Shown here: one piece after another, positions 1 to 64,000 of the stretch | Position numbering within the stretch: the first letter of the stretch is position 1 | Layout of the letters: each line of letters starts with the position of its first letter | Origin: Candidatus Eiseniibacteriota bacterium | GTDB lineage: Bacteria > Eisenbacteria > RBG-16-71-46 | Length of the DNA stretch: 64,000 bases | Reading direction: 5' to 3' | Assembly (NCBI GenBank): GCA_013140805.1 | Contig: JABFRW010000033.1 | Location: 245 to 64,244 of the forward strand | The notes under the pieces: model-generated | What the model was told of the DNA's origin: nothing | What the model saw: the letters and a program-made list of their open reading frames with translations, nothing else | Databases searched by the model: none | Made by a program: the position numbers and the translations under genes

Positions 1-140
1 AGATCCGCCTCACTCGCTTTCATCAGCGCGACCTTCGCTTCCGCCACGTTGCGATCGAAGCTGGCGAGCAGCCGCTGGGTGGTCTCGTTGCTGTACTTGG
101 GCGCCTTCGACACGTCGAGCGAACTCTCGTGAGTGACGTT
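1..140 (-). other. Partial DinB/YfiT-family paralog segment; reading frame continues off the left edge of the window and lacks the N-terminal ~50 residues of the family
   Basis: nt 1-141 are ~90% identical to nt 2509-2649 (inside the DinB-family gene at 2323-2817). The minus-strand translation (...NVTHESSLDVSKAPKYSNETTQRLLASFDRNVAEAKVALMKASEADL) parallels residues 55-100 of that gene. Homology stops at ~141 and no in-frame start precedes it. Confidence 0.5.
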
Positions 141-157
141 CGCCTCCCGCGGCTCCC

Positions 158-2194
158 TCAGCGCGCAATCGCGAGACGGCGCGTCGTAATTCGCTCGGGA
201 GTTGAATACCGAACGAAGTAGATACCGGCCGGAACCCGGTCGTGTTTCGCCCGCCCGTCCCAATTCAACTGATAGCTCCCGCGTTCGTGGCGACCCTCGG
301 CGAGGTTCGCGATCTCGCGACCGGCGAGGTCGAGAATGCTCAGTCTCACCTCGGTCGGAGCAGTGAGGGCGAATTGAATCGTCACGGGTCCGCGGGACGG
401 ATTAGGCGATACGGCGGTCAGGCCGTCCTGAAGTCGCGGATGAGCTTCGACCACGATCGGCCCGAACGCCATGCGTTCGCCGTCAGGCGAGAGAGCTTCG
501 AGGCGATACCACCACGGGTTCCCGGCCTCGATCGAGTGATCCTCCGCCACACTCACGCCGGCCTCGCGACGAATCGCGGCGGTGACCGGTGTCCACGGAC
601 CGGTCGCATTCGACGCTCGGAAAAGCTCGACCTCTGAAAATGGCGAGGGGCCCGAGAACTCCCACGACACGCGAATGCCAGCTTCGATCGGCTCGGCGTC
701 GAAGCGCACGAGCATCGTCGCGGTGGGTGACTCCCCGATCGAAATCTTCCGGACGTACACATCGCCCTGGTCCGAGCGCGTGTCGACCCAACTCACGTAC
801 GCACTTCCCGGGCCCGCAGGTTCGAGGCGCGAGCCGCCCTGAAAGCCGGGCGCGGTGCACACGGCGAGTCGGTCCGAACCGCTGATTGGCCAGAGTGAGC
901 CGCCCGCATCGACTCGCTGTGCGAACAGATCGGTTTCTCCGGGCGTCAACGAGGAGTCGGACCACACCACCATGGCCCCGCCCGATCCATCCGTGACCGT
1001 GAGCGGCAGGTCGCCATTCGCGAGCGCAGCACCCACACGAACCCCGAGTGGATCCCAGCCCGGCGGAATCGTCGCGTCGGGGCGAATGCGCTGCACACGC
1101 ACATCCTCGTGCCCGGCGCCCGGAACGTAGACGTTCCATGCGGTCAGCACGCCGCCGAGTCCGTCGGCTGCCGACCATTGACCATGGAGCGAATTCCCAC
1201 TTGTCGAGTAGAGATTCCCGAGCGCCGGCCAACCGCTGGACGGAGTCCCCGTCGGACCAAGTCTCTGAACGAAACTCCCGGCCCGAGCATGCGGCTGATC
1301 GCTTCCGTCCCAAAGCACGAAGACGCCGCCCGATTCGTCTCCGACCATCCCGAACTCTGGATAGACGTCGAAGCCGCCGACGCCGATCCCGCTGGCCGGA
1401 ACGAGTGGATCAACCACACCAGCGGCAGTGACGTGCTGAAGAACTCGCAGGTACGTTTGGACGCTCAGCGACTGAGCCCGAGAGGCCGCCGCTGTACCGT
1501 CATCCGACCAACCCACCCACACGCCGCCGGAACCGTCGAGCGACAGCACGGGTTTGTCCTGCTCGTTGAATCCAGTCTTTGTCAGAACACCATCGGTGGG
1601 CCAGCCGGGATACGGTGAACCGTCGACTTGAAGTCGATGAACGCGCACGTGTCTCCAGCCGTCCCGAGCATCCGACCATGCGACGAAAACTCCGCCGGCA
1701 CCGTCCGCGAGAATCGTTGCACTCCAAATGGTGATCGGCTCGGGCGCCGGACGCAGCCCACCGGCCGGCCAATTGGAGTCGAGCTGGCCATTCGCGGTGA
1801 CGTGAGCGACGCGAAAGCCGCTGAAGGCGGGCCACAACACGAAGGCGCCGCCTGCTCCGTCCGACGCGATCGAGTGGTCGCGCCACAAGTAGAACAACGG
1901 CTGCGGCGAAACGCCGCCGTCCCCGACGCGGACGCCACTCGTAGGCCAGCCGGCTGCGAGGTTCCCTCCCGAATCGTAGCGAGTGACGTAGGTCGCGAAT
2001 TCCGTGTCGCTCAAGCTCACCCACGATACGAGCACGCCACCCGCGGGGTCGGCGCAGATCACCGTCGAGTACTGGAGACCGGCTCCGTCGCCGACTTTCG
2101 CGCCTTGCTCGGGCCAGGTCGCATGGGCGGCCGGGGCCATGACCGCGAGAGCCGACGCGATGCAGACGAGTCGGAATGCCAGTGGGATTCGCAT
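158..2194 (-). CDS. Secreted repeat protein with C-terminal FlgD-Ig/T9SS-type sorting domain (start moved to internal Met preceding the signal peptide MRIPLAFRLVCIASALAVMAPAAHA)
   Basis: Long ORF. ATG at 2194 opens a classic signal peptide. Internal ~50-aa repeats of type DG(A/S)GG..V.W.D.R.G. An FN3-like segment is followed by the C-terminal ...NPSRGPVTIQFAL...GIYFVRY... domain shared with 5 other proteins in the window. Confidence 0.7.
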   Translation of the reverse strand: MRIPLAFRLVCIASALAVMAPAAHATWPEQGAKVGDGAGLQYSTVICADPAGGVLVSWVSLSDTEFATYVTRYDSGGNLAAGWPTSGVRVGDGGVSPQPLFYLWRDHSIASDGAGGAFVLWPAFSGFRVAHVTANGQLDSNWPAGGLRPAPEPITIWSATILADGAGGVFVAWSDARDGWRHVRVHRLQVDGSPYPGWPTDGVLTKTGFNEQDKPVLSLDGSGGVWVGWSDDGTAAASRAQSLSVQTYLRVLQHVTAAGVVDPLVPASGIGVGGFDVYPEFGMVGDESGGVFVLWDGSDQPHARAGSFVQRLGPTGTPSSGWPALGNLYSTSGNSLHGQWSAADGLGGVLTAWNVYVPGAGHEDVRVQRIRPDATIPPGWDPLGVRVGAALANGDLPLTVTDGSGGAMVVWSDSSLTPGETDLFAQRVDAGGSLWPISGSDRLAVCTAPGFQGGSRLEPAGPGSAYVSWVDTRSDQGDVYVRKISIGESPTATMLVRFDAEPIEAGIRVSWEFSGPSPFSEVELFRASNATGPWTPVTAAIRREAGVSVAEDHSIEAGNPWWYRLEALSPDGERMAFGPIVVEAHPRLQDGLTAVSPNPSRGPVTIQFALTAPTEVRLSILDLAGREIANLAEGRHERGSYQLNWDGRAKHDRVPAGIYFVRYSTPERITTRRLAIAR

Positions 2195-2322
2195 GCGGGC
2201 CGTCTCGATCGGAGGGGTTGATTTCCGAGAAGCGTGATCGACCTGAAATGTTACGGCTCGCCCGCATCGCCTCAAAGGCGAATTTCTACAGAACTCAAGG
2301 AATTCGCGCGCGGTTGTGACTC

Positions 2323-2817
2323 TTACCCGCCCCACCCCTCATCCGCCGTCGGCCCGTAAATCGAGGGCACCGGCACGTCGAGCAGCCGGAAGTACACGGT
2401 GAGCTGCGCGCGGTGATGCACGAGATGGTTGATCGTCTGTCGCACCACCACGGATCGCGGCATCGTCATCAGCACCCTCTCGCCCATGGTGAGCGACCAG
2501 CCCACGGCGAGGTCTGCCTCGCTCGCTGCCATCAGCGCGGCCTTCGCCTCCGCCACGTTGCGATCGAAGCTGGCGAGCAGCGTCTGGGTGGTCTCGTTGC
2601 TGTACTTGGGCGCCTTCGACAGGTCGAGCGACGTCTCATGCACGATGTTGACGAGCCAGCCCGGCATGTTCGACACGAGCTGCGCCAGGTGTGCGAGCGA
2701 GAACGACTTCGTGTGCGGCTTCCACTCACCCTTGTCGCTCGGCACGCGTTCGAGCAGCCGCCGCGTGGTCGCCATCTCCTGATCGAACTCCGGAATCAGC
2801 TCTCCCTTGATGTTCAC
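2323..2817 (-). CDS. DinB/YfiT-family (DinB_2 four-helix bundle) protein; GTG start
   Basis: 164-aa ORF with a conserved His-containing DinB-family pattern (...VHHRAQL..). AGGGGGA RBS lies 4 nt upstream of the GTG. Confidence 0.75.
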   Translation of the reverse strand: MNIKGELIPEFDQEMATTRRLLERVPSDKGEWKPHTKSFSLAHLAQLVSNMPGWLVNIVHETSLDLSKAPKYSNETTQTLLASFDRNVAEAKAALMAASEADLAVGWSLTMGERVLMTMPRSVVVRQTINHLVHHRAQLTVYFRLLDVPVPSIYGPTADEGWGG

Positions 2818-2826
2818 GTTGTCCCC

Positions 2827-5241
2827 CTAAGGCATCAACACGACGCGCTTCGAAAACGCGCGATCGCCGACGATCGTCCGAACGAAGTACACACCTGCTC
2901 CGACTCGGCTTCCATCCGAAGCATCCCCGCGCCACGTCAGAGGCCAGCGCCCCGCTGCCATCGTCTCGCGCGCAAGTTCACGCACCAGTCGCCCGCTCGC
3001 GTCGTAGATCGCGGCATCCACGCGCGCCGCACTCGGCAGTTCCACTCGCATCGCGATGCCTGCACGTGAAGGATTCCCGGACGTGATCGCGAACGCGACT
3101 TCGCGCGGCAAGTCATCGCCCACCGCGGTCGTCCCCGCCGGCAGCACCAGCGCTGTCCCACTTTCGTTGCCATGGATGTCCACTGCCGACACGCGGTACC
3201 AGAACGGGCTCGCGCCCGCATCGATGTACCAGCTCTGCGTGGGCGATGCGATGCGATTCGCGATCGACGGCACGAAGCTGGGCGAAGCGCCGCGATACAG
3301 GCGATAGTTCGCGAGGTCCGCTTCGCCGTTCGCGTTCCACAACAGCGTAGAGCCGCCGCTCGACCAGGTTCCCGCGAAGCCGCTCGGAATGGTTGGCGGG
3401 AGGTTGTCCACCGAGTAGGCCGAGTCCTGGTTCGAGAACCAGTACACGTCAGGCACCATCGGGCCCGGCGCGTTGAAGTAGTCCACCGCTTCCACGAGTA
3501 GCTGTGTGCGCGGGTTCGATCCCGCGATCGAATCGCTCTCGGTGTCCACGGTCATGCTGTAGCCCGCGAAGTGCTGGGCCGCGACACCGCCCGCGTACTC
3601 CCAGTAGGTCGCGTTCACGCCCGTACCGATCTCGCGCAACAGACTCGCGCGGCCTGCTCGCTTGGCCGCCAGCGCGATGTTGGGCGGTACCTGCCGCCAC
3701 ACCTGGTACCCGCGCACCAGCGGATCCACCGAGTTCTCGAGCGGGCTCGCGTTCCAGCTCACCCGGACCTGTCCGCCCTGATCGTTCGGCACATCGCGTG
3801 CGTTCACGATGCGAGGCTCGGACTGCCCGATCTGTCCGAACTGATCGATGCGCTGGGCGCTGATCGTGTAGGTCGGCGAGTTCGTCACGTCGAACCAGCT
3901 CGCGAACATGCCGCTCTGCCCGGTCGGCGCCACCACCGCCGAGTTCACTGCGCCCGGCTTCGCGCACACCATGTTGCCGGTGGCGTTCCAGCCCGAGGGG
4001 CGTGTGCCGTTGGCCTTGAGTCGCATCGCCTTCACGGTGGCTCCAGCGCCACCCGAGAACTCGTGCCACAGGACGATCGCGCCCCCCTGGCCGTCCGGCG
4101 TCGCCGTCGCGGGAATCTGGTAGAACGCGAACGTGGCCACGATCGCAAGTCCTGACGACGGCCATTGAGGATCGATCATGCCGTTGAGCAGCAGGTGTGA
4201 GCCGTACACGTCGCCCTGGACGTCGGTGCGCAGGTCGTACCAGAACACGAACGCACCACCCGCTCCGTCCGACACCACGATGGCGGAGTTCTGCTCGTCG
4301 GGGGCGGCTCCCGATAGATTGCGAATCACGAATCCGCCCGAGGGATAGACGTGCGTGCTGTTGATCTCGCTCGACGCGCCCTGCACCTGAGTCCACACCG
4401 CGATCACGCCGCCGACGCCGTCGGGAATCGCGTTGAGCTGCTGAATCAGGCCAGCGGCGAAGAGCTCGGCGACGTCGCCCCCCGCAGCAAACTGAGCAAC
4501 GCCCGCTGAGTTCAACCGCTGTTTGTAGAGATTGTCGTTCGCCACGGTCAGGTCGCGCCACAGAATCCACATGCCGCCCACGCCGTCAGTGGCCGCGACG
4601 ACCTGGTCCTGAATCGACGTGTTTGAGGCGACCGCCAGGCCGCTCGCACCCCACTGCAGCACCCCTGAAGCATTGAGTCGCTGCGCGTAGGCGTCGGTGT
4701 CGCCGATCGAGAAGTTGTAGGTCCAGGCGAACATCGCACCGCCGGTGCCGTCCGGGACCAGGCCGAAGCGCGTGGACTGCGAGTTTGGCTGCGTGGCAAC
4801 GCGCACGCCGCCCGCCGTCCACAGTGCGGTGCCGGCGGAGTTGAGTCGCTGCGCAAAGATCGCGTCGACGCCGGCGACATTTTGCGCCCACGCGACGATG
4901 ACGCCGCCGGTGCCGTCCGCGACGAGCGTTCCATTGAACTGAGAGGGCGAGCCGGTGGCGATCGGCAGGCCGTTCGCGTTCCACAGCAGCGTGCCGTTCG
5001 CATCGATCCGCTGCGCGTAGACATCGCTGTTCCCCGACCGCTCGTCTGACCACACCAGGTAGTAGCCGCCGGCGCCGTCGGCGATCGAAGCGGTCGTGAA
5101 TCGCTGGCTCGCTGCCGAATAAATCGTGAGCGGTGATGCCGGATCGTTCGGCCACGCGGCGAGACACACGCCTGGAGTCAGCAGCGCCGCGAGGGCGCTT
5201 GCGAGAACGGTGAGGCGAAACCACGCCGACATCCGGGACAT
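2827..5241 (-). CDS. Secreted repeat protein (paralog of 158-2194 and 41018-43477) with DVPNDQGG module, FN3-like module and C-terminal sorting domain
   Basis: AGGAGG RBS 7 nt upstream of ATG 5241. Signal peptide MSRMSAWFRLTVLASALAALLTPGVCLA. About 8 tandem ~50-aa repeats (DGAGG..VAW......DIYAQR...G...W). C-terminus ...AGVYFVRTIV.... Confidence 0.8.
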   Translation of the reverse strand: MSRMSAWFRLTVLASALAALLTPGVCLAAWPNDPASPLTIYSAASQRFTTASIADGAGGYYLVWSDERSGNSDVYAQRIDANGTLLWNANGLPIATGSPSQFNGTLVADGTGGVIVAWAQNVAGVDAIFAQRLNSAGTALWTAGGVRVATQPNSQSTRFGLVPDGTGGAMFAWTYNFSIGDTDAYAQRLNASGVLQWGASGLAVASNTSIQDQVVAATDGVGGMWILWRDLTVANDNLYKQRLNSAGVAQFAAGGDVAELFAAGLIQQLNAIPDGVGGVIAVWTQVQGASSEINSTHVYPSGGFVIRNLSGAAPDEQNSAIVVSDGAGGAFVFWYDLRTDVQGDVYGSHLLLNGMIDPQWPSSGLAIVATFAFYQIPATATPDGQGGAIVLWHEFSGGAGATVKAMRLKANGTRPSGWNATGNMVCAKPGAVNSAVVAPTGQSGMFASWFDVTNSPTYTISAQRIDQFGQIGQSEPRIVNARDVPNDQGGQVRVSWNASPLENSVDPLVRGYQVWRQVPPNIALAAKRAGRASLLREIGTGVNATYWEYAGGVAAQHFAGYSMTVDTESDSIAGSNPRTQLLVEAVDYFNAPGPMVPDVYWFSNQDSAYSVDNLPPTIPSGFAGTWSSGGSTLLWNANGEADLANYRLYRGASPSFVPSIANRIASPTQSWYIDAGASPFWYRVSAVDIHGNESGTALVLPAGTTAVGDDLPREVAFAITSGNPSRAGIAMRVELPSAARVDAAIYDASGRLVRELARETMAAGRWPLTWRGDASDGSRVGAGVYFVRTIVGDRAFSKRVVLMP

Positions 5242-5310
5242 GAGCGACCTCCTGGTGAACGGGGTTCAATTCCTGCTCGTTCGGTCATGGAACGCAGCGA
5301 TAGGCAGCAC

Positions 5311-5328
5311 CTTCGGCCGCGGCCGAAG
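5311..5328. terminator. Perfect palindrome CTTCGGCCGCGGCCGAAG downstream of the DUF4301-like gene
   Basis: 18-nt perfect inverted repeat in the 5242-5378 intergenic region between convergent/tandem minus-strand genes. No clear U-tract follows. Confidence 0.25.
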
Positions 5329-5378
5329 CTACTCCGCGGCTCGAGGCTGCTCAATCGCTATGTTTCGAGCGGTTGCGC

Positions 5379-6938
5379 TCAGTCCGGCTGATGCGCGGGG
5401 CGCAACAGATCGAGCACGGTCTTGACCGGGTTGAACACCTCGAGCGGCACTTCGATGAAGCGCGTGTTCCAGTGCGCCATCGCGCCGTTCCAGAGTCCCG
5501 GGCGTTCGAGCACGCGCAGCTCGCGGCCACCTGCCGACTTGCGAGTCAGAATGATCGCGTCGGGGTCCACGAACGCGTTCAGGTCGTAGGGCTGGCCCGT
5601 GGCGCTTCGCAGCCCGCAGGCGAGAAACACCGGATTGAAGTGCGTCCCGGCTTCGAACGCCGCGCGTTGCGCCGGCACCCGCATATTGACCTGCGCGCTC
5701 TCAACGATCTGCGGTGACAGCGCGCCGTCGCGGCCGCGTACCCAGAACGGGCCGCCGCCCGGCTCGCCGGTATTCGGCACCATGCCGCAGATGCGCAGCG
5801 GGCGGGCGAGCGCCGCGCGAGCGTCACGCCGTCGAGACTCCGCGTCGCCGCTGATCACTGCCGGGCGATTGAGCACTTCGCGCACGAACGCGAGCGCTTC
5901 GTCCGCCGCGTCGGCCGACGCATCGAGCCGTCGCACCAGCTCCTGCACGCGCGACTCGGTCTCGGCGGCAAGGCCCAGCAGTACGCGCGCCCACTCGAGG
6001 CTCGGTTCCCGAACGCGTGCATGCGCGACGTTGTCGATGTTCTTGATGAGCACCAGGTCGGCGCCGCATTCCGCCAGATTGGCGATCAGCGCGCCGTGCC
6101 CGGCGGGACGCAGCGTCAGGTGGCCGTCGGCGTCGCGAAAGGGCTGGCCATCGGCATCTGCCGCGAGCGTGTCGGTGGCGGGATGTTGAGACGAGAAGCG
6201 CACCTCGAGCGGCGCCTCGATGCGCGCCTCGACGCGCGCCCGAACCTGCGCCAGCAGCGCCTCGAACAGCGTCCGATGCTGTGGCGACACGGTGGCGTGC
6301 AGGCAGCAGCGCTTCGATGCGGCGCGCACCACCAGCCCGGCCTCGATGAGCTGAGCTTCGAATGCGGTGCGGATCTCCGCGCCCTCGCGATGGAACGGCA
6401 GCACGCCTTTGGGGCGATTCGCGTAGTCGAGCGCGCGAGCGTCGAGCAGCGCCGCGAGGATCGGCGCGAATGGCCCCGATCGCGCGTGAGCTTCGAGTGA
6501 CGCGCCGGGCGTCATCTGAGCGAGAGTCTCCGCAAGCGCTTCGCGAAACGCGAAGCGAGGGAGTCCATCCAGAAACGCACGCAGCGCCTTCGCTTCGGGC
6601 TTGCCCGAGGCGGCCTGCGCGTCGAGTTCGGCCGGCGAGTCGGGGCGGCGCTCGGCCTGCACCTGCATCAGCTCCTTGAACATGCGACTCGCGGCACCCG
6701 AAGCCGGCACGAACCACTGCGCGCGACCCTCCGAGGCGGCATGCGCATGCGCGGCCAGCGCCCGTTCGCGCGTCGCGTCATCGAGCACTTCGATCCCGTC
6801 GCCTCGCGTGCACGGCCGTTCGAGCGTTGTCCACGCTTCGCCGCGTGCCAGCAGTGCGAGCTGGCGTTCGGCCTCGGCCGCGCTGATTCCGAGTGCCGCG
6901 AGCTGCGAGTGATCGGCGGGGGAAAGGGGGGAACTCAT
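5379..6938 (-). CDS. DUF4301-like protein (putative nucleotidyltransferase fold); start moved to MSSPLSPADHSQLAALGIS
   Basis: 519-aa product. The N-terminal motif ...QLAALGISAAEAERQL... and the FVPASGAASRMFKEL motif are reminiscent of DUF4301 and UDP-sugar pyrophosphorylase-like proteins. The annotated upstream extension is Cys/Ala-rich low complexity. Confidence 0.5.
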   Translation of the reverse strand: MSSPLSPADHSQLAALGISAAEAERQLALLARGEAWTTLERPCTRGDGIEVLDDATRERALAAHAHAASEGRAQWFVPASGAASRMFKELMQVQAERRPDSPAELDAQAASGKPEAKALRAFLDGLPRFAFREALAETLAQMTPGASLEAHARSGPFAPILAALLDARALDYANRPKGVLPFHREGAEIRTAFEAQLIEAGLVVRAASKRCCLHATVSPQHRTLFEALLAQVRARVEARIEAPLEVRFSSQHPATDTLAADADGQPFRDADGHLTLRPAGHGALIANLAECGADLVLIKNIDNVAHARVREPSLEWARVLLGLAAETESRVQELVRRLDASADAADEALAFVREVLNRPAVISGDAESRRRDARAALARPLRICGMVPNTGEPGGGPFWVRGRDGALSPQIVESAQVNMRVPAQRAAFEAGTHFNPVFLACGLRSATGQPYDLNAFVDPDAIILTRKSAGGRELRVLERPGLWNGAMAHWNTRFIEVPLEVFNPVKTVLDLLRPAHQPD

Positions 6939-7047
6939 GCCGGCAGTTTCGACATTGCGCGCCGCAATCTCAAGCGCGCACCATGGCGTCGTGCCGTGCA
7001 CCGTTCCGGCGCGGCGCCGATCCCCGACCGGGGAACAGGAGGCAGGC

Positions 7048-7779
7048 ATGAGAGCAACGAAGCGGTTTCTCATCGCAGTCGCGGCCGTGGTCGCCGCGGC
7101 CCTCGCTCCGCATGCAGCACAGGCACACGGCTGGGAGCTGGGCATCGCAGGCATCGGCCAGCAGAACGTCGAGATCCGCAAGTGTTCGACCGGCGCCCTG
7201 ATCACGACGGTGATGAGCCTTGCCGCCAATCCGGGATACTGCGGCAGCAACCTGCTCGTGAGCTTCAACAGCGCGGACGGTGGAGCCCAGGTCACGCTGG
7301 AGCCCGACGTTCAGTACGTCTTCACGTTCCAGAGCTGGGGCAAGTCGGCGTTCGTGATCGGCTCGATCGGAAACGCAATCGCCAACGACGATGTGTGGGG
7401 TTTGTCGAACAATTCGAGCCCGCCGGTCTGGAAACCCAACGGCTGCACCATCGGCGCAGACATGCAATGGGTCGGCGGATGGCCGAACGCAGCATGCGCC
7501 ACGCCGCCTCCGCCGCCACCTCCGCTCAGCGTCAACCTCGTGATCGATCACACGGTCCCGCAGGGAAGCAAGACCACCTACTACCTGGTCGCGACCGCAT
7601 CGGGCGGAACGGGGACCCACAATTTTTCGTGGTCCAACGCCACGCTGTCGAGTGCGGCGAACGTGAACCCCAGCACCGCGACTCGCACGATCCTCAATTC
7701 TCAGTCGGCCACGGTGACGGTCACCGTGACGCGCGGCACCCAGACGGCGACTCGCTCCATTCAGCTCGGCGGTCTCTAG
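7048..7779 (+). CDS. Small secreted protein: signal peptide, 4-Cys domain, PPPPPPP linker, Ser/Thr-rich tail
   Basis: GGAGG lies 5 nt upstream of ATG 7048. Signal peptide MRATKRFLIAVAAVVAAALAPHAAQA. Poly-Pro run at ~7500-7525. I recognise no homolog. Confidence 0.55.
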   Translation: MRATKRFLIAVAAVVAAALAPHAAQAHGWELGIAGIGQQNVEIRKCSTGALITTVMSLAANPGYCGSNLLVSFNSADGGAQVTLEPDVQYVFTFQSWGKSAFVIGSIGNAIANDDVWGLSNNSSPPVWKPNGCTIGADMQWVGGWPNAACATPPPPPPPLSVNLVIDHTVPQGSKTTYYLVATASGGTGTHNFSWSNATLSSAANVNPSTATRTILNSQSATVTVTVTRGTQTATRSIQLGGL

Positions 7780-7810
7780 CTTCAGGCGCTCGAGGTGCGG
7801 TGGCGCGTCG

Positions 7811-8221
7811 CTACCGCACCTCGAAGTGCTCGCGCAGGCACGCCGAGGCGCGCTCGAAGTAACGCTCCATCACCAGCAGGTAGTCGGTGTCGAAGGTCGA
7901 GAGCACGAACACCGGCAGTCCTGCCGCGGCGAGTGGTGCCGTGAGCCCCGCGATGACGCCGGTGGTTTCGAACGGCACCTGGCCCTCGATGACGAACGCT
8001 CGCCACGGCCGCTCGACCTTTGCGACCGAAGGTGGCACCGCTCCGTCGTCGCACACGATCGAAAGCTCGTCTGGCGTGCGAGTGACCGACCACACGGTGG
8101 CCTCGGAATGCAGCACCCAGGCGGGAAACGAGTCGTCCGGCGCCAGGCGGCAGACCGCGAGGCGTTCCGGAAGCAGGCGCAGCGTGAGCCGCGACGCAGG
8201 TGGTTCAGTCGAGGGGATCAT
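7811..8221 (-). CDS. ACT-domain protein (ACT_7 family)
   Basis: Family-typical N-terminus LTLRLLPERLAVCRL and C-terminus ...LPVFVLSTFDTDYLLV.... The start was chosen at ATG 8221; alternative in-frame starts exist at 8245 and 8341. Confidence 0.65.
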   Translation of the reverse strand: MIPSTEPPASRLTLRLLPERLAVCRLAPDDSFPAWVLHSEATVWSVTRTPDELSIVCDDGAVPPSVAKVERPWRAFVIEGQVPFETTGVIAGLTAPLAAAGLPVFVLSTFDTDYLLVMERYFERASACLREHFEVR

Positions 8222-8327
8222 CGCGCCGCATCGTCGTGCAGGCATTCCACCCGCGTCAATCGCGGATGGCGCCTGTGCTAAGGTGCCCGCTTTCTCGCGA
8301 ATGATTCCCACTCTCGGAGCCCTCTCG

Positions 8328-9695
8328 ATGGACGCCCTCACTACTTATCTCGAACAGAACCGCGAGCGCTTCGTCGAGGATTTGAAGGAATGCCTGCGAA
8401 TCCCCAGCGTGAGCGCGCAACCGGCGCACCGCGACGATTGCGTGCGCTGCGCCCGTTTCCTGGCCGACCACCTCAGGTCGATCGGCATGACGCACGCCGA
8501 GGTGGTTCCGACCGCCGGGCATCCGATCGTCTACGCCGAGTGGCTCGGGGCGCCGGGCGCCAAAACGGTCGTGCTGTACGGCCACTATGACGTTCAGCCA
8601 CCGGAACCGCTCGAGCTCTGGAAGACCACCCCGTTTGACCCCGAAGTGCGCGACGGCAAGTTGTTCGCGCGCGGCGCGGTCGACGACAAGGGTCAGGTCT
8701 ACATGCACCTGAAGGCGATCGAGGCTCACTTCAAGGTGAACGGGAAGCTGCCGGTCAACCTGAAGGTCGTGATCGAGGGAGAGGAAGAAGTCGGCAGCGA
8801 GCACCTCGATGCCTACCTCGAGGCGAACAAGGTGCGGCTCGCGGCCGATGTGCTGGTGGTGAGCGATACGGCGATGCGCGGCCCCGATCAGCCGGCGCTG
8901 ACCTACGGGTTGCGCGGCATCCTCTATACCCAGATCGAGGTCACGGGCCCGACGCACGATCTGCACTCCGGACACTTCGGCGGTGCGGTGCAGAATCCCG
9001 CCAACGCGCTCGCCATGATCATCGCGGCGCTCAAAGACGGCGAAGGTCGCATCACGGTGCCGGGTTTCTACGAGCAGGTGCGCGCGCTGGACGCGGCCGA
9101 GCGCGAACTGCTGCGCTCGACGCCGTTCGATGAGGCGGGCTTCATCGCCGAGAGCGGCTCGCCCATTGCGTTCGGCGAGCGCGGATTCAGCACCGTCGAA
9201 CGCATCAGCGTGCGCCCGACGCTCGACGTGAACGGCATGTGGAGCGGCTACATCGGCGAAGGCAGCAAGACCGTGCTGCCGTCGTTCGCGGCCGCGAAGG
9301 TCTCGATGCGCCTGGTGCCGGACCAGGATCCGGTCGAACTCTTCAAGCGCTTCGAAGCCTACGTGAAGAAGCTCGCCCCGCCCGGCGTGACGGTGAAGGT
9401 GCTCGACCTGCACGGCGCTCAGCCGTGGGTCACGTCGTACGACGATCCGATGCTGCAGTGCGCGCGTCGCGCACTCGACCGCGCGTGGACCAAGCCGGCG
9501 GTCATGATCCGCGAGGGCGGCTCGATCCCGGTGATCGCGAGCTTCCAGCGCATCTTCGGGATCCCCGCGATCCTGATCGGCTTCGGCCTGGACGACGACA
9601 ACGTGCACGCTCCGAACGAGAAGTTCTCGCTCACTTCGTTCCACGGCGGCACCCGCAGCGTCGCCTACCTCTATGAGGAGATCGCGCGCGGTTGA
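8328..9695 (+). CDS. M20 family dipeptidase (Zn-dependent, dimerisation-domain type)
   Basis: MDALTTYLEQNRERFVEDLKECLRIPSVSAQ matches the family N-terminus. Motifs HYDVQP, VDDKG and IEGEEEVGS (M20 metal ligands) are present. GGAG lies 8 nt upstream of the start. Confidence 0.8.
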   Translation: MDALTTYLEQNRERFVEDLKECLRIPSVSAQPAHRDDCVRCARFLADHLRSIGMTHAEVVPTAGHPIVYAEWLGAPGAKTVVLYGHYDVQPPEPLELWKTTPFDPEVRDGKLFARGAVDDKGQVYMHLKAIEAHFKVNGKLPVNLKVVIEGEEEVGSEHLDAYLEANKVRLAADVLVVSDTAMRGPDQPALTYGLRGILYTQIEVTGPTHDLHSGHFGGAVQNPANALAMIIAALKDGEGRITVPGFYEQVRALDAAERELLRSTPFDEAGFIAESGSPIAFGERGFSTVERISVRPTLDVNGMWSGYIGEGSKTVLPSFAAAKVSMRLVPDQDPVELFKRFEAYVKKLAPPGVTVKVLDLHGAQPWVTSYDDPMLQCARRALDRAWTKPAVMIREGGSIPVIASFQRIFGIPAILIGFGLDDDNVHAPNEKFSLTSFHGGTRSVAYLYEEIARG

Positions 9696-9712
9696 AGCCG
9701 AGCCGCGACCCC

Positions 9713-11341
9713 ATGACTCGAGCCCCCGCGATGCCGCGCTTCGCTGCGATCCGGGCCACGCTGTGTGCGCTCGCGCTGCTGCCGGCAATGCTGGCGGCAC
9801 GTGACGCGATCGCCGCTCCGCAGGTCGAGGTGCACGGCACGGTGCTGCGCCCCGACGGCGCTCCGGTGCCGCGTGCGCGCATCACGCTGCGAAATGGTCG
9901 CAGCGCTTCGGTGAGCGCCGACGCGCAGGGGCGCTTCACGATCCGCATCGCGCTGCCGACCCTCGCCAGACTGTCGCGCGACACGCTGCGACTTCAGCTC
10001 GACGCCGCCGCCAGGGGCTGGCGCCCGGTGTACGGCGATCGCGAGCCGGCGCTCGGACTCTCGCTGACGGTCACCGAGGTCGGAGGCGGTCGTCGGCTGA
10101 TCGCACGCTCCAACGACTCGCGCCTCGCGGCGGTGGCGGCGCGTGCGGTGGCGACCGGCGTCTCTCTGGTGCTCGACGAGGTGCGCTTCACTGCGCTGGC
10201 GGGCGAGCGCGCGGGTGTTCCGCCGCCGCCGATCCTCACTCACAGCGCGACGCTCACGCTGGAAGGTGCGCCCGGAAACGATTCGACGCTCGTCAAGCCC
10301 GTTGCCGTGCGCCCGCGCGTCGACTCGCTGCAGCGCGTGGTGGTCGAGCGCGAGCGCACGGTGCGCGAGCGAGCGAACAGTGAACGCGCCGAGCGCTCGC
10401 GCACCGTGCGCCCGCGCGTCGACTCGCTGCAGCGCGTGGTGGTCGAGCGCGAGCGCACGGTGCGCGAGCGAGCGAACAGTGAACGCGCCGAGCGCTCGCG
10501 GCGCGATTCGCTCGAGCGCATGCAGTGGCGCGAAGCGGTGGCGGCGCGCGAGGACTCGTTGCGCGCGGTCTGGGGGGTGCGTCGCGATGCGCCTCGCAAT
10601 GCGGACCCGGCGCTGATCCGCCGGCTCGAGCGCGAGCGCATCGACTCGACTCGAACCGCGAACACGCTCAAGCGTCGTGAGTCCGCGCGCCGCGACTCGC
10701 TGCGCTGGGCGGACTTTCGCATGGCGAAGCAGGCTCGCGAGGACTCCGTCGCGCGACTCGAGCAACTGCGCAACGACGAAGCGGATGCGGCGAAGGCCGC
10801 GAAGGAAGCGCAGCGAGTTGCGCAGGCCGAGGCACGGGTGAAGCGCAACGAAGCATCGAAGGCGGCGCGGGCCGAGCGAGTCGAGAAGGCGAAGCCACCG
10901 CGCGAGGAGAAGCCGGCGCGGGTTGCGAAGCCGAGAGTCGAGAAGCCGATCGCCGCGCCACCCACGCCGGTCGCTCGGACTGAGCCGCCGCGAACCGAGC
11001 CGCCGGTCGCCGACGGCTGCTCGTGTCGCATGGCGGGCACGGTCGAGATCGCTCCGCGAATGGTGTTGCTCGAACCCGAGCGCGTGGTGGTGAGGCTCGC
11101 GGGTCGCGCCACGCCCGCCGACACCCTCGAGATGTTCATGGGCGCTCCGCGTGCATTCCGCCTCGCCGCGGTGCCGTGCGGTGCGAGACGCCTCGAGATC
11201 ATTCGCCTGCGCCTCGACGCCCCCGAGGCGCGTCTGGTCGACGGACAGCCGGCGGAAGGTTTCGGGTGCTCGAGCGGCACGCTGCTGCAGCCGCGTCTGG
11301 TGATCGCGCTCGACCGTCCGCGCAACGCGATTCGCCGCTAG
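9713..11341 (+). CDS. Secreted hypothetical protein: carboxypeptidase-regulatory-like beta-sandwich N-domain, highly charged coiled-coil middle, Cys-containing C-domain
   Basis: Signal peptide MTRAPAMPRFAAIRATLCALALLPAMLAARDAIA. The VHGTVLRPDGAPVPRARITLRNG...GRFTI motif is CarbopepD_reg-like. Arg/Glu-rich heptad-like segment. Contains the 99-bp tandem duplication. Confidence 0.6.
   Translation: MTRAPAMPRFAAIRATLCALALLPAMLAARDAIAAPQVEVHGTVLRPDGAPVPRARITLRNGRSASVSADAQGRFTIRIALPTLARLSRDTLRLQLDAAARGWRPVYGDREPALGLSLTVTEVGGGRRLIARSNDSRLAAVAARAVATGVSLVLDEVRFTALAGERAGVPPPPILTHSATLTLEGAPGNDSTLVKPVAVRPRVDSLQRVVVERERTVRERANSERAERSRTVRPRVDSLQRVVVERERTVRERANSERAERSRRDSLERMQWREAVAAREDSLRAVWGVRRDAPRNADPALIRRLERERIDSTRTANTLKRRESARRDSLRWADFRMAKQAREDSVARLEQLRNDEADAAKAAKEAQRVAQAEARVKRNEASKAARAERVEKAKPPREEKPARVAKPRVEKPIAAPPTPVARTEPPRTEPPVADGCSCRMAGTVEIAPRMVLLEPERVVVRLAGRATPADTLEMFMGAPRAFRLAAVPCGARRLEIIRLRLDAPEARLVDGQPAEGFGCSSGTLLQPRLVIALDRPRNAIRR
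10307..10501 (+). repeat. Perfect tandem direct duplication, 2 x 99 bp (33 codons), inside CDS 9713-11341
   Basis: Unit gtgcgcccgcgcgtcgactcgctgcagcgcgtggtggtcgagcgcgagcgcacggtgcgcgagcgagcgaacagtgaacgcgccgagcgctcgcg occurs at 10307-10405 and again at 10406-~10501 (identical for 95 nt). It encodes VRPRVDSLQRVVVERERTVRERANSERAERSR twice. Confidence 0.9.
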
Positions 11342-11389
11342 GCCGAATCGGCGCGAATCCCGCACGCTTGCGGCGGCATCTGAGCGCAC

Positions 11390-11893
11390 ATGCGAATGCA
11401 TCGGCTCGAAACGCTCCAGATCTTTCCGCGCGGCGTCGACGAAGTGTTCGCGTTCTTCGCGGATGCCCGCAACCTCGAGCGCATCACGCCCGAGTTCTTG
11501 CGCTTTCGCATCGTGACGCCGCAGCCGATCTCGATGGGAGTCGGCACCGAGATCACCTACGCGCTGAGCCTTCATGGCTTCCCAATGCGCTGGGTGTCGC
11601 GCATCGATGCATGGGAGCCGGGCCGCCGTTTCGTCGATCGGCAGCTTTCGGGGCCCTACGCGCGCTGGGTCCACGAACACACCTTCGAGCCCGTGCCGGG
11701 TGGTACCCGCGTCGCCGATCGAGTCGATTACGCGTTGCCTCTCGATCCGCTGTCGCGGCCGCTGCACGACCGATTCGTGCGCCCCGACGTGGAGCGCATC
11801 TTCGCGCACCGGCATCGGGTGCTCGCCGAGCACTTCGGCACACCGCTGCGCACCGCAAGGCGTGCGCCGGCCGTGGCGTTGTCGCCCCGCTAG
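11390..11893 (+). CDS. SRPBCC (START/Bet v1-like, polyketide-cyclase/CoxG-type) family protein
   Basis: 167-aa ORF with an SRPBCC-like sequence pattern (FPMRWVSRIDAWEPGRRFVDRQLSGPYARWVHEHTFEP). Confidence 0.7.
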   Translation: MRMHRLETLQIFPRGVDEVFAFFADARNLERITPEFLRFRIVTPQPISMGVGTEITYALSLHGFPMRWVSRIDAWEPGRRFVDRQLSGPYARWVHEHTFEPVPGGTRVADRVDYALPLDPLSRPLHDRFVRPDVERIFAHRHRVLAEHFGTPLRTARRAPAVALSPR

Positions 11894-11915
11894 TCCTCGA
11901 CTACCGTCCGGCCGC

Positions 11916-13535
11916 ATGGCCGACTCCATCGATCCCGCTCGCGTTCGAGACCTCACGCATCGACTGGTGGCAAGCTCGAGCGTGAGTCCGGATGCGATCG
12001 CCGAGAACGCGTGCGGCGCGGCGCTGCGCGCCGAACTCGCGAGCTTCGCCGAGACCGGAACATGGGGCCTCGCCGATGGTCGCGAGATCACCTGGGCGCT
12101 GGTGCGCGGGGGCTCGTCGCGAACGCTGGTGTGCCTCGGGCACCACGACACCGTGGCGGTGGGCGAATACGCGGCGCTCGATTCGGCCGGCGACGCGCGG
12201 CTCGCGTTCGATCCGGAGCGCCTGCGAGAGCGGCTCCTGACGCTCGCGGCCGGGTCCAGCGAGTCGTTGCCCGATCACCTGCGCGCCGACCTCGAGCAGG
12301 AGCGCTCGACACCCGGCACCTGGATGTTCGGACGCGGTGCGCTCGACATGAAGAGCGGGCTCGCCGCAGGGGTCGAAGCGCTGAGAGCCTACGCGACGCG
12401 TGACGGCGGGCCCGCGGGCAGCGTGCTGTTCGTGAGCTGTCCCGACGAGGAAGTGCACTCGGTCGGCATGCTCGCGGCGGTGCCGCGCATCCTCGAACTG
12501 CGCGACGCGCAGGGCCTCGCGTTCGAGGGCGCGATCAATCTGGACTACGCCGAGGAACCCGCGATTCACTTTGGCGTGGCAGGCAAGCTGCTGCTGCAAC
12601 TCTGGGTGCTCGGCGATCCGACTCACGCAAGCGAGCCGTTTCGCGGCGTCGACGCGACCCAGCTGGCGGCGGCGATCGTGTCGCAACTCACGCTCGACCC
12701 GGCGCTCGCCGACCTCGATGCGGATTCCCGCGGCGTGCCGCCGGTGGTGTTGCGCCTGCGCGACTTGAAAGACGCCTACGACGTGCAGACAGCCCTTGAA
12801 GCGGTGGCCGAGGTCAACCTGCTCACGCGCGGTCGGTCGCTCTCGGAGTGGATCCGCGTGCTCAAGCGCAGCGTGTCGGAAACACTCGCCTCGCACGCGC
12901 GCTCGATGCGCGAGCTGGCTGCGCGACTGGCGCCCGCCGAGCGTGCACGAGAGCTCGCGACGCCGCGCGTGCTCAGCTACGCAGAGCTTGCCGAACGGGC
13001 GGGGCCGGCGGCGCGTGAGACGGCCGAGCGTGCGGCGGCCGATGCCATCGCGCGAGGTGCCGACGTTCGCGAATCCACGCTGGTGCGCGTGCGCACGCTG
13101 GCGCGGCTCGCTCAGCTCAGTGGTCCGGCGGTGGTGCTGGCGTTGGCGCCGCCCTACTACCCGGCGGCGGCCGCGCGCGAGGCACCCATCGCGCGCATCG
13201 CGCGGGAGGTGGCCGAGCGGCACGATCTCGCCGTGCGCGGGGTGTATCCGCATATCACCGACGCGTCCTATGTGGCATGGCGAGATGCCCCGGCCGCACG
13301 GCTGGCCGAGTGGCTGCCGGCGCTCGGCGCCGAGTATCGGCTTCCGATCGATGCGGCGACCGCACTCGACCTGAACGTGGTGACGCTGGGGCCCTGGGGG
13401 CGCGACGCTCATGGTCGATTCGAACGCGTGCATGCGCCGCATGCATTCGCTACGCTTCCGGCCGCCCTGCTCGAGCTGTTCAGTCGCACGCTCGACCGCA
13501 CGGTCCCCCCGACCGAATTGGAGCCTCCGTCATGA
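11916..13535 (+). CDS. M20/M25/M40 family metallohydrolase, RocB-like
   Basis: 540 aa. LVCLGHHDTV motif (M20 His/Asp metal site), an acidic catalytic stretch SCPDEEVHSVG, and size and architecture like the RocB/ArgE group. The start was chosen at ATG 11916 after the SRPBCC stop. Confidence 0.6.
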   Translation: MADSIDPARVRDLTHRLVASSSVSPDAIAENACGAALRAELASFAETGTWGLADGREITWALVRGGSSRTLVCLGHHDTVAVGEYAALDSAGDARLAFDPERLRERLLTLAAGSSESLPDHLRADLEQERSTPGTWMFGRGALDMKSGLAAGVEALRAYATRDGGPAGSVLFVSCPDEEVHSVGMLAAVPRILELRDAQGLAFEGAINLDYAEEPAIHFGVAGKLLLQLWVLGDPTHASEPFRGVDATQLAAAIVSQLTLDPALADLDADSRGVPPVVLRLRDLKDAYDVQTALEAVAEVNLLTRGRSLSEWIRVLKRSVSETLASHARSMRELAARLAPAERARELATPRVLSYAELAERAGPAARETAERAAADAIARGADVRESTLVRVRTLARLAQLSGPAVVLALAPPYYPAAAAREAPIARIAREVAERHDLAVRGVYPHITDASYVAWRDAPAARLAEWLPALGAEYRLPIDAATALDLNVVTLGPWGRDAHGRFERVHAPHAFATLPAALLELFSRTLDRTVPPTELEPPS

Positions 13536-15634
13536 CGCCCGAAACCGCTTCCATTCCCGACGCCGCCCGGGCGCCCAACGCGACCGGCGCTCGCCGTCCG
13601 ATGCGCGAGGACGATCTGCTGCGCTTCGTGTGGGTCGCCGATCCGCAGATCTCGCCCGATGGCGCGCGTGTCGCGTTCACCCGCGTGTGGGTGGATCGCG
13701 AGAGCGACGACTATCAGACCGCGGTGTGGATCGCCGACGCGAAGACCGGCGGCGCGCGAGCACTCACGTCGGGCAAGTGGGACAGCCAGCCGCGCTGGTC
13801 GCCCGACGGCACGCGACTCGCGTTCGTGCGCAAGACCGCGGGCGATCAGCCGCCGCAGCTGCACGTGCTGCCGATGGCGGGCGGCGAAGCGCAGTGCCTG
13901 ACCACGCTCGAAAAGGGCGCCGGTGCACCCGCGTGGTCGCCCGACGGCACGCGCATCGCGTTCACGAGCGGAACGAACCCCGAGATCGACACGCCCGAGA
14001 AGACCAAGAACAAGCCCAAGCACGAGCCGGCCCGCATCGTTCAGAAGCCGGTGTTCCGCTGGAACGATCAGGGCTTCGTCGACTTGGAACACCTCGACCA
14101 GTTGTGGGTGATCCCCGCCGCCGGCGGATCGCCGCGACAGCTCACGCGCGGCGAGTTCGCGGCGGGCGCTCCGCGCTGGTCCCGCGATGGTCGCCGCGTG
14201 ATGTTCGCGGCCGATCGTCGCGCCGAGCCGTGGTTCGGGCACGAGGAGGCGCGCCTCTACTCGGTGTCGCCGGAACTCGAGTCACCGACGACGGGCGAGG
14301 CGCTCGAGCTGGTTGCGGACTACTCGGGCACGGTGATCGCGTGGGCCGAGCGCGAGGACGGCGCGATCGCAACCATCGGCAAGCTGCTCGACTCGTCACG
14401 CTTCGCGAGCTACGACCAGATGGACGTGCTGCTCTCCGAGGGTGCGTCGCCATTGCGCAAGGTGCGGCGCGTCAACGCGACCCGCGACCACGCCATGGGG
14501 GAAACGCTGTCCGCGGATCAGCATCCGCCGCGTGGCGGCGGCGGGGTTCCGTTCGCGTTCGCCGAGAACGGTCGCGTGATCCTGACCCTCGCTTCGCGAC
14601 ACGGTGGCGCCATGCTGGTGCGCGTCGATCTGGCGAGCGGCGAAGTGCGCGAGCTGACGCCGATTCAGCGCGACATCTCGGTTGGTAGCGCGACCCCCGA
14701 CGGCCGGCGCTGGGCGCTCACGGTCGGCAGCCCGACGACGCCGGGCGACCTTGCGATCTTCGACACCGCCAACGGCGAGCTGCGCACGCTCTATGCGCCG
14801 AACCAGGACTGGCTCGCCGAGATCGCGCTCGGCGCGATCGAAGAGATCTGGTACCCGAGCTTCGACGGCAAGCAGATCCAGGGCTGGATGGTGCGTCCAC
14901 CGGATTTCGATCCGAAGGGCAGTTACCCGCTGGTGCTCGAAATTCACGGCGGTCCGCACACCGCCTACGGCGTCGCGTTCTTCCACGAGTTCCAGGTGCT
15001 GGCGGGTGCCGGCTACGTGGTGCTCTACACCAATCCGCGCGGCAGCACGTCCTATGGCGAATCATTCGCCGACTGCATCCAGTACCGCTACCCGGGCGAC
15101 GACGTGCAGGATCTGCTGCTGGGCGTTGACGAAGTGGTGAAGCGCGGCTCGATCGACGTGAAGCGACTCGGCGTGACCGGCGGGAGCGGTGGCGGGCTGC
15201 TGACCAACTGGATCATCGCGCACGACCAGCGCTTCGCGGCCGCCGTCACCCAGCGGTGCGTGGCGGACTGGATCTCGATGGTCTACAGCAGCGACTTCGC
15301 GCTGTTCATGCCGTACTGGTTCAGGCGCCAGCCGCACGAGGACCCGAAGGAGTATCTCGACCGCTCGCCCTACATGATGGCCGACCGCATCCAGACGCCG
15401 CTCATGGTGATCCACAGCGAGGAAGACTGGCGCACGCCGATCGGGCAGGGGGAGACCATGTTCCGGGCACTCCTTCAGCAACGTAAGACCTGCGTGATGG
15501 TGCGGTTCCCGGGCGAGAACCACGAGCTGTCGCGTAGCGGCATGCCTACTCGGCGGGTGCAGAACCAGGAGCACATCCGGGCGTGGTTCGACCGCTGGCT
15601 CCAGGGCAAGCCGGCACCTCAGTACGGGGTCTGA
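13532..15634 (+). CDS. S9 family serine peptidase (prolyl-oligopeptidase/acylaminoacyl-peptidase type) with N-terminal beta-propeller
   Basis: ATGA overlap with the upstream stop. N-terminal PD40/TolB-like WSPDG repeats. C-terminal GVTGGSGGG (GxSxG nucleophile), an Asp in IHSEEDWRTP and a His in GENHELS complete the triad. Confidence 0.8.
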   Translation: MTPETASIPDAARAPNATGARRPMREDDLLRFVWVADPQISPDGARVAFTRVWVDRESDDYQTAVWIADAKTGGARALTSGKWDSQPRWSPDGTRLAFVRKTAGDQPPQLHVLPMAGGEAQCLTTLEKGAGAPAWSPDGTRIAFTSGTNPEIDTPEKTKNKPKHEPARIVQKPVFRWNDQGFVDLEHLDQLWVIPAAGGSPRQLTRGEFAAGAPRWSRDGRRVMFAADRRAEPWFGHEEARLYSVSPELESPTTGEALELVADYSGTVIAWAEREDGAIATIGKLLDSSRFASYDQMDVLLSEGASPLRKVRRVNATRDHAMGETLSADQHPPRGGGGVPFAFAENGRVILTLASRHGGAMLVRVDLASGEVRELTPIQRDISVGSATPDGRRWALTVGSPTTPGDLAIFDTANGELRTLYAPNQDWLAEIALGAIEEIWYPSFDGKQIQGWMVRPPDFDPKGSYPLVLEIHGGPHTAYGVAFFHEFQVLAGAGYVVLYTNPRGSTSYGESFADCIQYRYPGDDVQDLLLGVDEVVKRGSIDVKRLGVTGGSGGGLLTNWIIAHDQRFAAAVTQRCVADWISMVYSSDFALFMPYWFRRQPHEDPKEYLDRSPYMMADRIQTPLMVIHSEEDWRTPIGQGETMFRALLQQRKTCVMVRFPGENHELSRSGMPTRRVQNQEHIRAWFDRWLQGKPAPQYGV

Positions 15635-15660
15635 GGGGCGCGGGGGTACACTCTCCGGTC

Positions 15661-17007
15661 ATGAAAGTCCGCCCGGCGAAACGCCCGTTCCGTGTGGTGG
15701 CCGGCTTGTGTGCGGTAGCCGCCGCGTGTCTCGCAGGCTCGCTCGCTGCTCCGCCTGTGGTCCGCGAGTCGCACGCGTCCTACTTCGTGCCGACGCCGCC
15801 CTGGCGCCCCAAGGAAGCGACGCTGGTACGGCGCCAGGGACTCTTCCACCTCTACTACACGCGCGGCATTCCGACCGCCCCGTTCGATTCGACCTGGACC
15901 GAACTCGGGCATGCGGTCTCGGGCGACCTCTACAACTGGGTCGAATGGGCGCCGGAGATCCCGCCGCGCGCGACCGAGTGGGACAACCACCAGATCTGGG
16001 CGCCTCACATCGTCGAGACCGACACGCTCTACTACATGTTCTACACCGGGATCACGCACTCGCCGCCGGACTGGATCCATCACCAGCGCATCGGCGTTGC
16101 GACCTCGCCCGACCTCGTCAACTGGACGCGACTCCCCGAGCCGGTGCTGGAGTGCCTCGATGTCCCGTGGACTTACTGCATCCCGTCGATGGAGGGTGCC
16201 GGCGACTTTCGCGATCCCTACGTGATGCCCGATCCGGATTCGGCCGGACACTGGATCATGTACTACACCGCGCGTCATCGCGACGCCCCGGGCGAGCTGC
16301 TGATCGGCGCCGCGCGCTCGACCGGCGACCTCACGCAGTGGACCGGCGCGGGACCGTTGTTCAATACCGCACAGCGCTACACGCTGAGCAGCGTCACGGA
16401 GACGCCCGACGTGTTCGAGCACCAGGGACGGTGGTTCCTGCTCTACACCACCTGGAACAAGCACCCGATCGGCATCCAGACCGCATTGCATCCGCTCGCG
16501 GACTCGTCGGGCTGGAGCGCTCAGCAGTTCCTGCACGAACAGGTGCCGTTCAACAACACCGATCCAAGCTTCGGTCCCGAGCACCTCGTCGTCGACGGGC
16601 ACGAGCTCTACTACCACGCCAATTCGGCGGTCGACGGGATCGAGTTCCTCGAGTTCGTGTGGGAGGACTCGCTGAACTTCGACCTGATCGACCCGTGGAT
16701 CGTCGACACCGCGCTCTCGGTACCGCAGCCGCCGCTCGCCGGCGTGCGCCTGGTTCCGGTGCTGGGCGCGGGCGGCGTGCGGCTGGTCGTGGACACGCCG
16801 CGCTCGCTCGAGGCGCGGTTGTGGATCGCGGACGTCTCGGGACGACGCATTCAGCTGCTGCACGAGGGGCGATTGCCGCGCGGTCGCAGCGAACTGCCGT
16901 GGGATGGCCGCGCGTCGGCCGGGTTCGTGATGCCGTCGGGCGTCTACTTCGCGGTGCTCGAGACCGCCGGCGAACGCCGCGTCGCGCGCTTCGCGCGACT
17001 GCGGTAG
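15661..17007 (+). CDS. Secreted five-bladed beta-propeller glycoside-hydrolase-like protein (GH32/43/68 clan-like) with C-terminal sorting domain
   Basis: Signal peptide MKVRPAKRPFRVVAGLCAVAAACLAGSLA. Motifs HLYYT, FRDPYV (RDP), LEC (EC) and HWIMYYT are typical of clan GH-J/F propellers. C-terminus ...SGVYFAVLETAG... is the shared sorting domain. Family assignment is tentative. Confidence 0.55.
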   Translation: MKVRPAKRPFRVVAGLCAVAAACLAGSLAAPPVVRESHASYFVPTPPWRPKEATLVRRQGLFHLYYTRGIPTAPFDSTWTELGHAVSGDLYNWVEWAPEIPPRATEWDNHQIWAPHIVETDTLYYMFYTGITHSPPDWIHHQRIGVATSPDLVNWTRLPEPVLECLDVPWTYCIPSMEGAGDFRDPYVMPDPDSAGHWIMYYTARHRDAPGELLIGAARSTGDLTQWTGAGPLFNTAQRYTLSSVTETPDVFEHQGRWFLLYTTWNKHPIGIQTALHPLADSSGWSAQQFLHEQVPFNNTDPSFGPEHLVVDGHELYYHANSAVDGIEFLEFVWEDSLNFDLIDPWIVDTALSVPQPPLAGVRLVPVLGAGGVRLVVDTPRSLEARLWIADVSGRRIQLLHEGRLPRGRSELPWDGRASAGFVMPSGVYFAVLETAGERRVARFARLR

Positions 17008-17016
17008 CGGAGGACT

Positions 17017-17523
17017 TCAGTTCGAGCGGTAGTTCCCGAACTTGAGCTCGACGCCGAAGTCCTGCTGCTTGAGAAGCGCGATCACGCCCTGAAGCGAGTC
17101 GCGGTCGGGCGACGAGACGCGCACCGTGTCGCCCTGGATCGACGCCTGAACCTTCTTGAGCTTCGCGTCTTTGAGAGTGCGCGCGACGTCTCGGGCCATG
17201 TCGGCGGTGAGGCCATCCTGGATCTCGATCACCTGCCGCACCGTGCTGCCGCCGGCGGCTTCGATGGTGCCGGGTTTCAGATTCTTGAGCGGCACCTGCC
17301 GCCTCACGATCTTGGTCTGCAGCACGTCCCAGACCGCCTTGATCTTGAAGTCGTCGGGCGCGATCAGGGTGATGTTCTTGTCCTTCTGCGACAGCTCGAT
17401 GCCGACCTTGACGCCCTTGAAGTCGTAGCGCTGGGTGATCTCTTTGGTCGCCTGATCGACCGCGTTGTGAACTTCCATGAAGTCGACGCCGGTCGTGACG
17501 TCGAATGAGTTGCTGGCCGCCAT
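17017..17523 (-). CDS. yajQ: YajQ family cyclic-di-GMP/nucleotide-binding protein (UPF0234)
   Basis: SFDVTTGVDFMEVHNAVDQATKEI... is a near-canonical YajQ N-terminus. The product is 168 aa. Confidence 0.85.
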   Translation of the reverse strand: MAASNSFDVTTGVDFMEVHNAVDQATKEITQRYDFKGVKVGIELSQKDKNITLIAPDDFKIKAVWDVLQTKIVRRQVPLKNLKPGTIEAAGGSTVRQVIEIQDGLTADMARDVARTLKDAKLKKVQASIQGDTVRVSSPDRDSLQGVIALLKQQDFGVELKFGNYRSN

Positions 17524-18053
17524 CAGCGCTTCCTCCGGGTCGAGTGGATCAAGGTCGTGATGTCGCGCGGATGCGTGACCTTCGAAGTCGGCCGGAACGA
17601 CGGATGCAAGAACACCTCGCGATCGATCGCCTCCATGGCGTCGCGCTGCGCCTGCCAGTGCACGGTTTTGCCGGCGCGGGCCGGCGGCAGGAACTGGTGC
17701 GCGTCGTGTTCGCGCGAGCGGGTGACCAAGTCGCTCGGGCCGACCTCGGCGAGGAAGATCGGCAGCGCCTCGAGCCGATCGGTGTGCGGCTCATAGAACG
17801 CGACCAGATGCTCGAGCGCCCACCAACGGTGAGGCGTGAGCCCGGTTTCCTCGCGCACTTCCCGAACCGCTCCCCGCCACGCCGCTTCGCCGCGGCGGAG
17901 CGAGCCGGTGATCGGTTGCCAGATGCCAGGCAGAGGCTGCCCGGCAGCCCTTCTAAGTAACAGAAACTCTATGCCGGATGGCGTTTTAGCCGATTTCGAC
18001 AGCGGCCGGCGAAAGACATGAATCTCGACGTGACGAACTTCGAATCCGCTCAT
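17523..18053 (-). CDS. NUDIX hydrolase
   Basis: Nudix box G-x5-E-x7-REVREETGL is present (RGEAAWRGAVREVREETGL). A TGATG stop/start overlap couples it to yajQ. Confidence 0.8.
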   Translation of the reverse strand: MSGFEVRHVEIHVFRRPLSKSAKTPSGIEFLLLRRAAGQPLPGIWQPITGSLRRGEAAWRGAVREVREETGLTPHRWWALEHLVAFYEPHTDRLEALPIFLAEVGPSDLVTRSREHDAHQFLPPARAGKTVHWQAQRDAMEAIDREVFLHPSFRPTSKVTHPRDITTLIHSTRRKR

Positions 18054-18248
18054 AGGAGGGCACCATAGCCGAGCCGCCTCGGCCGCCCAAGCCCGGCAAG
18101 CGGGAGTTGCGCTGAAGCGAAGGCTCGACGACCTGATTCGGGCTTGACCGAATGCCGTGCTTCCCTTACGGTCCCGCCGCCTCTCTCAACCGTTGCTATT
18201 GCGTCGGTTGGGGGAATCATTGTGAAACTTTTCACCGGGGTGCGCAGC
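18054..18248. promoter_or_regulatory. Divergent intergenic region between the NUDIX-yajQ operon and the ATP synthase operon; candidate promoters
   Basis: 195-bp non-coding gap flanked by divergent starts. TTGACC at 18145-18150 is a possible -35. No strong -10 is visible, so this is low confidence. Confidence 0.3.
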
Positions 18249-18503
18249 ATGAAATCTCCCGGCCCGAAGGACGCGGATAAAGCGGGTCTTCGCACGGCTG
18301 GAATGCTGCTCGCCATCCCGTCTCTGCTCATCGCCGCACCCCTCGTTGGTCTCTTCCTGGGCAGGGCGCTGGACCGGTGGCTCAATTCCGGACTGTGGTG
18401 CACCGCGATCGGCGTGGGATTGGGCTTCTTCGCCGCCGGGCGCGAGATCTACCTGATCATCCGTCGCGTTCAATCCGAAGAGGAGGGCAATGGTCGCCGC
18501 TGA
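18249..18503 (+). CDS. atpZ: AtpZ/AtpR-like small membrane protein (ATPase_gene1 family) preceding the F-ATPase operon
   Basis: 84-aa product with two hydrophobic helices (LLAIPSLLIAAPLVGLFLG and LWCTAIGVGLGFFAAG). Its position immediately upstream of atpI/atpB matches the family. Confidence 0.55.
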   Translation: MKSPGPKDADKAGLRTAGMLLAIPSLLIAAPLVGLFLGRALDRWLNSGLWCTAIGVGLGFFAAGREIYLIIRRVQSEEEGNGRR

Positions 18504-18528
18504 CCGCACGTCCGGCGATCGTTCCTGA

Positions 18529-19896
18529 ATGGGCCTCGAATTCCTCAGTCGCGTCCGGCGCAGCTCCCTGCTGGCAGCCGTCGTGGTCGCTCTGGCGACT
18601 GCCGTCTACGTGGATCTTCGCCACGGAATCGGCGTGGCCGCCGGTACCGCGTGGTGCCTCGTCAACCTGTCATTGCTCGCGCATCTGGTGCGCGGAGTGT
18701 CCGAGCGCTCGAGTGCCACGGCCCTGCGCCGTGTGGTGCTCTCGATGGTCGGGACGCTCGCGTGGTTCGGTGCCGGCGCGTGGCTGCTCGTTCAGCTCCC
18801 GCCCATGGCACTCGCGGCCGGCTTCACGCTGCCGTTCGTCGTGATGGTGCTCAAGGCCGCCTCGACGATGCTCATCGAGTCGCCGGCGTGGGCGCCGATG
18901 ACCCGCGGCCGCTGGGTCGGCGCGGTGGTACTGGCGGTCGCCCTCGGTGCGATCGCATTGGTGTCGCGCTTCGGGCCCGACGCGCCGCGTGCGAATGCGC
19001 AGGAGCACGGCGCACACTCGGCCACGACCGCACCGCCGGCCGCGCATGGCGCGCCCGCACCCGGTGAACACGCGCCCGCACCCGGTGAACACGTGCCCGC
19101 GGCGGGACCCAAGAAGTTCGACACCGTGCTCAGCGTGCTCGCGAAGTCGAATCACGGCAACGCGGTCGGTCGCTTCATCCACACCTTCGAGCCGGTGCTG
19201 TTCTCGGGTGCCGTCGCGATCCTCCTGTGCATCGTGATGCTGCTCGCGGCGCGCAACTACCAGCGCATCCCGGGCCCCCTCGCCAACGTGGTGGAGATGC
19301 TGGTCGAGGCGCTGCAGAACTTCGTGGTCGGCATCCTGGGACCCGAGCACGGCAAGCGCTTCACGCCGTTTCTGGGCTCGCTGTTCCTCTACATCTGGTG
19401 GATGAACTGGTTCGGACTGGTGCCGTTCATGGAAGCGCCGACTTCGAATCTCAACGTCACGCTGGCGCTCGCGCTGGTGGTGGTGATCTACGTGCAGTAC
19501 GTCGCGGTCCGCGCCCTCGGGTTCGGCGGCTACCTGCATCACCTCGCGGGCAGCCCGCGCTCGGCGATCGAGTGGGGGCTGGTGCCGCTGATGCTGCCGA
19601 TCCACGTGATCGGCGAACTCGCCAAGCCGGTCTCGTTGTCGTGCCGACTGTTCGGCAACATCTTCGGCGAGGACATGCTGCTGGTCGGCTTCACGACGCT
19701 CGGCGTCGGGGTGCTGGCCGCGACCGGGCTGCCGTTCGGCCTTCCGATCCAGCTGCCGTTCCTGTTTCTGTCGCTCATGATGGGCACCATTCAGGCGCTC
19801 GTCTTCACCATGCTCAGCACGGTTTACCTCCTCCTCATGCTGCCGCACGACGATCACGGTCACGGCCATGAGGCGGAAGCTCATCACGCCCACTAA
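18529..19896 (+). CDS. atpB: F0 subunit a (AtpB) fused in-frame to an N-terminal AtpI-like membrane module; His-rich C-terminal tail
   Basis: The C-terminal ~250 aa carry subunit-a hallmarks (...LSCRLFGNIFGEDMLLV... with the essential Arg, and ...LPFLFLSLMMGTIQALVFTMLS...). The N-terminal ~130 aa are a separate 4-helix hydrophobic module. No stop codon separates them. Confidence 0.75.
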   Translation: MGLEFLSRVRRSSLLAAVVVALATAVYVDLRHGIGVAAGTAWCLVNLSLLAHLVRGVSERSSATALRRVVLSMVGTLAWFGAGAWLLVQLPPMALAAGFTLPFVVMVLKAASTMLIESPAWAPMTRGRWVGAVVLAVALGAIALVSRFGPDAPRANAQEHGAHSATTAPPAAHGAPAPGEHAPAPGEHVPAAGPKKFDTVLSVLAKSNHGNAVGRFIHTFEPVLFSGAVAILLCIVMLLAARNYQRIPGPLANVVEMLVEALQNFVVGILGPEHGKRFTPFLGSLFLYIWWMNWFGLVPFMEAPTSNLNVTLALALVVVIYVQYVAVRALGFGGYLHHLAGSPRSAIEWGLVPLMLPIHVIGELAKPVSLSCRLFGNIFGEDMLLVGFTTLGVGVLAATGLPFGLPIQLPFLFLSLMMGTIQALVFTMLSTVYLLLMLPHDDHGHGHEAEAHHAH

Positions 19897-19914
19897 GAGA
19901 GAAGGAGAACGATC

Positions 19915-20151
19915 ATGGATTTTCAGACCGCACTCGGATTTGCGCTTCCCCTCGGCATTGGCGTCGCCGCCATCGGTTCGGGGATCGGCCTCGGCATGAT
20001 CGGCAACGGCGCGATGCAGGCGATCGGCCGTCAGCCCGAAGCGACCGCACGCATTCAGCTCGCGATGATCATCATCGGCGCGTTCGCTGAAGCACTCACG
20101 ATCTACGCGTTCGTGACCATGTTCATCCTCTCGTCGAAGATCGGCGGTTGA
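19915..20151 (+). CDS. atpE: F0 subunit c (AtpE)
   Basis: 78-aa hairpin proteolipid with the conserved carboxylate in ...GAFAEALTIYAF.... Strong RBS GAAGGAGAA upstream. Confidence 0.9.
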   Translation: MDFQTALGFALPLGIGVAAIGSGIGLGMIGNGAMQAIGRQPEATARIQLAMIIIGAFAEALTIYAFVTMFILSSKIGG

Positions 20152-20162
20152 GGGGAGACGTC

Positions 20163-20654
20163 ATGAATGGATTGATCGATCTCAAGCTGGTTCTCACCCA
20201 GGCCTTAGGCTTCATCGTGATGGTCTGGGTCCTGAGCCGCTATGCGTGGAAGCCGCTGCTCGCGATCCTCGACAAGCGTCGCGCGGACATCGCGGCGGAG
20301 TTCGGCGAGGCCGAACGACGTCAGGCGGCGGCCGAGGCGCTCAAGGCCAGGTACGAGGGCGAACTGCGCGGCATCGAAGCGCAGGCGCGCCAGCGCCTGC
20401 AGGACGCGGTCGCCGAGGGCAACAAGGTGGCGGGCGAGATCCGCTCGCAGGCCCAGACCGAAGCGGCTTCACGACTCGAGCGCGCGCAGGACGACATCTC
20501 GCGCGAGCGCGAGCGGGCCAAGGAAATCCTCAAGGAGCAGACCATCAGCCTCGCGATGCGGGCCGCCGAGAAGATCCTGCGGTCCAAGCTCGATGAGCCG
20601 ACGCACCGCAAGCTCGCGGGTGACTTCATCGACGAGGTGGGAGCGCGCCAGTGA
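20163..20654 (+). CDS. atpF: F0 subunit b (AtpF)
   Basis: N-terminal TM helix followed by a long charged coiled-coil. GGGGAG RBS before ATG 20163. The track's TTG at 20148 overlaps the atpE stop and is less likely. Confidence 0.8.
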   Translation: MNGLIDLKLVLTQALGFIVMVWVLSRYAWKPLLAILDKRRADIAAEFGEAERRQAAAEALKARYEGELRGIEAQARQRLQDAVAEGNKVAGEIRSQAQTEAASRLERAQDDISRERERAKEILKEQTISLAMRAAEKILRSKLDEPTHRKLAGDFIDEVGARQ

Positions 20655-21196
20655 AGGAATCCTCGGTCGCCGGCCGCTACGCACGTGCCCTGATGCTGAT
20701 CACCGAGAAGCGCAGCGAAACGGTGCGCTCGCTCGCGGATCTCAAGGCGGTGCTGGCGACGCTGGGCCCGGAGACCCGGTCGGGCAGCATGCTCGCGAGC
20801 CCGCTGGTGCGGCTCGCCGACAAGCGCAAGGTGCTGGCCGAGGTGTTGAAGCCGCATGCGCTGCCGACCGTGGTGGTGTTCGTGGATCTGCTGCTGCGCA
20901 AGAAACGCCTCAACGAACTTCCCGGCATCACGCAGAGCTTCGAGGCGCTGGTCGAGAAACTGCAGGGCATCCGCCGCGCGCAGGTCGTGAGTGCGGTGCC
21001 GCTGACGCCGGAGGAAATTCAGCGATTGCATCGCGAGCTGGAGCGGCTCACGGGCGGCAAAATAAACCTCGCGACCGAAGTGGACGCATCCCTCGTGGGC
21101 GGGGCGATGGTCCGCATTGGTGATCGCGTGATCGACCGCAGTGTCACGACTCTGCTTCAAGCCATGGAACAACGACTGCTCGAGACGTCGGTCTGA
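20651..21196 (+). CDS. atpH: F1 subunit delta (AtpH/OSCP)
   Basis: GTG start overlapping the atpF stop (GTGA). N-terminus ...SVAGRYARAL... is OSCP-like. Confidence 0.75.
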   Translation: MKESSVAGRYARALMLITEKRSETVRSLADLKAVLATLGPETRSGSMLASPLVRLADKRKVLAEVLKPHALPTVVVFVDLLLRKKRLNELPGITQSFEALVEKLQGIRRAQVVSAVPLTPEEIQRLHRELERLTGGKINLATEVDASLVGGAMVRIGDRVIDRSVTTLLQAMEQRLLETSV

Positions 21197-21243
21197 TGGT
21201 CAGCCACGTCCTCAACACTCAGCCATAGAGAAGGTCCGACCTC

Positions 21244-22752
<1,509 letters not shown>

Positions 22753-22754
22753 TC

Positions 22755-25033
<2,279 letters not shown>

Positions 25034-25051
25034 CCGGGAATCGAGCGAACC

Positions 25052-25324
25052 ATGTCGAACACGTTCACGCTGATGGTGCTGACCCCCGAACGCACGGTGT
25101 TCGAGGGCGCGGTCGAGTACGTCGAGGTGCCCGGAACCGAGGGCTACCTGGGCGTGCTTGCGAACCATGCGCCGCTCGTCAGCGGACTGGCGGCCGGCAA
25201 GCTCAAGGTGCGCAAGCCCGGCGGCGCGATCGAGACGTTCGAGGTCAGTGGCGGGTTCTTCGAGGTCTCGCAGAACCAGGCGACGGTGCTGGCGGATAGC
25301 GTGAGCGGCGGCGCCACGACGTAG
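25052..25324 (+). CDS. atpC: F1 subunit epsilon (AtpC), short form (N-terminal beta-sandwich only)
   Basis: The 90-aa product matches the epsilon N-domain. The usual C-terminal helical hairpin (~45 aa) is absent. Confidence 0.75.
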   Translation: MSNTFTLMVLTPERTVFEGAVEYVEVPGTEGYLGVLANHAPLVSGLAAGKLKVRKPGGAIETFEVSGGFFEVSQNQATVLADSVSGGATT

Positions 25325-25331
25325 CGAGCGG

Positions 25332-25664
25332 TTGACGAGGCAGTCAGCTCAGCGCCCGGGTGCCGGCGCCGCGCAGGTCCATCGTGCGGCGGGCTTCGCG
25401 CAGCCACTCGCGCGCGTGCCCGACGTCACCGAGTCGGGGCAGCCCGCCGAGTGCGACTTCCGACTCTGCGCTCCCCACATGAAGGTCAAGCCGATGATCG
25501 CGAACGTCCGTTTCGCCGCAGGCTGTCGACCGGCCAAGGACATGCTTGCCGCAGGAAAGCTGGTGACGCACGGCATCCGCAAGGGCGACACGCAGGCGAT
25601 GGCGGCCAATGACAAGCCCGAGGGACGCGCGATGAACCGTCGTGTGGAGTTCGCGAAGCTCTAG
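25332..25664 (+). CDS. Possible OmpA-C-like domain remnant ORF (TTG start); doubtful
   Basis: The C-terminal end ...AANDKPEGRAMNRRVEF resembles the end of OmpA/MotB peptidoglycan-binding domains. The rest is only weakly similar and there is no signal peptide. Confidence 0.3.
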   Translation: MTRQSAQRPGAGAAQVHRAAGFAQPLARVPDVTESGQPAECDFRLCAPHMKVKPMIANVRFAAGCRPAKDMLAAGKLVTHGIRKGDTQAMAANDKPEGRAMNRRVEFAKL

Positions 25665-25812
25665 CGCTCCACGACCTCGACCGTGCCGCGCCACTCCGCA
25701 AGTCGCTCGAGTCCGGGCCGCATTCGTTGCGTCCGACCGCTGGAATCCCCTACGGTCCGCCGGTCGGCACGGATGCCCGGTCGACTCGATCACTCATCGG
25801 AGGAGGTCCCGC

Positions 25813-26484
25813 ATGCGCCGCTTCACCGTTTCCGCTGTCGCACTCCCTGTCGTCGCGGTCGCCCTCGCGAGCTGCGTGTCGCTGAGTTCGTCGGCGACCC
25901 TGCGGTTCGGCGGCACTGTGTTCGGCGGGTTGAACGCGTACTCGCTGGACGACTGGAACGACGTCATCGACCTCTCGAACGGCAGTGCCACCGACAAGGA
26001 CGACAACATCACGAGCGGAATGTCGTTCGGGGTCGGACCGCACCTGCTGGTCAATGATCAATGGATGATCGGCGCGCACTTCGAGAAGCTGACGCCCAAG
26101 AAGAGCAGCGACGACCTCGATGTCGAGCTGGCGGCCAACGCCCTGGGCGCCTCGGTCGGATAGCTGTTCGAGCCGCACGGCCGGATCGGATTCGGACTGG
26201 GCGTCGCGGTGGACAAGCTCACGCTGTCGGGCGAGGTGTCGGATGTCTCCAACACGTTTGATGTCGAGGGCTCAGGGATCGGATTCTCGATGCTGGGGCT
26301 CGGCAACTACTCGTTCTCGCCCATGCTGAGCGGCGGGCTGGCGTTCGGTTACCGCGTGGCGGATATCGAAATCGACGACGTGGGAGGACAGACCCCCGAG
26401 GACTTCGACTCGGCGCTCGAGACCGAGAACTACTCGGGCGTTGTCGCTCGAGTGAGCCTGAGCTTCACGCAGCGCAGGAAGTAG
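25813..26484 (+). pseudogene. Outer-membrane beta-barrel protein gene interrupted by a single in-frame TAG at 26161-26163
   Basis: AGGAGG RBS at 25801-25806. Signal peptide MRRFTVSAVALPVVAVALASCVSLSSSA. ORFs 25642-26163 and 26209-26484 are in the same frame, separated only by TAG (GASVG*LFEP). Both halves show an alternating beta-strand pattern. Confidence 0.55.
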
Positions 26485-26531
26485 GGTCGGACGGAGCCGG
26501 GCGCGACCTGCGCCTGGCTCCGTGCTCCACG

Positions 26532-29057
26532 CTACTGAATCAACACCAACCTGCGCGCCCGAACCTGGCCGAGCGTCTCGAGCCGGTAGAAGTACACCCC
26601 GGTTGCCGCGAGCGCTCCGGCGCCATCGCGGCCATCCCAACGCACTTCGTGAGCGCCGGCGTCACGCGCGCCGCGGACCAGCGAGCGCACCAGGCGACCG
26701 CGCACGTCGTAGATCGCGAGCCCGACGGTCGCGCGTGAAGGCAGCTCGAAGCGCAGTGTTGCGCCCGCATGCGCCGGATTCGGCATGCTCGTGTGCAACA
26801 CGACACCGCGCGAAGGCGCGGCGTCTTCCACGCCCGTCAGCAGCGGCGTGTAGGCGGTGAGCTTGACCTCGTCCAGGTTCCAGCCGCCGTAGTGCACGGT
26901 GGCGTTCGACCGCATGCCGAAGCGCACCTTCACGCTCGGATTGCCGTCGGCGATCGAGCCGACGTTGAAGGACTGCGCAGTCCAGTTCGCATCGATCAGC
27001 GGAGTCGTGGCCGGGTTCGACCACACCAGCGTGCCGTTCACCCACACCAGGGCCGCATCCCAGGTGCCGCCGTCGGACTTGTCGGTCGCGAGTTTTCGCA
27101 TGAAAGAGAGCTGCACGTCGGTCGCCTGCGAGCAATCGACCGCGGGCGATTCGAACCAGCTGTTGGTGAACGGTTCATAGCGGCCGAGATTGGCGCCGAG
27201 GCCGGTGATGTCGGTGCCCGCGATCATGGCTCCCGCGAACGCTGCAGTCGGATCCTCCGCGAGCCCGGCGGGTGCGGCAACCTGCCAGTCGTTGCCGGTG
27301 CCGCCGCTCGTCCAGCCGGTTGCTCCGGTCTCGAAGCCCTCCGCGAGCAGCGTGGTGCGTGACGAGACGAGGAACTGATGCACCACCGCGGGCGCGCCGT
27401 CGGGGGAGACTGCGAGCCGATTCGCGTCGTCCCTCGCACTCATCCAATAGCGCACAGTCGTGCCGCTTGGCTGGCCGGGGATGAACGCGTGGTAATTGCC
27501 CGGCGGCGAGATCGCGGTCATGACCTGCGCGACCTCGGGCCCGCCATTCGACCAGTGGAGCAGCAGCGAGTCCGGAACCAGCGCTCCGCTGGTGGTCAGA
27601 CTCGTCACGACTTCGTAGGGGCCGGTGGTGTTCGCGGTGTTCTCGAGCGGCGTGTGCGAGAACAGGAACACGCGTGGCACCGCGACGTGCGCGATGGTCG
27701 CGAGTCCGGCGCGCACCACGTCGCTCTGGATCGCGGTCTGGTTCCAGCCCGTGGTGTCGCAGGTCTGGTGATAGCACGGGAAGTCTTCGTATTCGTCCTC
27801 GATCGCGAGGAACGCCGGGAAGTTGTTGTCCTGGAACGGCACGTGGTCCGAGCCGAAGCTGAACAGCACCAGGTCGGCCGCCAGCGTGGTGTACTGCGCG
27901 CACGCGTCGTTCATGACGTTCATGAGCGGCAGCCAGGCGGATTCGCCCTCGATGTCGATCTTGTGGTTGAGATTTCGCCACCCGATCATGTCGAAGATCA
28001 CCACGCCCACGATCGAATCCCCGCGCGCGGCGGCGGCATCCGCGTAGTGCTCGGAGCCGAACAGGCCCTGCTCTTCGCCGGTGAACGCGATGAACTTGAT
28101 GGTGTTCTTGAACGAGTAGTTCTTGAGGATCTCCGCGATCATCAGCAGCCCCGCCGTACCGCTCGCGTTGTCGTTCGCTCCGGGTGCGTTGGTGCTCGCG
28201 ACCGGCGAGGTCGAGTCGAGATGAGCACCCAGGATCACCACCCGGTTCGGGGTCTCGTCGCCGGGCTTGGTTGCAACCACGTTGCGGGCACTCACCGACG
28301 AGAACGTGAACGGGTCGTAGGCGACGTCGGCGTAGCCCATCGCCTGGAAGCGTTCGAACACGTACTGCTCGGCCTTGTCGCACAGCGCGGTCGGCGTCGA
28401 GCGCGTCACGAACGAGGTCGGGACTCCGCCGACGTTGACCGAGAACTTCCCGGCCAGCTGCCCGATCATCTGGATCAGCGTCGGCCCCGACACCTGATCG
28501 ACCATCTGCTGGACGACCGGCGAGAAGCTGGTGACGTTCAGCGTCGGGCCACCCGGCGAACGCTCGACGGTGGTGATCTCGGTTCGCTTCCGAAGCGAGC
28601 GCTCGCGCAACACTTTTCGATGGTGCGGAAGCAGGCCTTCGCTCTCGGGCAGTGTGCCCTCCGAAGCGATCAGCCAGTCGTCTCCGCCGCGCCACAGCAC
28701 CTGCGCGCCGACTCGCGCGACCTGGGAGGCGTCGAGCGTGGCTTGCCCGTGACCTTCCGACCGCAGCAGCGTGATCATGCCGTGGGCCGGCAGAGCGATC
28801 GGGCCGTCGATGCGAAAGCCGGCCGCGCGCAGGCGCGCCAGCGACGCTTCGTTCGCAACGAGTACGGCATCGGGGAAGCGATCGAGCAGTTCGGCCCCGG
28901 TGGCCATCGCCTGTTCGAGCGTGCGGCCGTCGAGCCACGCCACGTGCAGGCGGGCGGGCCGCGGAGTCAGATCGCGGGCTGCCAGCGTCGGAGTGGTCAG
29001 GAGCGTCGCCGCGATGGCCGCGGCGAACAGGACGGAGAGGGCGGGGTGACGTGGCAT
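26532..29057 (-). CDS. Secreted M28 family aminopeptidase with large C-terminal extension and C-terminal sorting domain
   Basis: Signal peptide MPRHPALSVLFAAAIAATLLTTPTLAARD. M28 motifs ILGAHLDS, NDNASG and FIAFTGEEQGLFGSEHY are present. C-terminus ...TGVYFYRLETLG.... Confidence 0.8.
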   Translation of the reverse strand: MPRHPALSVLFAAAIAATLLTTPTLAARDLTPRPARLHVAWLDGRTLEQAMATGAELLDRFPDAVLVANEASLARLRAAGFRIDGPIALPAHGMITLLRSEGHGQATLDASQVARVGAQVLWRGGDDWLIASEGTLPESEGLLPHHRKVLRERSLRKRTEITTVERSPGGPTLNVTSFSPVVQQMVDQVSGPTLIQMIGQLAGKFSVNVGGVPTSFVTRSTPTALCDKAEQYVFERFQAMGYADVAYDPFTFSSVSARNVVATKPGDETPNRVVILGAHLDSTSPVASTNAPGANDNASGTAGLLMIAEILKNYSFKNTIKFIAFTGEEQGLFGSEHYADAAAARGDSIVGVVIFDMIGWRNLNHKIDIEGESAWLPLMNVMNDACAQYTTLAADLVLFSFGSDHVPFQDNNFPAFLAIEDEYEDFPCYHQTCDTTGWNQTAIQSDVVRAGLATIAHVAVPRVFLFSHTPLENTANTTGPYEVVTSLTTSGALVPDSLLLHWSNGGPEVAQVMTAISPPGNYHAFIPGQPSGTTVRYWMSARDDANRLAVSPDGAPAVVHQFLVSSRTTLLAEGFETGATGWTSGGTGNDWQVAAPAGLAEDPTAAFAGAMIAGTDITGLGANLGRYEPFTNSWFESPAVDCSQATDVQLSFMRKLATDKSDGGTWDAALVWVNGTLVWSNPATTPLIDANWTAQSFNVGSIADGNPSVKVRFGMRSNATVHYGGWNLDEVKLTAYTPLLTGVEDAAPSRGVVLHTSMPNPAHAGATLRFELPSRATVGLAIYDVRGRLVRSLVRGARDAGAHEVRWDGRDGAGALAATGVYFYRLETLGQVRARRLVLIQ

Positions 29058-29233
29058 GAGGGCTCCGAGTCGACAGTCGGCGGCGGTGGAATCAGCCGAC
29101 AGAGATTGAAGGCACGCGGCGGCCCGGTCAATCCCGCTTTTTCGCTCGATGACGACCGCGCTCGAAGCAGCATCGGCAGTCGCGGCCATTCGAAGTATCC
29201 TGCCGCGTCGCCCGCCCCATGACCGGAGTCCTC

Positions 29234-30631
29234 ATGCAACCCTTCGACATCGTCGTGATCGGCAGCGGCCCCGCCGGCCAGCGCGCGGCGATTCAGGCCG
29301 CGAAGCTCGGCAAGCGCGTCGCGCTGATCGAGAAGCAGATGGAGCTGGGTGGCGTGTGCATCAATACCGGCACGCTCCCGAGCAAGACACTGCGCGAAGC
29401 CGTGCTCGATCTGTCGGGTCTGCGGCAGCGCGGGCTCTACGGCGACTCCTATCGGGGCAAGAACGAAGTCACGGCGGCCGACCTGCTGTGGCGCGCAGAC
29501 CTGATCCTCAAGCGCGAGCGCGAGGTGATCCGCGCACAGCTGCTGCGCAATCACGTCAACCTGCTCGAGGGATTCGGACGGCTCGCGGGGCCGAACGAAG
29601 TGGCGGTCGAAACACCAGGCGGCATCGAAACCTGCCGGACGGAATTCGTGGTGATCGCGGTGGGAACCGCTCCCGCGGTGCCGCGCGGCATGGAAGCGGA
29701 CCATCAGATCGTGCTCACGAGCGACGACATCCTGTCGCTCAAGGCGCTCCCCCAGCGGCTGGTCGTGGTCGGCGGAGGCATCATCGGCATCGAGTACGCC
29801 ACCATGTTCGCCGCGCTGGGTATCGATGTCACGGTGATCGACAAGCGCACCGAGCTGCTCGAGATGGTCGACGCCGAGATCATGGCGGCACTGCGCTACC
29901 AGTCGGGAGTGCTCGGCGTGACGTTGCGACTCGGCGAAGAGGTGCACGGCATCGAACGCGGCGCGCAGACCTGGGTCCAGCTCGAGAGCGGCAAGCGCAT
30001 CTCGACCGACATGGTGCTGATCTCGGCGGGGCGTCAGGGCGCGACCGCGAATCTCGGTCTCGAAACGGCGGGCATCGAAGCCGATGCGCGTGGCCGCATC
30101 ACGGTCGACGCGCACTACCGCACTTCGGCGCCGAACATCTACGCGGCCGGCGACGTGATCGGCTCGCCGGCGCTCGCTTCGACCAGCATGGAGCAGGGGC
30201 GTCTCGCGACCTGTCACGCGTTCGGGGTGGAGGCGCGAAGCGTGCCGGAGCTGTTCCCGTACGGCATCTATGCGATTCCCGAGATCGCGTGGGTCGGTGC
30301 GACCGAGGCAGACCTCACCTCGCGCGGCGTGCCGTTCGAAACCGGCGTCGCGCGCTATCGAGAGATCGCCCGCGGCCAGATCGTCGGCGATCTCGATGGC
30401 ATGCTGAAGCTCATCTTCCATCTCGACACGCGGCGCATCCTGGGCGTCTGGATCATGGGGACCCAGGCGGCCGAGCTGGTCCATGTCGGGCAGGCCGTGA
30501 TGGCGCTCGACGGCACACTCGATTACTTCGTGACCGGAGTCTTCAACTACCCGACGCTCGCGGAGTGCTACAAGGTCGCGGCGCTCGACGGCTACAACAA
30601 GGTGCGTGAAGCCGTGCGAGCGCCTGCCTGA
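29234..30631 (+). CDS. sthA: Soluble pyridine nucleotide transhydrogenase (Si-specific), FAD-dependent
   Basis: End-to-end similarity to SthA/UdhA: FDIVVIGSGPAG, GGVCINTGTLPSK, AAGDVIGSPALAS and C-terminal ...FNYPTLAECYKVAALDG. Confidence 0.9.
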   Translation: MQPFDIVVIGSGPAGQRAAIQAAKLGKRVALIEKQMELGGVCINTGTLPSKTLREAVLDLSGLRQRGLYGDSYRGKNEVTAADLLWRADLILKREREVIRAQLLRNHVNLLEGFGRLAGPNEVAVETPGGIETCRTEFVVIAVGTAPAVPRGMEADHQIVLTSDDILSLKALPQRLVVVGGGIIGIEYATMFAALGIDVTVIDKRTELLEMVDAEIMAALRYQSGVLGVTLRLGEEVHGIERGAQTWVQLESGKRISTDMVLISAGRQGATANLGLETAGIEADARGRITVDAHYRTSAPNIYAAGDVIGSPALASTSMEQGRLATCHAFGVEARSVPELFPYGIYAIPEIAWVGATEADLTSRGVPFETGVARYREIARGQIVGDLDGMLKLIFHLDTRRILGVWIMGTQAAELVHVGQAVMALDGTLDYFVTGVFNYPTLAECYKVAALDGYNKVREAVRAPA

Positions 30632-30647
30632 GAGTCCGCTCGGCGCT

Positions 30648-31574
30648 TCAGCGGTAGAGCGCCTTGATGCGTCCCCACGAGCTCGAGACCGAGACCGTCG
30701 GGCGTTCGTCGCGGCGGAAGTCGAGGTCGACGACCTTGTCGCCGGGGGCCGGCGTGAGCACCGCCGCATTCACCTCGACGAACGTGAGCGGATCAAACTT
30801 GTGCACCTGCGCGCTGACGCCATCCACCACGTAGATGTGGCCATCGTGCGGGCTGATCGCGATGCCGTGCGTGTTGCCCCATCCCGTACCCGAGAACGAG
30901 CCCAGGAAGTTGTGCGCGGGCGTCGAGTCGAAGCGGAAGACCTGGTTGGTGCCGAGCGCGGTCACGAGGATCTCGCCGTTCAGGAACGCGACGTCGTTCC
31001 CGCGGCCGATTCCCGGCAGTGACCACGAGCTGACGATCGCTCCGCTGGTCGGATCCACCTCGACCACGCCGTTGCCGCCGTACTGGCAGACGTACAGGTT
31101 GCCGTTCGGCCCGAACGCCATGTCGGCCGGTCCGCCCGGGATGTTGGTCTTCACCTGCACGAATCCGCCGGTCACGCTGTCGTACTCGATCAACTGATCG
31201 CTCAGCGTCGAGGTCACGAACACGTTGCCGTTCGGCGCGTAGACGCCGGCCCACTGCCACGCGACGGGTCCGTAGGACTTGATGAAGGCGCCGGTCGCGG
31301 CGTCGAACTCGAACATGCCGTTGAAGCCGCCCACCAGCACCCGGCCATTGAGCGGTCCGAAGTGAATGCCGAGCGGGCTGTGGGTGGTCGGCGTGAGGAT
31401 GCCGAGATACGAGCCGGTGGCGCCGGTGTAGACGCGCACCGTGTTCGAGACGTCGCCGGTCACGTACATGTCGAGCAGTCCGCCGACAGCGACGGCCGGC
31501 CGGGCCTCGATCGAATTCAATGCGAGCGAAGTGGCGATCAGCACCAGCAGGGAGCGGACGTTTCGGCGGCCCAT
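30648..31574 (-). CDS. Secreted beta-propeller protein (NHL/SMP-30-like repeats)
   Basis: Signal peptide MGRRNVRSLLVLIATSLALNSIEA. Repeated G..G.....G..YV blades. Start moved from 31904 to 31574. Confidence 0.5.
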   Translation of the reverse strand: MGRRNVRSLLVLIATSLALNSIEARPAVAVGGLLDMYVTGDVSNTVRVYTGATGSYLGILTPTTHSPLGIHFGPLNGRVLVGGFNGMFEFDAATGAFIKSYGPVAWQWAGVYAPNGNVFVTSTLSDQLIEYDSVTGGFVQVKTNIPGGPADMAFGPNGNLYVCQYGGNGVVEVDPTSGAIVSSWSLPGIGRGNDVAFLNGEILVTALGTNQVFRFDSTPAHNFLGSFSGTGWGNTHGIAISPHDGHIYVVDGVSAQVHKFDPLTFVEVNAAVLTPAPGDKVVDLDFRRDERPTVSVSSSWGRIKALYR

Positions 31575-31850
31575 GGGGGAGGTCCTCGATGCGAGTTGTG
31601 GTTGGGGCGCCCGGGGCAGCGGGGGCGCAGCAGTAGGGGTGTGCCGGATCGAAGCATGCGGCCGGACGACCGCCCGAGGCAATGGCGAAAGTCGGTGGCC
31701 AGGGCCGATGTTCGTCGAGCGGCATTCGCGCCCGACGCACTTGTCACGCCCCGGCACCCGTTCGCGGAAAACCGGCTGTCGGAGCCGCATTCGTGCCGTA
31801 AGCTTGCCCCTCTGCAAGACCGCGAGCGACTCCCAGGAGGAACGAAGACC

Positions 31851-33581
31851 ATGACCCCGATCCGACTTTCGCATGATGGGCTGAGCGTGCTTCGTGTTGC
31901 GCAACGCGCGCTCCTCGGATTCTCGATCGTCGGCAGCCTGATCTTCACGGCCGCACCCGGTTTCGCGGCCGGGCTACCGCTCGAGCGCCCCGACGATCCA
32001 CCGCTGCCGGCAGCCAAGGCTCCGCCGGGAGCTCGCAGTGCCGCGAACGTCAGCTTCGGGCGCTTCACGCACATTCAGGTCAACGTCAACGGCCTCGGCG
32101 CGAACATCCCCGGCGATGCGGCGAATGAGCCGTCGATCGCGGTCGATCCGAACGACCACAACCGCATGGCGATCGGGTGGCGGCAGTTCGACAACGTGGC
32201 TTCGAACTTTCGTCAGGCCGGCTTCGGATTCACCACCAATGGCGGACTCACCTGGACCGCCGGCAAGATCGAGCCCGGTGTGTTTCGGAGCGACCCGGTG
32301 CTTCACTCCGACGGCGCCGGCAATTTCTTCTACAACAGCCTGACCTCGACCTCGATCATCACCACGCAGCTGTTTCCGTCGACTGATGGCGGCGCGACGT
32401 GGGGTGCCTCGACGTTCGCGTTCGGCGGCGACAAACAGTGGATGACGATCGATCGCACCGGTGGACTGGGCCACGATCACATCTATCAGGCCTGGAGCAC
32501 CGCCGCGAATTCCTACGAACCCAACACCTTCAATCGATCCAACGATGACGGCGACACGTTCCAGTCGCCGAGCATCATTCCCGATTCGCCGGTGTGGGGA
32601 ACGCTCGACGTTGCGAGTGACGGCACGCTGTACGTGGTCGGCACCGAAGGACCTGGCGGACTGATCTTCGTCGCGCGCTCGACCGACGCGAAGAACGCGC
32701 TCGTGACGCCCACGTTCACGACCGTACCCGTCGACCTCGGTGGCTTCGTGCAGACCGGTGGGCCCAATCCGGCCGGACTGCTCGGCCAGCTGTGGGTCGC
32801 CGTCGACCGTTCGACCGGACCGCGCGCCGGCTGGATCTACGTGCTCGGATCGGTCCGGACCGAGAACGATCCGCTCGACGTGAACTTCATTCGCAGCACC
32901 GACGGCGGTCAGACCTGGAGCGTGCCGCTGCGGGTCAACGACGACCCGAGCGGCAATCGCGCATTCCAGTGGTTCGGGTCCATGTCGGTCTCACCGGAGG
33001 GCCGCATCGACGCGGTGTGGAATGACACGCGCGCTTCGGCGGACAGCACCAAGAGCGCGCTCTACTATTCGTATTCGACCGATGGCGGCTCGAGCTGGTC
33101 GGTGAACGAGCAGGCGAGCCCGATCTGGACCAGCACGGTCGGCTTTCCAAATCAGGCGAAAATCGGCGACTACTGCCACATGGTCTCGGACAGCGACGGC
33201 GCCGATCTCGCCTGGGCCGCCACCTTCAGCGGTGGCCAGGACGTCTACTACGTTCGCATTCCGAGTCTCGTGCCGGTCGCGGTCGCCGAGCCGCCGGGGC
33301 GTGGCGCGCGGCTGCACGCCGGCTCGCCGAATCCGTTCACCTCCGCGACCTCGATTCGTTTCGACGTGCCGCCGGCCGGCTCGCGCGTGAAGCTGGAGGT
33401 GTTCGATGCCGGCGGACATCGCGTCGCCACGCTGGTCGACGCGTTCGTGCCGGGAGGGACGCACCTCGCTCGCTGGGCAGGAGTCGACCGGTCGGGCCGC
33501 ACGATGAATGCGGGCGTGTACTTCGCTCGCTTCGAAGCCGACGGGCATCGGGAGTCTCGAAAGTTGATGTTGCTTCGATAG
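31851..33581 (+). CDS. Secreted BNR/Asp-box repeat protein (sialidase-like beta-propeller) with C-terminal sorting domain
   Basis: AGGAGG RBS. Four Asp-boxes (STDGGATW, SNDDGDTF, STDGGQTW, STDGGSSW). C-terminus ...AGVYFARFEADG.... Confidence 0.7.
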   Translation: MTPIRLSHDGLSVLRVAQRALLGFSIVGSLIFTAAPGFAAGLPLERPDDPPLPAAKAPPGARSAANVSFGRFTHIQVNVNGLGANIPGDAANEPSIAVDPNDHNRMAIGWRQFDNVASNFRQAGFGFTTNGGLTWTAGKIEPGVFRSDPVLHSDGAGNFFYNSLTSTSIITTQLFPSTDGGATWGASTFAFGGDKQWMTIDRTGGLGHDHIYQAWSTAANSYEPNTFNRSNDDGDTFQSPSIIPDSPVWGTLDVASDGTLYVVGTEGPGGLIFVARSTDAKNALVTPTFTTVPVDLGGFVQTGGPNPAGLLGQLWVAVDRSTGPRAGWIYVLGSVRTENDPLDVNFIRSTDGGQTWSVPLRVNDDPSGNRAFQWFGSMSVSPEGRIDAVWNDTRASADSTKSALYYSYSTDGGSSWSVNEQASPIWTSTVGFPNQAKIGDYCHMVSDSDGADLAWAATFSGGQDVYYVRIPSLVPVAVAEPPGRGARLHAGSPNPFTSATSIRFDVPPAGSRVKLEVFDAGGHRVATLVDAFVPGGTHLARWAGVDRSGRTMNAGVYFARFEADGHRESRKLMLLR

Positions 33582-33643
33582 CCGGAGGGCAGGACGTCCG
33601 CGCGCGACTTGGCGCCTGCGCGGTTTCCGGTTACTTCTCCGGC

Positions 33644-35011
33644 ATGCTCCGGAACTTCGTACCCACTGCCGCGGATGTCCGCTCGTTGCTGCGCCTGGCG
33701 GTGCCGATCGTCACCGTGCAGGTCGGCATCATGCTGATGGGCGTGGTCGACACCATCGTGGTCGGCCACGTCTCGGCGCGTGAACTTGCGGCGGCGTCGC
33801 TCGGGCACCTGTACGTGTTCGGGCTCGCGGTATTCGCGATGGGAACGTTGTGGGCGCTCGACCCGATCGTTTCGCAGGCGATGGGCGCGCGCGACCACGA
33901 GGCGGCTTCGCTCGGCATCCAGCGTGGACTGGTGCTCGGGGTGCTGCTCGGCATCGTCATGACCTTGCTGTGCTTCCCGGCCGAAGCGGTGTTCCGGGCG
34001 CTGCGCCAGCCCGCTGACGTGGTGCCGCGCGCGGCCGGCTTCGTGTGGATGTCGGCGCCCAGCATGTCGGCATTGCTGATGTTCGTGATGCTGCGCCAGA
34101 GCCTCCAGGCGATGAAGCACACGCGGTCGATCGTCGTCACGATCGTGGTCGGCAATCTCGTGAACCTCGCGCTCAACTGGGTGCTGGTGTTCGGCAACCT
34201 GGGCGCCCCGGCGATGGGTGCGATCGGCTCGGCTCTCTCCAGCACGATCGGGCGCTGGGTGATGCTGCTGATGCTGATCGCGCTGTCGTGGCGCCACATC
34301 GGTCCGATGCTGCGCCCGTGGCATCCCGAAGCACTGGCGCGCGGCCCGCTGCTCAAGACGCTTCGGATCGGACTGCCGATCGGGATCCAGTCGACGGTCG
34401 AGTTCACGACCTTTGCCGCGATCTCGATCTTCGCCGGCTGGTTCGGCGCCGAGGCGATCGGCGGGCACCAGGTGGCGATCAATCTCTCCTCACTCACCTT
34501 CATGGTGCCGATGGGCGTCGGGAGCGCGGCGGCGGTGCTGGTCGGTCACGCGATCGGCGAGGGCGACATCGGACACGCGCGACGCATCGCGGCGAGTGCG
34601 CTGCTGTGCGGTGCCGGCTTCATGGCCCTGTGCGCGCTCGTGCTGCTGGCGATCCCGGGGCACTTTGCGGCGCTCTATACCTCGGTGCCGGGCATCGTGG
34701 CGCTGGCCTCGACGCTGATTCCGATCGCGGGGGTGTTCCAGATCTTCGACGGCCTCCAGGTCGTTGCGTCCGGTGTGCTGCGCGGTGCGGGCGACACGCG
34801 CGCGGCGTTGATCTCGAACGTGCTCGGCTTCTGGCTGATCGGCATTCCGGTCAGTCTGTGGCTCGGCTTCGGGCTCGGTGGCGGGGTGGTCGGGCTGTGG
34901 TGGGGTTTTGTGGCCGGGCTGTTCGCGGTCGCTCTCTTCCTCGTGCTCCGAGTGCGATTCCGCCTCGCGGGCGAGATCGCACGCCTGAACGTCGACGCGG
35001 CTCGCGGCTAA
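33644..35011 (+). CDS. MATE family efflux transporter
   Basis: 12-TM hydrophobic profile with MATE-like N-terminal region LRLAVPIVTVQVGIMLMGVVDTIVVGHVS. Confidence 0.85.
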   Translation: MLRNFVPTAADVRSLLRLAVPIVTVQVGIMLMGVVDTIVVGHVSARELAAASLGHLYVFGLAVFAMGTLWALDPIVSQAMGARDHEAASLGIQRGLVLGVLLGIVMTLLCFPAEAVFRALRQPADVVPRAAGFVWMSAPSMSALLMFVMLRQSLQAMKHTRSIVVTIVVGNLVNLALNWVLVFGNLGAPAMGAIGSALSSTIGRWVMLLMLIALSWRHIGPMLRPWHPEALARGPLLKTLRIGLPIGIQSTVEFTTFAAISIFAGWFGAEAIGGHQVAINLSSLTFMVPMGVGSAAAVLVGHAIGEGDIGHARRIAASALLCGAGFMALCALVLLAIPGHFAALYTSVPGIVALASTLIPIAGVFQIFDGLQVVASGVLRGAGDTRAALISNVLGFWLIGIPVSLWLGFGLGGGVVGLWWGFVAGLFAVALFLVLRVRFRLAGEIARLNVDAARG

Positions 35012-35207
35012 CCGCTCCGGGTGCCGGGGGGCCATCCCGGATCATCCCCGTGCACGTGCGCTGGGCGCCGTCCGAATCGCCGTTCGTCCCATTGCGAAAC
35101 TCTGCCAGCCGATCCCGAGTAAACGACCGGCTCGGCGTCGCGACCTCGCAGCGCGCCCGGCCTCGACTCCCCGCGAGGCAATCGATCGTTCACTTCGCGG
35201 AGGCACC

Positions 35208-37001
35208 ATGATCGTCGCTACTCGCCTGAGCCCGTCACCACGCCGCGGTGTCGCGCCGATTCGCAGGTTATCGCTGCTGTGGCTCGCGATCACCGGGCTT
35301 GCGCTCAGCGGGCTCGCGGCGGGCCCCGGTCGCGGCTTCGCTCAGGGCCACACCGATACTCGGCGGGTCGTTTCCTCGACTCCCGCCACGGCTGCAGCAC
35401 TCGCGGACACCGCACGGGTCCGCCGCTGGCGCGAGGAAGTGCGTGCGATCACTCAGCGGGTGAGGCACCAGCACCCGCGACCGTTCGCATTCAGCTCCGA
35501 AGCGGCATTCGACTCCTCGGCACGGGCGATCGAGGCGCGCATCGCCACCAGCGACGACGCACGGCTCGCGGTCGAGTGCATGCGCATGGTCGCGGCACTC
35601 GGAGACGCTCACACTCAGGTGATCGGCACCCTGCCGCCGCTCGGCTTCACGACCGTGCTGCCGATCGTGATGCGACCGTTCGAGGACGGGCTCTATGTGA
35701 CTGCCGCCGGTCCCGAATATGCCGCGTGGGTCGGGAGCAAGGTGACCCGCATCGGAGAGCTCGCAACCGACGACGCGCTCGCCCGAGTCGCCTCGGCGAC
35801 CAGCGCCGACAATCGCTACACGCAACTCGATCGAGCTCCGCTGTTCCTGATGATGCCGGCGCTGCTTCAAGCACTCGGAGTCGTCCCCGACCGCGATCGG
35901 GTGTCCCTCGAGATCGAGCGCGCGCCGGGAAAGCGCGAGCGCATCGTTGTCATCGGCGGGCCGCCGCCCGAGGGCTTTCCGTTCGCGTTTCTCGAGACCG
36001 AGCCGCCGATTCCGGCCGCCTGGACGAGTGCGCGCCGGGTGACGGCGAACGCACTGCCGCGCTGCGACCAGCGGCCCGAGTCGGCGTGGTGGTTCGAGGT
36101 GTTACCGGATTCGCGCGCCGTGTATCTGCGACTGCGTCGTATCGAGCCCATTTCGGGTGATCTCGCCTACTTCGAACTCTATCGACGCCTGTTCGCCGTG
36201 CTCGACAGCCTCAAGCCGTCCGCGCTGATCGTGGATCTGCGGCACGATCACGGCGGCAACAACACGATCCTCGATCCGCTGATCCGCGGCATCATCGCGC
36301 GGCCGTGGCTCGACCGGCAGGGTGCCCTGTTCGCGCTCATCGATCGCGGCACATTCTCGGCGGCGATGAACGCCGCGGTGTTCCTCGACGAGCGTACGCG
36401 TGCGCTCTTCATCGGGGAGCCGACCGGCGGCCGCGTCAATCACTACGGCGATGCGCCGGAACGGGACACACCGAACTTTGGAATGATGCTGCAGGTCTCG
36501 ACCGTGCCCTGGACGTCGCGGTTCCCGAACGATGATCGCGCGTGGATCGCACCCGAGCACGCGGTGCCGTCCACGTTCGCCGACTGGCGCGAAGCCAAGG
36601 ATCGCGCACTCGATTCGGCGCTCGAGGCGCTGCGGGAGGGTGCGCTTTCGCCGCGGGTGCTGGCCTCGGCGAAGCGCTCTGGAACCGAGGCGGCTCAGGC
36701 GACTTTCGAAGCCTGGAGAGCCGCTCATCCGAGCCCGTGGGAGACCGATCCACACGGCGATCTCGCCGGTTACTGCGCGGACCTCATCGAGGCCGGAGAG
36801 TGGCGCGATGCCGCGGTGCTGGGTGAGGTCATGGTGGCGCTCGACCCGCGCTCTTCGATCTCGTGGCGGCTGCTTGGCGAGGCTGCGGCGGCGAATGGAA
36901 ATCGCGCTCGCGCGGTCGAGTGCCTCAAAAAGACGCTCGAGATCAACCCCCGTGCCCAGGTCGCAGCGATGATGCTGCGCCGACTGGGCGAGAAGCCCTA
37001 G
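35208..37001 (+). CDS. Secreted S41-like serine peptidase with C-terminal TPR region
   Basis: GGAGG RBS. Signal peptide. DRGTFSAAMNAAVFL matches the S41 G-x-S-A-x nucleophile motif. VDLRHDHGGNN. C-terminal TPR-like helices. Confidence 0.6.
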   Translation: MIVATRLSPSPRRGVAPIRRLSLLWLAITGLALSGLAAGPGRGFAQGHTDTRRVVSSTPATAAALADTARVRRWREEVRAITQRVRHQHPRPFAFSSEAAFDSSARAIEARIATSDDARLAVECMRMVAALGDAHTQVIGTLPPLGFTTVLPIVMRPFEDGLYVTAAGPEYAAWVGSKVTRIGELATDDALARVASATSADNRYTQLDRAPLFLMMPALLQALGVVPDRDRVSLEIERAPGKRERIVVIGGPPPEGFPFAFLETEPPIPAAWTSARRVTANALPRCDQRPESAWWFEVLPDSRAVYLRLRRIEPISGDLAYFELYRRLFAVLDSLKPSALIVDLRHDHGGNNTILDPLIRGIIARPWLDRQGALFALIDRGTFSAAMNAAVFLDERTRALFIGEPTGGRVNHYGDAPERDTPNFGMMLQVSTVPWTSRFPNDDRAWIAPEHAVPSTFADWREAKDRALDSALEALREGALSPRVLASAKRSGTEAAQATFEAWRAAHPSPWETDPHGDLAGYCADLIEAGEWRDAAVLGEVMVALDPRSSISWRLLGEAAAANGNRARAVECLKKTLEINPRAQVAAMMLRRLGEKP

Positions 37002-37162
37002 CCCGGATCATTCACGAACGTAACGGAGGTCTTCGCGAGGAGCGACGCGAACCTCGCGTGGACGTCTCCGCCGTCGTCCGAGCCAGGGAAGCAGGCTGCG
37101 TCGACAGGGGCAGGCTCGACAGGTACGCTGCGGAGCATGTTCGGCGAAGAAGAGTTCTGCGC

Positions 37163-37675
37163 GTGACGAACGCCGAAACTCAGCTTGCAAGCTACTTCGC
37201 GAAGTACGAGCCGGCGATGGCCAAGCTCGGAAAAGCATTGCGCGCGAAGCTGCGTGCTCGACTGCCCGGTCTGTTCGAGATCGTGTACGTGTACGAAAGC
37301 CAGAACGCGCTCGTGATCTCGTATTCACCGACTGAGAACGGCTACGAGGGGCTGTGCGCGATCGCGCTATACCCGCGCGAGGTGAAGCTGTCCTTCGGGC
37401 AGGGCGCTCGATTGTCGAAGTCGGATCCGAACAAGCTGCTGCAAGGCCGCGGCACGACGGTGCGTCATGTCGTGCTGAACACGGTCGCGGACTTCGACCG
37501 CGCGGAGATCGAAGTGTTGATGGCGGCCGCATTGAAGCTCGCGCAGCTGCGTCTCGATGCGAGCGCGAAGGGCTCGGTGATCATCCGAGCCGAGGCACAG
37601 AAGCAGCGTGCGCTCCGCGCGAGTAAAGCAGCGCGACCGGCCTCTGCACGTCGGACGGCGAAAGCCCGGCGCTGA
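37163..37675 (+). CDS. DUF1801-like small protein (GTG start)
   Basis: ...LASYFAKYEPAMAKLGKALRAKLRARLPGLFEIVYVYESQNALVISY... resembles the DUF1801/YdhG family. The long upstream extension in the track has no support. Confidence 0.45.
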   Translation: MTNAETQLASYFAKYEPAMAKLGKALRAKLRARLPGLFEIVYVYESQNALVISYSPTENGYEGLCAIALYPREVKLSFGQGARLSKSDPNKLLQGRGTTVRHVVLNTVADFDRAEIEVLMAAALKLAQLRLDASAKGSVIIRAEAQKQRALRASKAARPASARRTAKARR

Positions 37676-37821
37676 CTCGCCAGCACGGATGCCGGCGCGG
37701 TCCTTCCGAAGGCGGCGGATCGGCGGCTCGGTTCCGCATCGACTACGCCGCTGCGAGGCCATCGCGGCCGACTTGACGAATGAGCCGGGCCAGGGGGCTC
37801 GAACACCGGGCGCGACCGCCT

Positions 37822-38313
37822 TCAGCGTTCCGGCTTCCACGCCGCGCGCAGCTGGATCAGCACGCAGTAGAGCAGCGCCAGCGCTCCGATCGGGGCGAGG
37901 AAGATTCCGAGTCCGGGATCGCCCTCGTAGTGCTGGATTCCGCCGAGCAGAAAGCCGAGCGGCATCAGCACCGTGCCGGCGACCAACGCGCGCGAGGCGT
38001 GAAGCCGCTGCGTTGCGCCGAGGCTCGGAGCCTCGGCCCAGCGCACGTAGACGAGATTCAGCACCGAGAGCAGCGCGCCGTGAAAGTGTGCGAGCGTCAG
38101 GAACTCGCGACGCAGCGGGTCGAGCAGATAGCCGCCGAGCTTGAAGCCATGCGCGAGCTCGAGCACCAGGCCCAGGCACATCCACGCGAACAGCGAGGTC
38201 CAGCCGAAGCGACGATGAAGCAGGGCGAGCCGCTCCGCGGCCGCACCTTCGGGCCGTTGCTCCTTCGTCGAGGACTCGCCGCGTGGTTCCTTCCTGGCGC
38301 TCATGGGATTCAC
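37822..38313 (-). CDS. Small polytopic membrane protein, translationally coupled to the octaheme cytochrome
   Basis: Four predicted hydrophobic helices with conserved His residues (HGFKLGG, HFHGALL). The start overlaps, or lies within 5 nt of, the cytochrome stop. Confidence 0.55.
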   Translation of the reverse strand: MNPMSARKEPRGESSTKEQRPEGAAAERLALLHRRFGWTSLFAWMCLGLVLELAHGFKLGGYLLDPLRREFLTLAHFHGALLSVLNLVYVRWAEAPSLGATQRLHASRALVAGTVLMPLGFLLGGIQHYEGDPGLGIFLAPIGALALLYCVLIQLRAAWKPER

Positions 38314-40112
38314 TCTCCGATCGAAACCAGATGGTTGCTCTGCCGCGCGATCAGGCTCGTGATGACGTCACGCCTGGGCATGAACTCGGCATCGAGCGGG
38401 ACCGCCGCACCCGGGTGCGAGAGCCGTCGTTTGTCGAGCCCCTGCCACCACGACCACCACGATTGAAGCGCCGCGGTGCGAGCCGCCGGCTCGGCAAGAT
38501 AGTCGAACGGCGGCGACTTCGGAGCCGCCCCGATTGCCGACTCGCCGACCTCCGCACGTGCGCACAACTCGAGCAGCCCCCGATGGGCGAAGTGCCGCAC
38601 CGCGGGGTAGGGGTCCTCCATGGTCAGCAGCAGGAAGGGCACAGCCCACAGCCGCTGCGTGGGGTCCGAGGTGTACGAGCGGGCCTGCGCGAGTGCGTTC
38701 GCCGCCACCGCGCGCTGCACCACGTCGCCGCCGAACAACGAGCGGATGCTCTCTGCAGTCTCGAATGCGCGATCGCTCGGCTCGTCGTCGGGAGGCGGTG
38801 TACCGAACTGTCGCGCGGTCTCTCTCGCGGCCCAGATCGCGGTCCGATCGGTGTGGCACAACGTGCAGGCCTCCGGCATTTCGTTTCTCCACGCCCGCGC
38901 GGGTGCCGGGCTGGTGATGCGGTGGCTCGGGTGCACGGTCAGCAATCCGTAAGTGGTGGGCGGCATGTGGCAGGCGTAGCACTCGCTGCCCGAGCCCGCG
39001 GCCTCGTGCCCGGTGTGCTTCGACACGTTGCGACCGATCTCGGCGTGGCACTGCACGCAGCCGGCATTGCCGCGCATCGCCGGCTGGATCATGCCGCGCG
39101 GATCGCCGCCATGCATGTCGTGGCATGACATGCAGGTCAGGTCGCTCGAGCCGTGGCCCTCGGACGTCAGCAGTCCCTGGTACTCGTAGGCGGTGAGTCG
39201 CGGCGTCCCGTCGCTCCAGAATCGCTGGCTCAGATCGGTGCCGGCGAGTTCGGTGTGCGCGTCGATCGGCGTGGTGAAACGACTCAGGTCGTCGCCGGCC
39301 GTGTAGGGATCGCCGACCGTCATGAACTCGGCGATGCGCTCGCGCGGGTTCGGCAACCGCTGACCGTGGCAGTGGCCGCAGATCTGGATCTGCTGCATGC
39401 GCGGCAGCTCGCGCGGCGATCGGATCGTGGGGTCGCGGTCGCCGAGGTACAACAGGTAGCGCCGGAGCGGATCCCGGTTGCGACGAATGTGCAGATCCGC
39501 TGGACCGTGGCAGGCCTCGCACGCGATGCCCAGTTCGGCGACGCGAGCGTCGAAGGTATCGGTCTCGCGGTTCAGTCTCGGCTGAGCCTTCACGTTGTGG
39601 CAGAAGATGCAGTTGCTGTCCCAGTCGGTTCGATGGGCATTGAACGCGGTGGCGTCGGGATCGAGGAAGCCGCCGTTCAGATGGATCCACCGGCGTTCCT
39701 CGATGTTCCACGCGACCGGCAGGCGGACGTGCCGGTCGCCGACTCGCGTCACGTATTGCTGAATTCGACGCGAGCCGACCGTCATGGCGATCTCGTAGCG
39801 TTCCATGGTGTTCGCGGGAGACAACGTCTCGACGAAGAACCGCTCGCCGTCGCGCGTGAATCGCGACGTGACGCCCTGATAGGTGAGGCTCGCGTTCTCG
39901 AAATCGCCGACCACCGCAGTGGCGCGTGCAGGCTGAGTCATGGTGCGGTGGAAGGTGCGATGCCAGGTCTCGTAGCGCCCCGGGTGGCACATCACGCACT
40001 GCTCCGAGGTCGCATAGGCGACCTGCGGCAGTTCGACCGGCGTGCGCAGCTCGCCGGTGATTCGCGCGCCGATGGCGACCGTCGCTGCGAGGGCCGCGAG
40101 TGCGGCGATCAC
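38310..40112 (-). CDS. Octaheme c-type cytochrome (8 CxxCH) with C-terminal HEAT-like helical region; GTG start
   Basis: CVMCH, CIFCH, CEACH, CGHCH, CMSCH, CVQCH, CYACH and CTLCH. N-terminal signal/anchor IAALAALAATVAIGARITG. Confidence 0.8.
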   Translation of the reverse strand: MIAALAALAATVAIGARITGELRTPVELPQVAYATSEQCVMCHPGRYETWHRTFHRTMTQPARATAVVGDFENASLTYQGVTSRFTRDGERFFVETLSPANTMERYEIAMTVGSRRIQQYVTRVGDRHVRLPVAWNIEERRWIHLNGGFLDPDATAFNAHRTDWDSNCIFCHNVKAQPRLNRETDTFDARVAELGIACEACHGPADLHIRRNRDPLRRYLLYLGDRDPTIRSPRELPRMQQIQICGHCHGQRLPNPRERIAEFMTVGDPYTAGDDLSRFTTPIDAHTELAGTDLSQRFWSDGTPRLTAYEYQGLLTSEGHGSSDLTCMSCHDMHGGDPRGMIQPAMRGNAGCVQCHAEIGRNVSKHTGHEAAGSGSECYACHMPPTTYGLLTVHPSHRITSPAPARAWRNEMPEACTLCHTDRTAIWAARETARQFGTPPPDDEPSDRAFETAESIRSLFGGDVVQRAVAANALAQARSYTSDPTQRLWAVPFLLLTMEDPYPAVRHFAHRGLLELCARAEVGESAIGAAPKSPPFDYLAEPAARTAALQSWWSWWQGLDKRRLSHPGAAVPLDAEFMPRRDVITSLIARQSNHLVSIGE

Positions 40113-40205
40113 GAATCCTGTGGCGCGGCGAATGCGTGGAGAGGCCAGGGGGAGCTCCGGGTTGAGTGGGAGCGGCGACGGGTCGTCGAGCGTGCGACGA
40201 CGATA

Positions 40206-40892
40206 TCAGTCCCGCGTCGCGGCGCCGATCGACTCGAGTAATTCGCGGCCGGCCTGGATGACCTCGCTCGACCACTCGTGACCACCCACGAATGGGAGGC
40301 TTCGAACCTCGCAACCGCCCGTGCGCAGGAACTCGACGTCGGCCGCGAGCGCCGCGGGCGGATAGTAAGTGTCCAGCGTGCCGGTCGCTGCCACGATACG
40401 CGGATGTCGTGCGAGCGGAGCGTCCTTCAGTTCAGGCGGCAGGTCGCCGCCTGCCACCAGCAGGCCATCGCATGCGTGGCGCCCTCGGAACGCGGCCCGG
40501 TAGGCCATCGCGACGCCCTGCGAGAAGCCGGCGAACACACATGCGGTGAAGGGGCCGAACTCGCGCTGTAACTCGGCTCCCGCGGCGTCGACGTACGTGA
40601 GGTTGTCGGCGATTGCATGCTCGCGATCCTCGCGCGTCATCCAGTTCGCGACCACTTCGTCGGTGCGCAGTGCATAGAACGGATGGAGTGCCTGGACCGC
40701 GGCCACCAGCCAGGTGCCGGTGGGGTCGAGTGCCGCCAGCGAATCGAAGAACGAAGTCGCGCTCTGTCCGTAGCCGTGGAATCCGATCAGCGCCGGGCGC
40801 GGGCGCCCGCCACGTGCCGCGCGGACCAGCATCCGGCCGTGGACCGGGGTGCTCACGAGTCGCAATTGGGGAGCGGCGGGTTCAGTCGGCAT
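40206..40892 (-). CDS. Alpha/beta hydrolase (phospholipase/carboxylesterase family)
   Basis: GFSQG nucleophile elbow and an oxyanion region around LIGFHGYGQSA. Start moved to ATG 40892 (MPTEPAAPQ). Confidence 0.7.
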   Translation of the reverse strand: MPTEPAAPQLRLVSTPVHGRMLVRAARGGRPRPALIGFHGYGQSATSFFDSLAALDPTGTWLVAAVQALHPFYALRTDEVVANWMTREDREHAIADNLTYVDAAGAELQREFGPFTACVFAGFSQGVAMAYRAAFRGRHACDGLLVAGGDLPPELKDAPLARHPRIVAATGTLDTYYPPAALAADVEFLRTGGCEVRSLPFVGGHEWSSEVIQAGRELLESIGAATRD

Positions 40893-41017
40893 CGCGCGTC
40901 GCCTCGAGGGGTGTCGGGCGAGAATAACGGCGAGTCGGCCTGTTCGCCTCATGGGGCTCGGACGTAGTCGAGAGTGCAGCCGGCAGGTGCCGGCGGACAC
41001 CCCTCTGGAGGCTATGA

Positions 41018-43477
41018 ATGCATTCGCGATATGACGTTTCCATTCGAAGCGCGCTTCTCACCGTACTGGCGTTCGCGCTCGCCGCCGGCCCCGCACAGGC
41101 GGCGTGGCTCCCCGACGCCTACGTGGGCGGCTTTGGGTTGTCCACCACGACGGCGACCCACGCCAATCCGACCGCCATCGCGGACGGCGCCGGCGGCGTC
41201 ATCGTGGTGTGGCAGGACCAGCGCAATGGCGTCGATTACGACATCTACGCGCAGCGCATCAACGCGCGGGGTGACGCGCTGTGGACGGCGAACGGCGTCG
41301 CGGTGTGCAGCGCGACCAATGCCCAGATCCTTCCGGTCGTCACCTCCGACGGTGCCGGTGGCGCCATCATCGCGTGGCAGGACTTTCGCAATGGCAGCCA
41401 CTACGACGTGTTCGCTCAGCGCGTGAACGCGAACGGCACGACCGCGTGGACCGCCAGCGGCATCAACGTGTGCAACGCCGCCGGGATTCAGGAAGCGCTC
41501 GCCATCATCAGCGACGACGCGGGTGGCGCGATTCTGACCTGGCAGGACCTTCGATCGGGCGGGACCAACGACATCTACGCGCTTCGCGTGGGGCCGACCG
41601 GCACCTCGCTGTGGACCGCGAATGGACGAGCGGTGAGTGTGGCGGGTGGGTCGCAGCTGGCGCCGAGGCTGGCGTCCGACGGCGCCAATGGCGCGATCAT
41701 CAGCTGGCACGACCTGCGCGGCGCCAACTACGACATCTACGCGCAGCGCGTTCCCGCCAGCGGCATCCCGCAGTGGACGGCCGATGGCGTGTCGGTGTGC
41801 AACGCCGCGGGCAATCAGACGTCTTCGATGATCGTCTCCGACTATGTCGGCGGCGCGGTCATCACCTGGGATGACGCGCGCTCCGGCACCTCGGACATCT
41901 ATGCGCAGCGCGTGGGTCCGAACGGGACGACGCTGTGGGTCGCCAACGGCTCGGCGGTCTGCACCGCGACCAATGCGCAGGTCACGCCTTCGATCGCCAC
42001 CGACGGCTCGGGCGGTGCGATCATCGCGTGGACCGACTGGCGCGCGGTGGCCACCAACTCGCAGGACATCTATGCCCAGCGAGTGAACGCGGCAGGATTC
42101 ACGGCATGGACTTCCAACGGCGTGCCGCTCCACACCACCACGACCGGGGCCCAGATCGCCCCGGTGTGCGTGAGCTCGGACGGCCTCGGCGGTGCGATCA
42201 TCTCGTGGGCCGACTCCCGCAGCATGCTCAACTACGACGCCTACGCCCAGCGCGTGGGGCCCAACGGCACCCGCTACTGGAATGACGAAGCGCTGGTGAC
42301 CGGCGCGGTGCTCGATCAGTACGTCATCGCACTCGTGAGCGACGGCGCGCAGGGCGCCTACGCCGTGAGCATCGACAATCGCAATGGCGTGTTCAAGACC
42401 TACGCGCAGAAGCTCAATGCCAGCAGTTCGCTGGGTGACTGCACGCCGCGCATCGTGTCGGTGCGCGACGTTCCGAATGATCAGGGCAGCTTCGTCAACC
42501 TGCGTTTCGATCGCAGCCGGCTGGACCTCCAGATCGACGATAATTTCCAGGTCGATTACACGATCTGGCGCCAGGTCCCGAACGCCGCGGCACTCGCAGC
42601 GCTCAAGGGCGGTGCTCGGCTGCTGGCGGCCGGCGAGCGTGCGGAACGGGGCGGCGCCGATCGCGGGCTGCTGCGAAAGACGGTGGAGATGAACGGCGTC
42701 ACCTATTACTGGGAGCAGTGGGACTGGGTGGATGGTCGCGGCATTCCGAGCTACGGAGCCGTGCTCGAGACCACTTCGGACTCGCTGCCGAGCTCGAATC
42801 CGCGCACGCTGTACATGGTCGAGGCGCAGTCGTACGAGGACGGCGACTACTGGTACTACCAGTCAGCTCCCGACAGCGGCTACTCGGTCGACAATCTGCC
42901 GCCGGGTGCTCCGGGCTCGTTCGCGGCTCAGTACGCCGCGGGCACCACGCAGCTGCACTGGGCGCCGGTCGTGGCACCCGACTTCGCGGGCTACCGGCTC
43001 TATCGCGGCGGCACGCTGACGTTCACTCCCGGCCCCGGCAATCTGGTCCAGGCGGTGTCGGACACCGGCTACACCGACGCTGCGGGCGGGCCGTACGTCT
43101 ACAAGCTCACCGCGGTCGATCTGCACGGCAACGAATCGCCGATCGCGACCGTTGCGCCGACCGGCATCGTCGACGCGCCGCCTGCGGGTCCGGCGGTGTT
43201 CTTCCTGGGCGCGCCGGTTCCGAATCCAGCGCGCGCGAACCTCGGGGTGACGCTGCGCTTCGGGCTTGCCCGGCCGGGCGAGGCGCGAGTGCGCGTGTTC
43301 GATGCACAGGGTCGACTGGTGCGGACACTCGAGAGCGGGCCCCATGCCGCGGGCGAGCATGTGGCGCGCTGGGATGGACGAAACGATCACCACGTACCGC
43401 TCGCTGCGGGGCTCTACTTCGTGAGGCTCGAGGCCGAATCGCGAGTCGCGACCACGCGCGTGACGCTGCTGTGGTGA
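41018..43477 (+). CDS. Secreted repeat protein (paralog of 158-2194 / 2827-5241): 8 x ~50-aa repeats, DVPNDQG module, FN3-like module, C-terminal sorting domain
   Basis: Signal peptide MHSRYDVSIRSALLTVLAFALAAGPAQA. Repeat consensus DGAGGAIIAWQD.R.G..DIYAQRV...G...WT.NGV.VC. C-terminus ...AGLYFVRLEAES.... Confidence 0.8.
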   Translation: MHSRYDVSIRSALLTVLAFALAAGPAQAAWLPDAYVGGFGLSTTTATHANPTAIADGAGGVIVVWQDQRNGVDYDIYAQRINARGDALWTANGVAVCSATNAQILPVVTSDGAGGAIIAWQDFRNGSHYDVFAQRVNANGTTAWTASGINVCNAAGIQEALAIISDDAGGAILTWQDLRSGGTNDIYALRVGPTGTSLWTANGRAVSVAGGSQLAPRLASDGANGAIISWHDLRGANYDIYAQRVPASGIPQWTADGVSVCNAAGNQTSSMIVSDYVGGAVITWDDARSGTSDIYAQRVGPNGTTLWVANGSAVCTATNAQVTPSIATDGSGGAIIAWTDWRAVATNSQDIYAQRVNAAGFTAWTSNGVPLHTTTTGAQIAPVCVSSDGLGGAIISWADSRSMLNYDAYAQRVGPNGTRYWNDEALVTGAVLDQYVIALVSDGAQGAYAVSIDNRNGVFKTYAQKLNASSSLGDCTPRIVSVRDVPNDQGSFVNLRFDRSRLDLQIDDNFQVDYTIWRQVPNAAALAALKGGARLLAAGERAERGGADRGLLRKTVEMNGVTYYWEQWDWVDGRGIPSYGAVLETTSDSLPSSNPRTLYMVEAQSYEDGDYWYYQSAPDSGYSVDNLPPGAPGSFAAQYAAGTTQLHWAPVVAPDFAGYRLYRGGTLTFTPGPGNLVQAVSDTGYTDAAGGPYVYKLTAVDLHGNESPIATVAPTGIVDAPPAGPAVFFLGAPVPNPARANLGVTLRFGLARPGEARVRVFDAQGRLVRTLESGPHAAGEHVARWDGRNDHHVPLAAGLYFVRLEAESRVATTRVTLLW

Positions 43478-43571
43478 ACGCCGCCCGGTAGCTCGAGGAT
43501 TTCGAGCGCAACGCCCCGTCGACCGAGTCGGCGGGGCACTTGCGCATCTCGCGAGCGAGTCGGTTGCGACG

Positions 43572-44294
43572 TCAGGGCGCGATCAGGACCCGGGCGCGCG
43601 AGGTCCCGAGCGTGTCGCCGGAGCGGACCGCGGCCACCTGCACCACGATCGTCTCGCCTGCAGGAAGCGTGAACGGCAGATTGGCGAGTGCCGAGTGGAA
43701 CGAAGTCGTCGACAGTGGGCCGAGCGTTCCGATCTCCTGCAGCTCGGGGGTGAAGATCCGCACCACGTAGCCTTCGGCATCAGAGACGCCGGCCCACTCG
43801 AGGTCGAGCCCGCCGACTCCCAGTTCGGCACGACCGAGCGCGAATTCGGCGATCGCGCGCTCGCCGCGCAGCACCGGCTCGCCGCCACGGGGTGCCGGTG
43901 TCATGGCGAGGCGAGGCCACACCGCGACCCCGCCGAGCACGAGTGCGAGAACCGCGAACGCGAGCGCCGGCCGCAGCGAGGGATGCAGCAGCCGCTCGAG
44001 CCACGAGAGTCCGGTCGCGTTCGCGCTTCGTTTTCCGGAGGTCGCGTCGGCGATCGGACGCGCGGAGGAGCCCGCAATCCCGGTCATCGAAGCGACGACC
44101 TCGTCGAGTCGGGCGGCGGCACGCGCGACGTGATCGGACTGCAGCTCGGAGCCCGGCGAGAGGAACAACCGGTAGCTCTCGAGAAGCGAGGAGCAGCGTG
44201 GACAGTCTCGCGCATGCCGGCGGCGCGGGTCCGACTCCGAAAGGGCGAAGACCTCGGCCAGCGCCTCGGGCTCGAAGCAGTCCTTCGACTTCAT
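43572..44294 (-). CDS. Anti-sigma factor, ZAS-type zinc finger, single TM, periplasmic C-domain
   Basis: AGGGAGGG RBS. The H-x3-C-x2-C motif RHARDCPRC and the TM helix LRPALAFAVLALVLGGVAVW are present. ATGA overlap with the upstream ECF sigma gene. Confidence 0.65.
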   Translation of the reverse strand: MKSKDCFEPEALAEVFALSESDPRRRHARDCPRCSSLLESYRLFLSPGSELQSDHVARAAARLDEVVASMTGIAGSSARPIADATSGKRSANATGLSWLERLLHPSLRPALAFAVLALVLGGVAVWPRLAMTPAPRGGEPVLRGERAIAEFALGRAELGVGGLDLEWAGVSDAEGYVVRIFTPELQEIGTLGPLSTTSFHSALANLPFTLPAGETIVVQVAAVRSGDTLGTSRARVLIAP

Positions 44295-44881
44295 GACACC
44301 GCCCTCCCTGATTCCTCGAGCGCCGCCCGCAATCGCCGCCGCGCCCGCTGCAACAGGGCTCGCGCGCCGGTGGCGTTCTCGAGCCCCATCACCTTCGTGA
44401 TCGATTCGACCGAGAGCCGCTCGATGCATCGCAACCACAGCGCGCGCCGCTCGGCCTCGTCGAGCTTGTCCATCATGAGCTGCCGCAACCGTTCTTCGTC
44501 CTCGGCTCGCTCGTAGGCTGCATCGGGCGCTGCCGCCGGATGCTCGGCGGCGTCGGGGTCGGCGTCCTCATCCACGAGCAACGCCGGTGCCGAGACCGCC
44601 TTGAGACAACAATTCCGCGCAATCACGAACAGCCATGACGAGAACCGCGACCGACCCTCGAACGACGACATCGCGCGATACGCGCGCAGCAGCACGTCCT
44701 GCGTCAGATCCATGGCGCGGTCCGGATCCCGTACGTAGCGGAAACACCACAAGTAGACCTGGCGATGGTAGCGACGCAACAACTCGGAAGCCGCCTCACG
44801 GCTGCCGACACTGTCCGGATCGCGAGCCGCGATCCGCAGCAGTGTTTCGTCATCTCGCTCGCGGGTCGCAGAACCCGTCAT
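44291..44881 (-). CDS. ECF (sigma-70 family group 4) RNA polymerase sigma factor
   Basis: Region 2 (...RYHRQVYLWCFRYVRDPDRAMDLTQDVLLRAYRAMSSF...) and region 4 (...SVESITKVMGLENATGARALLQRARRRLR...) are both present. Confidence 0.8.
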   Translation of the reverse strand: MTGSATRERDDETLLRIAARDPDSVGSREAASELLRRYHRQVYLWCFRYVRDPDRAMDLTQDVLLRAYRAMSSFEGRSRFSSWLFVIARNCCLKAVSAPALLVDEDADPDAAEHPAAAPDAAYERAEDEERLRQLMMDKLDEAERRALWLRCIERLSVESITKVMGLENATGARALLQRARRRLRAALEESGRAVS

Positions 44882-44909
44882 GCAGTGAGAGCCCCCGTGG
44901 GGCCGGAAA

Positions 44910-47714
44910 TCACACCGGGATCCCGGAAAGGCGCCGGCGGTCCCTCGAGGTCCAGGCGAGGAGCAGCGAGAGGAGCGCCGACACCCCGCCAGCATAAGCC
45001 GCAACCCGGTTCGGCAGAAGGGGATGCATTCGGACCGGAACCCCGAGTGCCGCGTCGCCCAGCAGCACGAATCCGGACCAGTAGAACGGGTGGACGGTGC
45101 GCGGATCGGCCCGCACCGAGCGCTGCGCCCGGGCGAGCGCCCGACCGGCATCGTCGCCCAGCGTCAGCCGTTCGTAAAAGCGCCGCACGATGCGGGAGGT
45201 GGCCTGATCGTCGACTGGCCACAGGCTCGCGACCACCGCCGGCGAGCCGGCCGCCAGGAACGCACTCGCGAGGCCTGCGACACCTTCCCCGGAGCGCACT
45301 CGATTGCCGACCGAGGCGCAGCTCGCGAGCACCACGAGATCGGCATCGAGCGAGAGCTTCGCGATCTCACCGGCGGTCAGCATCTCGCCGTCGGCTCCGC
45401 GCAGTCCCGGCAGCCGCGTTTGCCAGGGGCGCAGATCGTCCGGCTGCGTGTGACCCGCGAAGTGAACGATCGCGGTACCCGCCAGATCGGCGACCACCCC
45501 GCCTCGTCCGAGTACGCGTGCCTGATTGAGGTGGGCGCCGATCCACGCCAGCTCGGAGCGCGCGCCCGCGAGCCGAAGTGAAGAGTCGCGAGCGCCGAGT
45601 GCCACCACGCCGCGTTGCCGCACCTGCGTGCGACCGCGCGCGATGCGCCGCAGATCGGCGAGCAGCGAGGCGGCCGGCAGGACGCTCACTTCGCGCTGGG
45701 CGAGCAGCGGCTCCGGGCCGGTCCCGAGATCGACCATCAAGGCTCCGACCGGAACCAGATGCAGCGCATCGTCCCCGATCACGAATACCCGCGACTGGGT
45801 CGCGAGCAGATCGCGCACCGGATCGAGCAGCCGGGCGCCGAGTGTCGCGAGCACCCGACGGGTCGCGAGGGAATCGAGTCGCACCTCGCCCGCAGGCTGT
45901 GAAATGACGTCGCGCGCCAGTGCGAGCTGACGCCACAGCCCGCGCGGCGGCAACGTGACCAGCCGGCAGGAGTCTCGCGTCACCGCGAACAGCCACGCAT
46001 GATCCGCGGCGATGAAGAAGTCCAGCAGCAGCTCACCGGGCGCCAGGGTTTCGAGCTGCAGCGTCGCGAGCTTGACCGGCTGGAGCCCCGCGCGGTCCGC
46101 GCGGCGGCTCGGACGCGGGCCGAAGGTGCGTTCGATCAGCGTGCGGGCCTTGAATCGCTGCAGGCGGTCGAAGGCGAGCTCCGTCCGACGGGCCGCGCTG
46201 CCTGACTCGCCCACGATGGTCAGCGCGAGCCACTCGCTCGCCAGCGTGCGCGATTCGATCGCCAGGGTCTCCCGCCACTCGGCGGCCGAACTGCGGCTGC
46301 GCCCCGACTCCCACGACGTGACCGCGGAATCGAGCAACGCCAGTGCCGCCACCGTGTGGCCGCGATCGCGTTCGACGCGGGCCAGCATCGTGAGGGCATT
46401 CGCGATGACGAAGCCCTCGGCGATCGTGCGGCCCCCGGTGAGTGCCCGTTCGGACCAGCGTCGACACGCGGCTGCGTGACCGAGACGGTACTCGGCCTCG
46501 GCGAGCACCAGATGCTGCCACGCGAGAAACGCGATCCCGATCTTGCCTTCGAACGAGTTGAGATGGCGTGCGATCAGTGCACGCGCGCTGTCGGGCTGGT
46601 TCATGGCGAGGAACGTCATCCCCAGTCGCGTGACCGCGATCGCGCGCACGTCGATCTGCGCCGACGGCTCGTCCATCGCGGCGCTGAATGCGGTCGCGGC
46701 CTCGCGCAGTCGCCCCTGCTCGGCTCGCACCCGGCCGATCTGGCTCAGCACCATCGGAATCTGCGGCCGAAGCCCGTTGTCGCGGCATGCGGTCAGCAAC
46801 GTGTCGAGCAGCGCGAGCGCTTCGTTCGATCGGCCCAGCGTGGCGAGCGAAGAGGCGAGATCGGCACCCGGGTACGCCGCCTGCGAGAACAGTCCGAGCC
46901 GTCGATAGGTTTCGTACGAGGCACGCTGGTATTCAGCGGCGAGCGACAGATCGCCGCCGGTGGTCTCGATCATCGCAAGGTTGCCGAGCGCGTGGGCGAT
47001 ATAGGCCGACTGCACATGGATGCGGCTCAGCTCGAGCGCGCGCAGGTTCGAGCTCCGCGCGGCTCGATAGTTGCCGAGGCCGAATTCGGAACGTCCGAGT
47101 CCGAGGCGCGCGAGGATCTCGCCATTCGGCTCATCGAGCGCCGCCAGCGAATCGGCGGCGCGCGCATATTCGTCGCGGGCCCGCCGGAAGTCGCCGTCGA
47201 TCACCGCGTACCAGCCGAACGAAATGTGTGCGCGTGCGTCGTGGACTCGATCGCCGATGCTGCGGGCCAGACGCTGCATGCGCTCGGCCACCGGACGGGC
47301 CTGGCTGATGCGACCCTGCTGCTGGAGCGCGAAATCTTTCCAGCGCAGCGCATTCACCAGCGTGAGCGTGTCGCGAAGTCGTTCCGCGAGCTGCACCGCT
47401 TCGTCGATGGCGGCGGCTCCGAGCGTCACGTCACCGCGGCGAATGCGAAGCTGGCCCTCGCGCCGCAGCAACCACAGCACGGCGATCGAGTCGCGCCCCG
47501 CGCGGGCGCTGCGCAGGTGGGGGGCGAGCAGCGTCAGCACCTGCTCATGAGCGCCGGCTTCGTAAAGCGAGTCGGTATGGCGTGCGACTGATTCGAGCCC
47601 ACGCCCGGCAGGGGCAGGCCTCGCGTCCGCGGCCGCATGGGCGCCGGTCGGCATGGCTCCGGCGACCAGCAGCGCGATGGCGAGAGAGAGCGGGAGGGCC
47701 ACGCGAGCAGTCAC
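44910..47714 (-). CDS. Secreted TPR-repeat protein with C-terminal CHAT (caspase-like) peptidase domain and C-terminal hydrophobic anchor
   Basis: Signal peptide MTARVALPLSLAIALLVAGAMPTGAHA. Multiple TPR-like helical repeats. The CHAT dyad context is IVHFAGHT ... LVVLASCAS. Terminal hydrophobic stretch AAYAGGVSALLSLLLAW. Confidence 0.8.
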   Translation of the reverse strand: MTARVALPLSLAIALLVAGAMPTGAHAAADARPAPAGRGLESVARHTDSLYEAGAHEQVLTLLAPHLRSARAGRDSIAVLWLLRREGQLRIRRGDVTLGAAAIDEAVQLAERLRDTLTLVNALRWKDFALQQQGRISQARPVAERMQRLARSIGDRVHDARAHISFGWYAVIDGDFRRARDEYARAADSLAALDEPNGEILARLGLGRSEFGLGNYRAARSSNLRALELSRIHVQSAYIAHALGNLAMIETTGGDLSLAAEYQRASYETYRRLGLFSQAAYPGADLASSLATLGRSNEALALLDTLLTACRDNGLRPQIPMVLSQIGRVRAEQGRLREAATAFSAAMDEPSAQIDVRAIAVTRLGMTFLAMNQPDSARALIARHLNSFEGKIGIAFLAWQHLVLAEAEYRLGHAAACRRWSERALTGGRTIAEGFVIANALTMLARVERDRGHTVAALALLDSAVTSWESGRSRSSAAEWRETLAIESRTLASEWLALTIVGESGSAARRTELAFDRLQRFKARTLIERTFGPRPSRRADRAGLQPVKLATLQLETLAPGELLLDFFIAADHAWLFAVTRDSCRLVTLPPRGLWRQLALARDVISQPAGEVRLDSLATRRVLATLGARLLDPVRDLLATQSRVFVIGDDALHLVPVGALMVDLGTGPEPLLAQREVSVLPAASLLADLRRIARGRTQVRQRGVVALGARDSSLRLAGARSELAWIGAHLNQARVLGRGGVVADLAGTAIVHFAGHTQPDDLRPWQTRLPGLRGADGEMLTAGEIAKLSLDADLVVLASCASVGNRVRSGEGVAGLASAFLAAGSPAVVASLWPVDDQATSRIVRRFYERLTLGDDAGRALARAQRSVRADPRTVHPFYWSGFVLLGDAALGVPVRMHPLLPNRVAAYAGGVSALLSLLLAWTSRDRRRLSGIPV

Positions 47715-47790
47715 CCCACAATGCTACGGACCGCGCTGCTCGCGGCCAAGCGCCTTCCCGATCAAATCCGGTCCCGGATTCGCTCCGTAG

Positions 47791-48617
47791 CCCCGACGTG
47801 GTGGCTCCCGGGGTGCCCCGGCCCAGGAGCAGATCTGGGTCCTGACCTCGAGCAACAACCTCATCAACTTCATGAGCAGCAGCCCGGCCACGTTTTCGTC
47901 GCGCCCGATCACCGGCATGGCAGCCGGCGAGGTCGCACTGGCGATCGACTTCCGGGCGGCGGCGCCGCTGAGCCGTCTCTACGCCATCACCAACTTCGGG
48001 CAGCTGTACCTGATCAGCAATCCGAGCACCGGAGCTGCGGTCGCGGTCGGCCCGGGCGGCATCGCGATCAACGGCACCGAGGTCGGTCTCGACTTCAATC
48101 CGACCGTCGATCGCATCCGCCTGATCACCGACAACGAGCAGAACCTGCGCCTGCACCCGGATCTCGGAACCGTCGTGGCGACGGATCTGAGTCTCGCCTT
48201 CGCCGGCTCCGACGTGAACGCGGGCTCGAATCCGCAGGCCACCGGCGCCGCCTACACCAACAGCTTCGCGGGTGCGACCACGACGACGCTCTACGACGTG
48301 GACGCCAGCCTCGATGTGCTGGTCACGCAGCTGCCGCCGAACAACGGCACGCTCAACACCGTGGGCTCGCTGGGCGCGAACGTTGACACCCTGAACGGCT
48401 TCGACATCTCGGGCGCCACGACCACCGCCTACGCGGCCTTCCACGTGCCGGTGACCTGAACAGCGGCTTCTACACCCTCAATCTGGCGACCGGCGCGGCG
48501 ACGTTCATCGGCTGGATCGCCTGCAACGAGCCGCTGCGCGGCCTGAGCGTCGACAACAACAATCCGACGCCGACGCAGAACTCGACGTGGGGGCAGCTCA
48601 AGTCGCTCTACCGGTAG
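47791..48617 (+). pseudogene. DUF4394-family secreted protein gene with a -1 frameshift near 48455 and no intact signal-peptide start
   Basis: Frame 1 encodes ...RPITGMAAGEVALAIDFRAA...LYLISNPSTGAAVAVG...FNPTVDRIRLITDNEQNLRLHPDLG...TTTTLYDVD.... The family-typical tail (LNSGFYTLNLATGAATFIGWIACNEPLRGLSVD...) continues in another frame after ccggtgacctga. A 1-nt insertion (ccgggtgacctg) would restore a single frame. Confidence 0.55.
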
Positions 48618-48637
48618 AGCGGAGCGGAACGAAGCAC

Positions 48638-48670
48638 GAACGCCGCGCGGCGCGAGCCACGCGGCGTTTC
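48638..48670. terminator. GC-rich hairpin between convergent genes (DUF4394 gene and OPT transporter); candidate bidirectional terminator
   Basis: GAACGCCGCG (48638-48647) pairs with CGCGGCGTTTC (48660-48670) with one bulge and a 12-nt loop. A T-rich tract ttcgttcg follows. Confidence 0.3.
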
Positions 48671-48695
48671 GTTCGTCACGGCGAGAGTCGGGAAC

Positions 48696-50414
48696 TCAGC
48701 CCCTCGTCATCGCGATGATCGCGAACACCAGCACCAGCAACGCCTCGCCGGCGATGAAGCCCGAGGACAGCGGCAGGTTGAACGCGTCCTCGCTGCTGGG
48801 ATGCGACTTCTTCCACGCCCACTGTGCGATTCCGCCGAGCACCATGGGCATCACCGCGAGGCCCGGCACCAGCATGCCGATGCCGACGCCGGTCGGCGAC
48901 GGCAGGAAGCGGCGATGCTTCGGCTCGAAGACCGTGATGATCGCACCGACGACGACGGCAACGAGCAGCGCCTGGAAGCAGCCGGCCGGAAGCGCCGAGA
49001 AGCCCTGATTGAGCAGCTCGGCGAAGCCCGCCCACTTGACGCTGATCGGAGACGACAGGCCCTCGCCGCCGACGCCGTACTTGGCCTTGAGCGCCGGGTA
49101 GACCAGCGAGACCGCGATCGCTCCGACCGGCACCGCGAGGAGCTGCATGATCGTGAGATTGCGGTTCGATGAGCCGACGATCTTGCCGGCTTTGTAGTCC
49201 TGCATCAGGTGCTCGCCGTTGGCGGCGATGGTGCCGGACATCCCGGAGCCGATCATGTTGATGGCCATGTTGCCGGGCGCGAGTACGGCGAATACCGCCT
49301 GCATGAGGTTCGCCATCGCGCTGATCGGGGCCCAGTTGGTTTCGCCGAGTACGCGCGTACCCACCAGCATCAGGATCATCGAGAGCACCAGCGAGACCAG
49401 CGACAGCCACAGCGGGAAGCCGAGGCTGATCCATTGCACGAGGAACAGCGCGAGGCTCGCCACGATGACGCCCGTCACCACCCACTTGAGCGGAAAGTCG
49501 GTGCTCCCGACCTGGGCGGTGCGCAGGTTCACGAACGTTTTCGCGACCAGCTTCCACTTGAGCAGCAGTGCCGTGATCCCGCCGGCGACGAGCAATCCGG
49601 TCGCCGGCCACATCACCCAGCGCAGCACCAGCGGAAAGGTCTGCTCGGCCACGATGCCGCGGGAGACCAGCATCGGCGGGGCGATCACCCACGACAACAG
49701 CATGCCGAGTCCCATCGAGAGCGCGATGCGCGGTCCCACCAGCATGCCGGAGCCGAAGCTCAGGAGACTCACTTCGGAGCCCATGCGTAGCGCCTCGCCG
49801 CTGGGACCGAAGCTGATGTGGTCCGGCAGCTTTTTGACGCCGTCTCTCAGCCACGCGGCCAGTGCGGAGAGCCCGATGCCGATGCCGAGTGCGGTGACGC
49901 GTGGACCCGCTTCCTTCGGGCCCTGATCCAGCACCAGCAGCGTCTCGCCGGCCGCGGTGCCGTCGGCGAAGGTGAGGTTTTCCTCGTCGATGAAGTGCCG
50001 GCGCAGCGGCACGGCGAGCAGCACGCCGACGATTCCGGCGAGGCTCAGCCACAGGAAGGTCTGCAGCACGGTCAGATGGAGCGAGAAGCCCAGCTCGGGC
50101 TTCTGATTCAGCATGTCGATGGCGGCCAGCACCACGCACATGAATCCCGCCTGCCCGGCGGTGGTGCCCGCGGTCTGCACCATGTTGTTCTCCCACCGCG
50201 TTCCGCGCCCGCCGACGACCAGACCGATCACCGACAGCGCGATGTAGCCGAAGAACGCGCTCACCACCGAGATGTTCGGGCCATAGCCGAGCTTGAGCAC
50301 GACGTAGGGATACGAGCCGGCAATCAGGGCCGCGACCACCAGGGCCACGGTGATCGAGCGAAAGGTGAGTTCGCGATGCGGCGCGCCAGTGGCGTCGTCG
50401 GCGTGGGCGTCCAT
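48696..50414 (-). CDS. OPT family oligopeptide transporter
   Basis: 572-aa polytopic membrane protein with OPT-like sequence throughout. GGAGG RBS before ATG 50414. The upstream extension in the track is unsupported. Confidence 0.8.
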   Translation of the reverse strand: MDAHADDATGAPHRELTFRSITVALVVAALIAGSYPYVVLKLGYGPNISVVSAFFGYIALSVIGLVVGGRGTRWENNMVQTAGTTAGQAGFMCVVLAAIDMLNQKPELGFSLHLTVLQTFLWLSLAGIVGVLLAVPLRRHFIDEENLTFADGTAAGETLLVLDQGPKEAGPRVTALGIGIGLSALAAWLRDGVKKLPDHISFGPSGEALRMGSEVSLLSFGSGMLVGPRIALSMGLGMLLSWVIAPPMLVSRGIVAEQTFPLVLRWVMWPATGLLVAGGITALLLKWKLVAKTFVNLRTAQVGSTDFPLKWVVTGVIVASLALFLVQWISLGFPLWLSLVSLVLSMILMLVGTRVLGETNWAPISAMANLMQAVFAVLAPGNMAINMIGSGMSGTIAANGEHLMQDYKAGKIVGSSNRNLTIMQLLAVPVGAIAVSLVYPALKAKYGVGGEGLSSPISVKWAGFAELLNQGFSALPAGCFQALLVAVVVGAIITVFEPKHRRFLPSPTGVGIGMLVPGLAVMPMVLGGIAQWAWKKSHPSSEDAFNLPLSSGFIAGEALLVLVFAIIAMTRG

Positions 50415-50551
50415 TCGGCCTCCGAGGGTGGGAACGTAGAGGCCGGAGACCTTAGCGCAGGCTCCGCTCGTCGTCATTCGGGAATCGAGCGCCCCTCGCG
50501 CGTCATTCCGTGCTTGACGGCTGCCCGCCGGCGCACGCAGTGTGACCCGCC

Positions 50552-51904
50552 ATGCGCTTTCCCGATCTGCTCGCGACTCGGCCGGGTCGCATGGCCGCAT
50601 TCTTCTTCCTCTACATGACCGAGGGCATTCCCCTCGGTTTCACGGCCACCGCGATCGCCACTCAGATGCGCCGCCAGGGCCTCGGCCCGGCCGAGATCGG
50701 GGCGTTCGTCGCCTCGCTCTACCTGCCGTGGGCATTCAAGTGGGCGACCGGGCCGTTCGTCGACGTGATCGCCTCGGATCGGCTCGGGCGCCGACGCGGC
50801 TGGATCCTCATCATGCAGTTGCTGATGGTGGCGACGCTGCTGATCGCGTTCCCGGTCGACTACGTGAAGAACCTGCAGTTCTTCACGGTGCTCATCTTCA
50901 TCCACAACCTGTTCGCGGCCACCATGGACGTCGCGATCGACGCACTCGCGGTCAACGTCCTGCCCGAGGCGGAGCGTGGTGCCGCGAACGGCTTCATGTT
51001 CGGCGGCGCCTATATCGGCCAGGCGGTCGGCGGTGCCGGCGTGCTGTTCCTGGTGCCGCATCTGGGCTTCCCGCCGACCTTCTTCGTGGTCGCCGCCACC
51101 ATCCTCCTGGTCACGGTGTTCGTGGTGCTGCCGTTGCGCGAGCCACCAGGTCCGCCGCGCCCGGCGGTGATCGGCAGCAAGCTCGTCGCGATCGGCACCG
51201 AGATCGGACAGTTCGCCAAGGACGCCTTCAGCGCCTTCATCGGCAGCCGGGGTGCGTTCGTGGGACTGCTGTTCGCGCTGCTGCCGGGCGGCGCCTATGC
51301 GCTCGGTCTCGCGCTGCAATCGAATCTCGCGGTCGAGCTGGGCTTGAACGACACGCAGGTGGGCTTCATCAATCTGTGGTCGACCGTGATCTCGGCGGTG
51401 TTCTGCGTCGCCGGCGGGTGGCTCTCGGATCGCTTCGGCCGCCGCATCACGCTCGCGTGGACGATGGCCGCGACGGTGCTGCCGACCCTCTATCTCGCCT
51501 ACGTGATGCATCAACAGCACTGGATCATGCCGGTGCCGCTCGATGCCGCGAATCGCGCGGTCCCGAGTGCGGTGCTGGTCGGAACCTTCTGGGCGACAGT
51601 GCTGATCTACAACGTGTTCCAGGGTCTTTACTACGGCATCCGCACGGCGCTGTTCATGGACGTCACCACGCCTCGAGTGGCGGCGACTCAGTTCACCGCC
51701 TACATGGCGCTCATGAATCTCGCAATCTCGTTCAGCGCGCAGTGGCAGGGCTGGGCGGTCGAGCGATTCGGGTATCCGAAGACGCTCGCCGCCGATTGCG
51801 TGATCGGACTCGTGTGTCTGGCGTGCCTGCCGTTCATGGGCGCGGTCAAGAAACGCATGGACGCGGGACCGGGTGCTGCGATTCCCGAGGCGATCGCGCC
51901 CTAG
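50552..51904 (+). CDS. MFS transporter (AmpG/PAT-like)
   Basis: 12-TM profile with an MFS signature region around GRRRGWIL. Confidence 0.75.
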   Translation: MRFPDLLATRPGRMAAFFFLYMTEGIPLGFTATAIATQMRRQGLGPAEIGAFVASLYLPWAFKWATGPFVDVIASDRLGRRRGWILIMQLLMVATLLIAFPVDYVKNLQFFTVLIFIHNLFAATMDVAIDALAVNVLPEAERGAANGFMFGGAYIGQAVGGAGVLFLVPHLGFPPTFFVVAATILLVTVFVVLPLREPPGPPRPAVIGSKLVAIGTEIGQFAKDAFSAFIGSRGAFVGLLFALLPGGAYALGLALQSNLAVELGLNDTQVGFINLWSTVISAVFCVAGGWLSDRFGRRITLAWTMAATVLPTLYLAYVMHQQHWIMPVPLDAANRAVPSAVLVGTFWATVLIYNVFQGLYYGIRTALFMDVTTPRVAATQFTAYMALMNLAISFSAQWQGWAVERFGYPKTLAADCVIGLVCLACLPFMGAVKKRMDAGPGAAIPEAIAP

Positions 51905-52812
51905 TCGGGTCGTCGCGACTCTTCGAGTTCCTCGAGCGACCTGGGCCAGTCGCGTTTGAGCAGTCGCGACAGCGCGCGATCCGCGAGCAGACGCCCTCCG
52001 GTCTGGCAGCGCGCGCAATAGTTCGTCTCGTGTTCGGCGTAGACGATGCGCTGCACCGGCGCCCCGCACACCGGACACGGCAGCTTGAAACGGCCGTGCA
52101 CCGCCATCTCGGGGCGAAACGCGGTGACCTTCTCGGGGAACCGATCGCCGCTCTGCGATCGCAGCCGCTCGGTCCACTCGGTCAGCACCTCGCGGGTTGC
52201 GTTCCATAGCGTCTCGATCGTTGCGTCGTCCAGTCGCGCGGTGCGGCGCAACGGCGAGAGCCGCGCGCGGTGCAGGATCTCGTCCGAATACGAGTTGCCG
52301 ATCCCGCTGAACAGACGCGGATCGGTGAGCGCGCGCTTGAGCGTGTGGTCCTCGAGTCTGAGCCGCAGCGCGAACTCTTCACGGCTCGCCTCGAGCGGCT
52401 CGAGGCCGCCCGGGTCGAGCGCGCGAAGTTCCGGGGTTCCGGCGAGCACGTGCAGCGCGGCGCGCTGATGGCTCGAAGCCTCGGTCAGGAGCAAGGTGCC
52501 GCGATCGAAGTCGAATGCGGCGAGCCCCACCTTGCCGGGAATCGCGACCGGCGTCGCCGCGGCGTCACGCCAGCGGAAGCGCCCCGAGATCATGAGATGG
52601 ATCGCGAGGAACCACTCGCGCTCGAGTGCGAGCACGATTCGCTTGCCGAGCCGCGTCACACCCGTGACCGCGCGGCCGTCACACGCTTCGAGCGGAGGAT
52701 CGGCGGTGCGCAACAGGTTCAGGCTGCGCACCCGTACCCGCTCGAGCCGCGCGCCGATCAATCGCCGCTGCAGGTGCTCGACGTAGACGACGACGTCCGG
52801 AAGTTCTGGCAT
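51901..52812 (-). CDS. Formamidopyrimidine-DNA glycosylase / endonuclease VIII family (Fpg/Nei) with C-terminal zinc finger
   Basis: Canonical N-terminus MPELPDVVVYVEHL with catalytic Pro2/Glu3. H2TH region. C-x2-C-x16-C-x2-C finger (CPVCGAPV...CARCQ). Confidence 0.8.
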   Translation of the reverse strand: MPELPDVVVYVEHLQRRLIGARLERVRVRSLNLLRTADPPLEACDGRAVTGVTRLGKRIVLALEREWFLAIHLMISGRFRWRDAAATPVAIPGKVGLAAFDFDRGTLLLTEASSHQRAALHVLAGTPELRALDPGGLEPLEASREEFALRLRLEDHTLKRALTDPRLFSGIGNSYSDEILHRARLSPLRRTARLDDATIETLWNATREVLTEWTERLRSQSGDRFPEKVTAFRPEMAVHGRFKLPCPVCGAPVQRIVYAEHETNYCARCQTGGRLLADRALSRLLKRDWPRSLEELEESRRPD

Positions 52813-52835
52813 GCGGCACGCGGTCCTGCCGCGGG

Positions 52836-52860
52836 GGCGTGAGGGCTGAGCCCTCACGCC
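52836..52860. terminator. Perfect 11-bp-stem hairpin GGCGTGAGGGC-tga-GCCCTCACGCC downstream of the thioredoxin-like gene
   Basis: Perfect inverted repeat seen directly in the 52813-52875 intergenic region. There is no obvious U-tract, as expected for a high-GC genome. Confidence 0.35.
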
Positions 52861-52875
52861 GACCCCGCGATGTGA

Positions 52876-53502
52876 CTAGTCCGAGCTCTTCTCGTGGAAC
52901 TTGATGCTGCAACCGATCGACTTGGTCTCGGCCAGCGTCACGGCCTTGTTCGAAGCCACCGCGGCCACCGCATTGCGCAGATAGGGTTCCTTCACGGCCT
53001 TGGCGTCACGCGAGTTGTCGTCGATCGCGCCGTGATAGACGAGCTTGCCCGCGGCATCGAACAGGAACACTTCAGGCGTGCGCGTCGCACCGAACGCCCG
53101 TGCGAGGTTCGAGTGGGCGTCCACCACGTACGGAAACTTGAGTCCGAGCGTCTTCGCGCGGGACTGCATCTGCGCGTAGCTGTCCTCGGCGTTCACGGAC
53201 GGGTCGTTCGAGTTGATCGCGATCACTCCGATGCCCTGGCCGAGCGCCTGATTGCCGAGCTTGGCGACCCGCGACTCCCACGCCTTGGCGAACGGACATG
53301 CGTTGCAGGTGAACACCACCAGCGTGCCCTTCTTGCCGGCGACGTTTGCGAGGGTCAGCGACTTGCCGTCGACGTTCTGCAGTGCGACGTCGGTCTGCGG
53401 GGCGACCTCGCCGATCGCGAGCGCGCTCGAATCGGATGCCAGGGTCGTCAACGTGAGCGTGGCGAGCGCGGCCACAGCCGCCAGACGAATCAGAGACTTC
53501 AT
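52876..53502 (-). CDS. Secreted thioredoxin-fold redoxin (AhpC/TSA-TlpA-like), CxxC = CNAC
   Basis: GGAGG RBS. Signal peptide MKSLIRLAAVAALATLTLTTLA. The LVVFTCNACPFAK motif is present. Confidence 0.7.
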   Translation of the reverse strand: MKSLIRLAAVAALATLTLTTLASDSSALAIGEVAPQTDVALQNVDGKSLTLANVAGKKGTLVVFTCNACPFAKAWESRVAKLGNQALGQGIGVIAINSNDPSVNAEDSYAQMQSRAKTLGLKFPYVVDAHSNLARAFGATRTPEVFLFDAAGKLVYHGAIDDNSRDAKAVKEPYLRNAVAAVASNKAVTLAETKSIGCSIKFHEKSSD

Positions 53503-54104
53503 GGAGTGCCTCCGGGGATTGCGGGTGAGGAAGCGAGCAATGGCAGCACCGCCTGTTCGAATCGCGCGTAGTCCGCGCGACCTTCCCAGAACGCGGTGAC
53601 GTTTCCTTGCGCATCGAGCACCAGAGTGGCGGGCAGCGCTCCACTCCAACGTCCGTCGATGCCGTTGATGAATGCTTGATCGTCGCCGGTCTTGAGCAGC
53701 CACGGTTCAGGCGCATGATGCTGCGCGAGAAACGCACGCACCTGCGGAGCCTGGTCGTCGAAGTCGGCGGACACGAACAACACGCGCAGGCCGCGATCGC
53801 GATGCGCTGCGGCGAGCCGCACGATGTCGGGGAACTCCTCGCGGCACGGAGCGCACCACGTGGCCCACAGGTTGACGAGGGTCGCGCGACCACCGGCCGC
53901 TCGCGCTCGCGCGCGAAGTTCGGCCGCGGTCACACGCTCGAGCGCCGGCCCGATCGAGTCCGCGGCGGCCGCGAGCGTCGAGTCCGAGTGTTCCGACGCA
54001 TCGTGACCGGCCCGCTCCGGCGAGGCCGAGCAGCCCGCGATCAGCGCGACGCCGGCGAGCGTCAGGCCGCCGGCGAGCCGCACGAGTGAGGTGATGTGTC
54101 GCAT
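53499..54104 (-). CDS. TlpA-family thiol:disulfide oxidoreductase lipoprotein, CxxC = CAPC
   Basis: Lipobox LIAGCSA. WATWCAPCREEFP motif. ATGA overlap with the downstream redoxin gene. The start is ambiguous (ATG 54104 versus upstream 54155). Confidence 0.65.
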   Translation of the reverse strand: MRHITSLVRLAGGLTLAGVALIAGCSASPERAGHDASEHSDSTLAAAADSIGPALERVTAAELRARARAAGGRATLVNLWATWCAPCREEFPDIVRLAAAHRDRGLRVLFVSADFDDQAPQVRAFLAQHHAPEPWLLKTGDDQAFINGIDGRWSGALPATLVLDAQGNVTAFWEGRADYARFEQAVLPLLASSPAIPGGTP

Positions 54105-54170
54105 TGGATCGGAGGATGCCACGGCCGTGCGGTTCGGACTGTCCGCATCTCGCAAAGAGATACGAGCGCC

Positions 54171-55706
54171 TCAGCTTCGCGCGCCGGCCGCCTCGCGCGA
54201 TTCGAGTCCGTAGAGCGGCGCGTACTTGCCCCACAGATACGTCATGTACGGCTCGACGCTGAGCGGCCCGCCGGTCACGCGCATCAGCAGCTCATCCGCG
54301 GTGAACTTGGAGCCGTGCTGGTAGATGTGGTCGCGCATCCAGCCGTGCAGGTTCGCGAACTCGCCGCGCGCGATGTCGTCGGGGATCGTCGGAAGCGCCT
54401 TCAGTGCCGCGGCGTAGAACTGCCCGCCCATGATGTTGCCGAGCGTGTAGCCCTGGAACGCGCCGCCGATCAGGCCGGCATACCAGTGAACGTCCTGCAG
54501 GATGCCGTCGCGATCGTCGGGTGCCCGCACCCCGAGGTCCTGCTGATAGCGCGCATGCCAGGCTTCCGGAAGATCCTTGATCGCCAGCCGTCCCTCGAGC
54601 AGGTCGAGCTCGAGATCGAAACGGATCATGACGTGCAGGTTGTAGGTGACCTCGTCGGCCTCGGTGCGGACCAGGCTGCGCTTGACGCGATTGATCGCAC
54701 GGTAGAACGCTTCTTCGCTCACGCCGGAGATCGAGTCGCCGAATGCATCGCGCAGCAGCGGGAACGCGAACTGCCAGAATCCGCGGCTGCGGCCGACCAG
54801 GTTCTCCCACAGTCGGGACTGGCTCTCGTGAACGCCCGACGAGGTGCCGTTCGCGAGCGGGGTGCCTTCGAGGTCCATGCGGATGCCCTGCTCGTACATG
54901 GCGTGACCGGCTTCGTGGAGCATGCTGAACAGGCCGTCGCTGAAGTCGTCCTCGTTGACGCGCGCGGTGATGCGCACGTCGCCGAGCGAGAACTTGGTCA
55001 TGAACGGATGGAGCGTGATGTCCTGGCGGCCGCGCTCGTAGTCGTAGCCGAAGCGCTTCACCATCGCGGTCGCGAACGCCATCTGCCGATCGGCCGGCAC
55101 GCGCCGATGCAGCACCGACTCGTCGATCGGCGGCTGCTCCGCGATCGCGCGCGCCAGCGGCACCAGCCGTGCACGCAACTCGGCGAACACCGCGCGCACG
55201 CTCGATGCCTTCATGCCGTAGTCCGAGTAGTCGATCAGCGGATCGGCGATGCTCTCGTAGCCGGGGAAGCAGTCGGCGTAGCGGCGGCTCAGCTCGAGCG
55301 TCTTCTCGAGCAACGGGCGAACGCGCGCGAAGTCGTTCGCGGGCCGCGCCTCGGCCCACTCCTGATACGAGTGTGCGATGTGGCGATTGAGTTCCGAGAT
55401 CAGTTCCGCCGGCACCTTGATCGCCTGGTCGTACTCACGCCGGGTCACGCGAATCAGCGCGGCGTCGTCCGAGTCGTAGGGCTGCTTCGCGGCCCACGGC
55501 TCGAGGGTTTCGAGCAGCTTCCCGATCGCGGGATCCACGAGGCGCTGGTGCGCGATCGCGCCGACCGTCGCCATCTGTCGTCCGCGCGCCGCGGCACCGC
55601 CGGGCGGCATGTAGGTGGACTGATCCCAGCTCAACACCGACCCCGTCATGCGGAGGTCGAAGATTTCCTGAAGCCGGGTCTTCAACTCAACGAGTGGCTC
55701 GCGCAT
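54171..55706 (-). CDS. M32 carboxypeptidase (Taq-type)
   Basis: HEAGHAMYEQG (HExxH) and the HESQSRLWEN and DRDGILQDVHW motifs are present. Product is 511 aa. Confidence 0.85.
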   Translation of the reverse strand: MREPLVELKTRLQEIFDLRMTGSVLSWDQSTYMPPGGAAARGRQMATVGAIAHQRLVDPAIGKLLETLEPWAAKQPYDSDDAALIRVTRREYDQAIKVPAELISELNRHIAHSYQEWAEARPANDFARVRPLLEKTLELSRRYADCFPGYESIADPLIDYSDYGMKASSVRAVFAELRARLVPLARAIAEQPPIDESVLHRRVPADRQMAFATAMVKRFGYDYERGRQDITLHPFMTKFSLGDVRITARVNEDDFSDGLFSMLHEAGHAMYEQGIRMDLEGTPLANGTSSGVHESQSRLWENLVGRSRGFWQFAFPLLRDAFGDSISGVSEEAFYRAINRVKRSLVRTEADEVTYNLHVMIRFDLELDLLEGRLAIKDLPEAWHARYQQDLGVRAPDDRDGILQDVHWYAGLIGGAFQGYTLGNIMGGQFYAAALKALPTIPDDIARGEFANLHGWMRDHIYQHGSKFTADELLMRVTGGPLSVEPYMTYLWGKYAPLYGLESREAAGARS

Positions 55707-55751
55707 GTCGGGATTCCAAAGCGAAGGGGAGAGTTCGCGCGGAGGCGCGGC

Positions 55752-55775
55752 GGCGGCCGCGACATCGCGGCCGCC
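55752..55775. terminator. 10-bp-stem GC hairpin downstream of the cyclophilin gene
   Basis: GGCGGCCGCG-acat-CGCGGCCGCC inverted repeat in the 55707-55791 gap. Confidence 0.3.
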
Positions 55776-55791
55776 CGGGCGAGTGGATCGG

Positions 55792-56490
55792 TTACTTCAC
55801 TTCGATCGTGGCCTTCTCGAGCATCACGACTTCACTGGTCTTGCCGCTCGACGAGCCGACCGCTTCGAGCGCCTTCAGGACGTCCATGCCTTCGACGACC
55901 GAGCCGAAGATCGAGTGCCTGCCGTCGAGCCACGGAGTCGCGACGAAGGTCAGGAAGAACTGGCTGCCGTCGGTGCCGGGGCCGGCGTTCGCCATCGAGA
56001 GCAGGCCGCCGCGATCGTGCTTGGCGCCGGGGCTGAACTCGCCGTCGAACTGGTAGCCGGGGCCGCCCATGCCGCTGCCGAGCGGATCGCCGCCCTGCGC
56101 CATGAAGCCCGGGATCACGCGATGGAACTTGAGGCCGTCGAAGAACCCCAGCTGCGTCAGGTACATGAAGTTCGTGACGTGCATCGGAGCGACGTCCGGC
56201 ATGAACTGGATCAACACTGTTCCCTTGTTCGTCACCATGCGCATGAAGTACTGGCGCGCGGGGTCGAACTTGACCGGCGTCGGCTTCGGCAGCGAGGTGC
56301 GCCACGACGGGTTCTTGGTATCGATCTTGGCGTTCATGCACTGGGTGTCGATTTCCTTCATGGCGGCTTCCTTCTTGAGATCGACGACCTTCTTCGCAGC
56401 CGCTTTGACTGGCTTGGCCGAGGTCGAGGTGTTGGGGGTTCCACTCGCGAACAGCGAAACGGCGAGTACGCACGACAGCACCGAAATCAT
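55792..56490 (-). CDS. Secreted cyclophilin-type peptidyl-prolyl cis-trans isomerase
   Basis: FHRVIPGFMAQGGDP, GLLSMANAGPGTDGSQFFLTF and WLDGRHSIFG motifs. Signal peptide MISVLSCVLAVSLFASG. Start moved from 56895 to 56490. Confidence 0.85.
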   Translation of the reverse strand: MISVLSCVLAVSLFASGTPNTSTSAKPVKAAAKKVVDLKKEAAMKEIDTQCMNAKIDTKNPSWRTSLPKPTPVKFDPARQYFMRMVTNKGTVLIQFMPDVAPMHVTNFMYLTQLGFFDGLKFHRVIPGFMAQGGDPLGSGMGGPGYQFDGEFSPGAKHDRGGLLSMANAGPGTDGSQFFLTFVATPWLDGRHSIFGSVVEGMDVLKALEAVGSSSGKTSEVVMLEKATIEVK

Positions 56491-56624
56491 CGCGGAAATG
56501 CCTCCGAATATTTGGGATTGGATCAAGGAGCGTGCGAGGATGCGCCACCCTCGGAGGGTTGGCGAGCGGCGGACAATAGCATCCGGTCGCCACAGGTCGA
56601 AGCCCACGTTCGAAAGGGATTTCC

Positions 56625-57437
56625 GTGCGTCCGGATCGCCATGTCCTCTATGAGGCTGCCGTGCAGGGGGTCGAATACGACCTCGATTTTCTCGAGCGGG
56701 TGTATCGGCGTCACCACCGCGGCACCTTTCGGGACCTGCGCGAGGATTTCTGCGGCACCGCTCAGCTGGCGGGCGCGTGGGTGCTGCGGCGTCCGGCGAA
56801 TCGCGCCTGGGGCGTGGACCTCGATGCCGCCACGCTGGCATGGGCGCGCATGCATCGAGTGCCGCGACTGCGCCGCTCGGCCGAGCGGCTGACACTGGTG
56901 TGCGGGGACGTGCGTCGCGTGCGGCGTCCCGCGGTCGACGTGGTGGTGGCGCTGAATTTCTCCTACTGGGTGTTCAAGCAGCGCGCCGAACTGGTGCGGT
57001 ACTTCACCTGCGTGCGGCGTTCGCTCAAGCCCGGCGGCATGCTGGTGGCGAACGCGTTCGGCGGCACCGGAGCGCTGCAGAAGCTCACCGAGCGCACCCG
57101 CGTACCGACCTCGACCAGCATCGCCGGGGATCTGGTCCCGGGCTTCACCTACGTGTGGGAGCACCGCAGCTTCAATCCGATCGACCACGACATCCAGTGC
57201 GCCATCCACTTCGAGCTGCGCGACGGCCGGCGGATCCGCAACGCTTTCCGCTACGACTGGCGGCTGTGGACGCTGCCGGAGCTGCGCGACGCCATCGCCG
57301 AGGCCGGCTTTCGCGCCAGCGAGGTGTACGTCGAGGGCTGGAACGCGAAGCACGATCGCCCCGACGACACCTACCGGCTGAAGCGGCGGTTCGAGAACCA
57401 GGAAGGCTGGCTCGCCCACGTGATCGGAATCGCGTAG
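56625..57437 (+). CDS. Class I SAM-dependent methyltransferase (GTG start)
   Basis: Motif I-like DLREDFCGTAQLA and motif post-I/II (VDVVVALNFS) are present. Product is 270 aa. Confidence 0.55.
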   Translation: MRPDRHVLYEAAVQGVEYDLDFLERVYRRHHRGTFRDLREDFCGTAQLAGAWVLRRPANRAWGVDLDAATLAWARMHRVPRLRRSAERLTLVCGDVRRVRRPAVDVVVALNFSYWVFKQRAELVRYFTCVRRSLKPGGMLVANAFGGTGALQKLTERTRVPTSTSIAGDLVPGFTYVWEHRSFNPIDHDIQCAIHFELRDGRRIRNAFRYDWRLWTLPELRDAIAEAGFRASEVYVEGWNAKHDRPDDTYRLKRRFENQEGWLAHVIGIA

Positions 57438-57582
57438 GGCGGCGGGGCTCGGGGCTGACCCGATTGCCGGTCTCTCGTGTGACTCGCGGCGAATTGAGGC
57501 GTCTTTACGGTGTGACCCACGTGCTCCGAACGGGCCCCGACGGGCCGGCCACGGAGTGATCCCCCACCTCGGAGGCTTCATC

Positions 57583-58236
57583 ATGTCGCGGTTCGACCCT
57601 CGTTTCGCCGCCCACGTTCTCGGCGTCCTCGCTCTGGCCCTGTTCGCACTCCCCGGCATCGCGATGGCCCAGCGCGGGATGTCCGAACTGTCCGGGCTCG
57701 GAGGCATGCCGTCCACGCGCCCGATCGTGTTCGGCATCGGTGGCGGCATTGCGATGCCCTTGAACGAGGCGGGCGACGCGCTCGATCGCGGCTTCAACGG
57801 CAATGCCTACGTGCGATTCCAGCCCGCGATGCTGCCGTTCGGCTTCGGCGTGAACGTCTCATTCTCCAAGTTCGACCTGTCGGATGCCGAGGTCACGAGC
57901 GGAGTACCGAGTCCCGGCGCGAGCCCGATCGGCACCAGCCAGATGCTCGCGGGTCTCGCCGATCTCAAGTTCGACCTCATCAAAGGCCCGGTTCGCCCCT
58001 ACGTCCTGCTGGGGCTCGGCGCCTACAACCTGAGCACCGACCTCGAGGGTGCGAGCACCGAGTCGGTGTCGGAGACCCGCTTCGGCGTGAACGGCGGTGC
58101 CGGGCTCTCGATCCAGATCGGGCCGATGCGCCTGTGGGGCCAGGGCCGCGTCGACAACATGTACACGGAAGAGGGCGGCCTGGTGGATACCAAGTCGATT
58201 CAGGTCGTCCCGGTCACGTTCGGGTTGGAGTTCTAA
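57583..58236 (+). CDS. Outer-membrane beta-barrel protein (OmpA-barrel/opacity-porin-like)
   Basis: GGAGG RBS. Signal peptide MSRFDPRFAAHVLGVLALALFALPGIAMA. Alternating amphipathic strands. C-terminal F. Confidence 0.65.
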   Translation: MSRFDPRFAAHVLGVLALALFALPGIAMAQRGMSELSGLGGMPSTRPIVFGIGGGIAMPLNEAGDALDRGFNGNAYVRFQPAMLPFGFGVNVSFSKFDLSDAEVTSGVPSPGASPIGTSQMLAGLADLKFDLIKGPVRPYVLLGLGAYNLSTDLEGASTESVSETRFGVNGGAGLSIQIGPMRLWGQGRVDNMYTEEGGLVDTKSIQVVPVTFGLEF

Positions 58237-58278
58237 CCGAGCTTCAGATCGAGAGCGGTCCGCACCGATAACGGCGGC

Positions 58279-60354
58279 ATGCCTGGCATGCCGCCGTTCG
58301 TCGTCTGGCTCGTCGTTGCGGCGGGTCTCGCGCTCTGGAATCACCGCTTCGCGCTCGCCGTGGAACGGCGCGTCGGCGCGGTGCCGTTCTTCGCAACCGC
58401 GCAGCGGGCCGGGTGGATCTCGGGCCTCGCGTTCATGAGCTGGCTCATGATCACGATTCCGGGCGTGATGCGCATGCTCATGCAGCGCGGTATTCCGGAC
58501 TCGCACGCTCCGTCGCTGGGGCTGCTCGCGGTGGTGGCGCCGCCGGTCGTGTTCGTGGCGCTCAACGGACTGCTGGTGCAGGCCGTCGCGCGCCGGGCGC
58601 GCATGACGGCCTGGAGTGCTCGCGAGGCGCTCGAGGATGCGATCACGCTGGTGGTCGGCGCGCTGTGCCCGACCGCGCTGATCGGTCTCGCGATCGAAGC
58701 CACGCGCGCCTACCGACTGCGCGCGGCACTGCTGCTCGCGGTGACCGCGATCGCGGTCACGCTGGTGCTGGCGTTGCGGCGCCATCGACTGCACGGCCTT
58801 CTGCCGCATGCCGTGATGAGCGGAGAGCTGCGCGATCGGGTGTTCGCGCTCGCCGCGCTCGCCGGGGTCAAATTGCAGCAGCTCCACGTGGTGCCGTTGC
58901 GCAGCTTTCGGATCGCCAATGCGTTCGCGGTGCAGGGCGATCGCGTGATGCTCACGGACGTGCTGCTCGGCGCGCTGTCACGCGAAGAGGTCGACGCCGT
59001 ACTGGCGCACGAGATGGCGCACTTGAAGCGCCGCGACCCCGACCGTCTGCAGCGCGTGATGGTGATCGGGATCACGGCGCTGGTGATGGCGCCGATGCTG
59101 TTGCGCGACCTGGTGCCCGGGTGGGTGTGGATCGCTGCTCCGATCGGGGGCTTCTTCGCGCTCCTCGCGCACCATCGGGCGATGGAGTACGCGACCGACG
59201 CCGAAGCGGTGAAGCTCGGTGCCGATCCGCGCGCGCTGATCCTCGGCCTGGTGCGCCTCGGACAGCTGGCGCAGATGCCGGTGCGATGGTCCCGGTGGCT
59301 CGAGCTCGCGCTCACGCACCCTTCGACCGAGCGGCGGGCGATGCGACTCGTCGCGAGCTATCGCCTCGACGCCGGCGCCATGCGCGCGGCTCTCGATGCG
59401 CCTCCGCCGCTCGGGCCCTGCTACGAGATGCCTGCGGTGCTCGACGAGAGACGCGCGTTCGGCCCCGCGTTCAAGCGCGGCCTCATGCAGCGCATCTCGC
59501 TCGGTCTGCTGCTGGCGCCGCCGCTCGCGGCCACCACCGTGGTCGCGGTTGCGGGGTGGCTCGATCCGGTCGCGCGCCCGATCGGCTTCGTTGCCGCCAC
59601 GATTGCGGCGTGGCTGGCGTTTCAGTGGGTGGCGCACGCGATCGTGCCGCGCTCGCTCGCGCGACTCGGGGACCCGGCCGAGCGGCGCGTCGGGCTGAGC
59701 CCGTCGCACACCTATCGACTGTTCGACGAACTCTCGATCTGGGACCTCGGCTGCGTGCGGCTGGAGCAGGACCGACTGGTCTACCGCGGCGAGGAGACTT
59801 CGTTCGCGCTCACTCGCGAACACGTTCGGGAGGTGTGGTTCGAGCGCGGGCCGGGCTGGATTCCGACCGGAGTGCTGCGCGTGCGGTGGGAAGGGTCGGA
59901 GGGTGCCGGCGGCATCTTCGGGCTCGATCCGATCGCGGGCGTGGGCGGGCGCCTGGGTGGGCGCGCCGCACGCGCGCTGCTCGCGGAAATCGAAGCGTGG
60001 CGCGGGGGCAGCACGGACGTGGTGCCCCCGCCCGCGGATGCGACATCGAACACCGCAGCGTCCGCGCACGCCGCCCCGCTCGGCGACCCGCCACGCTTCG
60101 CGGTCACGAGCCAGCCGCTGCGTGCAGCGCTCGAGCCGCGTCGGCTCGCCATGACCTGGCTGCTGCTTCTGATCGCCGCGGTGTCGCTCGCCGCCCTGAT
60201 CGGACTCACGCCGCTACCCACGCGACCGGGCTGGCTGGACCTCATCGCGGCATTGACGCTCGCGTATGCACTGCATGTCGCGCCGCTCGCTGCCTGGCGT
60301 GAAACGGCTGCTCCCGAGGCGCCGGCTTCGGACGCCGCGCGCCGCGCCGCTTGA
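58279..60354 (+). CDS. M48 family membrane metalloprotease (HtpX/Ste24-like) with ~350-aa C-terminal extension and terminal TM segment
   Basis: HEMAHLKRRD (HExxH) sits within a polytopic N-domain. The 691-aa product is about twice the typical HtpX length. Confidence 0.75.
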   Translation: MPGMPPFVVWLVVAAGLALWNHRFALAVERRVGAVPFFATAQRAGWISGLAFMSWLMITIPGVMRMLMQRGIPDSHAPSLGLLAVVAPPVVFVALNGLLVQAVARRARMTAWSAREALEDAITLVVGALCPTALIGLAIEATRAYRLRAALLLAVTAIAVTLVLALRRHRLHGLLPHAVMSGELRDRVFALAALAGVKLQQLHVVPLRSFRIANAFAVQGDRVMLTDVLLGALSREEVDAVLAHEMAHLKRRDPDRLQRVMVIGITALVMAPMLLRDLVPGWVWIAAPIGGFFALLAHHRAMEYATDAEAVKLGADPRALILGLVRLGQLAQMPVRWSRWLELALTHPSTERRAMRLVASYRLDAGAMRAALDAPPPLGPCYEMPAVLDERRAFGPAFKRGLMQRISLGLLLAPPLAATTVVAVAGWLDPVARPIGFVAATIAAWLAFQWVAHAIVPRSLARLGDPAERRVGLSPSHTYRLFDELSIWDLGCVRLEQDRLVYRGEETSFALTREHVREVWFERGPGWIPTGVLRVRWEGSEGAGGIFGLDPIAGVGGRLGGRAARALLAEIEAWRGGSTDVVPPPADATSNTAASAHAAPLGDPPRFAVTSQPLRAALEPRRLAMTWLLLLIAAVSLAALIGLTPLPTRPGWLDLIAALTLAYALHVAPLAAWRETAAPEAPASDAARRAA

Positions 60355-60367
60355 GCGAAGCGGCCCG

Positions 60368-61165
60368 CTAGGGCGTCGCGTGCCGCGCGCGCTCATCCAC
60401 GTTCGAGACGTGAATGAGCGTCAGGAACAGCGCGCGGCGGCCGAGCAGATCGGGCGGAACTCCCCAGTGCTCGAGCGGCGCGGCGAGCGCTTCGAGTGCC
60501 TCGAACAGCGGCTTCGAGTCGGATTCCGTCACGCCGCGCATCAACCGCGGCGCGAGGCCGTGCGGGTCGGCGAGGCTACCCAGCTCCGATTCCCACCAAT
60601 GCTCGAGCGGCACCCATCGATCCTCGAGCGCGAACGCGATGCGGCTCAGCGCACGCACTGCCCGGTCGAGCACCAGCCGCGCCGAAGCTTCGAGGCCGCG
60701 CGCGCGCGTCTTCTGCGCGCGGTGCAGTGACGCCCACGCGTCGATCGCCGCGTGCCGGATGCGGGCGCGCCGGAACGACTCGGGCATCGCGGCGAGCGCC
60801 TGAACGGCGCCTGCGATCTCGCCGCTCGTGTCGTGGTGAACCACTGCGCGTTCGTAGGGCCAGTGGTCGAGGTCGTGCGAAGACTCGAGCTTGCGACGGT
60901 ATTCGGCGAGGCAGGTGAGTTGCGCGTCGTAGATCACGCGCCGTGCCGCGCCCTCGCCCTCGACCACGAACTCGTGACACGCGGCGGGCTCGAGGCGCGC
61001 GAAGGCGTCGGGCGACAACAGGACTTCGAGATCGTCGTCGCTGGTCGCATCGCCGAGCCCCCGCGTGCGCGAGCCGACCTGAACGATCCCGATCACGTCG
61101 GGATCGTCGCGCCAGCGCTGCATGCGTTCGAGTGTCGGTGCGTGGGGCGTGAAGGAAGTGCTCAT
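60368..61165 (-). CDS. Nucleotidyltransferase-domain protein (ANT(6)/DUF4037-like pol-beta-fold NTase)
   Basis: IGIVQVGSRTRGLGDATSDDDLEVLL matches the G-S-x9-13-D-x-D NTase core. Size is like AadK-type enzymes. Function is not assignable from sequence. Confidence 0.5.
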   Translation of the reverse strand: MSTSFTPHAPTLERMQRWRDDPDVIGIVQVGSRTRGLGDATSDDDLEVLLSPDAFARLEPAACHEFVVEGEGAARRVIYDAQLTCLAEYRRKLESSHDLDHWPYERAVVHHDTSGEIAGAVQALAAMPESFRRARIRHAAIDAWASLHRAQKTRARGLEASARLVLDRAVRALSRIAFALEDRWVPLEHWWESELGSLADPHGLAPRLMRGVTESDSKPLFEALEALAAPLEHWGVPPDLLGRRALFLTLIHVSNVDERARHATP

Positions 61166-61208
61166 CGGCGCACCTTATCAGGGAGTCGCACGCGCCTCGA
61201 AGCGCACC

Positions 61209-62909
61209 TCAGTTGCCGCGCGGCACCGGCACGATCGAGTGCCCGAGGTGGCAACCGACGCAGCTCACGGTTTCGCCGCGGCGTCCCGAGTTCTGCCCTC
61301 TCACGTGTGCGAAGCCGCGACCGGTGCGCAACACGCGTCCGCTCGAGTCGACGAGCTGCTCGAACAGCGGGACGTCGGCGGGCAGTCGCGCATCGACGCG
61401 GCCATCGCGGCCGATCGCCTGCTCGTGCACCAGCACGGCGGTGTCGGCGTTGACGCCGTGAGCGCTGGCAAGCGTCGCCCAGAAGCGAATGCGCGCCCCC
61501 GAAGTCCGAATCGGAGCGACGTCAACGCCGGGGCGAGCACTCCCGCCCGCGAAGACATCGCGATCGAGGAAGCGAAAGGTGTCCGACGCAGCCCGCCCTT
61601 CGAGCGACCCGGGTGGCCACGCTCGAGTCTCGCCCGCCCGCGCTTCGACGGCCCGAACGCGCTTCATCGCGTCGCGCTCGGCCACGCCGACGGCCCGCTT
61701 CACCACCGGTGCGGCGTCCAGTTCATGGGTGCCGGGGAGGTCGAACAACTTCTCGAGTCGACGTCCGTCTCGATCGCAGGTGTAGAGCCCGAAGTCGCCG
61801 CGCGCCGATGCGTCATAGCTGAACACGACGCCGCCGTCCGGCAGTGCGGCCGGCGCGCACGCCGAGGGTGCGGCGAGCCCGCGCGCGGAGCCATAGAAAC
61901 TTGCATCCTCCGGATCGATCGCCGCACCCGCGATGCGCCGCGCGTGGCCGAGCCGCGGCGCGAAGCGCAGCAGCGCGAGTGGGCCGCTGCGCGGCGCGAG
62001 GCCGGGATTGGCGGCCTGCACCGCCACGATCGAGCCGTCGGTGAGGATCGCGGGCTGATCGCCGGTGCTCTCGAGCCGCGTCGTGAGCCCCGAGGCCGCG
62101 AGGCGCAGGTCGCTGCCGTCGGCATTCGTGGACACCAGCTGCCAGAGATTCACGGTGTCCCGCGCGATCGATTGCGCCGAGTCGAGCGTGAGGCCGGGTG
62201 AAGTGTCGGTCGGCAGCCAGCGATTGAACCACCAGCGGCTGTAGACCAGACGACCTTTGCGCGAGTCCCACACCGGCTCGGAGGCGCCGTTACGCTCGGC
62301 ACTCACGCGAACGCTGCGGTGAGCCGGCGCAGTCGCGGGCCGGGCGAGGTCACGGGTGCCGCCATGAGGATCGAGTCGCGCGACTCTCAACTCGGTCACC
62401 TGTCCAACCGGGTACTGACTCGCCCACGGCACGATGCGGACGAACGCGAGCAGCGAATCCGAGATCCAGCAGGGTTCGAAATCACCGAGCGCAAACGCCT
62501 CGGACGGGCCATACATCGGAGGTTCGAACAGCCGGTTCACCCGGCCGCTCGAGAGCTCGACGAGGAACAGAGCCCACGCCGTGTCCGTGGAGCGCATCGC
62601 CGAAAACACCACGCGCCGGCCATCGGGTGACACCGCCGGATTGGCGACATCGAGGAACGCGCGTGGTTCGCCCAGCTCGCGCACGCGTCCATCGCTTTCG
62701 CGCAACATCAGCCGCCCGCGCGTTACAACCGCTCGATGTACCGGGCCGAGTCCCGGCACCGCGAGCGGATCGCCGGCAATCGGAGCGCGCGACACGAACA
62801 CGATCGGCGGCAGTCGACGCGGCGAGCGCGTCGCGCCACCGAGTGCGATCGCGATCAACGTGAGCGCGAGTGCGGAACAAATGGCGTGGAGTACCCACTG
62901 CTTCGGCAT
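61209..62909 (-). CDS. Membrane-anchored TolB/PD40-like beta-propeller protein with a single C-terminal CxxCH motif
   Basis: N-terminal TM helix LHAICSALALTLIAIALGG. SPDG-type propeller repeats. It ends ...VSCVGCHLGHSIVPVP. Confidence 0.55.
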   Translation of the reverse strand: MPKQWVLHAICSALALTLIAIALGGATRSPRRLPPIVFVSRAPIAGDPLAVPGLGPVHRAVVTRGRLMLRESDGRVRELGEPRAFLDVANPAVSPDGRRVVFSAMRSTDTAWALFLVELSSGRVNRLFEPPMYGPSEAFALGDFEPCWISDSLLAFVRIVPWASQYPVGQVTELRVARLDPHGGTRDLARPATAPAHRSVRVSAERNGASEPVWDSRKGRLVYSRWWFNRWLPTDTSPGLTLDSAQSIARDTVNLWQLVSTNADGSDLRLAASGLTTRLESTGDQPAILTDGSIVAVQAANPGLAPRSGPLALLRFAPRLGHARRIAGAAIDPEDASFYGSARGLAAPSACAPAALPDGGVVFSYDASARGDFGLYTCDRDGRRLEKLFDLPGTHELDAAPVVKRAVGVAERDAMKRVRAVEARAGETRAWPPGSLEGRAASDTFRFLDRDVFAGGSARPGVDVAPIRTSGARIRFWATLASAHGVNADTAVLVHEQAIGRDGRVDARLPADVPLFEQLVDSSGRVLRTGRGFAHVRGQNSGRRGETVSCVGCHLGHSIVPVPRGN

Positions 62910-62959
62910 CGGAACGCGATGCTACACTTCGCTCCCCCGCGGTCCCAAGGAGAGCCCCC

Positions 62960-63301
62960 GTGACGGATGCCCTGATCGTATTCACGAGCTTCGCGAACGA
63001 AGACGACGCCGCGCGCGTGGTGCGCGTGCTGGTCGAGGAGCGGCTCGCGGCGTGCGGCAACCTGCTGCCGGGTGCGCGTTCGATCTATCGCTGGAAGGGC
63101 GCGGTCGCCGACGAGCGCGAGGTGGTGGTGCTGCTCAAGACCCGCAAGCAGGACTGGCCGGCGCTGATGTCGCGCCTGCACGAGCTGCACCCGTACGAGA
63201 TTCCGGAGTGCATCGCCGTGCGCATGGCGGCGGGGGCGCCGCGCTACATGGCGTGGCTCGACGAGGCGCTCGAGATGGCGCCACCCGACGAGACGCGATG
63301 A
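62960..63301 (+). CDS. cutA: Divalent-cation tolerance protein CutA (GTG start)
   Basis: ...ACGNLLPGARSIYRWKGAVADEREVVVLLKTR... is a CutA1 signature. AAGGAG RBS 6 nt upstream. Confidence 0.8.
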   Translation: MTDALIVFTSFANEDDAARVVRVLVEERLAACGNLLPGARSIYRWKGAVADEREVVVLLKTRKQDWPALMSRLHELHPYEIPECIAVRMAAGAPRYMAWLDEALEMAPPDETR

Positions 63302-63354
63302 CCCCCGAATCCGCCCGCTCGGACTCACGCGATGCCGTGCCGCGTTCCGATCGG

Positions 63355-64000
63355 ATGGTGCTCGGCATCGAGTCTTCGTGCGACGACACCTCGGTCGCCG
63401 TGCTCGAGAACGGCGTGCACCTGCGATCGCACCTGATCGCTGCGCAGGATCTGCATCAGCTCTACGGTGGCGTGGTGCCGGAGCTGGCGGCGCGCGCGCA
63501 TCTCGAGTTGCTCCCGACGCTCGTCACCCGCGCACTCGAGGAGGCGGGACTCGGCGCGCGCGAGCTGACCGCGGTGGCGGTCACGAACGCTCCGGGTCTG
63601 GTGGGTTCACTGGTGGTTGGTGTGGCGTTTGCGAAGGCGTATGCGCGAGCACTCGGAATTCCGGTGGTGGGGGTGAACCACATCGAGGCGCACCTCCACG
63701 CGGCCTCGCTCGAACACGGTGAATGTCCGCTGCCGGCGATCGCGCTGGTGGTGTCCGGCGGCCACAGCGAGATCGTGGCGGTCGAAGGGGTGGGCCGATA
63801 TCGCTGGCTCGGCTCGACGGGCGACGACGCGGCGGGTGAGGCGTACGACAAGGTGGCCAAGCGCCTGGGTCTCGGCTTTCCGGGCGGGCCGCTGATCGAT
63901 CGGCTCGCGGCCGATGGCAATCCTCGGGCATTCGATTTTCCGCGGCCGATGCTGCATCAGCCCGGCTACGACCTTTCGTTCTCGGGCCTCAAGACCGCGG
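63355..64000 (+). CDS. tsaD: tRNA N6-adenosine threonylcarbamoyltransferase TsaD (Kae1/Gcp family), 5' partial - continues past window end
   Basis: MVLGIESSCDDTSVAVL... and HIEAHL/GGHSEIV metal-binding motifs, plus GFPGGPLID. It is not in the ORF track because it runs off the edge. Confidence 0.85.
   Translation, partial: MVLGIESSCDDTSVAVLENGVHLRSHLIAAQDLHQLYGGVVPELAARAHLELLPTLVTRALEEAGLGARELTAVAVTNAPGLVGSLVVGVAFAKAYARALGIPVVGVNHIEAHLHAASLEHGECPLPAIALVVSGGHSEIVAVEGVGRYRWLGSTGDDAAGEAYDKVAKRLGLGFPGGPLIDRLAADGNPRAFDFPRPMLHQPGYDLSFSGLKTA

What the first reader, a model, noticed from the sequence alone, without database searches (positions are those of the whole stretch)
158..43477. Six secreted proteins with different catalytic heads share one C-terminal beta-sandwich sorting domain
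Six proteins share the domain: the repeat proteins at 158-2194, 2827-5241 and 41018-43477, the GH-like propeller at 15661-17007, the M28 peptidase at 26532-29057, and the BNR protein at 31851-33581. Each ends in a ~75-aa domain with the pattern NP....I.F.L.....V.L.I.D..GR.V..L.......G.H...WDG.......A.GVYF.RL. This is the signature of FlgD-Ig / Por_Secre_tail (T9SS type-A)-like cargo tags. Six in 64 kb implies a dedicated secretion and cell-surface attachment pathway and a heavily surface-displayed hydrolytic repertoire. The exact domain family and sorting machinery cannot be named from this window.
Basis: partly seen in the sequence, partly recalled or inferred. Interest (0 to 1): 0.6.

Follow-up and report, generated by a model that had tools for sequence, protein, structure and literature searches.

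The report
T9SS-type C-terminal sorting tails, Eisenbacteria
Six secreted proteins in this stretch of an uncultured soil or sediment bacterium (Candidatus Eisenbacteria) end in the same small beta-sandwich tag that related bacteria use to export proteins through the type IX secretion system; this is a real but ordinary feature that public databases already annotate.

Summary
Exactly six ORFs in the window end in a homologous domain of about 90 aa, always at the extreme C-terminus. In a leave-one-out test each tail is recovered at E 4e-15 to 7e-26, and the best non-member scores 0.03 or worse. All six have Sec-type signal peptides. The domain is the FlgD_ig-like form of the T9SS type A C-terminal domain. 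PF13860 passes its cutoff in 4 of 6 and TIGR04183 in 3 of 6. The AF2 model (pLDDT 96.5) superposes best on the PorU CTD (TM 0.76). The D-x-x-G-R loop and the basic residue in the last strand are present.

The window comes from a Candidatus Eisenbacteria MAG. All six proteins are in GenBank and UniProt, and four already carry a "T9SS type A sorting domain" or "FlgD/Vpr Ig-like" name.

Two caveats apply. No T9SS machinery gene could be found or tested in this lineage with the available data. Also, only two heads are clear hydrolases (M28, GH32-like). Three share one uncharacterised 8-bladed propeller head, so "different catalytic heads" overstates the case.

A useful extra result concerns the wider family of more than 500,000 proteins. 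Internal copies lack the final K/R-x-V-L-L-R strand that every terminal copy has.

Verdict: ordinary, already annotated, low interest.

The parts
158..2194 (-). P1 (678 aa, GenBank NOT33191): signal peptide, propeller-repeat head, middle domain, C-terminal tail
   Evidence: TIGR04183 28.6 bits against cutoff 23; PF13860 31.8 bits against 27; PGAP name 'T9SS type A sorting domain-containing protein'
161..442 (-). Tail domain of P1 (last 94 aa)
   Evidence: leave-one-out E 1.9e-23
2827..5241 (-). P2 (804 aa, NOT33193): signal peptide, 8-blade propeller head, two beta-sandwich domains, tail. Paralogue of P3 (35% identity over the full length)
   Evidence: PF13860 38.3 bits; TIGR04183 22.9 bits, just below cutoff 23; UniProt name 'FlgD/Vpr Ig-like domain-containing protein'
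2830..3111 (-). Tail domain of P2
   Evidence: leave-one-out E 1.4e-19
15661..17007 (+). P4 (448 aa from this start; GenBank NOT33202 is called from a start 42 codons downstream, 406 aa): signal peptide, GH32/GH43-clan five-bladed propeller head, tail
   Evidence: (Glyco_hydro_32N 60.9 bits; PF13860 21.9 bits, below cutoff)
16729..17004 (+). Tail domain of P4. It is the most divergent copy and has no NP motif
   Evidence: E 1e-30; leave-one-out E 3.9e-15; A2 profile E 1e-21
26532..29057 (-). P5 (841 aa, NOT33217): signal peptide, M28 aminopeptidase domain, about 320 aa of unassigned beta-rich region, tail
   Evidence: Peptidase_M28 129.7 bits; PF13860 44.7 bits; TIGR04183 27.3 bits
26535..26819 (-). 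Tail domain of P5, the copy modelled with AlphaFold2
   Evidence: pLDDT 96.5; PorU CTD TM 0.76; leave-one-out E 6.6e-26
31851..33581 (+). P6 (576 aa, NOT33220): signal peptide, BNR/sialidase-like propeller (sub-threshold), tail
   Evidence: PF13860 25.1 bits; BNR_2 23.0 bits against 31.4; TIGR04183 21.0 bits; UniProt name 'T9SS type A sorting domain-containing protein'
33291..33578 (+). Tail domain of P6
   Evidence: leave-one-out E 3.3e-18
41018..43477 (+). P3 (819 aa, NOT33227): signal helix, 8-bladed propeller (about residues 40-470), two beta-sandwich domains (478-715), flexible linker (719-725), tail (728-819)
   Evidence: PF13860 45.2 bits; TIGR04183 31.6 bits; 100% identical to P0271; AF2 pLDDT 86
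43190..43474 (+). Tail domain of P3
   Evidence: (leave-one-out E 3.8e-23)

Best explanation
The six genes encode Sec-exported proteins of a Candidatus Eisenbacteria bacterium. Each carries at its extreme C-terminus a seven-strand Ig-like beta-sandwich of the T9SS type A C-terminal-domain class, in the FlgD_ig-like sequence form that is common in FCB phyla outside the class Bacteroidia.

Proposed mechanism, with shown and inferred steps marked:
(1) The N-terminal signal peptide takes the protein through Sec into the periplasm. The signal peptides are shown by rule-based reading; export itself is inferred.
(2) The head and the tail fold, and the tail is joined to the head by a flexible linker. 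This is shown in the AF2 model of P3.
(3) The folded tail docks in an SprA/Sov-type outer-membrane translocon together with a PorV-type carrier. The shape of the sandwich and the basic residue in its last strand matter for this step. This is inferred by homology to the Flavobacterium and Porphyromonas systems.
(4) The cargo leaves the cell. It is then either released or has the tail removed by a PorU-type sortase and is attached to the cell surface. This step is inferred, and release versus attachment cannot be decided from sequence.

The cargo here consists of an M28 aminopeptidase, a GH32-like glycosidase-fold protein, a BNR-like propeller and three paralogous 8-bladed propeller proteins of unknown function.
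For: Homology of the six tails.

Curated models: TIGR04183 is above its cutoff in P1, P3 and P5 and within 2 bits of it in P2 and P6. PF13860 is above its gathering score in P1, P2, P3 and P5. The tails also hit the CTD portion of the PorU, PorZ and T9SS-dependent protease models.

Fold: the AF2 model has pLDDT 96.5 and seven strands. Foldseek gives the best superposition on the PorU CTD (TM 0.76, rmsd 3.0 A) and also hits the PorZ, RgpB, NucA-in-translocon and mirolase CTDs.

Functional landmarks described in PMC11285876 and PMC10994853 are present. The D-x-x-G-R loop lies between strands 3 and 4, with the Gly invariant in 84 of 84 family members. A basic residue sits six positions from the end (K 47, R 28 of 83).

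Terminal position: 6 of 6 in the window, 84 of 84 in alignment A2, and 57 of 64 within 3 residues of the stop in 663 kb of related metagenome loci, with the other 7 truncated or near-terminal. In the wider family, all 19 terminal copies contain the last-strand motif, against 1% of 1,018 internal copies.

Signal peptides are present in all six.

Lineage: the window is from Eisenbacteria, a sister lineage of FCB-superphylum phyla. T9SS and its CTDs are reported to be restricted to the FCB superphylum.

Distribution: the tail type hits only 6 of 72,556 plasmids, all from Rhodothermus, Salinibacter, Hymenobacter or Chondrinema. There are 8 tails in 130 kb of Eisenbacteria DNA and none in 1.19 Mb of other phyla.

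Public names: PGAP and UniProt already name P1, P3 and P6 'T9SS type A sorting domain-containing protein'.
Against: No T9SS machinery gene (SprA, PorV, PorU, GldK/L/M/N, PorP, PorT) was seen in the window. None was seen in about 130 kb of Eisenbacteria loci or in about 700 kb of related metagenome loci. A whole-genome check was not possible.

No paper in the library links Eisenbacteria with T9SS.

Pfam Por_Secre_tail (PF18962) is below its gathering score in all six, and TIGR04183 passes in only three.

By sequence, the core of the tail is closer to flagellar FlgD (E 6.6e-10) than to the P. gingivalis CTDs (2e-4 or weaker).

The near-invariant Lys of Bacteroidota CTDs is Arg in four of the six tails.

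The same Ig module is a common internal repeat in giant proteins, and it occurs in Gram-positive subtilases (Vpr, C5a peptidase). So the fold as such is not specific to secretion.

A few family members sit in MAGs labelled Dehalococcoidia or Acidobacteriota. These may be binning errors, or the tail may occur outside FCB.
Confidence: 0.75

Rival explanations
1. The tail is a general-purpose Ig-like (FlgD/Vpr-type) structural or adhesive module that happens to sit at the C-terminus, for example a spacer or a domain binding a polysaccharide or the cell surface. It would have no role as a secretion signal.
For: The family has 511,683 cluster representatives, and the top scorers carry up to 23 tandem internal copies. 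The core sequence is most similar to the FlgD Ig-like domain. The same fold appears as a structural domain in the C5a peptidase and Vpr subtilases of Gram-positive bacteria. Lauber et al. note that the conserved CTD motifs specify the fold rather than contacts with the translocon.
Against: A structural module would be expected at variable positions. Here every copy ends at the stop codon: 6 of 6 in the window, 84 of 84 in A2 and 57 of 64 in the metagenome loci. Terminal copies have a specific last strand (K/R-x-V-L-L-R/K) that 99% of internal copies lack. The tail is attached to unrelated heads through a flexible linker. Its distribution is restricted by lineage to FCB-type organisms.
Confidence: 0.12
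2. The tail is a genuine C-terminal sorting signal, but in Eisenbacteria it is read by a machinery other than the canonical T9SS, either a divergent or a different outer-membrane export and anchoring system.
For: T9SS machinery was not demonstrated in this phylum, either here or in the literature searched. Sequence divergence from Bacteroidota CTDs is marked: PF18962 is below threshold, Arg replaces Lys, and there is a FlgD-like WDG motif. Tail density is unusually high, about one gene per 8-10 kb.
Against: The closest tails in cultured organisms are in Rhodothermus and Salinibacter (44% and 41% identity), which belong to the Rhodothermota where T9SS is reported. The best structural match is the CTD of PorU itself. 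T9SS is reported from several neighbouring FCB phyla. Failing to find about 13 genes in less than 5% of a genome is not informative.
Confidence: 0.1
3. The proteins are flagellar FlgD hook-cap paralogues, as the automatic JGI names of relatives suggest ('flagellar hook assembly protein FlgD').
For: PF13860 and the FlgD NCBIfam models match the tail. JGI gives this name to many short relatives.
Against: Only the Ig-like insert of FlgD matches (profile positions 17-79), at 16-31 bits against equivalog cutoffs of 230-383. None of the six has the FlgD N-terminal domain. Their heads are peptidase, glycosidase-fold or propeller domains, and they have Sec signal peptides, which flagellar export substrates lack. 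There are no flagellar genes in the window.
Confidence: 0.01

Closest known systems
T9SS type A C-terminal domain (TIGR04183 / Pfam PF18962 Por_Secre_tail), as in P. gingivalis RgpB, PorU and PorZ and F. johnsoniae NucA and RemZ
   Same: Both sit at the extreme C-terminus of Sec-exported proteins with unrelated heads. Both are 80-90 aa, seven-strand Ig-like sandwiches. Both have the D-x-x-G-R loop between strands 3 and 4, a G-x-Y motif in strand 6 and a basic residue in the last strand. The best structural match is the PorU CTD (TM 0.76). TIGR04183 is above cutoff in three of the six.
   Different: PF18962 is below its gathering score in all six. The strand 5/6 region carries the FlgD-like W-D-G-R-D..G motif, which Bacteroidia CTDs lack. 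The key Lys is Arg in four of the six. The host phylum (Eisenbacteria) has no described T9SS, and no machinery was found in the DNA available.
FlgD Ig-like domain (Pfam PF13860; InterPro 'FlgD/Vpr Ig-like'), as in the Salmonella, Pseudomonas and Xanthomonas FlgD hook cap
   Same: This is the best sequence match for the core (E 6.6e-10 to 7eh9). It shares the D-x-x-G-R-V and W-D-G...G-x-Y motifs and the same fold (Foldseek rank 1).
   Different: In FlgD the domain is an internal insert in a flagellar export substrate that has no Sec signal peptide. The match stops before the last strand. The six proteins here have no FlgD N-terminal domain and have unrelated heads.
T9SS type A tails of Rhodothermota (Rhodothermus marinus and Salinibacter ruber plasmid-encoded surface proteins)
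   Same: These are the closest tails in cultured organisms (44% and 41% identity over more than 90% of the tail). They are also at the extreme C-terminus, on a propeller (Reg_prop) protein and on BspA-like repeat proteins.
Other C-terminal sorting tags (T9SS type B CTD TIGR04131/PF13585; PEP-CTERM/exosortase; LPXTG/sortase)
   Same: The logic is the same: one short C-terminal module shared by many secreted proteins with unrelated heads and read by a dedicated machinery.
   Different: These tags have different folds and motifs. PEP-CTERM and LPXTG are a short motif plus a transmembrane helix, not a folded sandwich. PF13585 appears only as an overlapping weak hit in some relatives.

Membership tests
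T9SS type A CTD (TIGR04183 / PF18962) | Score at or above the curated cutoff of the family model | tested here: inconclusive
   TIGR04183 (cutoff 23): P1 28.6, P3 31.6 and P5 27.3 pass; P2 22.9 and P6 21.0 are just below; P4 has no hit. PF18962 (gathering score 27): all are below (24.0, none, 17.3, none, 14.0, 13.8).
T9SS type A CTD (TIGR04183 / PF18962) | Domain lies at the extreme C-terminus of the protein | tested here: met
   6 of 6 end 0-1 residues before the stop codon. 84 of 84 relatives end at the same alignment column. 57 of 64 copies in related metagenome loci end within 3 aa of the stop.
T9SS type A CTD (TIGR04183 / PF18962) | Protein has an N-terminal Sec signal peptide | tested here: met
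   All six have a basic n-region, a 12-residue hydrophobic core (mean Kyte-Doolittle 2.3-2.6) and AXA-like cleavage sites. This was a rule-based reading; SignalP was not run.
T9SS type A CTD (TIGR04183 / PF18962) | Compact seven-strand Ig-like beta-sandwich fold | tested here: met
   AF2 pLDDT 96.5, all-beta. Foldseek matches: PorU CTD TM 0.76 with rmsd 3.0 A, and the PorZ, RgpB, NucA (8glk_D) and mirolase CTDs.
T9SS type A CTD (TIGR04183 / PF18962) | Loop beta3-beta4 motif with the functionally essential Gly (F-D-M-N-G-R-R in RgpB; PMC11285876) | tested here: met
   [IVF]-[YFLA]-D-x-x-G-[RH] is present in all six. D and G are invariant in the six, and G is present in 84 of 84 members of A2. 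The motif lies between strands 29-36 and 42-51 of the model. FlgD shares this motif, so it does not discriminate between the two families.
T9SS type A CTD (TIGR04183 / PF18962) | Near-invariant Lys close to the C-terminus (PMC10994853, PMC11285876) | tested here: inconclusive
   A basic residue is present at the equivalent position in all six, but it is Lys in two (P2, P6) and Arg in four. In the 84-member family it is K 47 and R 28 of 83.
T9SS type A CTD (TIGR04183 / PF18962) | T9SS machinery (SprA/Sov, PorV, PorU, PorK/L/M/N and others) encoded in the same genome | not testable with these tools
   None is present in the 64-kb window or in about 0.8 Mb of related loci.
T9SS type A CTD (TIGR04183 / PF18962) | Host belongs to the FCB superphylum, to which T9SS and its CTDs are restricted | tested here: met
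   The window is from a Candidatus Eisenbacteria MAG. Eisenbacteria is treated as the sister lineage of the FCB phylum Joyebacterota. NCBI taxonomy itself leaves the phylum unplaced.
T9SS type A CTD (TIGR04183 / PF18962) | CTD-dependent export across the outer membrane, shown experimentally | not testable with these tools
   The organism is uncultured and no experimental data were found.
FlgD hook-cap protein (NF005176 and related models; Pfam PF03963 + PF13860) | PF13860 Ig-like domain above the gathering score | tested here: met
   P1 31.8, P2 38.3, P3 45.2 and P5 44.7 bits are at or above 27. P4 (21.9) and P6 (25.1) are below.
FlgD hook-cap protein (NF005176 and related models; Pfam PF03963 + PF13860) | Full-length FlgD architecture (FlgD N-terminal domain, equivalog score) and a flagellar context | tested here: not met
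   FlgD equivalog models score 16-31 bits against cutoffs of 230-383, and only over the Ig insert. There is no FlgD N-terminal domain, Sec signal peptides are present, and the window has no flagellar genes.

The most novel reading that the evidence does not exclude
Eisenbacteria and allied candidate phyla carry an exceptionally large secretome, about one tagged gene per 8-10 kb, which could mean a few hundred per genome. It is marked by a FlgD_ig-type terminal tail whose export machinery has never been described in these phyla. If closed genomes turn out to lack the canonical SprA, PorV and GldKLMN genes, the tail would define a new outer-membrane sorting pathway. The difference between terminal and internal copies (the last strand K/R-x-V-L-L-R/K) would then show how a generic Ig module became a secretion signal.
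Probability: 0.1. Interest if true: 0.6.

Novelty: already known. Interest (0 to 1): 0.17.

Why it matters
As it stands this is routine annotation. The tag belongs to a family with more than half a million members, and the six proteins are already deposited, four of them with a name that recognises the domain. Its practical value is modest in three ways. First, it marks P4 and P5, which are named only by their heads, as likely outer-membrane-exported cargo, and it argues for the longer start codon of P4. Second, it points to a protein- and glycan-scavenging extracellular lifestyle for a phylum with no cultured member. Third, the last-strand rule separating terminal from internal copies could make cargo prediction more accurate than the current Pfam and TIGRFAM models, which either miss these tails or mislabel them as FlgD. 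The only route to real significance would be finding that complete Eisenbacteria genomes lack a canonical T9SS.

Tried and rejected
1. Finding the source genome by exact match failed. Exact-product look-ups of P5, P3, the ATP synthase alpha subunit and P0271 found no record. An exact 49-mer in the species-representative genomes and an exact 60-mer in the JGI metagenomes gave no match. The organism was identified instead by synteny and by exact protein look-up.

2. The M32 carboxypeptidase was a poor choice for the only protein scan of the genome collection. Most hits were Chloroflexota, although they then served as a negative control.

3. The hunt for T9SS machinery led nowhere. Pfam and NCBIfam scans of all window ORFs found none. 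Two Reg_prop-plus-tail proteins in metagenome loci were tested as PorZ candidates. They score 95-103 bits against a cutoff of 260, so they are PorZ-like in architecture only. A regex for the GldK FGE-sulfatase motifs over the 2 Mb of DNA held gave one irrelevant Anaerolineae hit. The neighbourhoods of tail genes on long contigs showed nothing, and the large unclassified ORFs showed nothing. No seed sequences for the machinery could be obtained. T9GPred has no supplements held as text, and the Rhodothermus plasmid neighbourhood contains no machinery.

4. Literature searches linking Eisenbacteria with T9SS returned nothing, and Gong et al. 2022 does not mention secretion.

6. The full-length P3 fold search gave only generic propeller-plus-Ig matches. 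PDB sequence searches with the P3 and P6 heads gave nothing.

7. Three readings were rejected. The FlgD-paralogue reading fails on architecture. Recent duplication of the tails is ruled out by their 28-37% identity.
Full report
OBSERVATION

Their last 90 or so residues align with one another at 28-37% pairwise identity, with ten invariant positions. A profile of the six tails, searched against every six-frame ORF of the window, finds exactly these six (E 1e-30 to 2e-39); the next hit has E 0.05, so no copy was missed. That test is circular, so I repeated it leaving one tail out each time. The held-out tail is recovered at E 3.9e-15 (P4) to 6.6e-26 (P5), and the best non-member scores 0.027 or worse. 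The low identity rules out recent duplication. This is an old module attached to different proteins. In every case the domain ends 0-1 residues before the stop codon.

WHAT THE DOMAIN IS

Pfam FlgD_ig (PF13860) is above its gathering score in P1, P2, P3 and P5, and just below it in P6 and P4. Pfam Por_Secre_tail (PF18962) is below threshold in all six. NCBIfam TIGR04183 ("T9SS type A sorting domain") is above its cutoff of 23 bits in P1, P3 and P5, within 2 bits of it in P2 and P6, and absent in P4. The tails also hit the C-terminal-domain segment of the PorU, PorZ and T9SS-dependent protease models.

Against PDB sequences, the core of the tail (profile positions 17-79) is closest to the Ig-like insert of flagellar FlgD (E 6.6e-10). 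The P. gingivalis PorU and RgpB CTDs are weaker (2e-4, 3.5e-4). The mirolase CTD matches the last strand specifically (positions 68-89).

An AlphaFold2 model of the P5 tail, built on an 84-sequence alignment, is very confident (pLDDT 96.5) and is an all-beta sandwich. Foldseek against PDB ranks FlgD and the T9SS CTDs together. The best superposition is on the PorU CTD (TM 0.76, rmsd 3.0 A). The PorZ, RgpB and mirolase CTDs, and the NucA CTD bound in the F. johnsoniae translocon, also appear.

The two functional landmarks of T9SS CTDs described in the literature are both present. The first is the loop between strands 3 and 4 (F-D-M-N-G-R-R in RgpB, with an essential Gly; PMC11285876). It appears here as x-D-x-x-G-R/H-x, with the Gly invariant in 84 of 84 relatives. 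The second is a nearly invariant basic residue in the last strand (PMC10994853). It appears here as K or R six residues from the end, K in 47 and R in 28 of 83 relatives. All six proteins have Sec-type N-termini by rule-based reading.

TERMINAL VERSUS INTERNAL COPIES

An exhaustive profile search of 1.84 billion cluster representatives finds 511,683 proteins at E <= 1e-3. The top scorers carry up to 23 tandem internal copies.

The two kinds of copy differ, however. In the top 150 proteins, all 19 copies that end at the protein's C-terminus align through the last profile position. Only 1% of the 1,018 internal copies do so; the rest stop about ten positions earlier. The last strand, K/R-x-V-L-L-R/K, is therefore specific to terminal copies.

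In unbiased samples the domain is always terminal. All 84 sequences of alignment A2 end at the same column. In 663 kb of metagenome loci around P3 relatives, 57 of 64 copies end within 3 residues of the stop, and the other seven are cut by a contig end or are near-terminal. The heads in those loci are diverse: an S8 subtilase, Kelch, Reg_prop propellers, a lamin-tail plus C39-like protein, sortilin/BNR and invasin-like Ig. This is how a sorting signal behaves.

ORGANISM AND EXISTING ANNOTATION

Exact look-ups against the contig collections failed. A protein scan with the M32 carboxypeptidase returned mostly Chloroflexota, plus four Candidatus Eisenbacteria loci. Only the Eisenbacteria loci carry the tail, and the closed Eisenbacteria chromosome OY970342.1 shares gene order around M32 with the window.

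The search with the P3 head then returned a 100% identical GenBank protein. An exact look-up shows that all six proteins are deposited: NOT33191, NOT33193, NOT33202, NOT33217, NOT33220 and NOT33227, on a 65,924-bp contig of Candidatus Eisenbacteria (Eiseniibacteriota). P1 and P3 are named "T9SS type A sorting domain-containing protein" by PGAP. P6 has that name in UniProt. P2 is "FlgD/Vpr Ig-like domain-containing protein" in UniProt. P5 and P4 are named only by their heads. The finding therefore reproduces public automatic annotation for four of the six and extends it trivially to the other two.

LINK TO T9SS

T9SS and its CTDs are reported to be confined to the FCB superphylum. [quoted passage not shown] Eisenbacteria is treated as the sister of the FCB phylum Joyebacterota, although NCBI taxonomy leaves it unplaced.

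Two distribution tests fit a T9SS link. Among 72,556 plasmids, the P5 tail hits only six, all from Rhodothermus, Salinibacter, Hymenobacter or Chondrinema. The best is 44% identical and again sits at the extreme C-terminus. There are also 8 tails in 130 kb of Eisenbacteria DNA and none in 1.19 Mb from other phyla.

Against this, I could not show the machinery. There is none in the window. None appeared in the related loci I could screen. No paper connects Eisenbacteria with T9SS. Since I saw only a few per cent of any one genome, this absence carries little weight, but the key co-occurrence remains untested.

THE HEADS

P5 has a clear M28 aminopeptidase domain, and P4 has a GH32/GH43-clan propeller. 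The BNR assignment for P6 is below threshold, and its head has no sequence relative in PDB.

P2 and P3 are full-length paralogues (35% identity), and P1 shares their repeat region. The repeats are about 55 aa long, with a DGxGG...W.D.R...DIYAQR motif, and there are eight of them in P3. They have no Pfam model and no PDB sequence relative, yet at least 8,000 relatives exist in the protein database.

An AlphaFold2 model of P3 (pLDDT 86) shows a signal helix, an eight-bladed propeller, two beta-sandwich domains, a floppy linker and then the tail. Fold search gives only generic propeller-plus-Ig architectures. So there are four head types rather than six, and only two are recognisable hydrolases.

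MECHANISM AND CONFIDENCE

The most likely reading (confidence 0.75) is as follows. The proteins are exported by Sec and fold in the periplasm. The tail is recognised by an SprA/PorV-type translocon, the protein is exported across the outer membrane, and it is then either released or processed by a PorU-type sortase and attached to the surface. The tag, its terminal position, its fold, its motifs and the signal peptides are shown here. Every step that involves the machinery is inferred by homology.

The rivals are a non-signal Ig module (0.12), a signal read by a non-canonical machinery (0.10) and FlgD paralogues (0.01).

VERDICT

It is ordinary and already annotated in public databases. Interest is low (0.17). 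The only reading that would raise it is a demonstrated absence of canonical T9SS genes from complete Eisenbacteria genomes. I rate that at about 10%.

Noticed in passing
window 158-2194 (-), 2827-5241 (-), 41018-43477 (+): The heads of P1-P3 belong to a large uncharacterised family of 8-bladed beta-propellers with blades of about 55 aa and the motif DGxGG...W.D.R...DIYAQR. The AF2 model of P3 has pLDDT 86, and the function is unknown.
   Followed up: partly
wider family (P0121-P0270): In the tail family of more than 500,000 members, internal tandem copies in giant proteins stop about 10 profile positions before the end. Every C-terminal copy contains the last strand K/R-x-V-L-L-R/K. This is a simple rule that could separate sorting tails from structural Ig repeats.
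   Followed up: partly
window 15661-17007 (+): GenBank calls P4 (NOT33202) from a start 42 codons downstream (406 aa), which removes a canonical signal peptide that the 448-aa start provides. Read by eye, the GH32 RDP and E-C-P-like (E-T-P) motifs are present, but the WMNDPNG nucleophile box reads WRPKEAT, so the catalytic status is uncertain.
   Followed up: no
window 7887-15634, 26532-29057, 35208-37001, 48696-50600, 54171-55706, 58279-60354: The window is unusually rich in peptidases. It holds two M20, one S9 prolyl oligopeptidase-like, one M28, one S41-like with TPR, one M32 and one M48 peptidase, plus an OPT oligopeptide transporter. This suggests a protein- and peptide-scavenging lifestyle. 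Only the M28 carries the tail.
   Followed up: no
window 38310-40112 (-): A 600-aa multihaem c-type cytochrome (paired CXXCH, c554/NrfA-like hits) lies next to a 163-aa ORF with no family match.
   Followed up: no
window 44910-47714 (-) and 47872-48459 (+): A 934-aa TPR plus CHAT (caspase-like, clan CD) protein lies divergent from a DUF4394 protein.
   Followed up: no
window 61209-62909 (-); L004 2258-3799: A 566-aa protein with a hydrazine-synthase-alpha middle domain and a sub-threshold PD40 repeat match is conserved (39% identity) near M32 in the closed Eisenbacteria chromosome.
   Followed up: no
L137 (14 kb, 4 tail genes), L090 (21 kb, 4), L142, L143: Tail-bearing genes often lie in tandem clusters in related metagenome contigs. 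Overall density in 663 kb is one per 10.4 kb, which if typical would mean a few hundred cargo genes per 4-Mb genome.
   Followed up: partly
L136 4533-8258 (+), L133 3872-7048 (+): Two proteins combining Reg_prop propellers with the tail resemble PorZ in architecture and hit the PorZ model at E 1e-29 and 3e-27. They score far below its equivalog cutoff (103 and 95 bits against 260).
   Followed up: partly
window 18529-25324 (+): An F-type ATP synthase operon. The first gene (455 aa) combines a sub-threshold ATP-synt_I match (20.9 bits against 25.1) with a full subunit-a domain. Three small ORFs without family matches follow atpC (25305-26484), one of them with a short match (E 1e-4, about 35 residues) to the C-terminal end of OmpA-family models.
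   Followed up: no

What the first reader, a model, noticed from the sequence alone, without database searches (positions are those of the whole stretch)
37822..40112. Octaheme c-type cytochrome translationally coupled to a small 4-helix membrane protein
Eight CxxCH motifs are spread over ~600 aa with long inter-heme spacers, followed by HEAT-like helices. The gene is immediately followed, with overlapping or 5-nt-spaced stop/start, by a 163-aa polytopic protein with conserved His residues, which may be a heme-b or quinone-interacting anchor. I cannot place the cytochrome in a named family (OTR/HAO/MccA-like spacing is not evident), so this may be an uncharacterised respiratory or extracellular electron-transfer module.
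Basis: partly seen in the sequence, partly recalled or inferred. Interest (0 to 1): 0.55.

Follow-up and report, generated by a model that had tools for sequence, protein, structure and literature searches.

The report
Uncharacterised octaheme cytochrome with membrane partner
A real, widely conserved two-gene unit encodes a periplasmic eight-heme cytochrome distantly related to nitrite/sulfite-reductase-type cytochromes, plus a small four-helix membrane protein from an undescribed family; nobody has studied its function.

Summary
ORF 38310-40112(-) encodes a 600-aa protein with eight CxxCH motifs; 20,000 shuffles gave at most two. A 160/163-aa four-helix membrane protein starts 5 nt after its stop, or overlaps it by 4 nt.

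The window comes from a Candidatus Eisenbacteria MAG. The cytochrome can be placed. It belongs to the NrfA multiheme superfamily, and its nearest solved relative is the nonaheme OcwA (profile E 4.6e-12, collinear). It has an MccA-like eight-heme layout that lacks the NrfA-type active-site heme, a beta-sheet domain between hemes 1 and 2, a HEAT-like C-terminal domain, and a universal C-terminal Glu. It fails the defining features of MccA, NrfA, OTR and HAO.

The family occurs in about 270 species of at least seven phyla, mostly aerobic soil heterotrophs. The small gene lies directly downstream in 54 of 77 informative loci. It has no Pfam family but about 850 clusters of relatives, with a near-invariant HxH in TM2 and E/H/D residues near the periplasmic face. 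Its fold resembles styrene oxide isomerase and a four-helix part of heme-copper oxidase subunit I, but sequence homology to either is not significant.

My best reading is a membrane-bound redox module whose small subunit carries a cofactor and links the heme chain to the membrane. The substrate is unknown. This is a new variant of a known kind, of moderate interest.

The parts
38310..40112 (-). Octaheme c-type cytochrome gene (600 aa, GTG start; stop at 38310-38312)
   Evidence: ORF list. Eight CxxCH motifs. 100% identical to NOT33225.1. All 16 heme cysteines and 8 proximal His are invariant in 51 homologues and at least 98% conserved in 86.
40044..40112 (-). N-terminal hydrophobic helix (residues 1-23), probably a signal anchor that places the protein in the periplasm
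   Evidence: AF2 helix 2-23. Homologues have a basic n-region followed by about 20 hydrophobic residues, with no lipobox. Anchor versus cleaved signal peptide is an inference.
39366..39998 (-). N-terminal heme module, hemes 1-4 (residues 39-249), including the invariant heme-2 motif W164-D-x-N-C-I-F-C-H-N173
   Evidence: Alignments. Pfam Cytochrome_C554 hit at 161-203. Collinear with OcwA hemes 1-3.
39681..39938 (-). Beta-sheet domain inserted between heme 1 and heme 2 (residues 59-144), with the universal R115-R116-x-Q118-Q119-Y120 motif
   Evidence: AF2 strands 59-144, pLDDT above 90. Conservation. OcwA and MccA share such a beta-sheet domain (PMC6703420); equivalence is inferred, not superposed.
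38853..39134 (-). C-terminal heme module, hemes 5-8 (residues 327-420), with four universal distal-His candidates (H334, H366, H369, H397)
   Evidence: Pfam Paired_CXXCH_1 and Cytochrome_C7. Aligns with OcwA hemes 6-9. Conservation.
38349..38771 (-). HEAT-like helical C-terminal domain (about residues 448-588)
   Evidence: AF2 helices. Sub-threshold Pfam HEAT/HEAT_2 in 16 and 8 of 51 members. Universal D463, R467, D500, Y502, R506.
38313..38321 (-). Universal C-terminal tail I-G-E-COOH (family pattern: hydrophobic-x-hydrophobic-x-Glu)
   Evidence: Kept with all four Gly codons, and also where no small gene follows. It is therefore a protein-level constraint and not a by-product of the ribosome-binding site.
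38315..38318 (-). GGAG ribosome-binding site for the small gene, inside the last codons of the cytochrome gene
   Evidence: Read directly from the sequence; 10 nt upstream of ATG 38304.
37822..38304 (-). Small four-helix membrane protein gene (160 aa from ATG 38304; 163 aa if GTG 38313 is used). Residue numbers in this report follow the 163-aa ORF.
   Evidence: ORF list. NOT33224.1. 521 homologues. 849 representative clusters. AF2 pLDDT 89.
38080..38088 (-). H76-F-H78 (LAHFHG) motif in TM2, about 5-8 residues below the periplasmic membrane boundary
   Evidence: Invariant; 99% conserved in 134 distant representatives. Topology.

Best explanation
This is a two-subunit, membrane-bound, periplasm-facing redox module.

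The large subunit is an octaheme c-type cytochrome of the NrfA superfamily, in the OcwA/OmhA/MccA/c554 clade. An N-terminal helix holds it at the membrane. It has four hemes in a c554-like N-terminal module and four in an NrfA-like C-terminal module, and it lacks the NrfA-type catalytic heme. This is the heme layout seen in MccA.

The small subunit is made from the same transcript by coupled translation. It is a four-helix membrane protein with a conserved cluster near the periplasmic face: E52 and H55 in TM1, H76-x-H78 in TM2, D132-P133 in loop 3, and glycine-rich helix faces. I infer that this cluster holds a redox cofactor, most likely heme b. I also infer that the small subunit connects the heme-c chain electrically to the membrane quinone pool, the role that NrfH, cM552 or MccD play for related enzymes. 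Chemistry on a small periplasmic substrate most likely happens at heme 2, which is the open heme in c554, MccA and OcwA.

Shown: family placement, heme count and order, gene coupling, conservation and distribution.

Inferred: complex formation, the cofactor in the small subunit, the link to quinone, catalysis at heme 2, and the direction of electron flow. The substrate is unknown.
For: Cytochrome:
- Eight CxxCH motifs.
- PF02335 above the gathering score, and hit in 41 of 51 members.
- The profile matches OcwA at E 4.6e-12, with heme 1, hemes 2-3 and hemes 5-8 aligned in order to OcwA hemes 1, 2-3 and 6-9. It also matches OmhA at 3.8e-5 and NrfA at 1.7e-4.
- There is a beta domain between hemes 1 and 2, as reported for OcwA and MccA.
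- Over 86 sequences the C-terminal module has four universal non-motif His for its four hemes. The N-terminal module has only H55, H208 and M58 for its four hemes, and H144 and H160 are lost in distant subfamilies. This leaves one N-module heme without a universal distal ligand.
- The heme-2 motif WDxNCIFCHN and the RRxQQY motif are universal.

Partner:
- The small gene is directly downstream in 54 of 77 informative loci, and within 90 nt in 50 of them. These loci span Eisenbacteria, Acidobacteriota, Chloroflexota, Myxococcota, Verrucomicrobiota and Planctomycetota.
- Adjacency also holds in distant subfamilies.
- HxH is 99% conserved, E52 93%, D132 93%, and P118/G120/F121 98-99%.
- All of these residues lie in the periplasmic half of the protein.
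- The fold resembles the heme-b-binding four-TM styrene oxide isomerase (TM-score 0.62-0.65) and cytochrome bo3 subunit I (0.57-0.59).
- No other gene is conserved around the pair.
Against: - No cofactor or quinone site has been demonstrated.
- The small family has no significant sequence similarity to any heme-b or quinone-binding family: Pfam gives nothing, the PDB profile search gives nothing, and hhalign gives E 0.08-0.24.
- The small gene is absent within 8 kb in 23 of 77 loci. These include a Blastocatellia/Chloracidobacterium subclade and the Gammaproteobacteria. One distant small gene stands alone.
- The cytochrome has its own membrane helix, so it does not need an anchor.
- In the window's own subfamily there are nine invariant non-motif His plus Met58 for eight hemes, so every heme could be six-coordinate and non-catalytic.
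- Foldseek found no significant whole-chain match for the cytochrome.
Confidence: 0.45

Rival explanations
1. The cytochrome is a pure electron-transfer wire. All eight hemes are six-coordinate, and the protein only relays electrons between the membrane and other periplasmic or extracellular partners, with no catalysis of its own. The HEAT-like domain and the C-terminal tail dock those partners.
For: The window's subfamily has nine invariant non-motif His plus M58 for eight hemes. The HEAT-like domain is a typical protein-protein interaction module. The closest solved relative, OcwA, is a terminal reductase in extracellular electron transfer.
Against: No porin, outer-membrane cytochrome or other redox partner is conserved near the pair. 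H144, H160 and H394 are not universal in the wider family. The invariant polar residues around heme 2 and in the beta domain look like a substrate pocket. The hosts are mostly aerobic heterotrophs that are not known metal reducers (host lifestyle is from my own knowledge).
Confidence: 0.2
2. The small protein is the catalytic subunit. It forms an oligomeric four-helix membrane enzyme whose heme or metal site, built from HxH, Glu, His and Asp, acts on a membrane-soluble or gaseous substrate. The octaheme cytochrome is its dedicated electron donor or acceptor.
For: The best fold matches are styrene oxide isomerase, a trimeric four-TM enzyme with catalytic heme b ligated by a TM2 histidine, and heme-copper oxidase subunit I. 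hhalign places LAHFHG on the helix X motif AHFH, whose two His ligate the two hemes of the oxidase. The small family is very large (849 clusters) and at least as conserved as the cytochrome.
Against: The hhalign E-values are 0.08-0.18, which is not significant. His-on-His matches drive the register, so the motif match is not independent evidence. There is no profile similarity to SOI. Pfam COX1 is never hit. Only four helices are present, and there is no CuB-type His triad in the oxidase positions.
Confidence: 0.12
3. The small protein is a non-redox accessory, such as a membrane tether, an assembly or stability factor, or a signalling partner for the cytochrome.
For: It can be missing next to the cytochrome in whole clades, and the cytochrome has its own membrane helix. 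Some loci carry two-component regulators nearby.
Against: Near-invariant His, Glu and Asp residues and glycine stripes inside the membrane are unusual for a mere tether. The nearby regulators are not consistent across loci.
Confidence: 0.18
4. The two genes are neighbours by chance and are not functionally linked.
For: 23 of 77 loci lack the small gene. One small gene was found away from any cytochrome. The one apparent fusion protein turned out to be a frameshift artefact.
Against: The order and strand are the same, with a gap of 90 nt or less, in 50 loci from six phyla, and also in distant subfamilies. No other neighbour is conserved.
Confidence: 0.03

Closest known systems
OcwA (Thermincola potens nonaheme cytochrome, PDB 6i5b) and OmhA (6qvm)
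   Same: Best sequence relatives among solved structures (E 4.6e-12 and 3.8e-5). The order of heme motifs is collinear. The CHxxH, H..H and CHMP...SH ligand patterns of the C-terminal module are shared. Both have an insertion between hemes 1 and 2, where OcwA has its beta-sheet domain. Both end in a helical C-terminal region.
   Different: This protein has eight hemes, not nine. The equivalent of OcwA heme 5, the NrfA-type open heme, is missing. OcwA is a cell-surface protein of a monoderm with no membrane partner. Here there is an N-terminal membrane helix, a HEAT-like domain instead of a plain three-helix bundle, a universal C-terminal Glu, and a four-TM partner.
MccA (octaheme sulfite reductase, PDB 4rkm)
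   Same: The same inferred heme layout (a c554-like 1-4 module plus four C-terminal hemes, without the NrfA active-site heme) and a beta-sheet domain. It belongs to the same clade 3 in PMC9250108.
   Different: There is only a marginal sequence hit (E 0.18, heme 1 only). All motifs are CxxCH, so there is no CX15CH. No extra conserved cysteines exist for the Cu(I) site. No MccB/C/D genes are nearby.
NrfA/NrfH and cytochrome c554/cM552 (multiheme enzyme plus membrane quinol-dehydrogenase partner)
   Same: The logic is the same: a periplasmic multiheme protein of this superfamily encoded next to a small membrane subunit. Pfam PF02335 is above threshold.
   Different: There is no CXXCK heme, and there are eight hemes, not five. 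The partner has no CxxCH and is not of the NapC/NirT or NrfD type.
Styrene oxide isomerase StyC (PDB 8pnu)
   Same: Similar size (about 160-170 aa), four TM helices, and the best TM-score for the small protein (0.62/0.65, probability 0.96). In SOI a TM2 histidine ligates heme b at a subunit interface.
   Different: There is no sequence or profile similarity. The SOI catalytic residues are not recognisable. The genomic context is different (the sty operon versus a multiheme cytochrome).
Heme-copper oxidase subunit I, helices IX-XII
   Same: Foldseek probability 0.90-0.98 and TM-score 0.57-0.59 to E. coli CyoB. The LAHFHG motif matches the helix X motif AHFH in the only hhalign alignment found. 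UniRef auto-names the protein 'Cbb3-type cytochrome c oxidase subunit I'.
   Different: The protein has four helices, not twelve, and no CuB ligands. The profile comparison is not significant (E 0.08-0.18), and Pfam COX1 is never hit. Homology is not established.

Membership tests
NrfA multiheme superfamily, clade 3 (OcwA/OmhA/MccA/c554; Soares et al. 2022) | Detectable sequence relationship to solved members | tested here: met
   Profile versus PDB: OcwA 4.6e-12, OmhA 3.8e-5, NrfA 1.7e-4. PF02335 scores 32 bits against a cut-off of 24.1.
NrfA multiheme superfamily, clade 3 (OcwA/OmhA/MccA/c554; Soares et al. 2022) | Collinear heme-motif order with an N-terminal c554-like module and a C-terminal four-heme module | tested here: met
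   Three collinear HMMER segments match OcwA hemes 1, 2-3 and 6-9.
NrfA multiheme superfamily, clade 3 (OcwA/OmhA/MccA/c554; Soares et al. 2022) | Five-coordinate heme in the N-terminal module (second heme) | tested here: inconclusive
   Only H55, H208 and M58 are universal distal candidates for hemes 1-4. H144 and H160 are present in the window's subfamily but lost in distant ones. I had no coordinates or spectroscopy.
NrfA multiheme superfamily, clade 3 (OcwA/OmhA/MccA/c554; Soares et al. 2022) | Conserved heme-core geometry (superposable heme packing) | not testable with these tools
Foldseek on the whole chain gave no significant hit.
MccA sulfite reductase | Heme 8 bound through a CX15CH motif | tested here: not met
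   All eight motifs are CxxCH.
MccA sulfite reductase | Cu(I) site formed by two extra conserved cysteines at heme 2 | tested here: not met
   There are 17 Cys in all. Sixteen are in heme motifs, and the 17th (C525) is not conserved.
MccA sulfite reductase | mccB/C/D partner genes | tested here: not met
   The neighbours are an alpha/beta hydrolase, a FlgD_ig protein and DUF1801. No such cluster appears in 83 loci.
NrfA pentaheme nitrite reductase / ONR | CXXCK (Lys-ligated) catalytic heme | tested here: not met
   There is no CxxCK. The position of OcwA heme 5 / NrfA heme 1 has no heme motif.
NrfA pentaheme nitrite reductase / ONR | NrfH or NrfBCD partner | tested here: not met
   The partner has no CxxCH and no Pfam or NCBIfam match.
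OTR (octaheme tetrathionate reductase) and HAO/IhOCC | Sequence relationship to 1sp3, 1fgj or 4qo5 | tested here: not met
   None of these appears among the PDB hits up to E = 1 (sequence search) or 0.1 (profile search).
Heme-copper oxidase subunit I (small protein as a free four-helix module) | Significant sequence or profile similarity | tested here: not met
   hhalign gives E 0.077 against CyoB and 0.18 against a nine-sequence HCO alignment. Pfam COX1 is hit by 0 of 60 members.
Heme-copper oxidase subunit I (small protein as a free four-helix module) | Fold similarity and an HxH heme-ligand motif in a TM helix near the P side | tested here: inconclusive
   Foldseek TM-score 0.57-0.59 and probability 0.90-0.98, but E 0.5-1.4. 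The motif is present and 99% conserved.
Styrene oxide isomerase (StyC) | Sequence or profile similarity, including H58/N64/Y103 | tested here: not met
   hhalign gives E 0.24 over 10 columns against a four-sequence StyC alignment.
Styrene oxide isomerase (StyC) | Four-TM fold with heme b at a trimer interface | tested here: inconclusive
   The monomer fold has TM-score 0.62/0.65. Oligomer state and heme binding could not be tested.

The most novel reading that the evidence does not exclude
The small protein is a free-standing relative of the four-helix unit from which heme-copper oxidase subunit I is built (helices IX-XII). It oligomerises and uses its helix-X-like HxH, together with the nearby Glu, His and Asp, to hold heme b and possibly a non-heme metal. 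Fed by the octaheme chain, it forms a minimal membrane O2, NO or peroxide reductase in aerobic soil bacteria. That would make it a living analogue of a pre-fusion ancestor of respiratory oxidases.
Probability: 0.06. Interest if true: 0.9.

Novelty: new variant of a known kind. Interest (0 to 1): 0.55.

Why it matters
Every characterised member of the NrfA/MccA/OcwA superfamily catalyses a key step of the nitrogen, sulfur or iron cycle.

This family is found in about 270 species representatives. They include abundant soil lineages (Udaeobacter/Chthoniobacterales, Blastocatellia, Myxococcaceae, Eisenbacteria, Planctomycetota) that are mostly regarded as aerobic heterotrophs. No function is assigned to it, and its membrane partner is absent from Pfam.

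If it is an enzyme, it would add an unrecognised redox reaction to these organisms. Candidates are N-oxide, S-oxide or peroxide turnover, or substrate oxidation feeding the quinone pool. If the partner proves to be a cofactor-binding four-helix module related to oxidase subunit I or SOI, it would also bear on how membrane heme enzymes evolved.

Culturable hosts (Stigmatella aurantiaca, Hyalangium, Marinicella litoralis) make it directly testable.

Tried and rejected
1. Fusion evidence. A 687-aa protein (P0265) looked like a cytochrome-small fusion. The +1 frame of the 1.79x-coverage contig restores the canonical C-terminus '...PVEISE*', so it is a frameshift artefact.

2. C-terminal IGE as a by-product of the downstream Shine-Dalgarno site. 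Rejected: all four Gly codons occur, and the motif persists where no small gene follows.

3. Homology of the small protein to heme-copper oxidase subunit I. hhalign against CyoB and against a nine-sequence alignment gave E 0.08-0.18, and Pfam COX1 was never hit. I keep this only as a fold and motif resemblance.

4. Homology to styrene oxide isomerase. StyC sequences fetched from plasmids showed no profile similarity.

5. Whole-chain Foldseek of the cytochrome against the PDB. No significant hit. Heme proteins are mostly loops, so this says little.

6. Conserved third genes. All-against-all clustering of ORFs from 83 loci found none. Giant S8 subtilases recur in about 17 loci but are only 26-28% identical to each other, and none is in the window.

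7. Sequence features of the cytochrome that track presence or absence of the partner. No column discriminates.

8. Sigma-70 promoter and terminator scans around the operon. Nothing above background.

9. Literature. I found no paper on this family. The Ardenticatena heptaheme ARMA_0580 could not be linked to it.
Full report
**Observation**

The minus-strand ORF 38310-40112 encodes 600 aa. CxxCH motifs start at residues 39, 168, 198, 245, 327, 352, 378 and 416. Twenty thousand shuffles of the same residues never gave more than two, and no other six-frame segment of the window has more than one. The protein is identical to NOT33225.1 from a Candidatus Eisenbacteria MAG, and the next gene is NOT33224.1.

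The cytochrome stop (TGA, 38312-38310) overlaps a GTG at 38313. It is followed after 5 nt by an ATG at 38304. A GGAG at 38318-38315 sits 10 nt upstream of that ATG, so the 160-aa reading is the likelier one.

The region has about 67% G+C, with GC3 of 0.84-0.85 in both ORFs. The many antisense ORFs are the usual high-GC artefacts.

**The cytochrome**

Pfam gives Paired_CXXCH_1, Cytochrome_C7, Cytochrome_C554 and Cytochrom_C552 (PF02335, the NrfA family), all above their gathering scores. NCBIfam gives only sub-threshold hits to decaheme and NrfB families.

A profile of 51 homologues searched against all PDB sequences finds the nonaheme OcwA of Thermincola potens (6i5b) at E 4.6e-12. It then finds OmhA (6qvm) at 3.8e-5 and NrfA (2j7a, 2vr0) at about 2e-4. 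The OcwA match comes in three collinear pieces:
- heme 1 of the query with heme 1 of OcwA;
- hemes 2-3 with hemes 2-3;
- hemes 5-8 with OcwA hemes 6-9.

The 80 residues between the query's hemes 4 and 5 have no heme motif where OcwA carries its heme 5, the NrfA-type open heme. According to the OcwA paper (PMC6703420) and Soares et al. 2022 (PMC9250108), this layout is the one seen in MccA: a c554-like tetraheme module plus four C-terminal hemes. OcwA, OmhA, MccA and c554 form one clade, whose open heme is the second one.

The AF2 model (pLDDT 88.5, pTM 0.88) shows these parts:
- an N-terminal helix (residues 2-23);
- a beta-sheet domain between hemes 1 and 2 (residues 59-144), a feature OcwA and MccA are reported to share;
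- heme-binding loops;
- an all-helical C-terminal domain from about residue 448.

Sub-threshold HEAT or HEAT_2 hits occur in 16 and 8 of 51 members. Whole-chain Foldseek gave nothing significant.

**Membership**

The protein is not an MccA: it has no CX15CH, no extra conserved cysteines for the Cu site, and no mccBCD genes. It is not an NrfA or ONR, because it has no CXXCK. It shows no sequence relationship to OTR, HAO or IhOCC. It is a separate, uncharacterised family within clade 3.

**Ligand bookkeeping**

In the 51 closest homologues, nine non-motif His (55, 144, 160, 208, 334, 366, 369, 394, 397) and Met58 are invariant.

Over 86 sequences that include 35-45%-identity clades and a distant subfamily, only H55, M58, H208, H334, H366, H369 and H397 remain universal. 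The C-terminal module thus has four universal His for its four hemes. The N-terminal module has two His and one Met for its four hemes.

This fits one N-module heme being open or variably ligated, and by analogy that would be heme 2. However, the window's own subfamily could have all hemes six-coordinate. The heme-2 motif W164-D-x-N-C-I-F-C-H-N173 and the beta-domain motif R115-R116-x-Q118-Q119-Y120 are universal, and they look like a pocket for a polar or anionic substrate. That last point is an inference.

**An unexpected universal feature**

Every family member ends in hydrophobic-x-hydrophobic-x-Glu-COOH (IGE, VGE, LAE, LRE, ISE). This holds with any Gly codon, and whether or not a small gene follows. 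It is a protein-level constraint whose role is unknown.

**The small protein**

It has no Pfam or NCBIfam family and no PDB sequence relative. There are 521 homologues in the word-indexed search. The exhaustive search found 849 clusters at 50% identity with E of 1e-3 or better, nearly all of them stand-alone proteins of 125-215 aa.

AF2 (pLDDT 89.4) gives four long helices. Charge distribution places the N-terminus and loop 2 in the cytoplasm, and loops 1 and 3 in the periplasm.

Across 134 distant representatives the conserved positions are:
- H76 and H78 (99%; the usual motif is LAHAHG, here LAHFHG);
- E52 (93%) and H55 (83%) in TM1;
- D132-P133 in loop 3 (93-98%);
- G48, G79, and P118/G120/F121/G124/G125.

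All of these lie in the periplasmic half of the protein. Three His, two carboxylates and glycine stripes are what one expects of a heme or metal site, but none has been shown.

Foldseek's best TM-scores are to styrene oxide isomerase (8pnu, 0.62/0.65, probability 0.96) and to E. coli cytochrome bo3 subunit I (0.57-0.59, probability 0.90-0.98), all with E above 0.4. SOI is a four-TM trimer that binds heme b through a TM2 histidine at subunit interfaces (PMC11374702).

UniRef's automatic name for the small protein is 'Cbb3-type cytochrome c oxidase subunit I'. I tested homology in two ways:
- hhalign against CyoB, and against a nine-sequence oxidase alignment built from tool-retrieved genes, puts LAHFHG on the helix X motif AHFH and puts TM3-4 on helices XI-XII. 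The E-values are only 0.08-0.18.
- hhalign against four StyC sequences finds nothing.

Both resemblances are therefore at the level of fold and motif only.

**Linkage**

A motif scan of one genome per GTDB species found 271 species with a relative of the cytochrome. The best 80 loci come from Eisenbacteria, Acidobacteriota, Chloroflexota, Myxococcota, Verrucomicrobiota, Planctomycetota and Gammaproteobacteria.

The small gene is on the same strand, directly downstream, in 54 of the 77 loci that have enough flanking sequence. In 50 of these the first aligned residue lies within 90 nt of the stop. Three of four sampled distant small-protein representatives also sit right after a multiheme cytochrome, and one stands alone.

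The gene is missing within 8 kb in a Blastocatellia/Chloracidobacterium subclade, which also carries H144N, H394K and M383R, and in Marinicella and the Lysobacterales. The one apparent fusion protein is a frameshift artefact.

Clustering all neighbouring ORFs found no third conserved gene. In the window, the upstream alpha/beta hydrolase (40206-41000) and the divergent FlgD_ig protein are not conserved partners.

**Mechanism**

Related enzymes of this superfamily are wired to the quinone pool by a small membrane subunit (NrfH, cM552, MccD). That statement rests on established knowledge of those systems.

By analogy, and given the coupling, the conservation and the periplasm-side cluster, I favour a two-subunit module in which the small protein carries a cofactor and links the heme-c chain to the membrane, with chemistry at heme 2. 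I put this at 0.45.

The rivals are:
- a non-catalytic wire (0.2);
- the small protein as the catalytic heme/metal subunit (0.12);
- a non-redox accessory (0.18);
- chance adjacency (0.03).

Substrate and direction of electron flow are unknown. The hosts are mostly aerobic proteolytic heterotrophs (my own knowledge of those lineages), and the window itself is rich in peptidases. This argues against a classical anaerobic respiration and for detoxification or an auxiliary redox reaction. That is speculation.

**Verdict**

The finding is real and correctly described. The cytochrome can be placed in a known superfamily but not in any characterised family, and its partner belongs to an undescribed family. 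This is a new variant of a known kind, with interest of about 0.55.

Noticed in passing
L001, L003, L004, L006, L009, L010, L017-L020, L023, L024, L028, L031, L042, L058, L080 (for example L001:1931-7687, L004:2778-7607): Giant secreted S8 subtilases (900-2,500 aa, with MAM, BACON or FlgD_ig domains) lie next to the cytochrome pair in about 17 of 83 loci from four phyla, often divergently transcribed directly upstream. They are only 26-28% identical to each other, and none is in this window. This could be a real functional association, or it could reflect how common such proteases are in these genomes.
   Followed up: partly
window 38313-38321 and the C-termini of all homologues: Every member of the cytochrome family ends in hydrophobic-x-hydrophobic-x-Glu-COOH, independent of codon choice and of the presence of the downstream gene. 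I do not know what this tail does.
   Followed up: partly
window 61209-62909 (-): A 566-aa ORF has a single CxxCH and a hit above threshold to the hydrazine synthase alpha-subunit middle domain (PF18582, 31.5 bits vs 26.6). It is a monoheme protein of unknown role in a non-anammox organism.
   Followed up: no
window 2827-5241, 26532-29189, 31362-33581, 41018-43477: Four large secreted proteins (an M28 peptidase, a BNR/sialidase-like protein and two repeat proteins) end in a FlgD_ig domain. tblastn shows further copies near 167-421 and 16798-16965. This looks like a lineage-specific C-terminal sorting or anchoring domain in Eisenbacteria.
   Followed up: no
window 43572-47714 (-): An ECF-type sigma factor (44291-45151), a putative anti-sigma membrane protein (43572-44438) and a 934-aa TPR-CHAT protein (44910-47714) sit together on the minus strand. 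This is possibly a regulated protease or signalling module.
   Followed up: no
window 7887-17007, 26532-29189, 35208-37001, 48696-50600, 54171-55706, 58279-60354: The window is dense in peptidases (M20 twice, S9, M28, S41, M32, M48) and has an OPT oligopeptide transporter, which points to a proteolytic lifestyle. An F-type ATP synthase operon lies at about 18.5-25 kb.
   Followed up: no
L030-L039 (Blastocatellia/Chloracidobacterium subclade): The cytochrome subclade that lacks the adjacent small gene carries a correlated set of substitutions (H144N, H394K, M383R, M341L). This suggests a paralogous subfamily with a different heme ligation, possibly including a Lys ligand.
   Followed up: partly
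L087:3616-5679: A public 687-aa 'fusion' protein of cytochrome and small protein is a frameshift artefact of a 1.79x-coverage long-read contig.
   Followed up: yes
L096:1537-1704 (Peribacillus 'plasmid' NZ_CP110133.1): An unannotated 55-aa ORF is nearly identical in motif to mitochondrial COX1 helix IX-X (VVAHFHYVLSMGAVF). It is probably a contaminant or a fragment, and it is unrelated to the finding.
   Followed up: no

Follow-up and report, generated by a model that had tools for sequence, protein, structure and literature searches.

Three genes in the 64-kb stretch of DNA analysed here (the window), which comes from an uncultured Eisenbacteria MAG, encode what we consider, with somewhat better than even confidence, to be secreted paralogues in which an eight-blade beta-propeller is displayed by the T9SS, is carried on an FN3-like stalk and serves as a ligand-binding platform. 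Their likeliest role, a putative one, is the binding of ligands by a surface-displayed propeller. The signal peptides and sorting domains are predicted from sequence, and the fold comes from structural models.

Gene models, predicted export signals and putative stalk modules

Gene A occupies positions 41018 to 43477 of the forward strand and encodes 819 aa (NOT33227.1, deposited as 'T9SS type A sorting domain-containing protein'). Gene B (2827 to 5241, 804 aa; NOT33193.1, 'hypothetical protein') and gene C (158 to 2194, 678 aa; NOT33191.1), a divergent paralogue, are both on the reverse strand. An earlier, sequence-only reading of this DNA had placed three open reading frames here; all are present and identical to the deposited NCBI proteins, with the start of C at 2194. 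The same reading had called them paralogous, and this holds. The repeat units are common to all three, and A and B are 35% identical over 783 aa along their full length (E 2e-118). The architecture of B is that of A.

All three proteins carry a predicted N-terminal Sec signal peptide, recognised by eye as a hydrophobic core followed by AQA/AW in A, CLA/AW in B and AHA/TW in C. In A it corresponds to aa 1-28 (41018 to 41101, forward strand; …GPAQA/AW), with putative cleavage after aa 28; here the full-length AF2 model places a helix (aa 6-22) and, after it, a stretch of low confidence. The signal peptides of B and C lie on the reverse strand at approximately 5158 to 5241 and 2120 to 2194, respectively. 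At the other end, each protein has a predicted T9SS type A sorting domain of the FlgD Ig-like kind, at aa 735-819 in A (43220 to 43474, forward strand) and, on the reverse strand, at approximately 2830 to 3084 in B and 170 to 412 in C. Pfam FlgD_ig matches all three above its cut-off of 27 (A 45.2, B 38.3 and C 31.4 bits). NCBIfam TIGR04183, with a cut-off of 23, scores 31.6 bits in A, 28.4 in C and 22.9 in B, the last being 0.1 bit under. The domain of A also gives PDB profile matches to FlgD and to the C-terminal domain of PorU. An M28 peptidase encoded in the window has the same C-terminal domain and is a further cargo.

From T9SS biology in Bacteroidota, the proteins would be expected to cross the inner membrane through Sec; the C-terminal domain would then direct them through the T9SS and be cleaved off, after which they would be attached to the cell surface. 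The combination of a signal peptide with a C-terminal beta-sandwich sorting domain is common to A, B and C and the type A cargo of Bacteroidota (gingipains and other CTD proteins). They differ from that cargo in their host, an uncultured lineage for which sorting is predicted from sequence, and in their functional domain, an uncharacterised propeller. The sorting domain, the one part of A, B and C to be annotated at present, had been missed by the sequence-only reading.

Between propeller and sorting domain, A has two further modules. The first, named here after its DVPNDQG motif, covers aa 478-615 (42449 to 42862, forward strand) as delimited from AF2 secondary structure, and is modelled as a beta-sandwich that contains an inserted helix as well as a flexible loop. 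It is probably FN3/Ig-like; Pfam finds no match to this module in A. Across 46 orthologues its invariant residues are D484, D488, G490, Y514, W565, Y579, T585 and D588. The second is the FN3-like module at aa 616-716 (42863 to 43165, forward strand), which reads NLPP…LHW…YRLYRG…YKLTAVDLHGNES. The profile of the family picks out the FN3 region of 5z06 (E 5.7e-5) and, weakly, fibronectin (E 0.1-0.9); Foldseek aligns the C-terminal half of A to FN3 arrays; and by eye the motifs PP..P…L.W, Y.LYR and Y.V.AVD..GNES resemble those of FN3 domains. Pfam fn3 has no match to A aa 610-720. In B, the DVPNDQG and FN3-like modules lie at approximately 3415 to 3813 and 3127 to 3414 of the reverse strand.

An FN3-like module after the repeats had been proposed before, and for A and B the profile and the Foldseek matches support it. 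The two modules had, however, been ascribed to all three proteins, which is correct for A and B and wrong for C. C shows no similarity to A aa 477-720 and has neither the DVPNDQG nor the NLPP module; its propeller is followed by one different, short beta-rich linker and then the sorting domain. The DVPNDQG module, the FN3-like module and the sorting domain also occur together as stand-alone proteins of about 335-380 aa. The one or two FN3-like modules may form a stalk, keeping the propeller at a distance from the surface.

The repeat unit and the predicted eight-blade ring

The repeats of A are supported by BLASTP self-matches, HMM units, AF2 and Foldseek. When unit 1 of A (aa 50-104) was compared by BLASTP with the rest of the protein, seven more copies were found (E 4e-19 to 6e-6, 46-55% identical). 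A repeat HMM was made from 44 orthologues together with A and B, C being left out. It finds eight units in each of A, B and C, reaching E 2.7e-41 in C, and matches no other ORF in the window. The count of about eight per protein given by the sequence-only reading therefore stands, as does its consensus motif DG(A/S)GGAI…, with which the HMM-derived consensus SPAIVSDGAGGAIVTWQDLRSGTNYDIYAQRVNASGAVQWTANGVAVCTATGDQT agrees. Its period of about 50 aa was too short: the measured period is 54-55 aa, with 59 in unit 6 of A.

The eight blades of A span aa 48-477 (41159 to 42448, forward strand) and start at aa 48, 103, 158, 213, 267, 321, 379 and 434. The propeller of B and the eight degenerate blades of C lie on the reverse strand at approximately 3814 to 5157 and 725 to 2119. 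Each blade runs from strand A (Q-x-x-P-x-I-x-S) through the hairpin DGxGG, strand B (AIVTWxD) and the loop xRxGxxx to strand C (DIYAQRV), a long loop (G…W…G) and strand D (VAxC). About half of the blade positions are constrained, and across 368 units the motif contains W, D, R, Y and Q that are invariant and at fixed spacing.

For blades 1-7, similarity within a protein (55%) is about the same as that of the same blade between orthologues (54%), so that no positional orthology is detectable, blade 8 being the exception. No tandem repeat was found in the DNA, which thus bears no trace of recent amplification. For this reason we attribute the missing positional orthology to saturation, with the core under strong constraint, rather than to recent re-amplification.

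Structural models point to a beta-propeller fold for the repeat region. The full-length AF2 model of A has a pLDDT of 87.3, and of about 95 in the repeats. Foldseek searches with this model were dominated by FN3/Ig arrays and uninformative on the propeller, so the propeller was modelled alone; this second model (pLDDT 88.4, pTM 0.90) has an 8x4 strand pattern. The best 50 Foldseek matches shown for it have E 4e-8 to 9e-6, probability 0.99-1.00, identity 8-14% and best TM-scores of 0.46-0.55. The hit table itself gives no fold labels, and we take all 50 entries to be beta-propeller proteins; they include GH145 BT3686, S9 peptidases, CV39L/PHL lectins, sialidases, a PL42 lyase and GH43. There is no eight-bladed structure among these top 50.

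That the ring has eight blades and is closed is supported by unit counts in relatives, which come as 8, 16 or 24, together with the N-terminal strand, the secondary structure, the pTM and canonical propeller topology. Eight units are found in 48 and sixteen in 55 of 120 homologues, 83 of the 102 repeat-bearing ORFs at 80 independent genome loci have eight, and giant relatives have 8+8+8 or 16+8. AF2 predicts that each unit has four strands and that a further, N-terminal strand closes the ring; in A this closing strand is at aa 39-40, within a partial unit at aa 29-47 (41102 to 41158, forward strand). This partial unit corresponds to the D-strand part of the repeat, repeat-HMM positions of about 38-54 (QWTANGVAVCTATGDQ), in 33 of 46 orthologues, and is degenerate at the sequence level in A and B. 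The eight blades would thus form a closed propeller in which the short N-terminal segment supplies the last, outer (D) strand of blade 8, a 'velcro' closure. The sequence-only reading had found the spacing compatible with an eight-bladed propeller; the 8x4 strands, the propeller-only Foldseek matches and the unit counts agree with it.

Relation to known repeats and spread of the family

The blade appears to be a distant sequence relative of the repeat described by TIGR04275 ('beta_prop_Msarc'), the only curated model that recognises it. This 40-position model, whose seed proteins are Methanosarcina surface proteins, matched 18 of 18 orthologues (best E 3.8e-26). It scores 35.0 bits in A (E 8.9e-9; 39.9 for the propeller alone) and 19.0 bits in B (E 8.4e-4), and has no match in C. 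The score per blade is weak, about 4-9 bits. Matches cover model positions of about 2-35, and the best stretch in A (aa 97-128) begins in strand D, takes in strand A and the DGxGG hairpin, and continues into strand B and the B-C loop. Since two 16-blade relatives pass the model's cut-off of 85 bits (P0010 with 113.9 and P0020 with 139.6) and A, B and C do not, the family seems to be related to the model, with the window proteins falling below formal membership. The two also differ in their unit (54-55 aa here vs. 40 model positions) and in their setting, which here is a bacterial eight-blade ring with an FN3-like stalk and a T9SS sorting domain.

Pfam propeller families (SBBP PF06739, PD40 PF07676, WD40, NHL, Kelch, FG-GAP, BNR and PQQ) have no match in A, B or C at E<=1, nor to a triple consensus unit at E<=10. 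Among the 18 orthologues, Pfam at E<=0.01 gives scattered matches to Beta-prop_WDR35 in three, BNR_4 in one and GH43 in one. Other Pfam matches (DUF1491, Mtf2_C, Lipoprotein_15, fn3 and others) were judged to be summed weak matches and not homology, which leaves the C-terminal domain as the one genuine Pfam match. PDB sequence searches with full-length and propeller profiles returned no relative of the repeat region, the best match being a WD40 protein at E 0.076. Literature searches on the family (Eisenbacteria with T9SS, TIGR04275/SBBP, and related phyla with T9SS) found nothing relevant. The earlier description of the repeat as undescribed and unassignable is therefore only partly right: there is no Pfam model, PDB relative or literature, but TIGR04275 matches A, B and every orthologue searched. 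A confident profile assignment, named there as the finding that would speak against it, exists in part, in the two 16-blade relatives above 85 bits.

Two known groups resemble the propeller in other respects. In the PD40/TolB and S9-peptidase propellers (PF07676; 8wt1, 5yzm, 3iun), the blade pattern is alike by eye (…S-DG…, R-x-G, D-I-Y, G), Foldseek ranks propellers of S9 peptidases among its best matches, and NCBIfam TolB models match weakly in 3 of 18 orthologues; unlike S9 peptidases, A, B and C have no attached peptidase domain. Kinship with PD40 is not supported, as Pfam PD40 is unmatched at E<=10 and hhalign of the family profile against the PD40 propeller of an S9 peptidase in the same window gives a probability of 0.3%. 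Bacterial lectins of the PLL, PHL and CV39L type (6gxs, 6flu) superpose best over the whole fold (TM 0.54 on the query, 0.65-0.67 on the target) and, like A, have highly regular secreted propellers. They bind sugars at repeated sites. They differ in having seven blades, 8-12% identity to A, no shared motif and neither an FN3 stalk nor a T9SS sorting domain. These lectins are our favoured functional model for the propeller, with sugar binding putative.

The family is very large. Clustered at 50% identity, its homologues number at least 12,887 clusters when E<=1e-30 is required, and 43,865 when the limit is E<=1e-3. They come from MAGs of many phyla, mainly from uncultured FCB-group lineages, with labels that include Eisenbacteria, Krumholzibacteriota, Latescibacterota and Ignavibacteriota. 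Tandem paralogues are frequent among relatives, up to three in tandem at other loci. This number of clusters across many phyla does not agree with the lineage-specific expansion that had been suggested. In NCBI, members are named after the sorting domain only, or as hypothetical. Larger relatives have PKD, Ig-like and right-handed beta-helix partner domains, and no catalytic Pfam domains were found in them. Because the family is huge and widespread and yet weakly detected by a curated NCBI model, the repeat is an annotation gap, not a new kind of biology.

Function and significance

In 46 orthologues, all propeller columns that are invariant or at least 90% conserved are positions of the repeat motif, and none is blade-specific. 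That every blade conserves the same residues suggests that they form a scaffold. The positions of highest entropy (1, 17, 19 and 55) are in or beside the B-C and D-A loops. By canonical propeller topology, the most variable, tyrosine-rich positions would lie on one face. Variable positions there are 14.8% aromatic, compared with 2.6% for loops on the other side of the propeller. These conservation patterns and this composition point to a binding platform rather than an enzyme, which is the least certain step of the proposed mechanism. Glycans or proteins could bind the variable B-C/D-A face, with specificity differing between paralogues.

A catalytic propeller, secreted to feed the cell as a glycoside hydrolase, a polysaccharide lyase, a sialidase-like enzyme or a protease substrate gate, is in our view unlikely. 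Enzymes are the top Foldseek matches of the propeller, namely GH145 BT3686 (5muk, E 4.3e-8), S9 peptidases (8wt1, 5yzm), PL42 rhamnose-glucuronate lyase (7esn), sialidases and GH43, but their identity to A is 8-14% and their TM-scores are at most 0.55, and they presumably have 5-7 blades against the eight of the A model. The window is rich in peptidases and encodes an oligopeptide transporter, and some larger relatives contain a right-handed beta-helix, as polysaccharide-active enzymes commonly do. However, Pfam and NCBIfam catalytic families are unmatched, no peptidase domain is fused, and the blade-specific Asp/Glu/His/Tyr constellation expected of an asymmetric active site is absent.

We give an equally low chance to a purely structural, S-layer-like coat, in which propellers would tile or shield the surface with no specific ligand. 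The very abundant, multi-copy family, the extreme regularity of the blades with about half of their positions constrained, and the origin of the nearest curated model, TIGR04275, in Methanosarcina surface proteins would all suit such a coat. The variable tyrosine-rich face and the large number of divergent paralogues in a genome are more in keeping with diversified binding than with a uniform lattice, and self-association is without evidence. A far more improbable explanation is that the proteins belong to the secretion and attachment machinery rather than to its cargo. PorZ, which delivers A-LPS to the PorU sortase, consists of two propellers and a C-terminal domain, and A, B and C resemble it in joining a propeller to a beta-sandwich C-terminal domain; PorZ (5m11) and PorU (6za2) are also among the Foldseek matches of the full-length model. 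But NCBIfam T9SS_PorZ (NF052228) matches the C-terminal domain only, at 10.3-14.1 bits (A 13.8) against a cut-off of 260, and the 64 kb contain three paralogues, with up to three in tandem at other loci; components of secretion machinery are normally single-copy. Finally, the view that high G+C or low-complexity composition creates the periodicity and that there is no real repeat, to which the 67.7% G+C of the window and the Ala- and Gly-rich units might lend some colour, can practically be dismissed, being refuted by composition-adjusted BLASTP between units (E down to 4e-19), by the invariant W, D, R, Y, Q spacing over 368 units, by the confident AF2 prediction and by thousands of homologues.

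The reading of a T9SS-displayed, ligand-binding propeller gains no functional link from its genomic neighbours (a DinB-family protein, DUF4301, a multihaem cytochrome, an esterase and an ECF sigma/anti-sigma pair), and nothing about the family indicates a mechanism or system that would be new. A bolder version, which we regard as speculative and less likely than not, is that these proteins are multivalent lectins or adhesins of the cell surface and form a new class, with eight near-identical sites per ring whose specificity a few tyrosine-rich hypervariable loop positions would set, diversified into many paralogues per genome for attachment or polymer capture in uncultured FCB-group bacteria. 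If this were true, the larger proteins would offer 16 or 24 binding sites, the family would be a major means of attachment or capture for Eisenbacteria, Krumholzibacteriota, Latescibacterota and Ignavibacteriota, and it would rank among the largest families with no Pfam model, structure or known function. The regular blades, with no positional orthology in blades 1-7, make the family a useful case for propeller evolution and repeat-protein design, and with a proper domain model, tens of thousands of metagenomic proteins from phyla without cultured members would gain an annotation.

The repeat and its relation to known families

Genes A (41018-43477, + strand; 819 aa), B (2827-5241, − strand; 804 aa) and C (158-2194, − strand; 678 aa) each encode eight tandem units of 54-55 aa. 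Their products are identical to NOT33227.1, NOT33193.1 and NOT33191.1, respectively, all of which are encoded on a single contig (65.9 kb) from a Candidatus Eisenbacteria MAG and are named 'T9SS type A sorting domain-containing protein' or 'hypothetical protein' by NCBI; the gene bounds of the sequence-only reading, including the start of C at 2194, agree with these deposited models. The G+C content of the window is 67.7%.

The presence of eight repeats in each gene, first proposed by eye, was confirmed by two approaches. In a model-independent test, unit 1 of A, used as a BLASTP query on the remainder of A, recovered seven further copies (E 4e-19 to 6e-6), and an HMM of the repeat derived from 46 orthologues (consensus SPAIVSDGAGGAIVTWQDLRSGTNYDIYAQRVNASGAVQWTANGVAVCTATGDQT) found eight units each in A, B and C. 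C matched at E 2.7e-41 even though it was left out of the building of this HMM. No other ORF of the window matched the HMM, and no DNA-level repeat was found. A and B are 35% identical end to end.

The repeat had been called undescribed, which stands insofar as Pfam (2025 copy) contains no corresponding model, a PDB sequence search gave no related chain and a literature search found nothing on this propeller family. However, TIGR04275, a curated NCBIfam model of 40 positions named 'beta-propeller repeat protein', weakly matches A (E 8.9e-9) and B (8.4e-4), as well as every one of 18 orthologues (E down to 3.8e-26). Its scores (A 35-40, B 19, C 0 bits) are all below the 85-bit cut-off, which two 16-blade relatives exceed (113.9 and 139.6 bits). 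Because the score per blade is only ~4-9 bits, TIGR04275 is a distant relative, and not a description, of this repeat. Recurrent weak Pfam matches to DUF1491, Mtf2_C and Lipoprotein_15 were set aside as additive noise. A likeness to PD40/TolB blades, seen by eye, was not borne out: Pfam PD40 did not match, and comparison by hhalign with the PD40 propeller found in the window's S9 peptidase gave a probability of 0.3%.

Predicted propeller and appended modules

The AlphaFold2 model of full-length A (46 orthologues) has a pLDDT of 87.3 overall and ~95 within the repeats, and that of the repeat region alone has a pLDDT of 88.4 and a pTM of 0.90. Each unit is modelled with four strands: strand A begins at a conserved Q and is followed by the A-B hairpin (DGxGG), strand B (AIVTWxD), the B-C loop (xRxGxxx), strand C (DIYAQRV), a 12-residue C-D loop bearing G…W…G, and strand D (VAxC). 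When the propeller-only model was compared with the PDB by Foldseek, 367 chains matched at E<=1e-3. The match table does not state folds, but the best 50 entries are all recognisable as beta-propeller proteins: GH145 BT3686, S9 peptidases, CV39L/PHL lectins, sialidases, a PL42 lyase and GH43. These 50 show only 8-14% identity and TM 0.24-0.55; the predicted beta-propeller fold is thus clear, but the model has no close relative among solved structures.

Three features indirectly support the eight-bladed propeller with which the repeat spacing had been judged compatible, a predicted blade count that derives from these features and not from coordinates. First, the modelled strand pattern of the repeat region is 8 x 4. 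Second, a partial ninth unit directly after the signal peptide aligns with the strand-D portion of the repeat in 33 of the 46 orthologues and is modelled as a strand, while blade 8 has strands A-C only before the chain exits to the next domain; in the model, this is classical 'velcro' closure. Third, unit counts are quantised in eights: among 120 homologues, 48 proteins have 8 units and 55 have 16; 83 of 102 repeat-bearing ORFs (80 independent genome loci) have 8; and giant relatives have 3 x 8 or 16 + 8. Four such giants, P0121 (4506 aa), P0122 (4286 aa), P0124 (2485 aa) and P0125 (5506 aa; up to 31 units detected), carry at least three arrays each, in one or other of these layouts, with other sequence between arrays.

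In A and B, the propeller is directly followed by a beta-sandwich that opens with an invariant D-x-P-N-D-Q-G and has a helix and a loop inserted into it, and then by an FN3-like module (NLPP/YRLYRG); both had been ascribed to all three genes, but they are absent from C. In 5z06 it is the FN3 region that the family profile matches (E 5.7e-5), and in Foldseek the post-propeller half of the protein aligns with FN3 arrays; Pfam fn3 does not match the module. The C-terminal domain is above the Pfam FlgD_ig cut-off in all three proteins. For the T9SS type A sorting domain model of NCBIfam (TIGR04183), A and C exceed the cut-off and B is 0.1 bit short. The M28 peptidase of the window ends in a domain of the same type. 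The DVPNDQG, FN3-like and sorting-domain cassette also occurs as stand-alone proteins of ~335-380 aa on long Eisenbacteria contigs. P0268, P0298 and P0349 (242-378 aa) carry it in part or whole without a propeller, P0349 being 242 aa with only 58% of the query covered; as their contigs are long (71-202 kb), these are probably not truncated gene calls.

Spread of the family and genomic surroundings

A word-indexed search gave at least 7,965 matches, and exhaustive HMMER with the propeller profile against clusters at 50% identity gave 43,865 at E<=1e-3, 29,052 at E<=1e-10 and 12,887 at E<=1e-30. At least 586 loci of species-representative genomes match, and the best 80 of these are all in MAGs, labelled mostly Eisenbacteria, Krumholzibacteriota, Latescibacterota and Ignavibacteriota, with a few Bacteroidota, Fibrobacteraceae, Gemmatimonadota and others. 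Given the clusters at the strictest threshold and the many phyla among the best 80 loci, the family is neither rare nor limited to the Eisenbacteria lineage, and the proposed lineage-specific expansion is abandoned. Several SMAG-series records with family members (loci L004, L014, L035, L047, L051, L064) are labelled Udaeobacter, Saccharimonadales or Patescibacteria; since T9SS-type cargo is unexpected there, we suspect mislabelling or contamination of these bins. At 15 of the 80 loci, two or three paralogues lie side by side on the same strand, which the B-C pair resembles, but a DinB-family gene separates B from C.

Pfam matches to M20, S9 prolyl oligopeptidase (PD40 propeller), M28 (FlgD_ig/T9SS-type C-terminal domain), M32 and M48 peptidases and an OPT oligopeptide transporter fall at 7884-9692 (+), 13019-15631 (+), 26535-29231 (−), 48699-50639 (−), 54174-55796 (−) and 58237-60351 (+); the window is unusually peptidase-rich, suggesting a protein-degrading lifestyle. 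An ECF-type sigma factor (Sigma70_r2/r4_2; 43572-44438, −) is followed by a 288-aa ORF (44291-45151, −) without a Pfam match, whose C-x-x-C motif and hydrophobic stretch suggest an anti-sigma factor. Convergent with gene A, the pair terminates ~100 bp away from the stop codon of A, and no link to A was established. Upstream of A lies a multihaem cytochrome c (38310-40112, −) whose CXXCH motifs are paired, and the neighbour of B is a DUF4301 protein (533 bits; 5379-7295, −). A stop-free frame of 851 codons at 31023-33575 (+) is a putative gene with no Pfam match at E<=1e-5. The 570-aa ORF at 61212-62921 (−) weakly matches the middle domain of the hydrazine synthase alpha subunit (HZS_alpha, 31.5 bits, aa 496-558); this match probably reflects no more than a beta-propeller or a cytochrome-associated domain, and not anammox metabolism.

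Possible role of the propeller

Domain order and fold are shown by the analyses above. By analogy with T9SS biology in Bacteroidota, the proteins would be exported via Sec, guided over the outer membrane by the C-terminal domain, which would then be cleaved away, and attached to the surface, with the FN3-like modules as a stalk. We hold this structural and export description with high confidence. The least certain step is that the propeller may be a binder and not a catalyst, a role we put forward only tentatively. In the propeller of the 46 orthologues, all invariant or near-invariant columns are repeat-motif positions common to every blade, and no blade-specific conserved columns were found; this symmetry argues for binding over catalysis, because an asymmetric active site would need blade-specific columns. 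Blades 1-7 are 55% similar within one protein versus 54% for the same blade between orthologues, and only blade 8 is position-specific. The most variable unit positions (1, 17, 19 and 55) are in or beside the B-C and D-A loops, which share one face in canonical propeller topology; variable positions there are 14.8% aromatic, chiefly Tyr, against 2.6% in opposite-face loops. PKD, Ig-like and beta-helix domains occur in larger relatives, in which no recognisably catalytic domain was detected.

A catalytic propeller would fit the many enzymes on the Foldseek list and the abundance of peptidases nearby, but is unlikely in view of the symmetric conservation and the lack of family matches. A surface coat without a ligand is unlikely to a similar degree. 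A PorZ-like component of the machinery is very improbable, given that the score reaches only 13.8 bits where the cut-off is 260 and that the family is multi-copy. A compositional artefact as the source of the periodicity was already refuted and deserves practically no credence.

A, B and C represent a real and clearly delimited family of eight-bladed propellers that carry a T9SS sorting signal. Neither Pfam nor the structural record has included this family so far, although beta-propeller surface proteins as a kind are already known. It is of use for annotation and for the study of how propellers evolve, rather than as a new mechanism.
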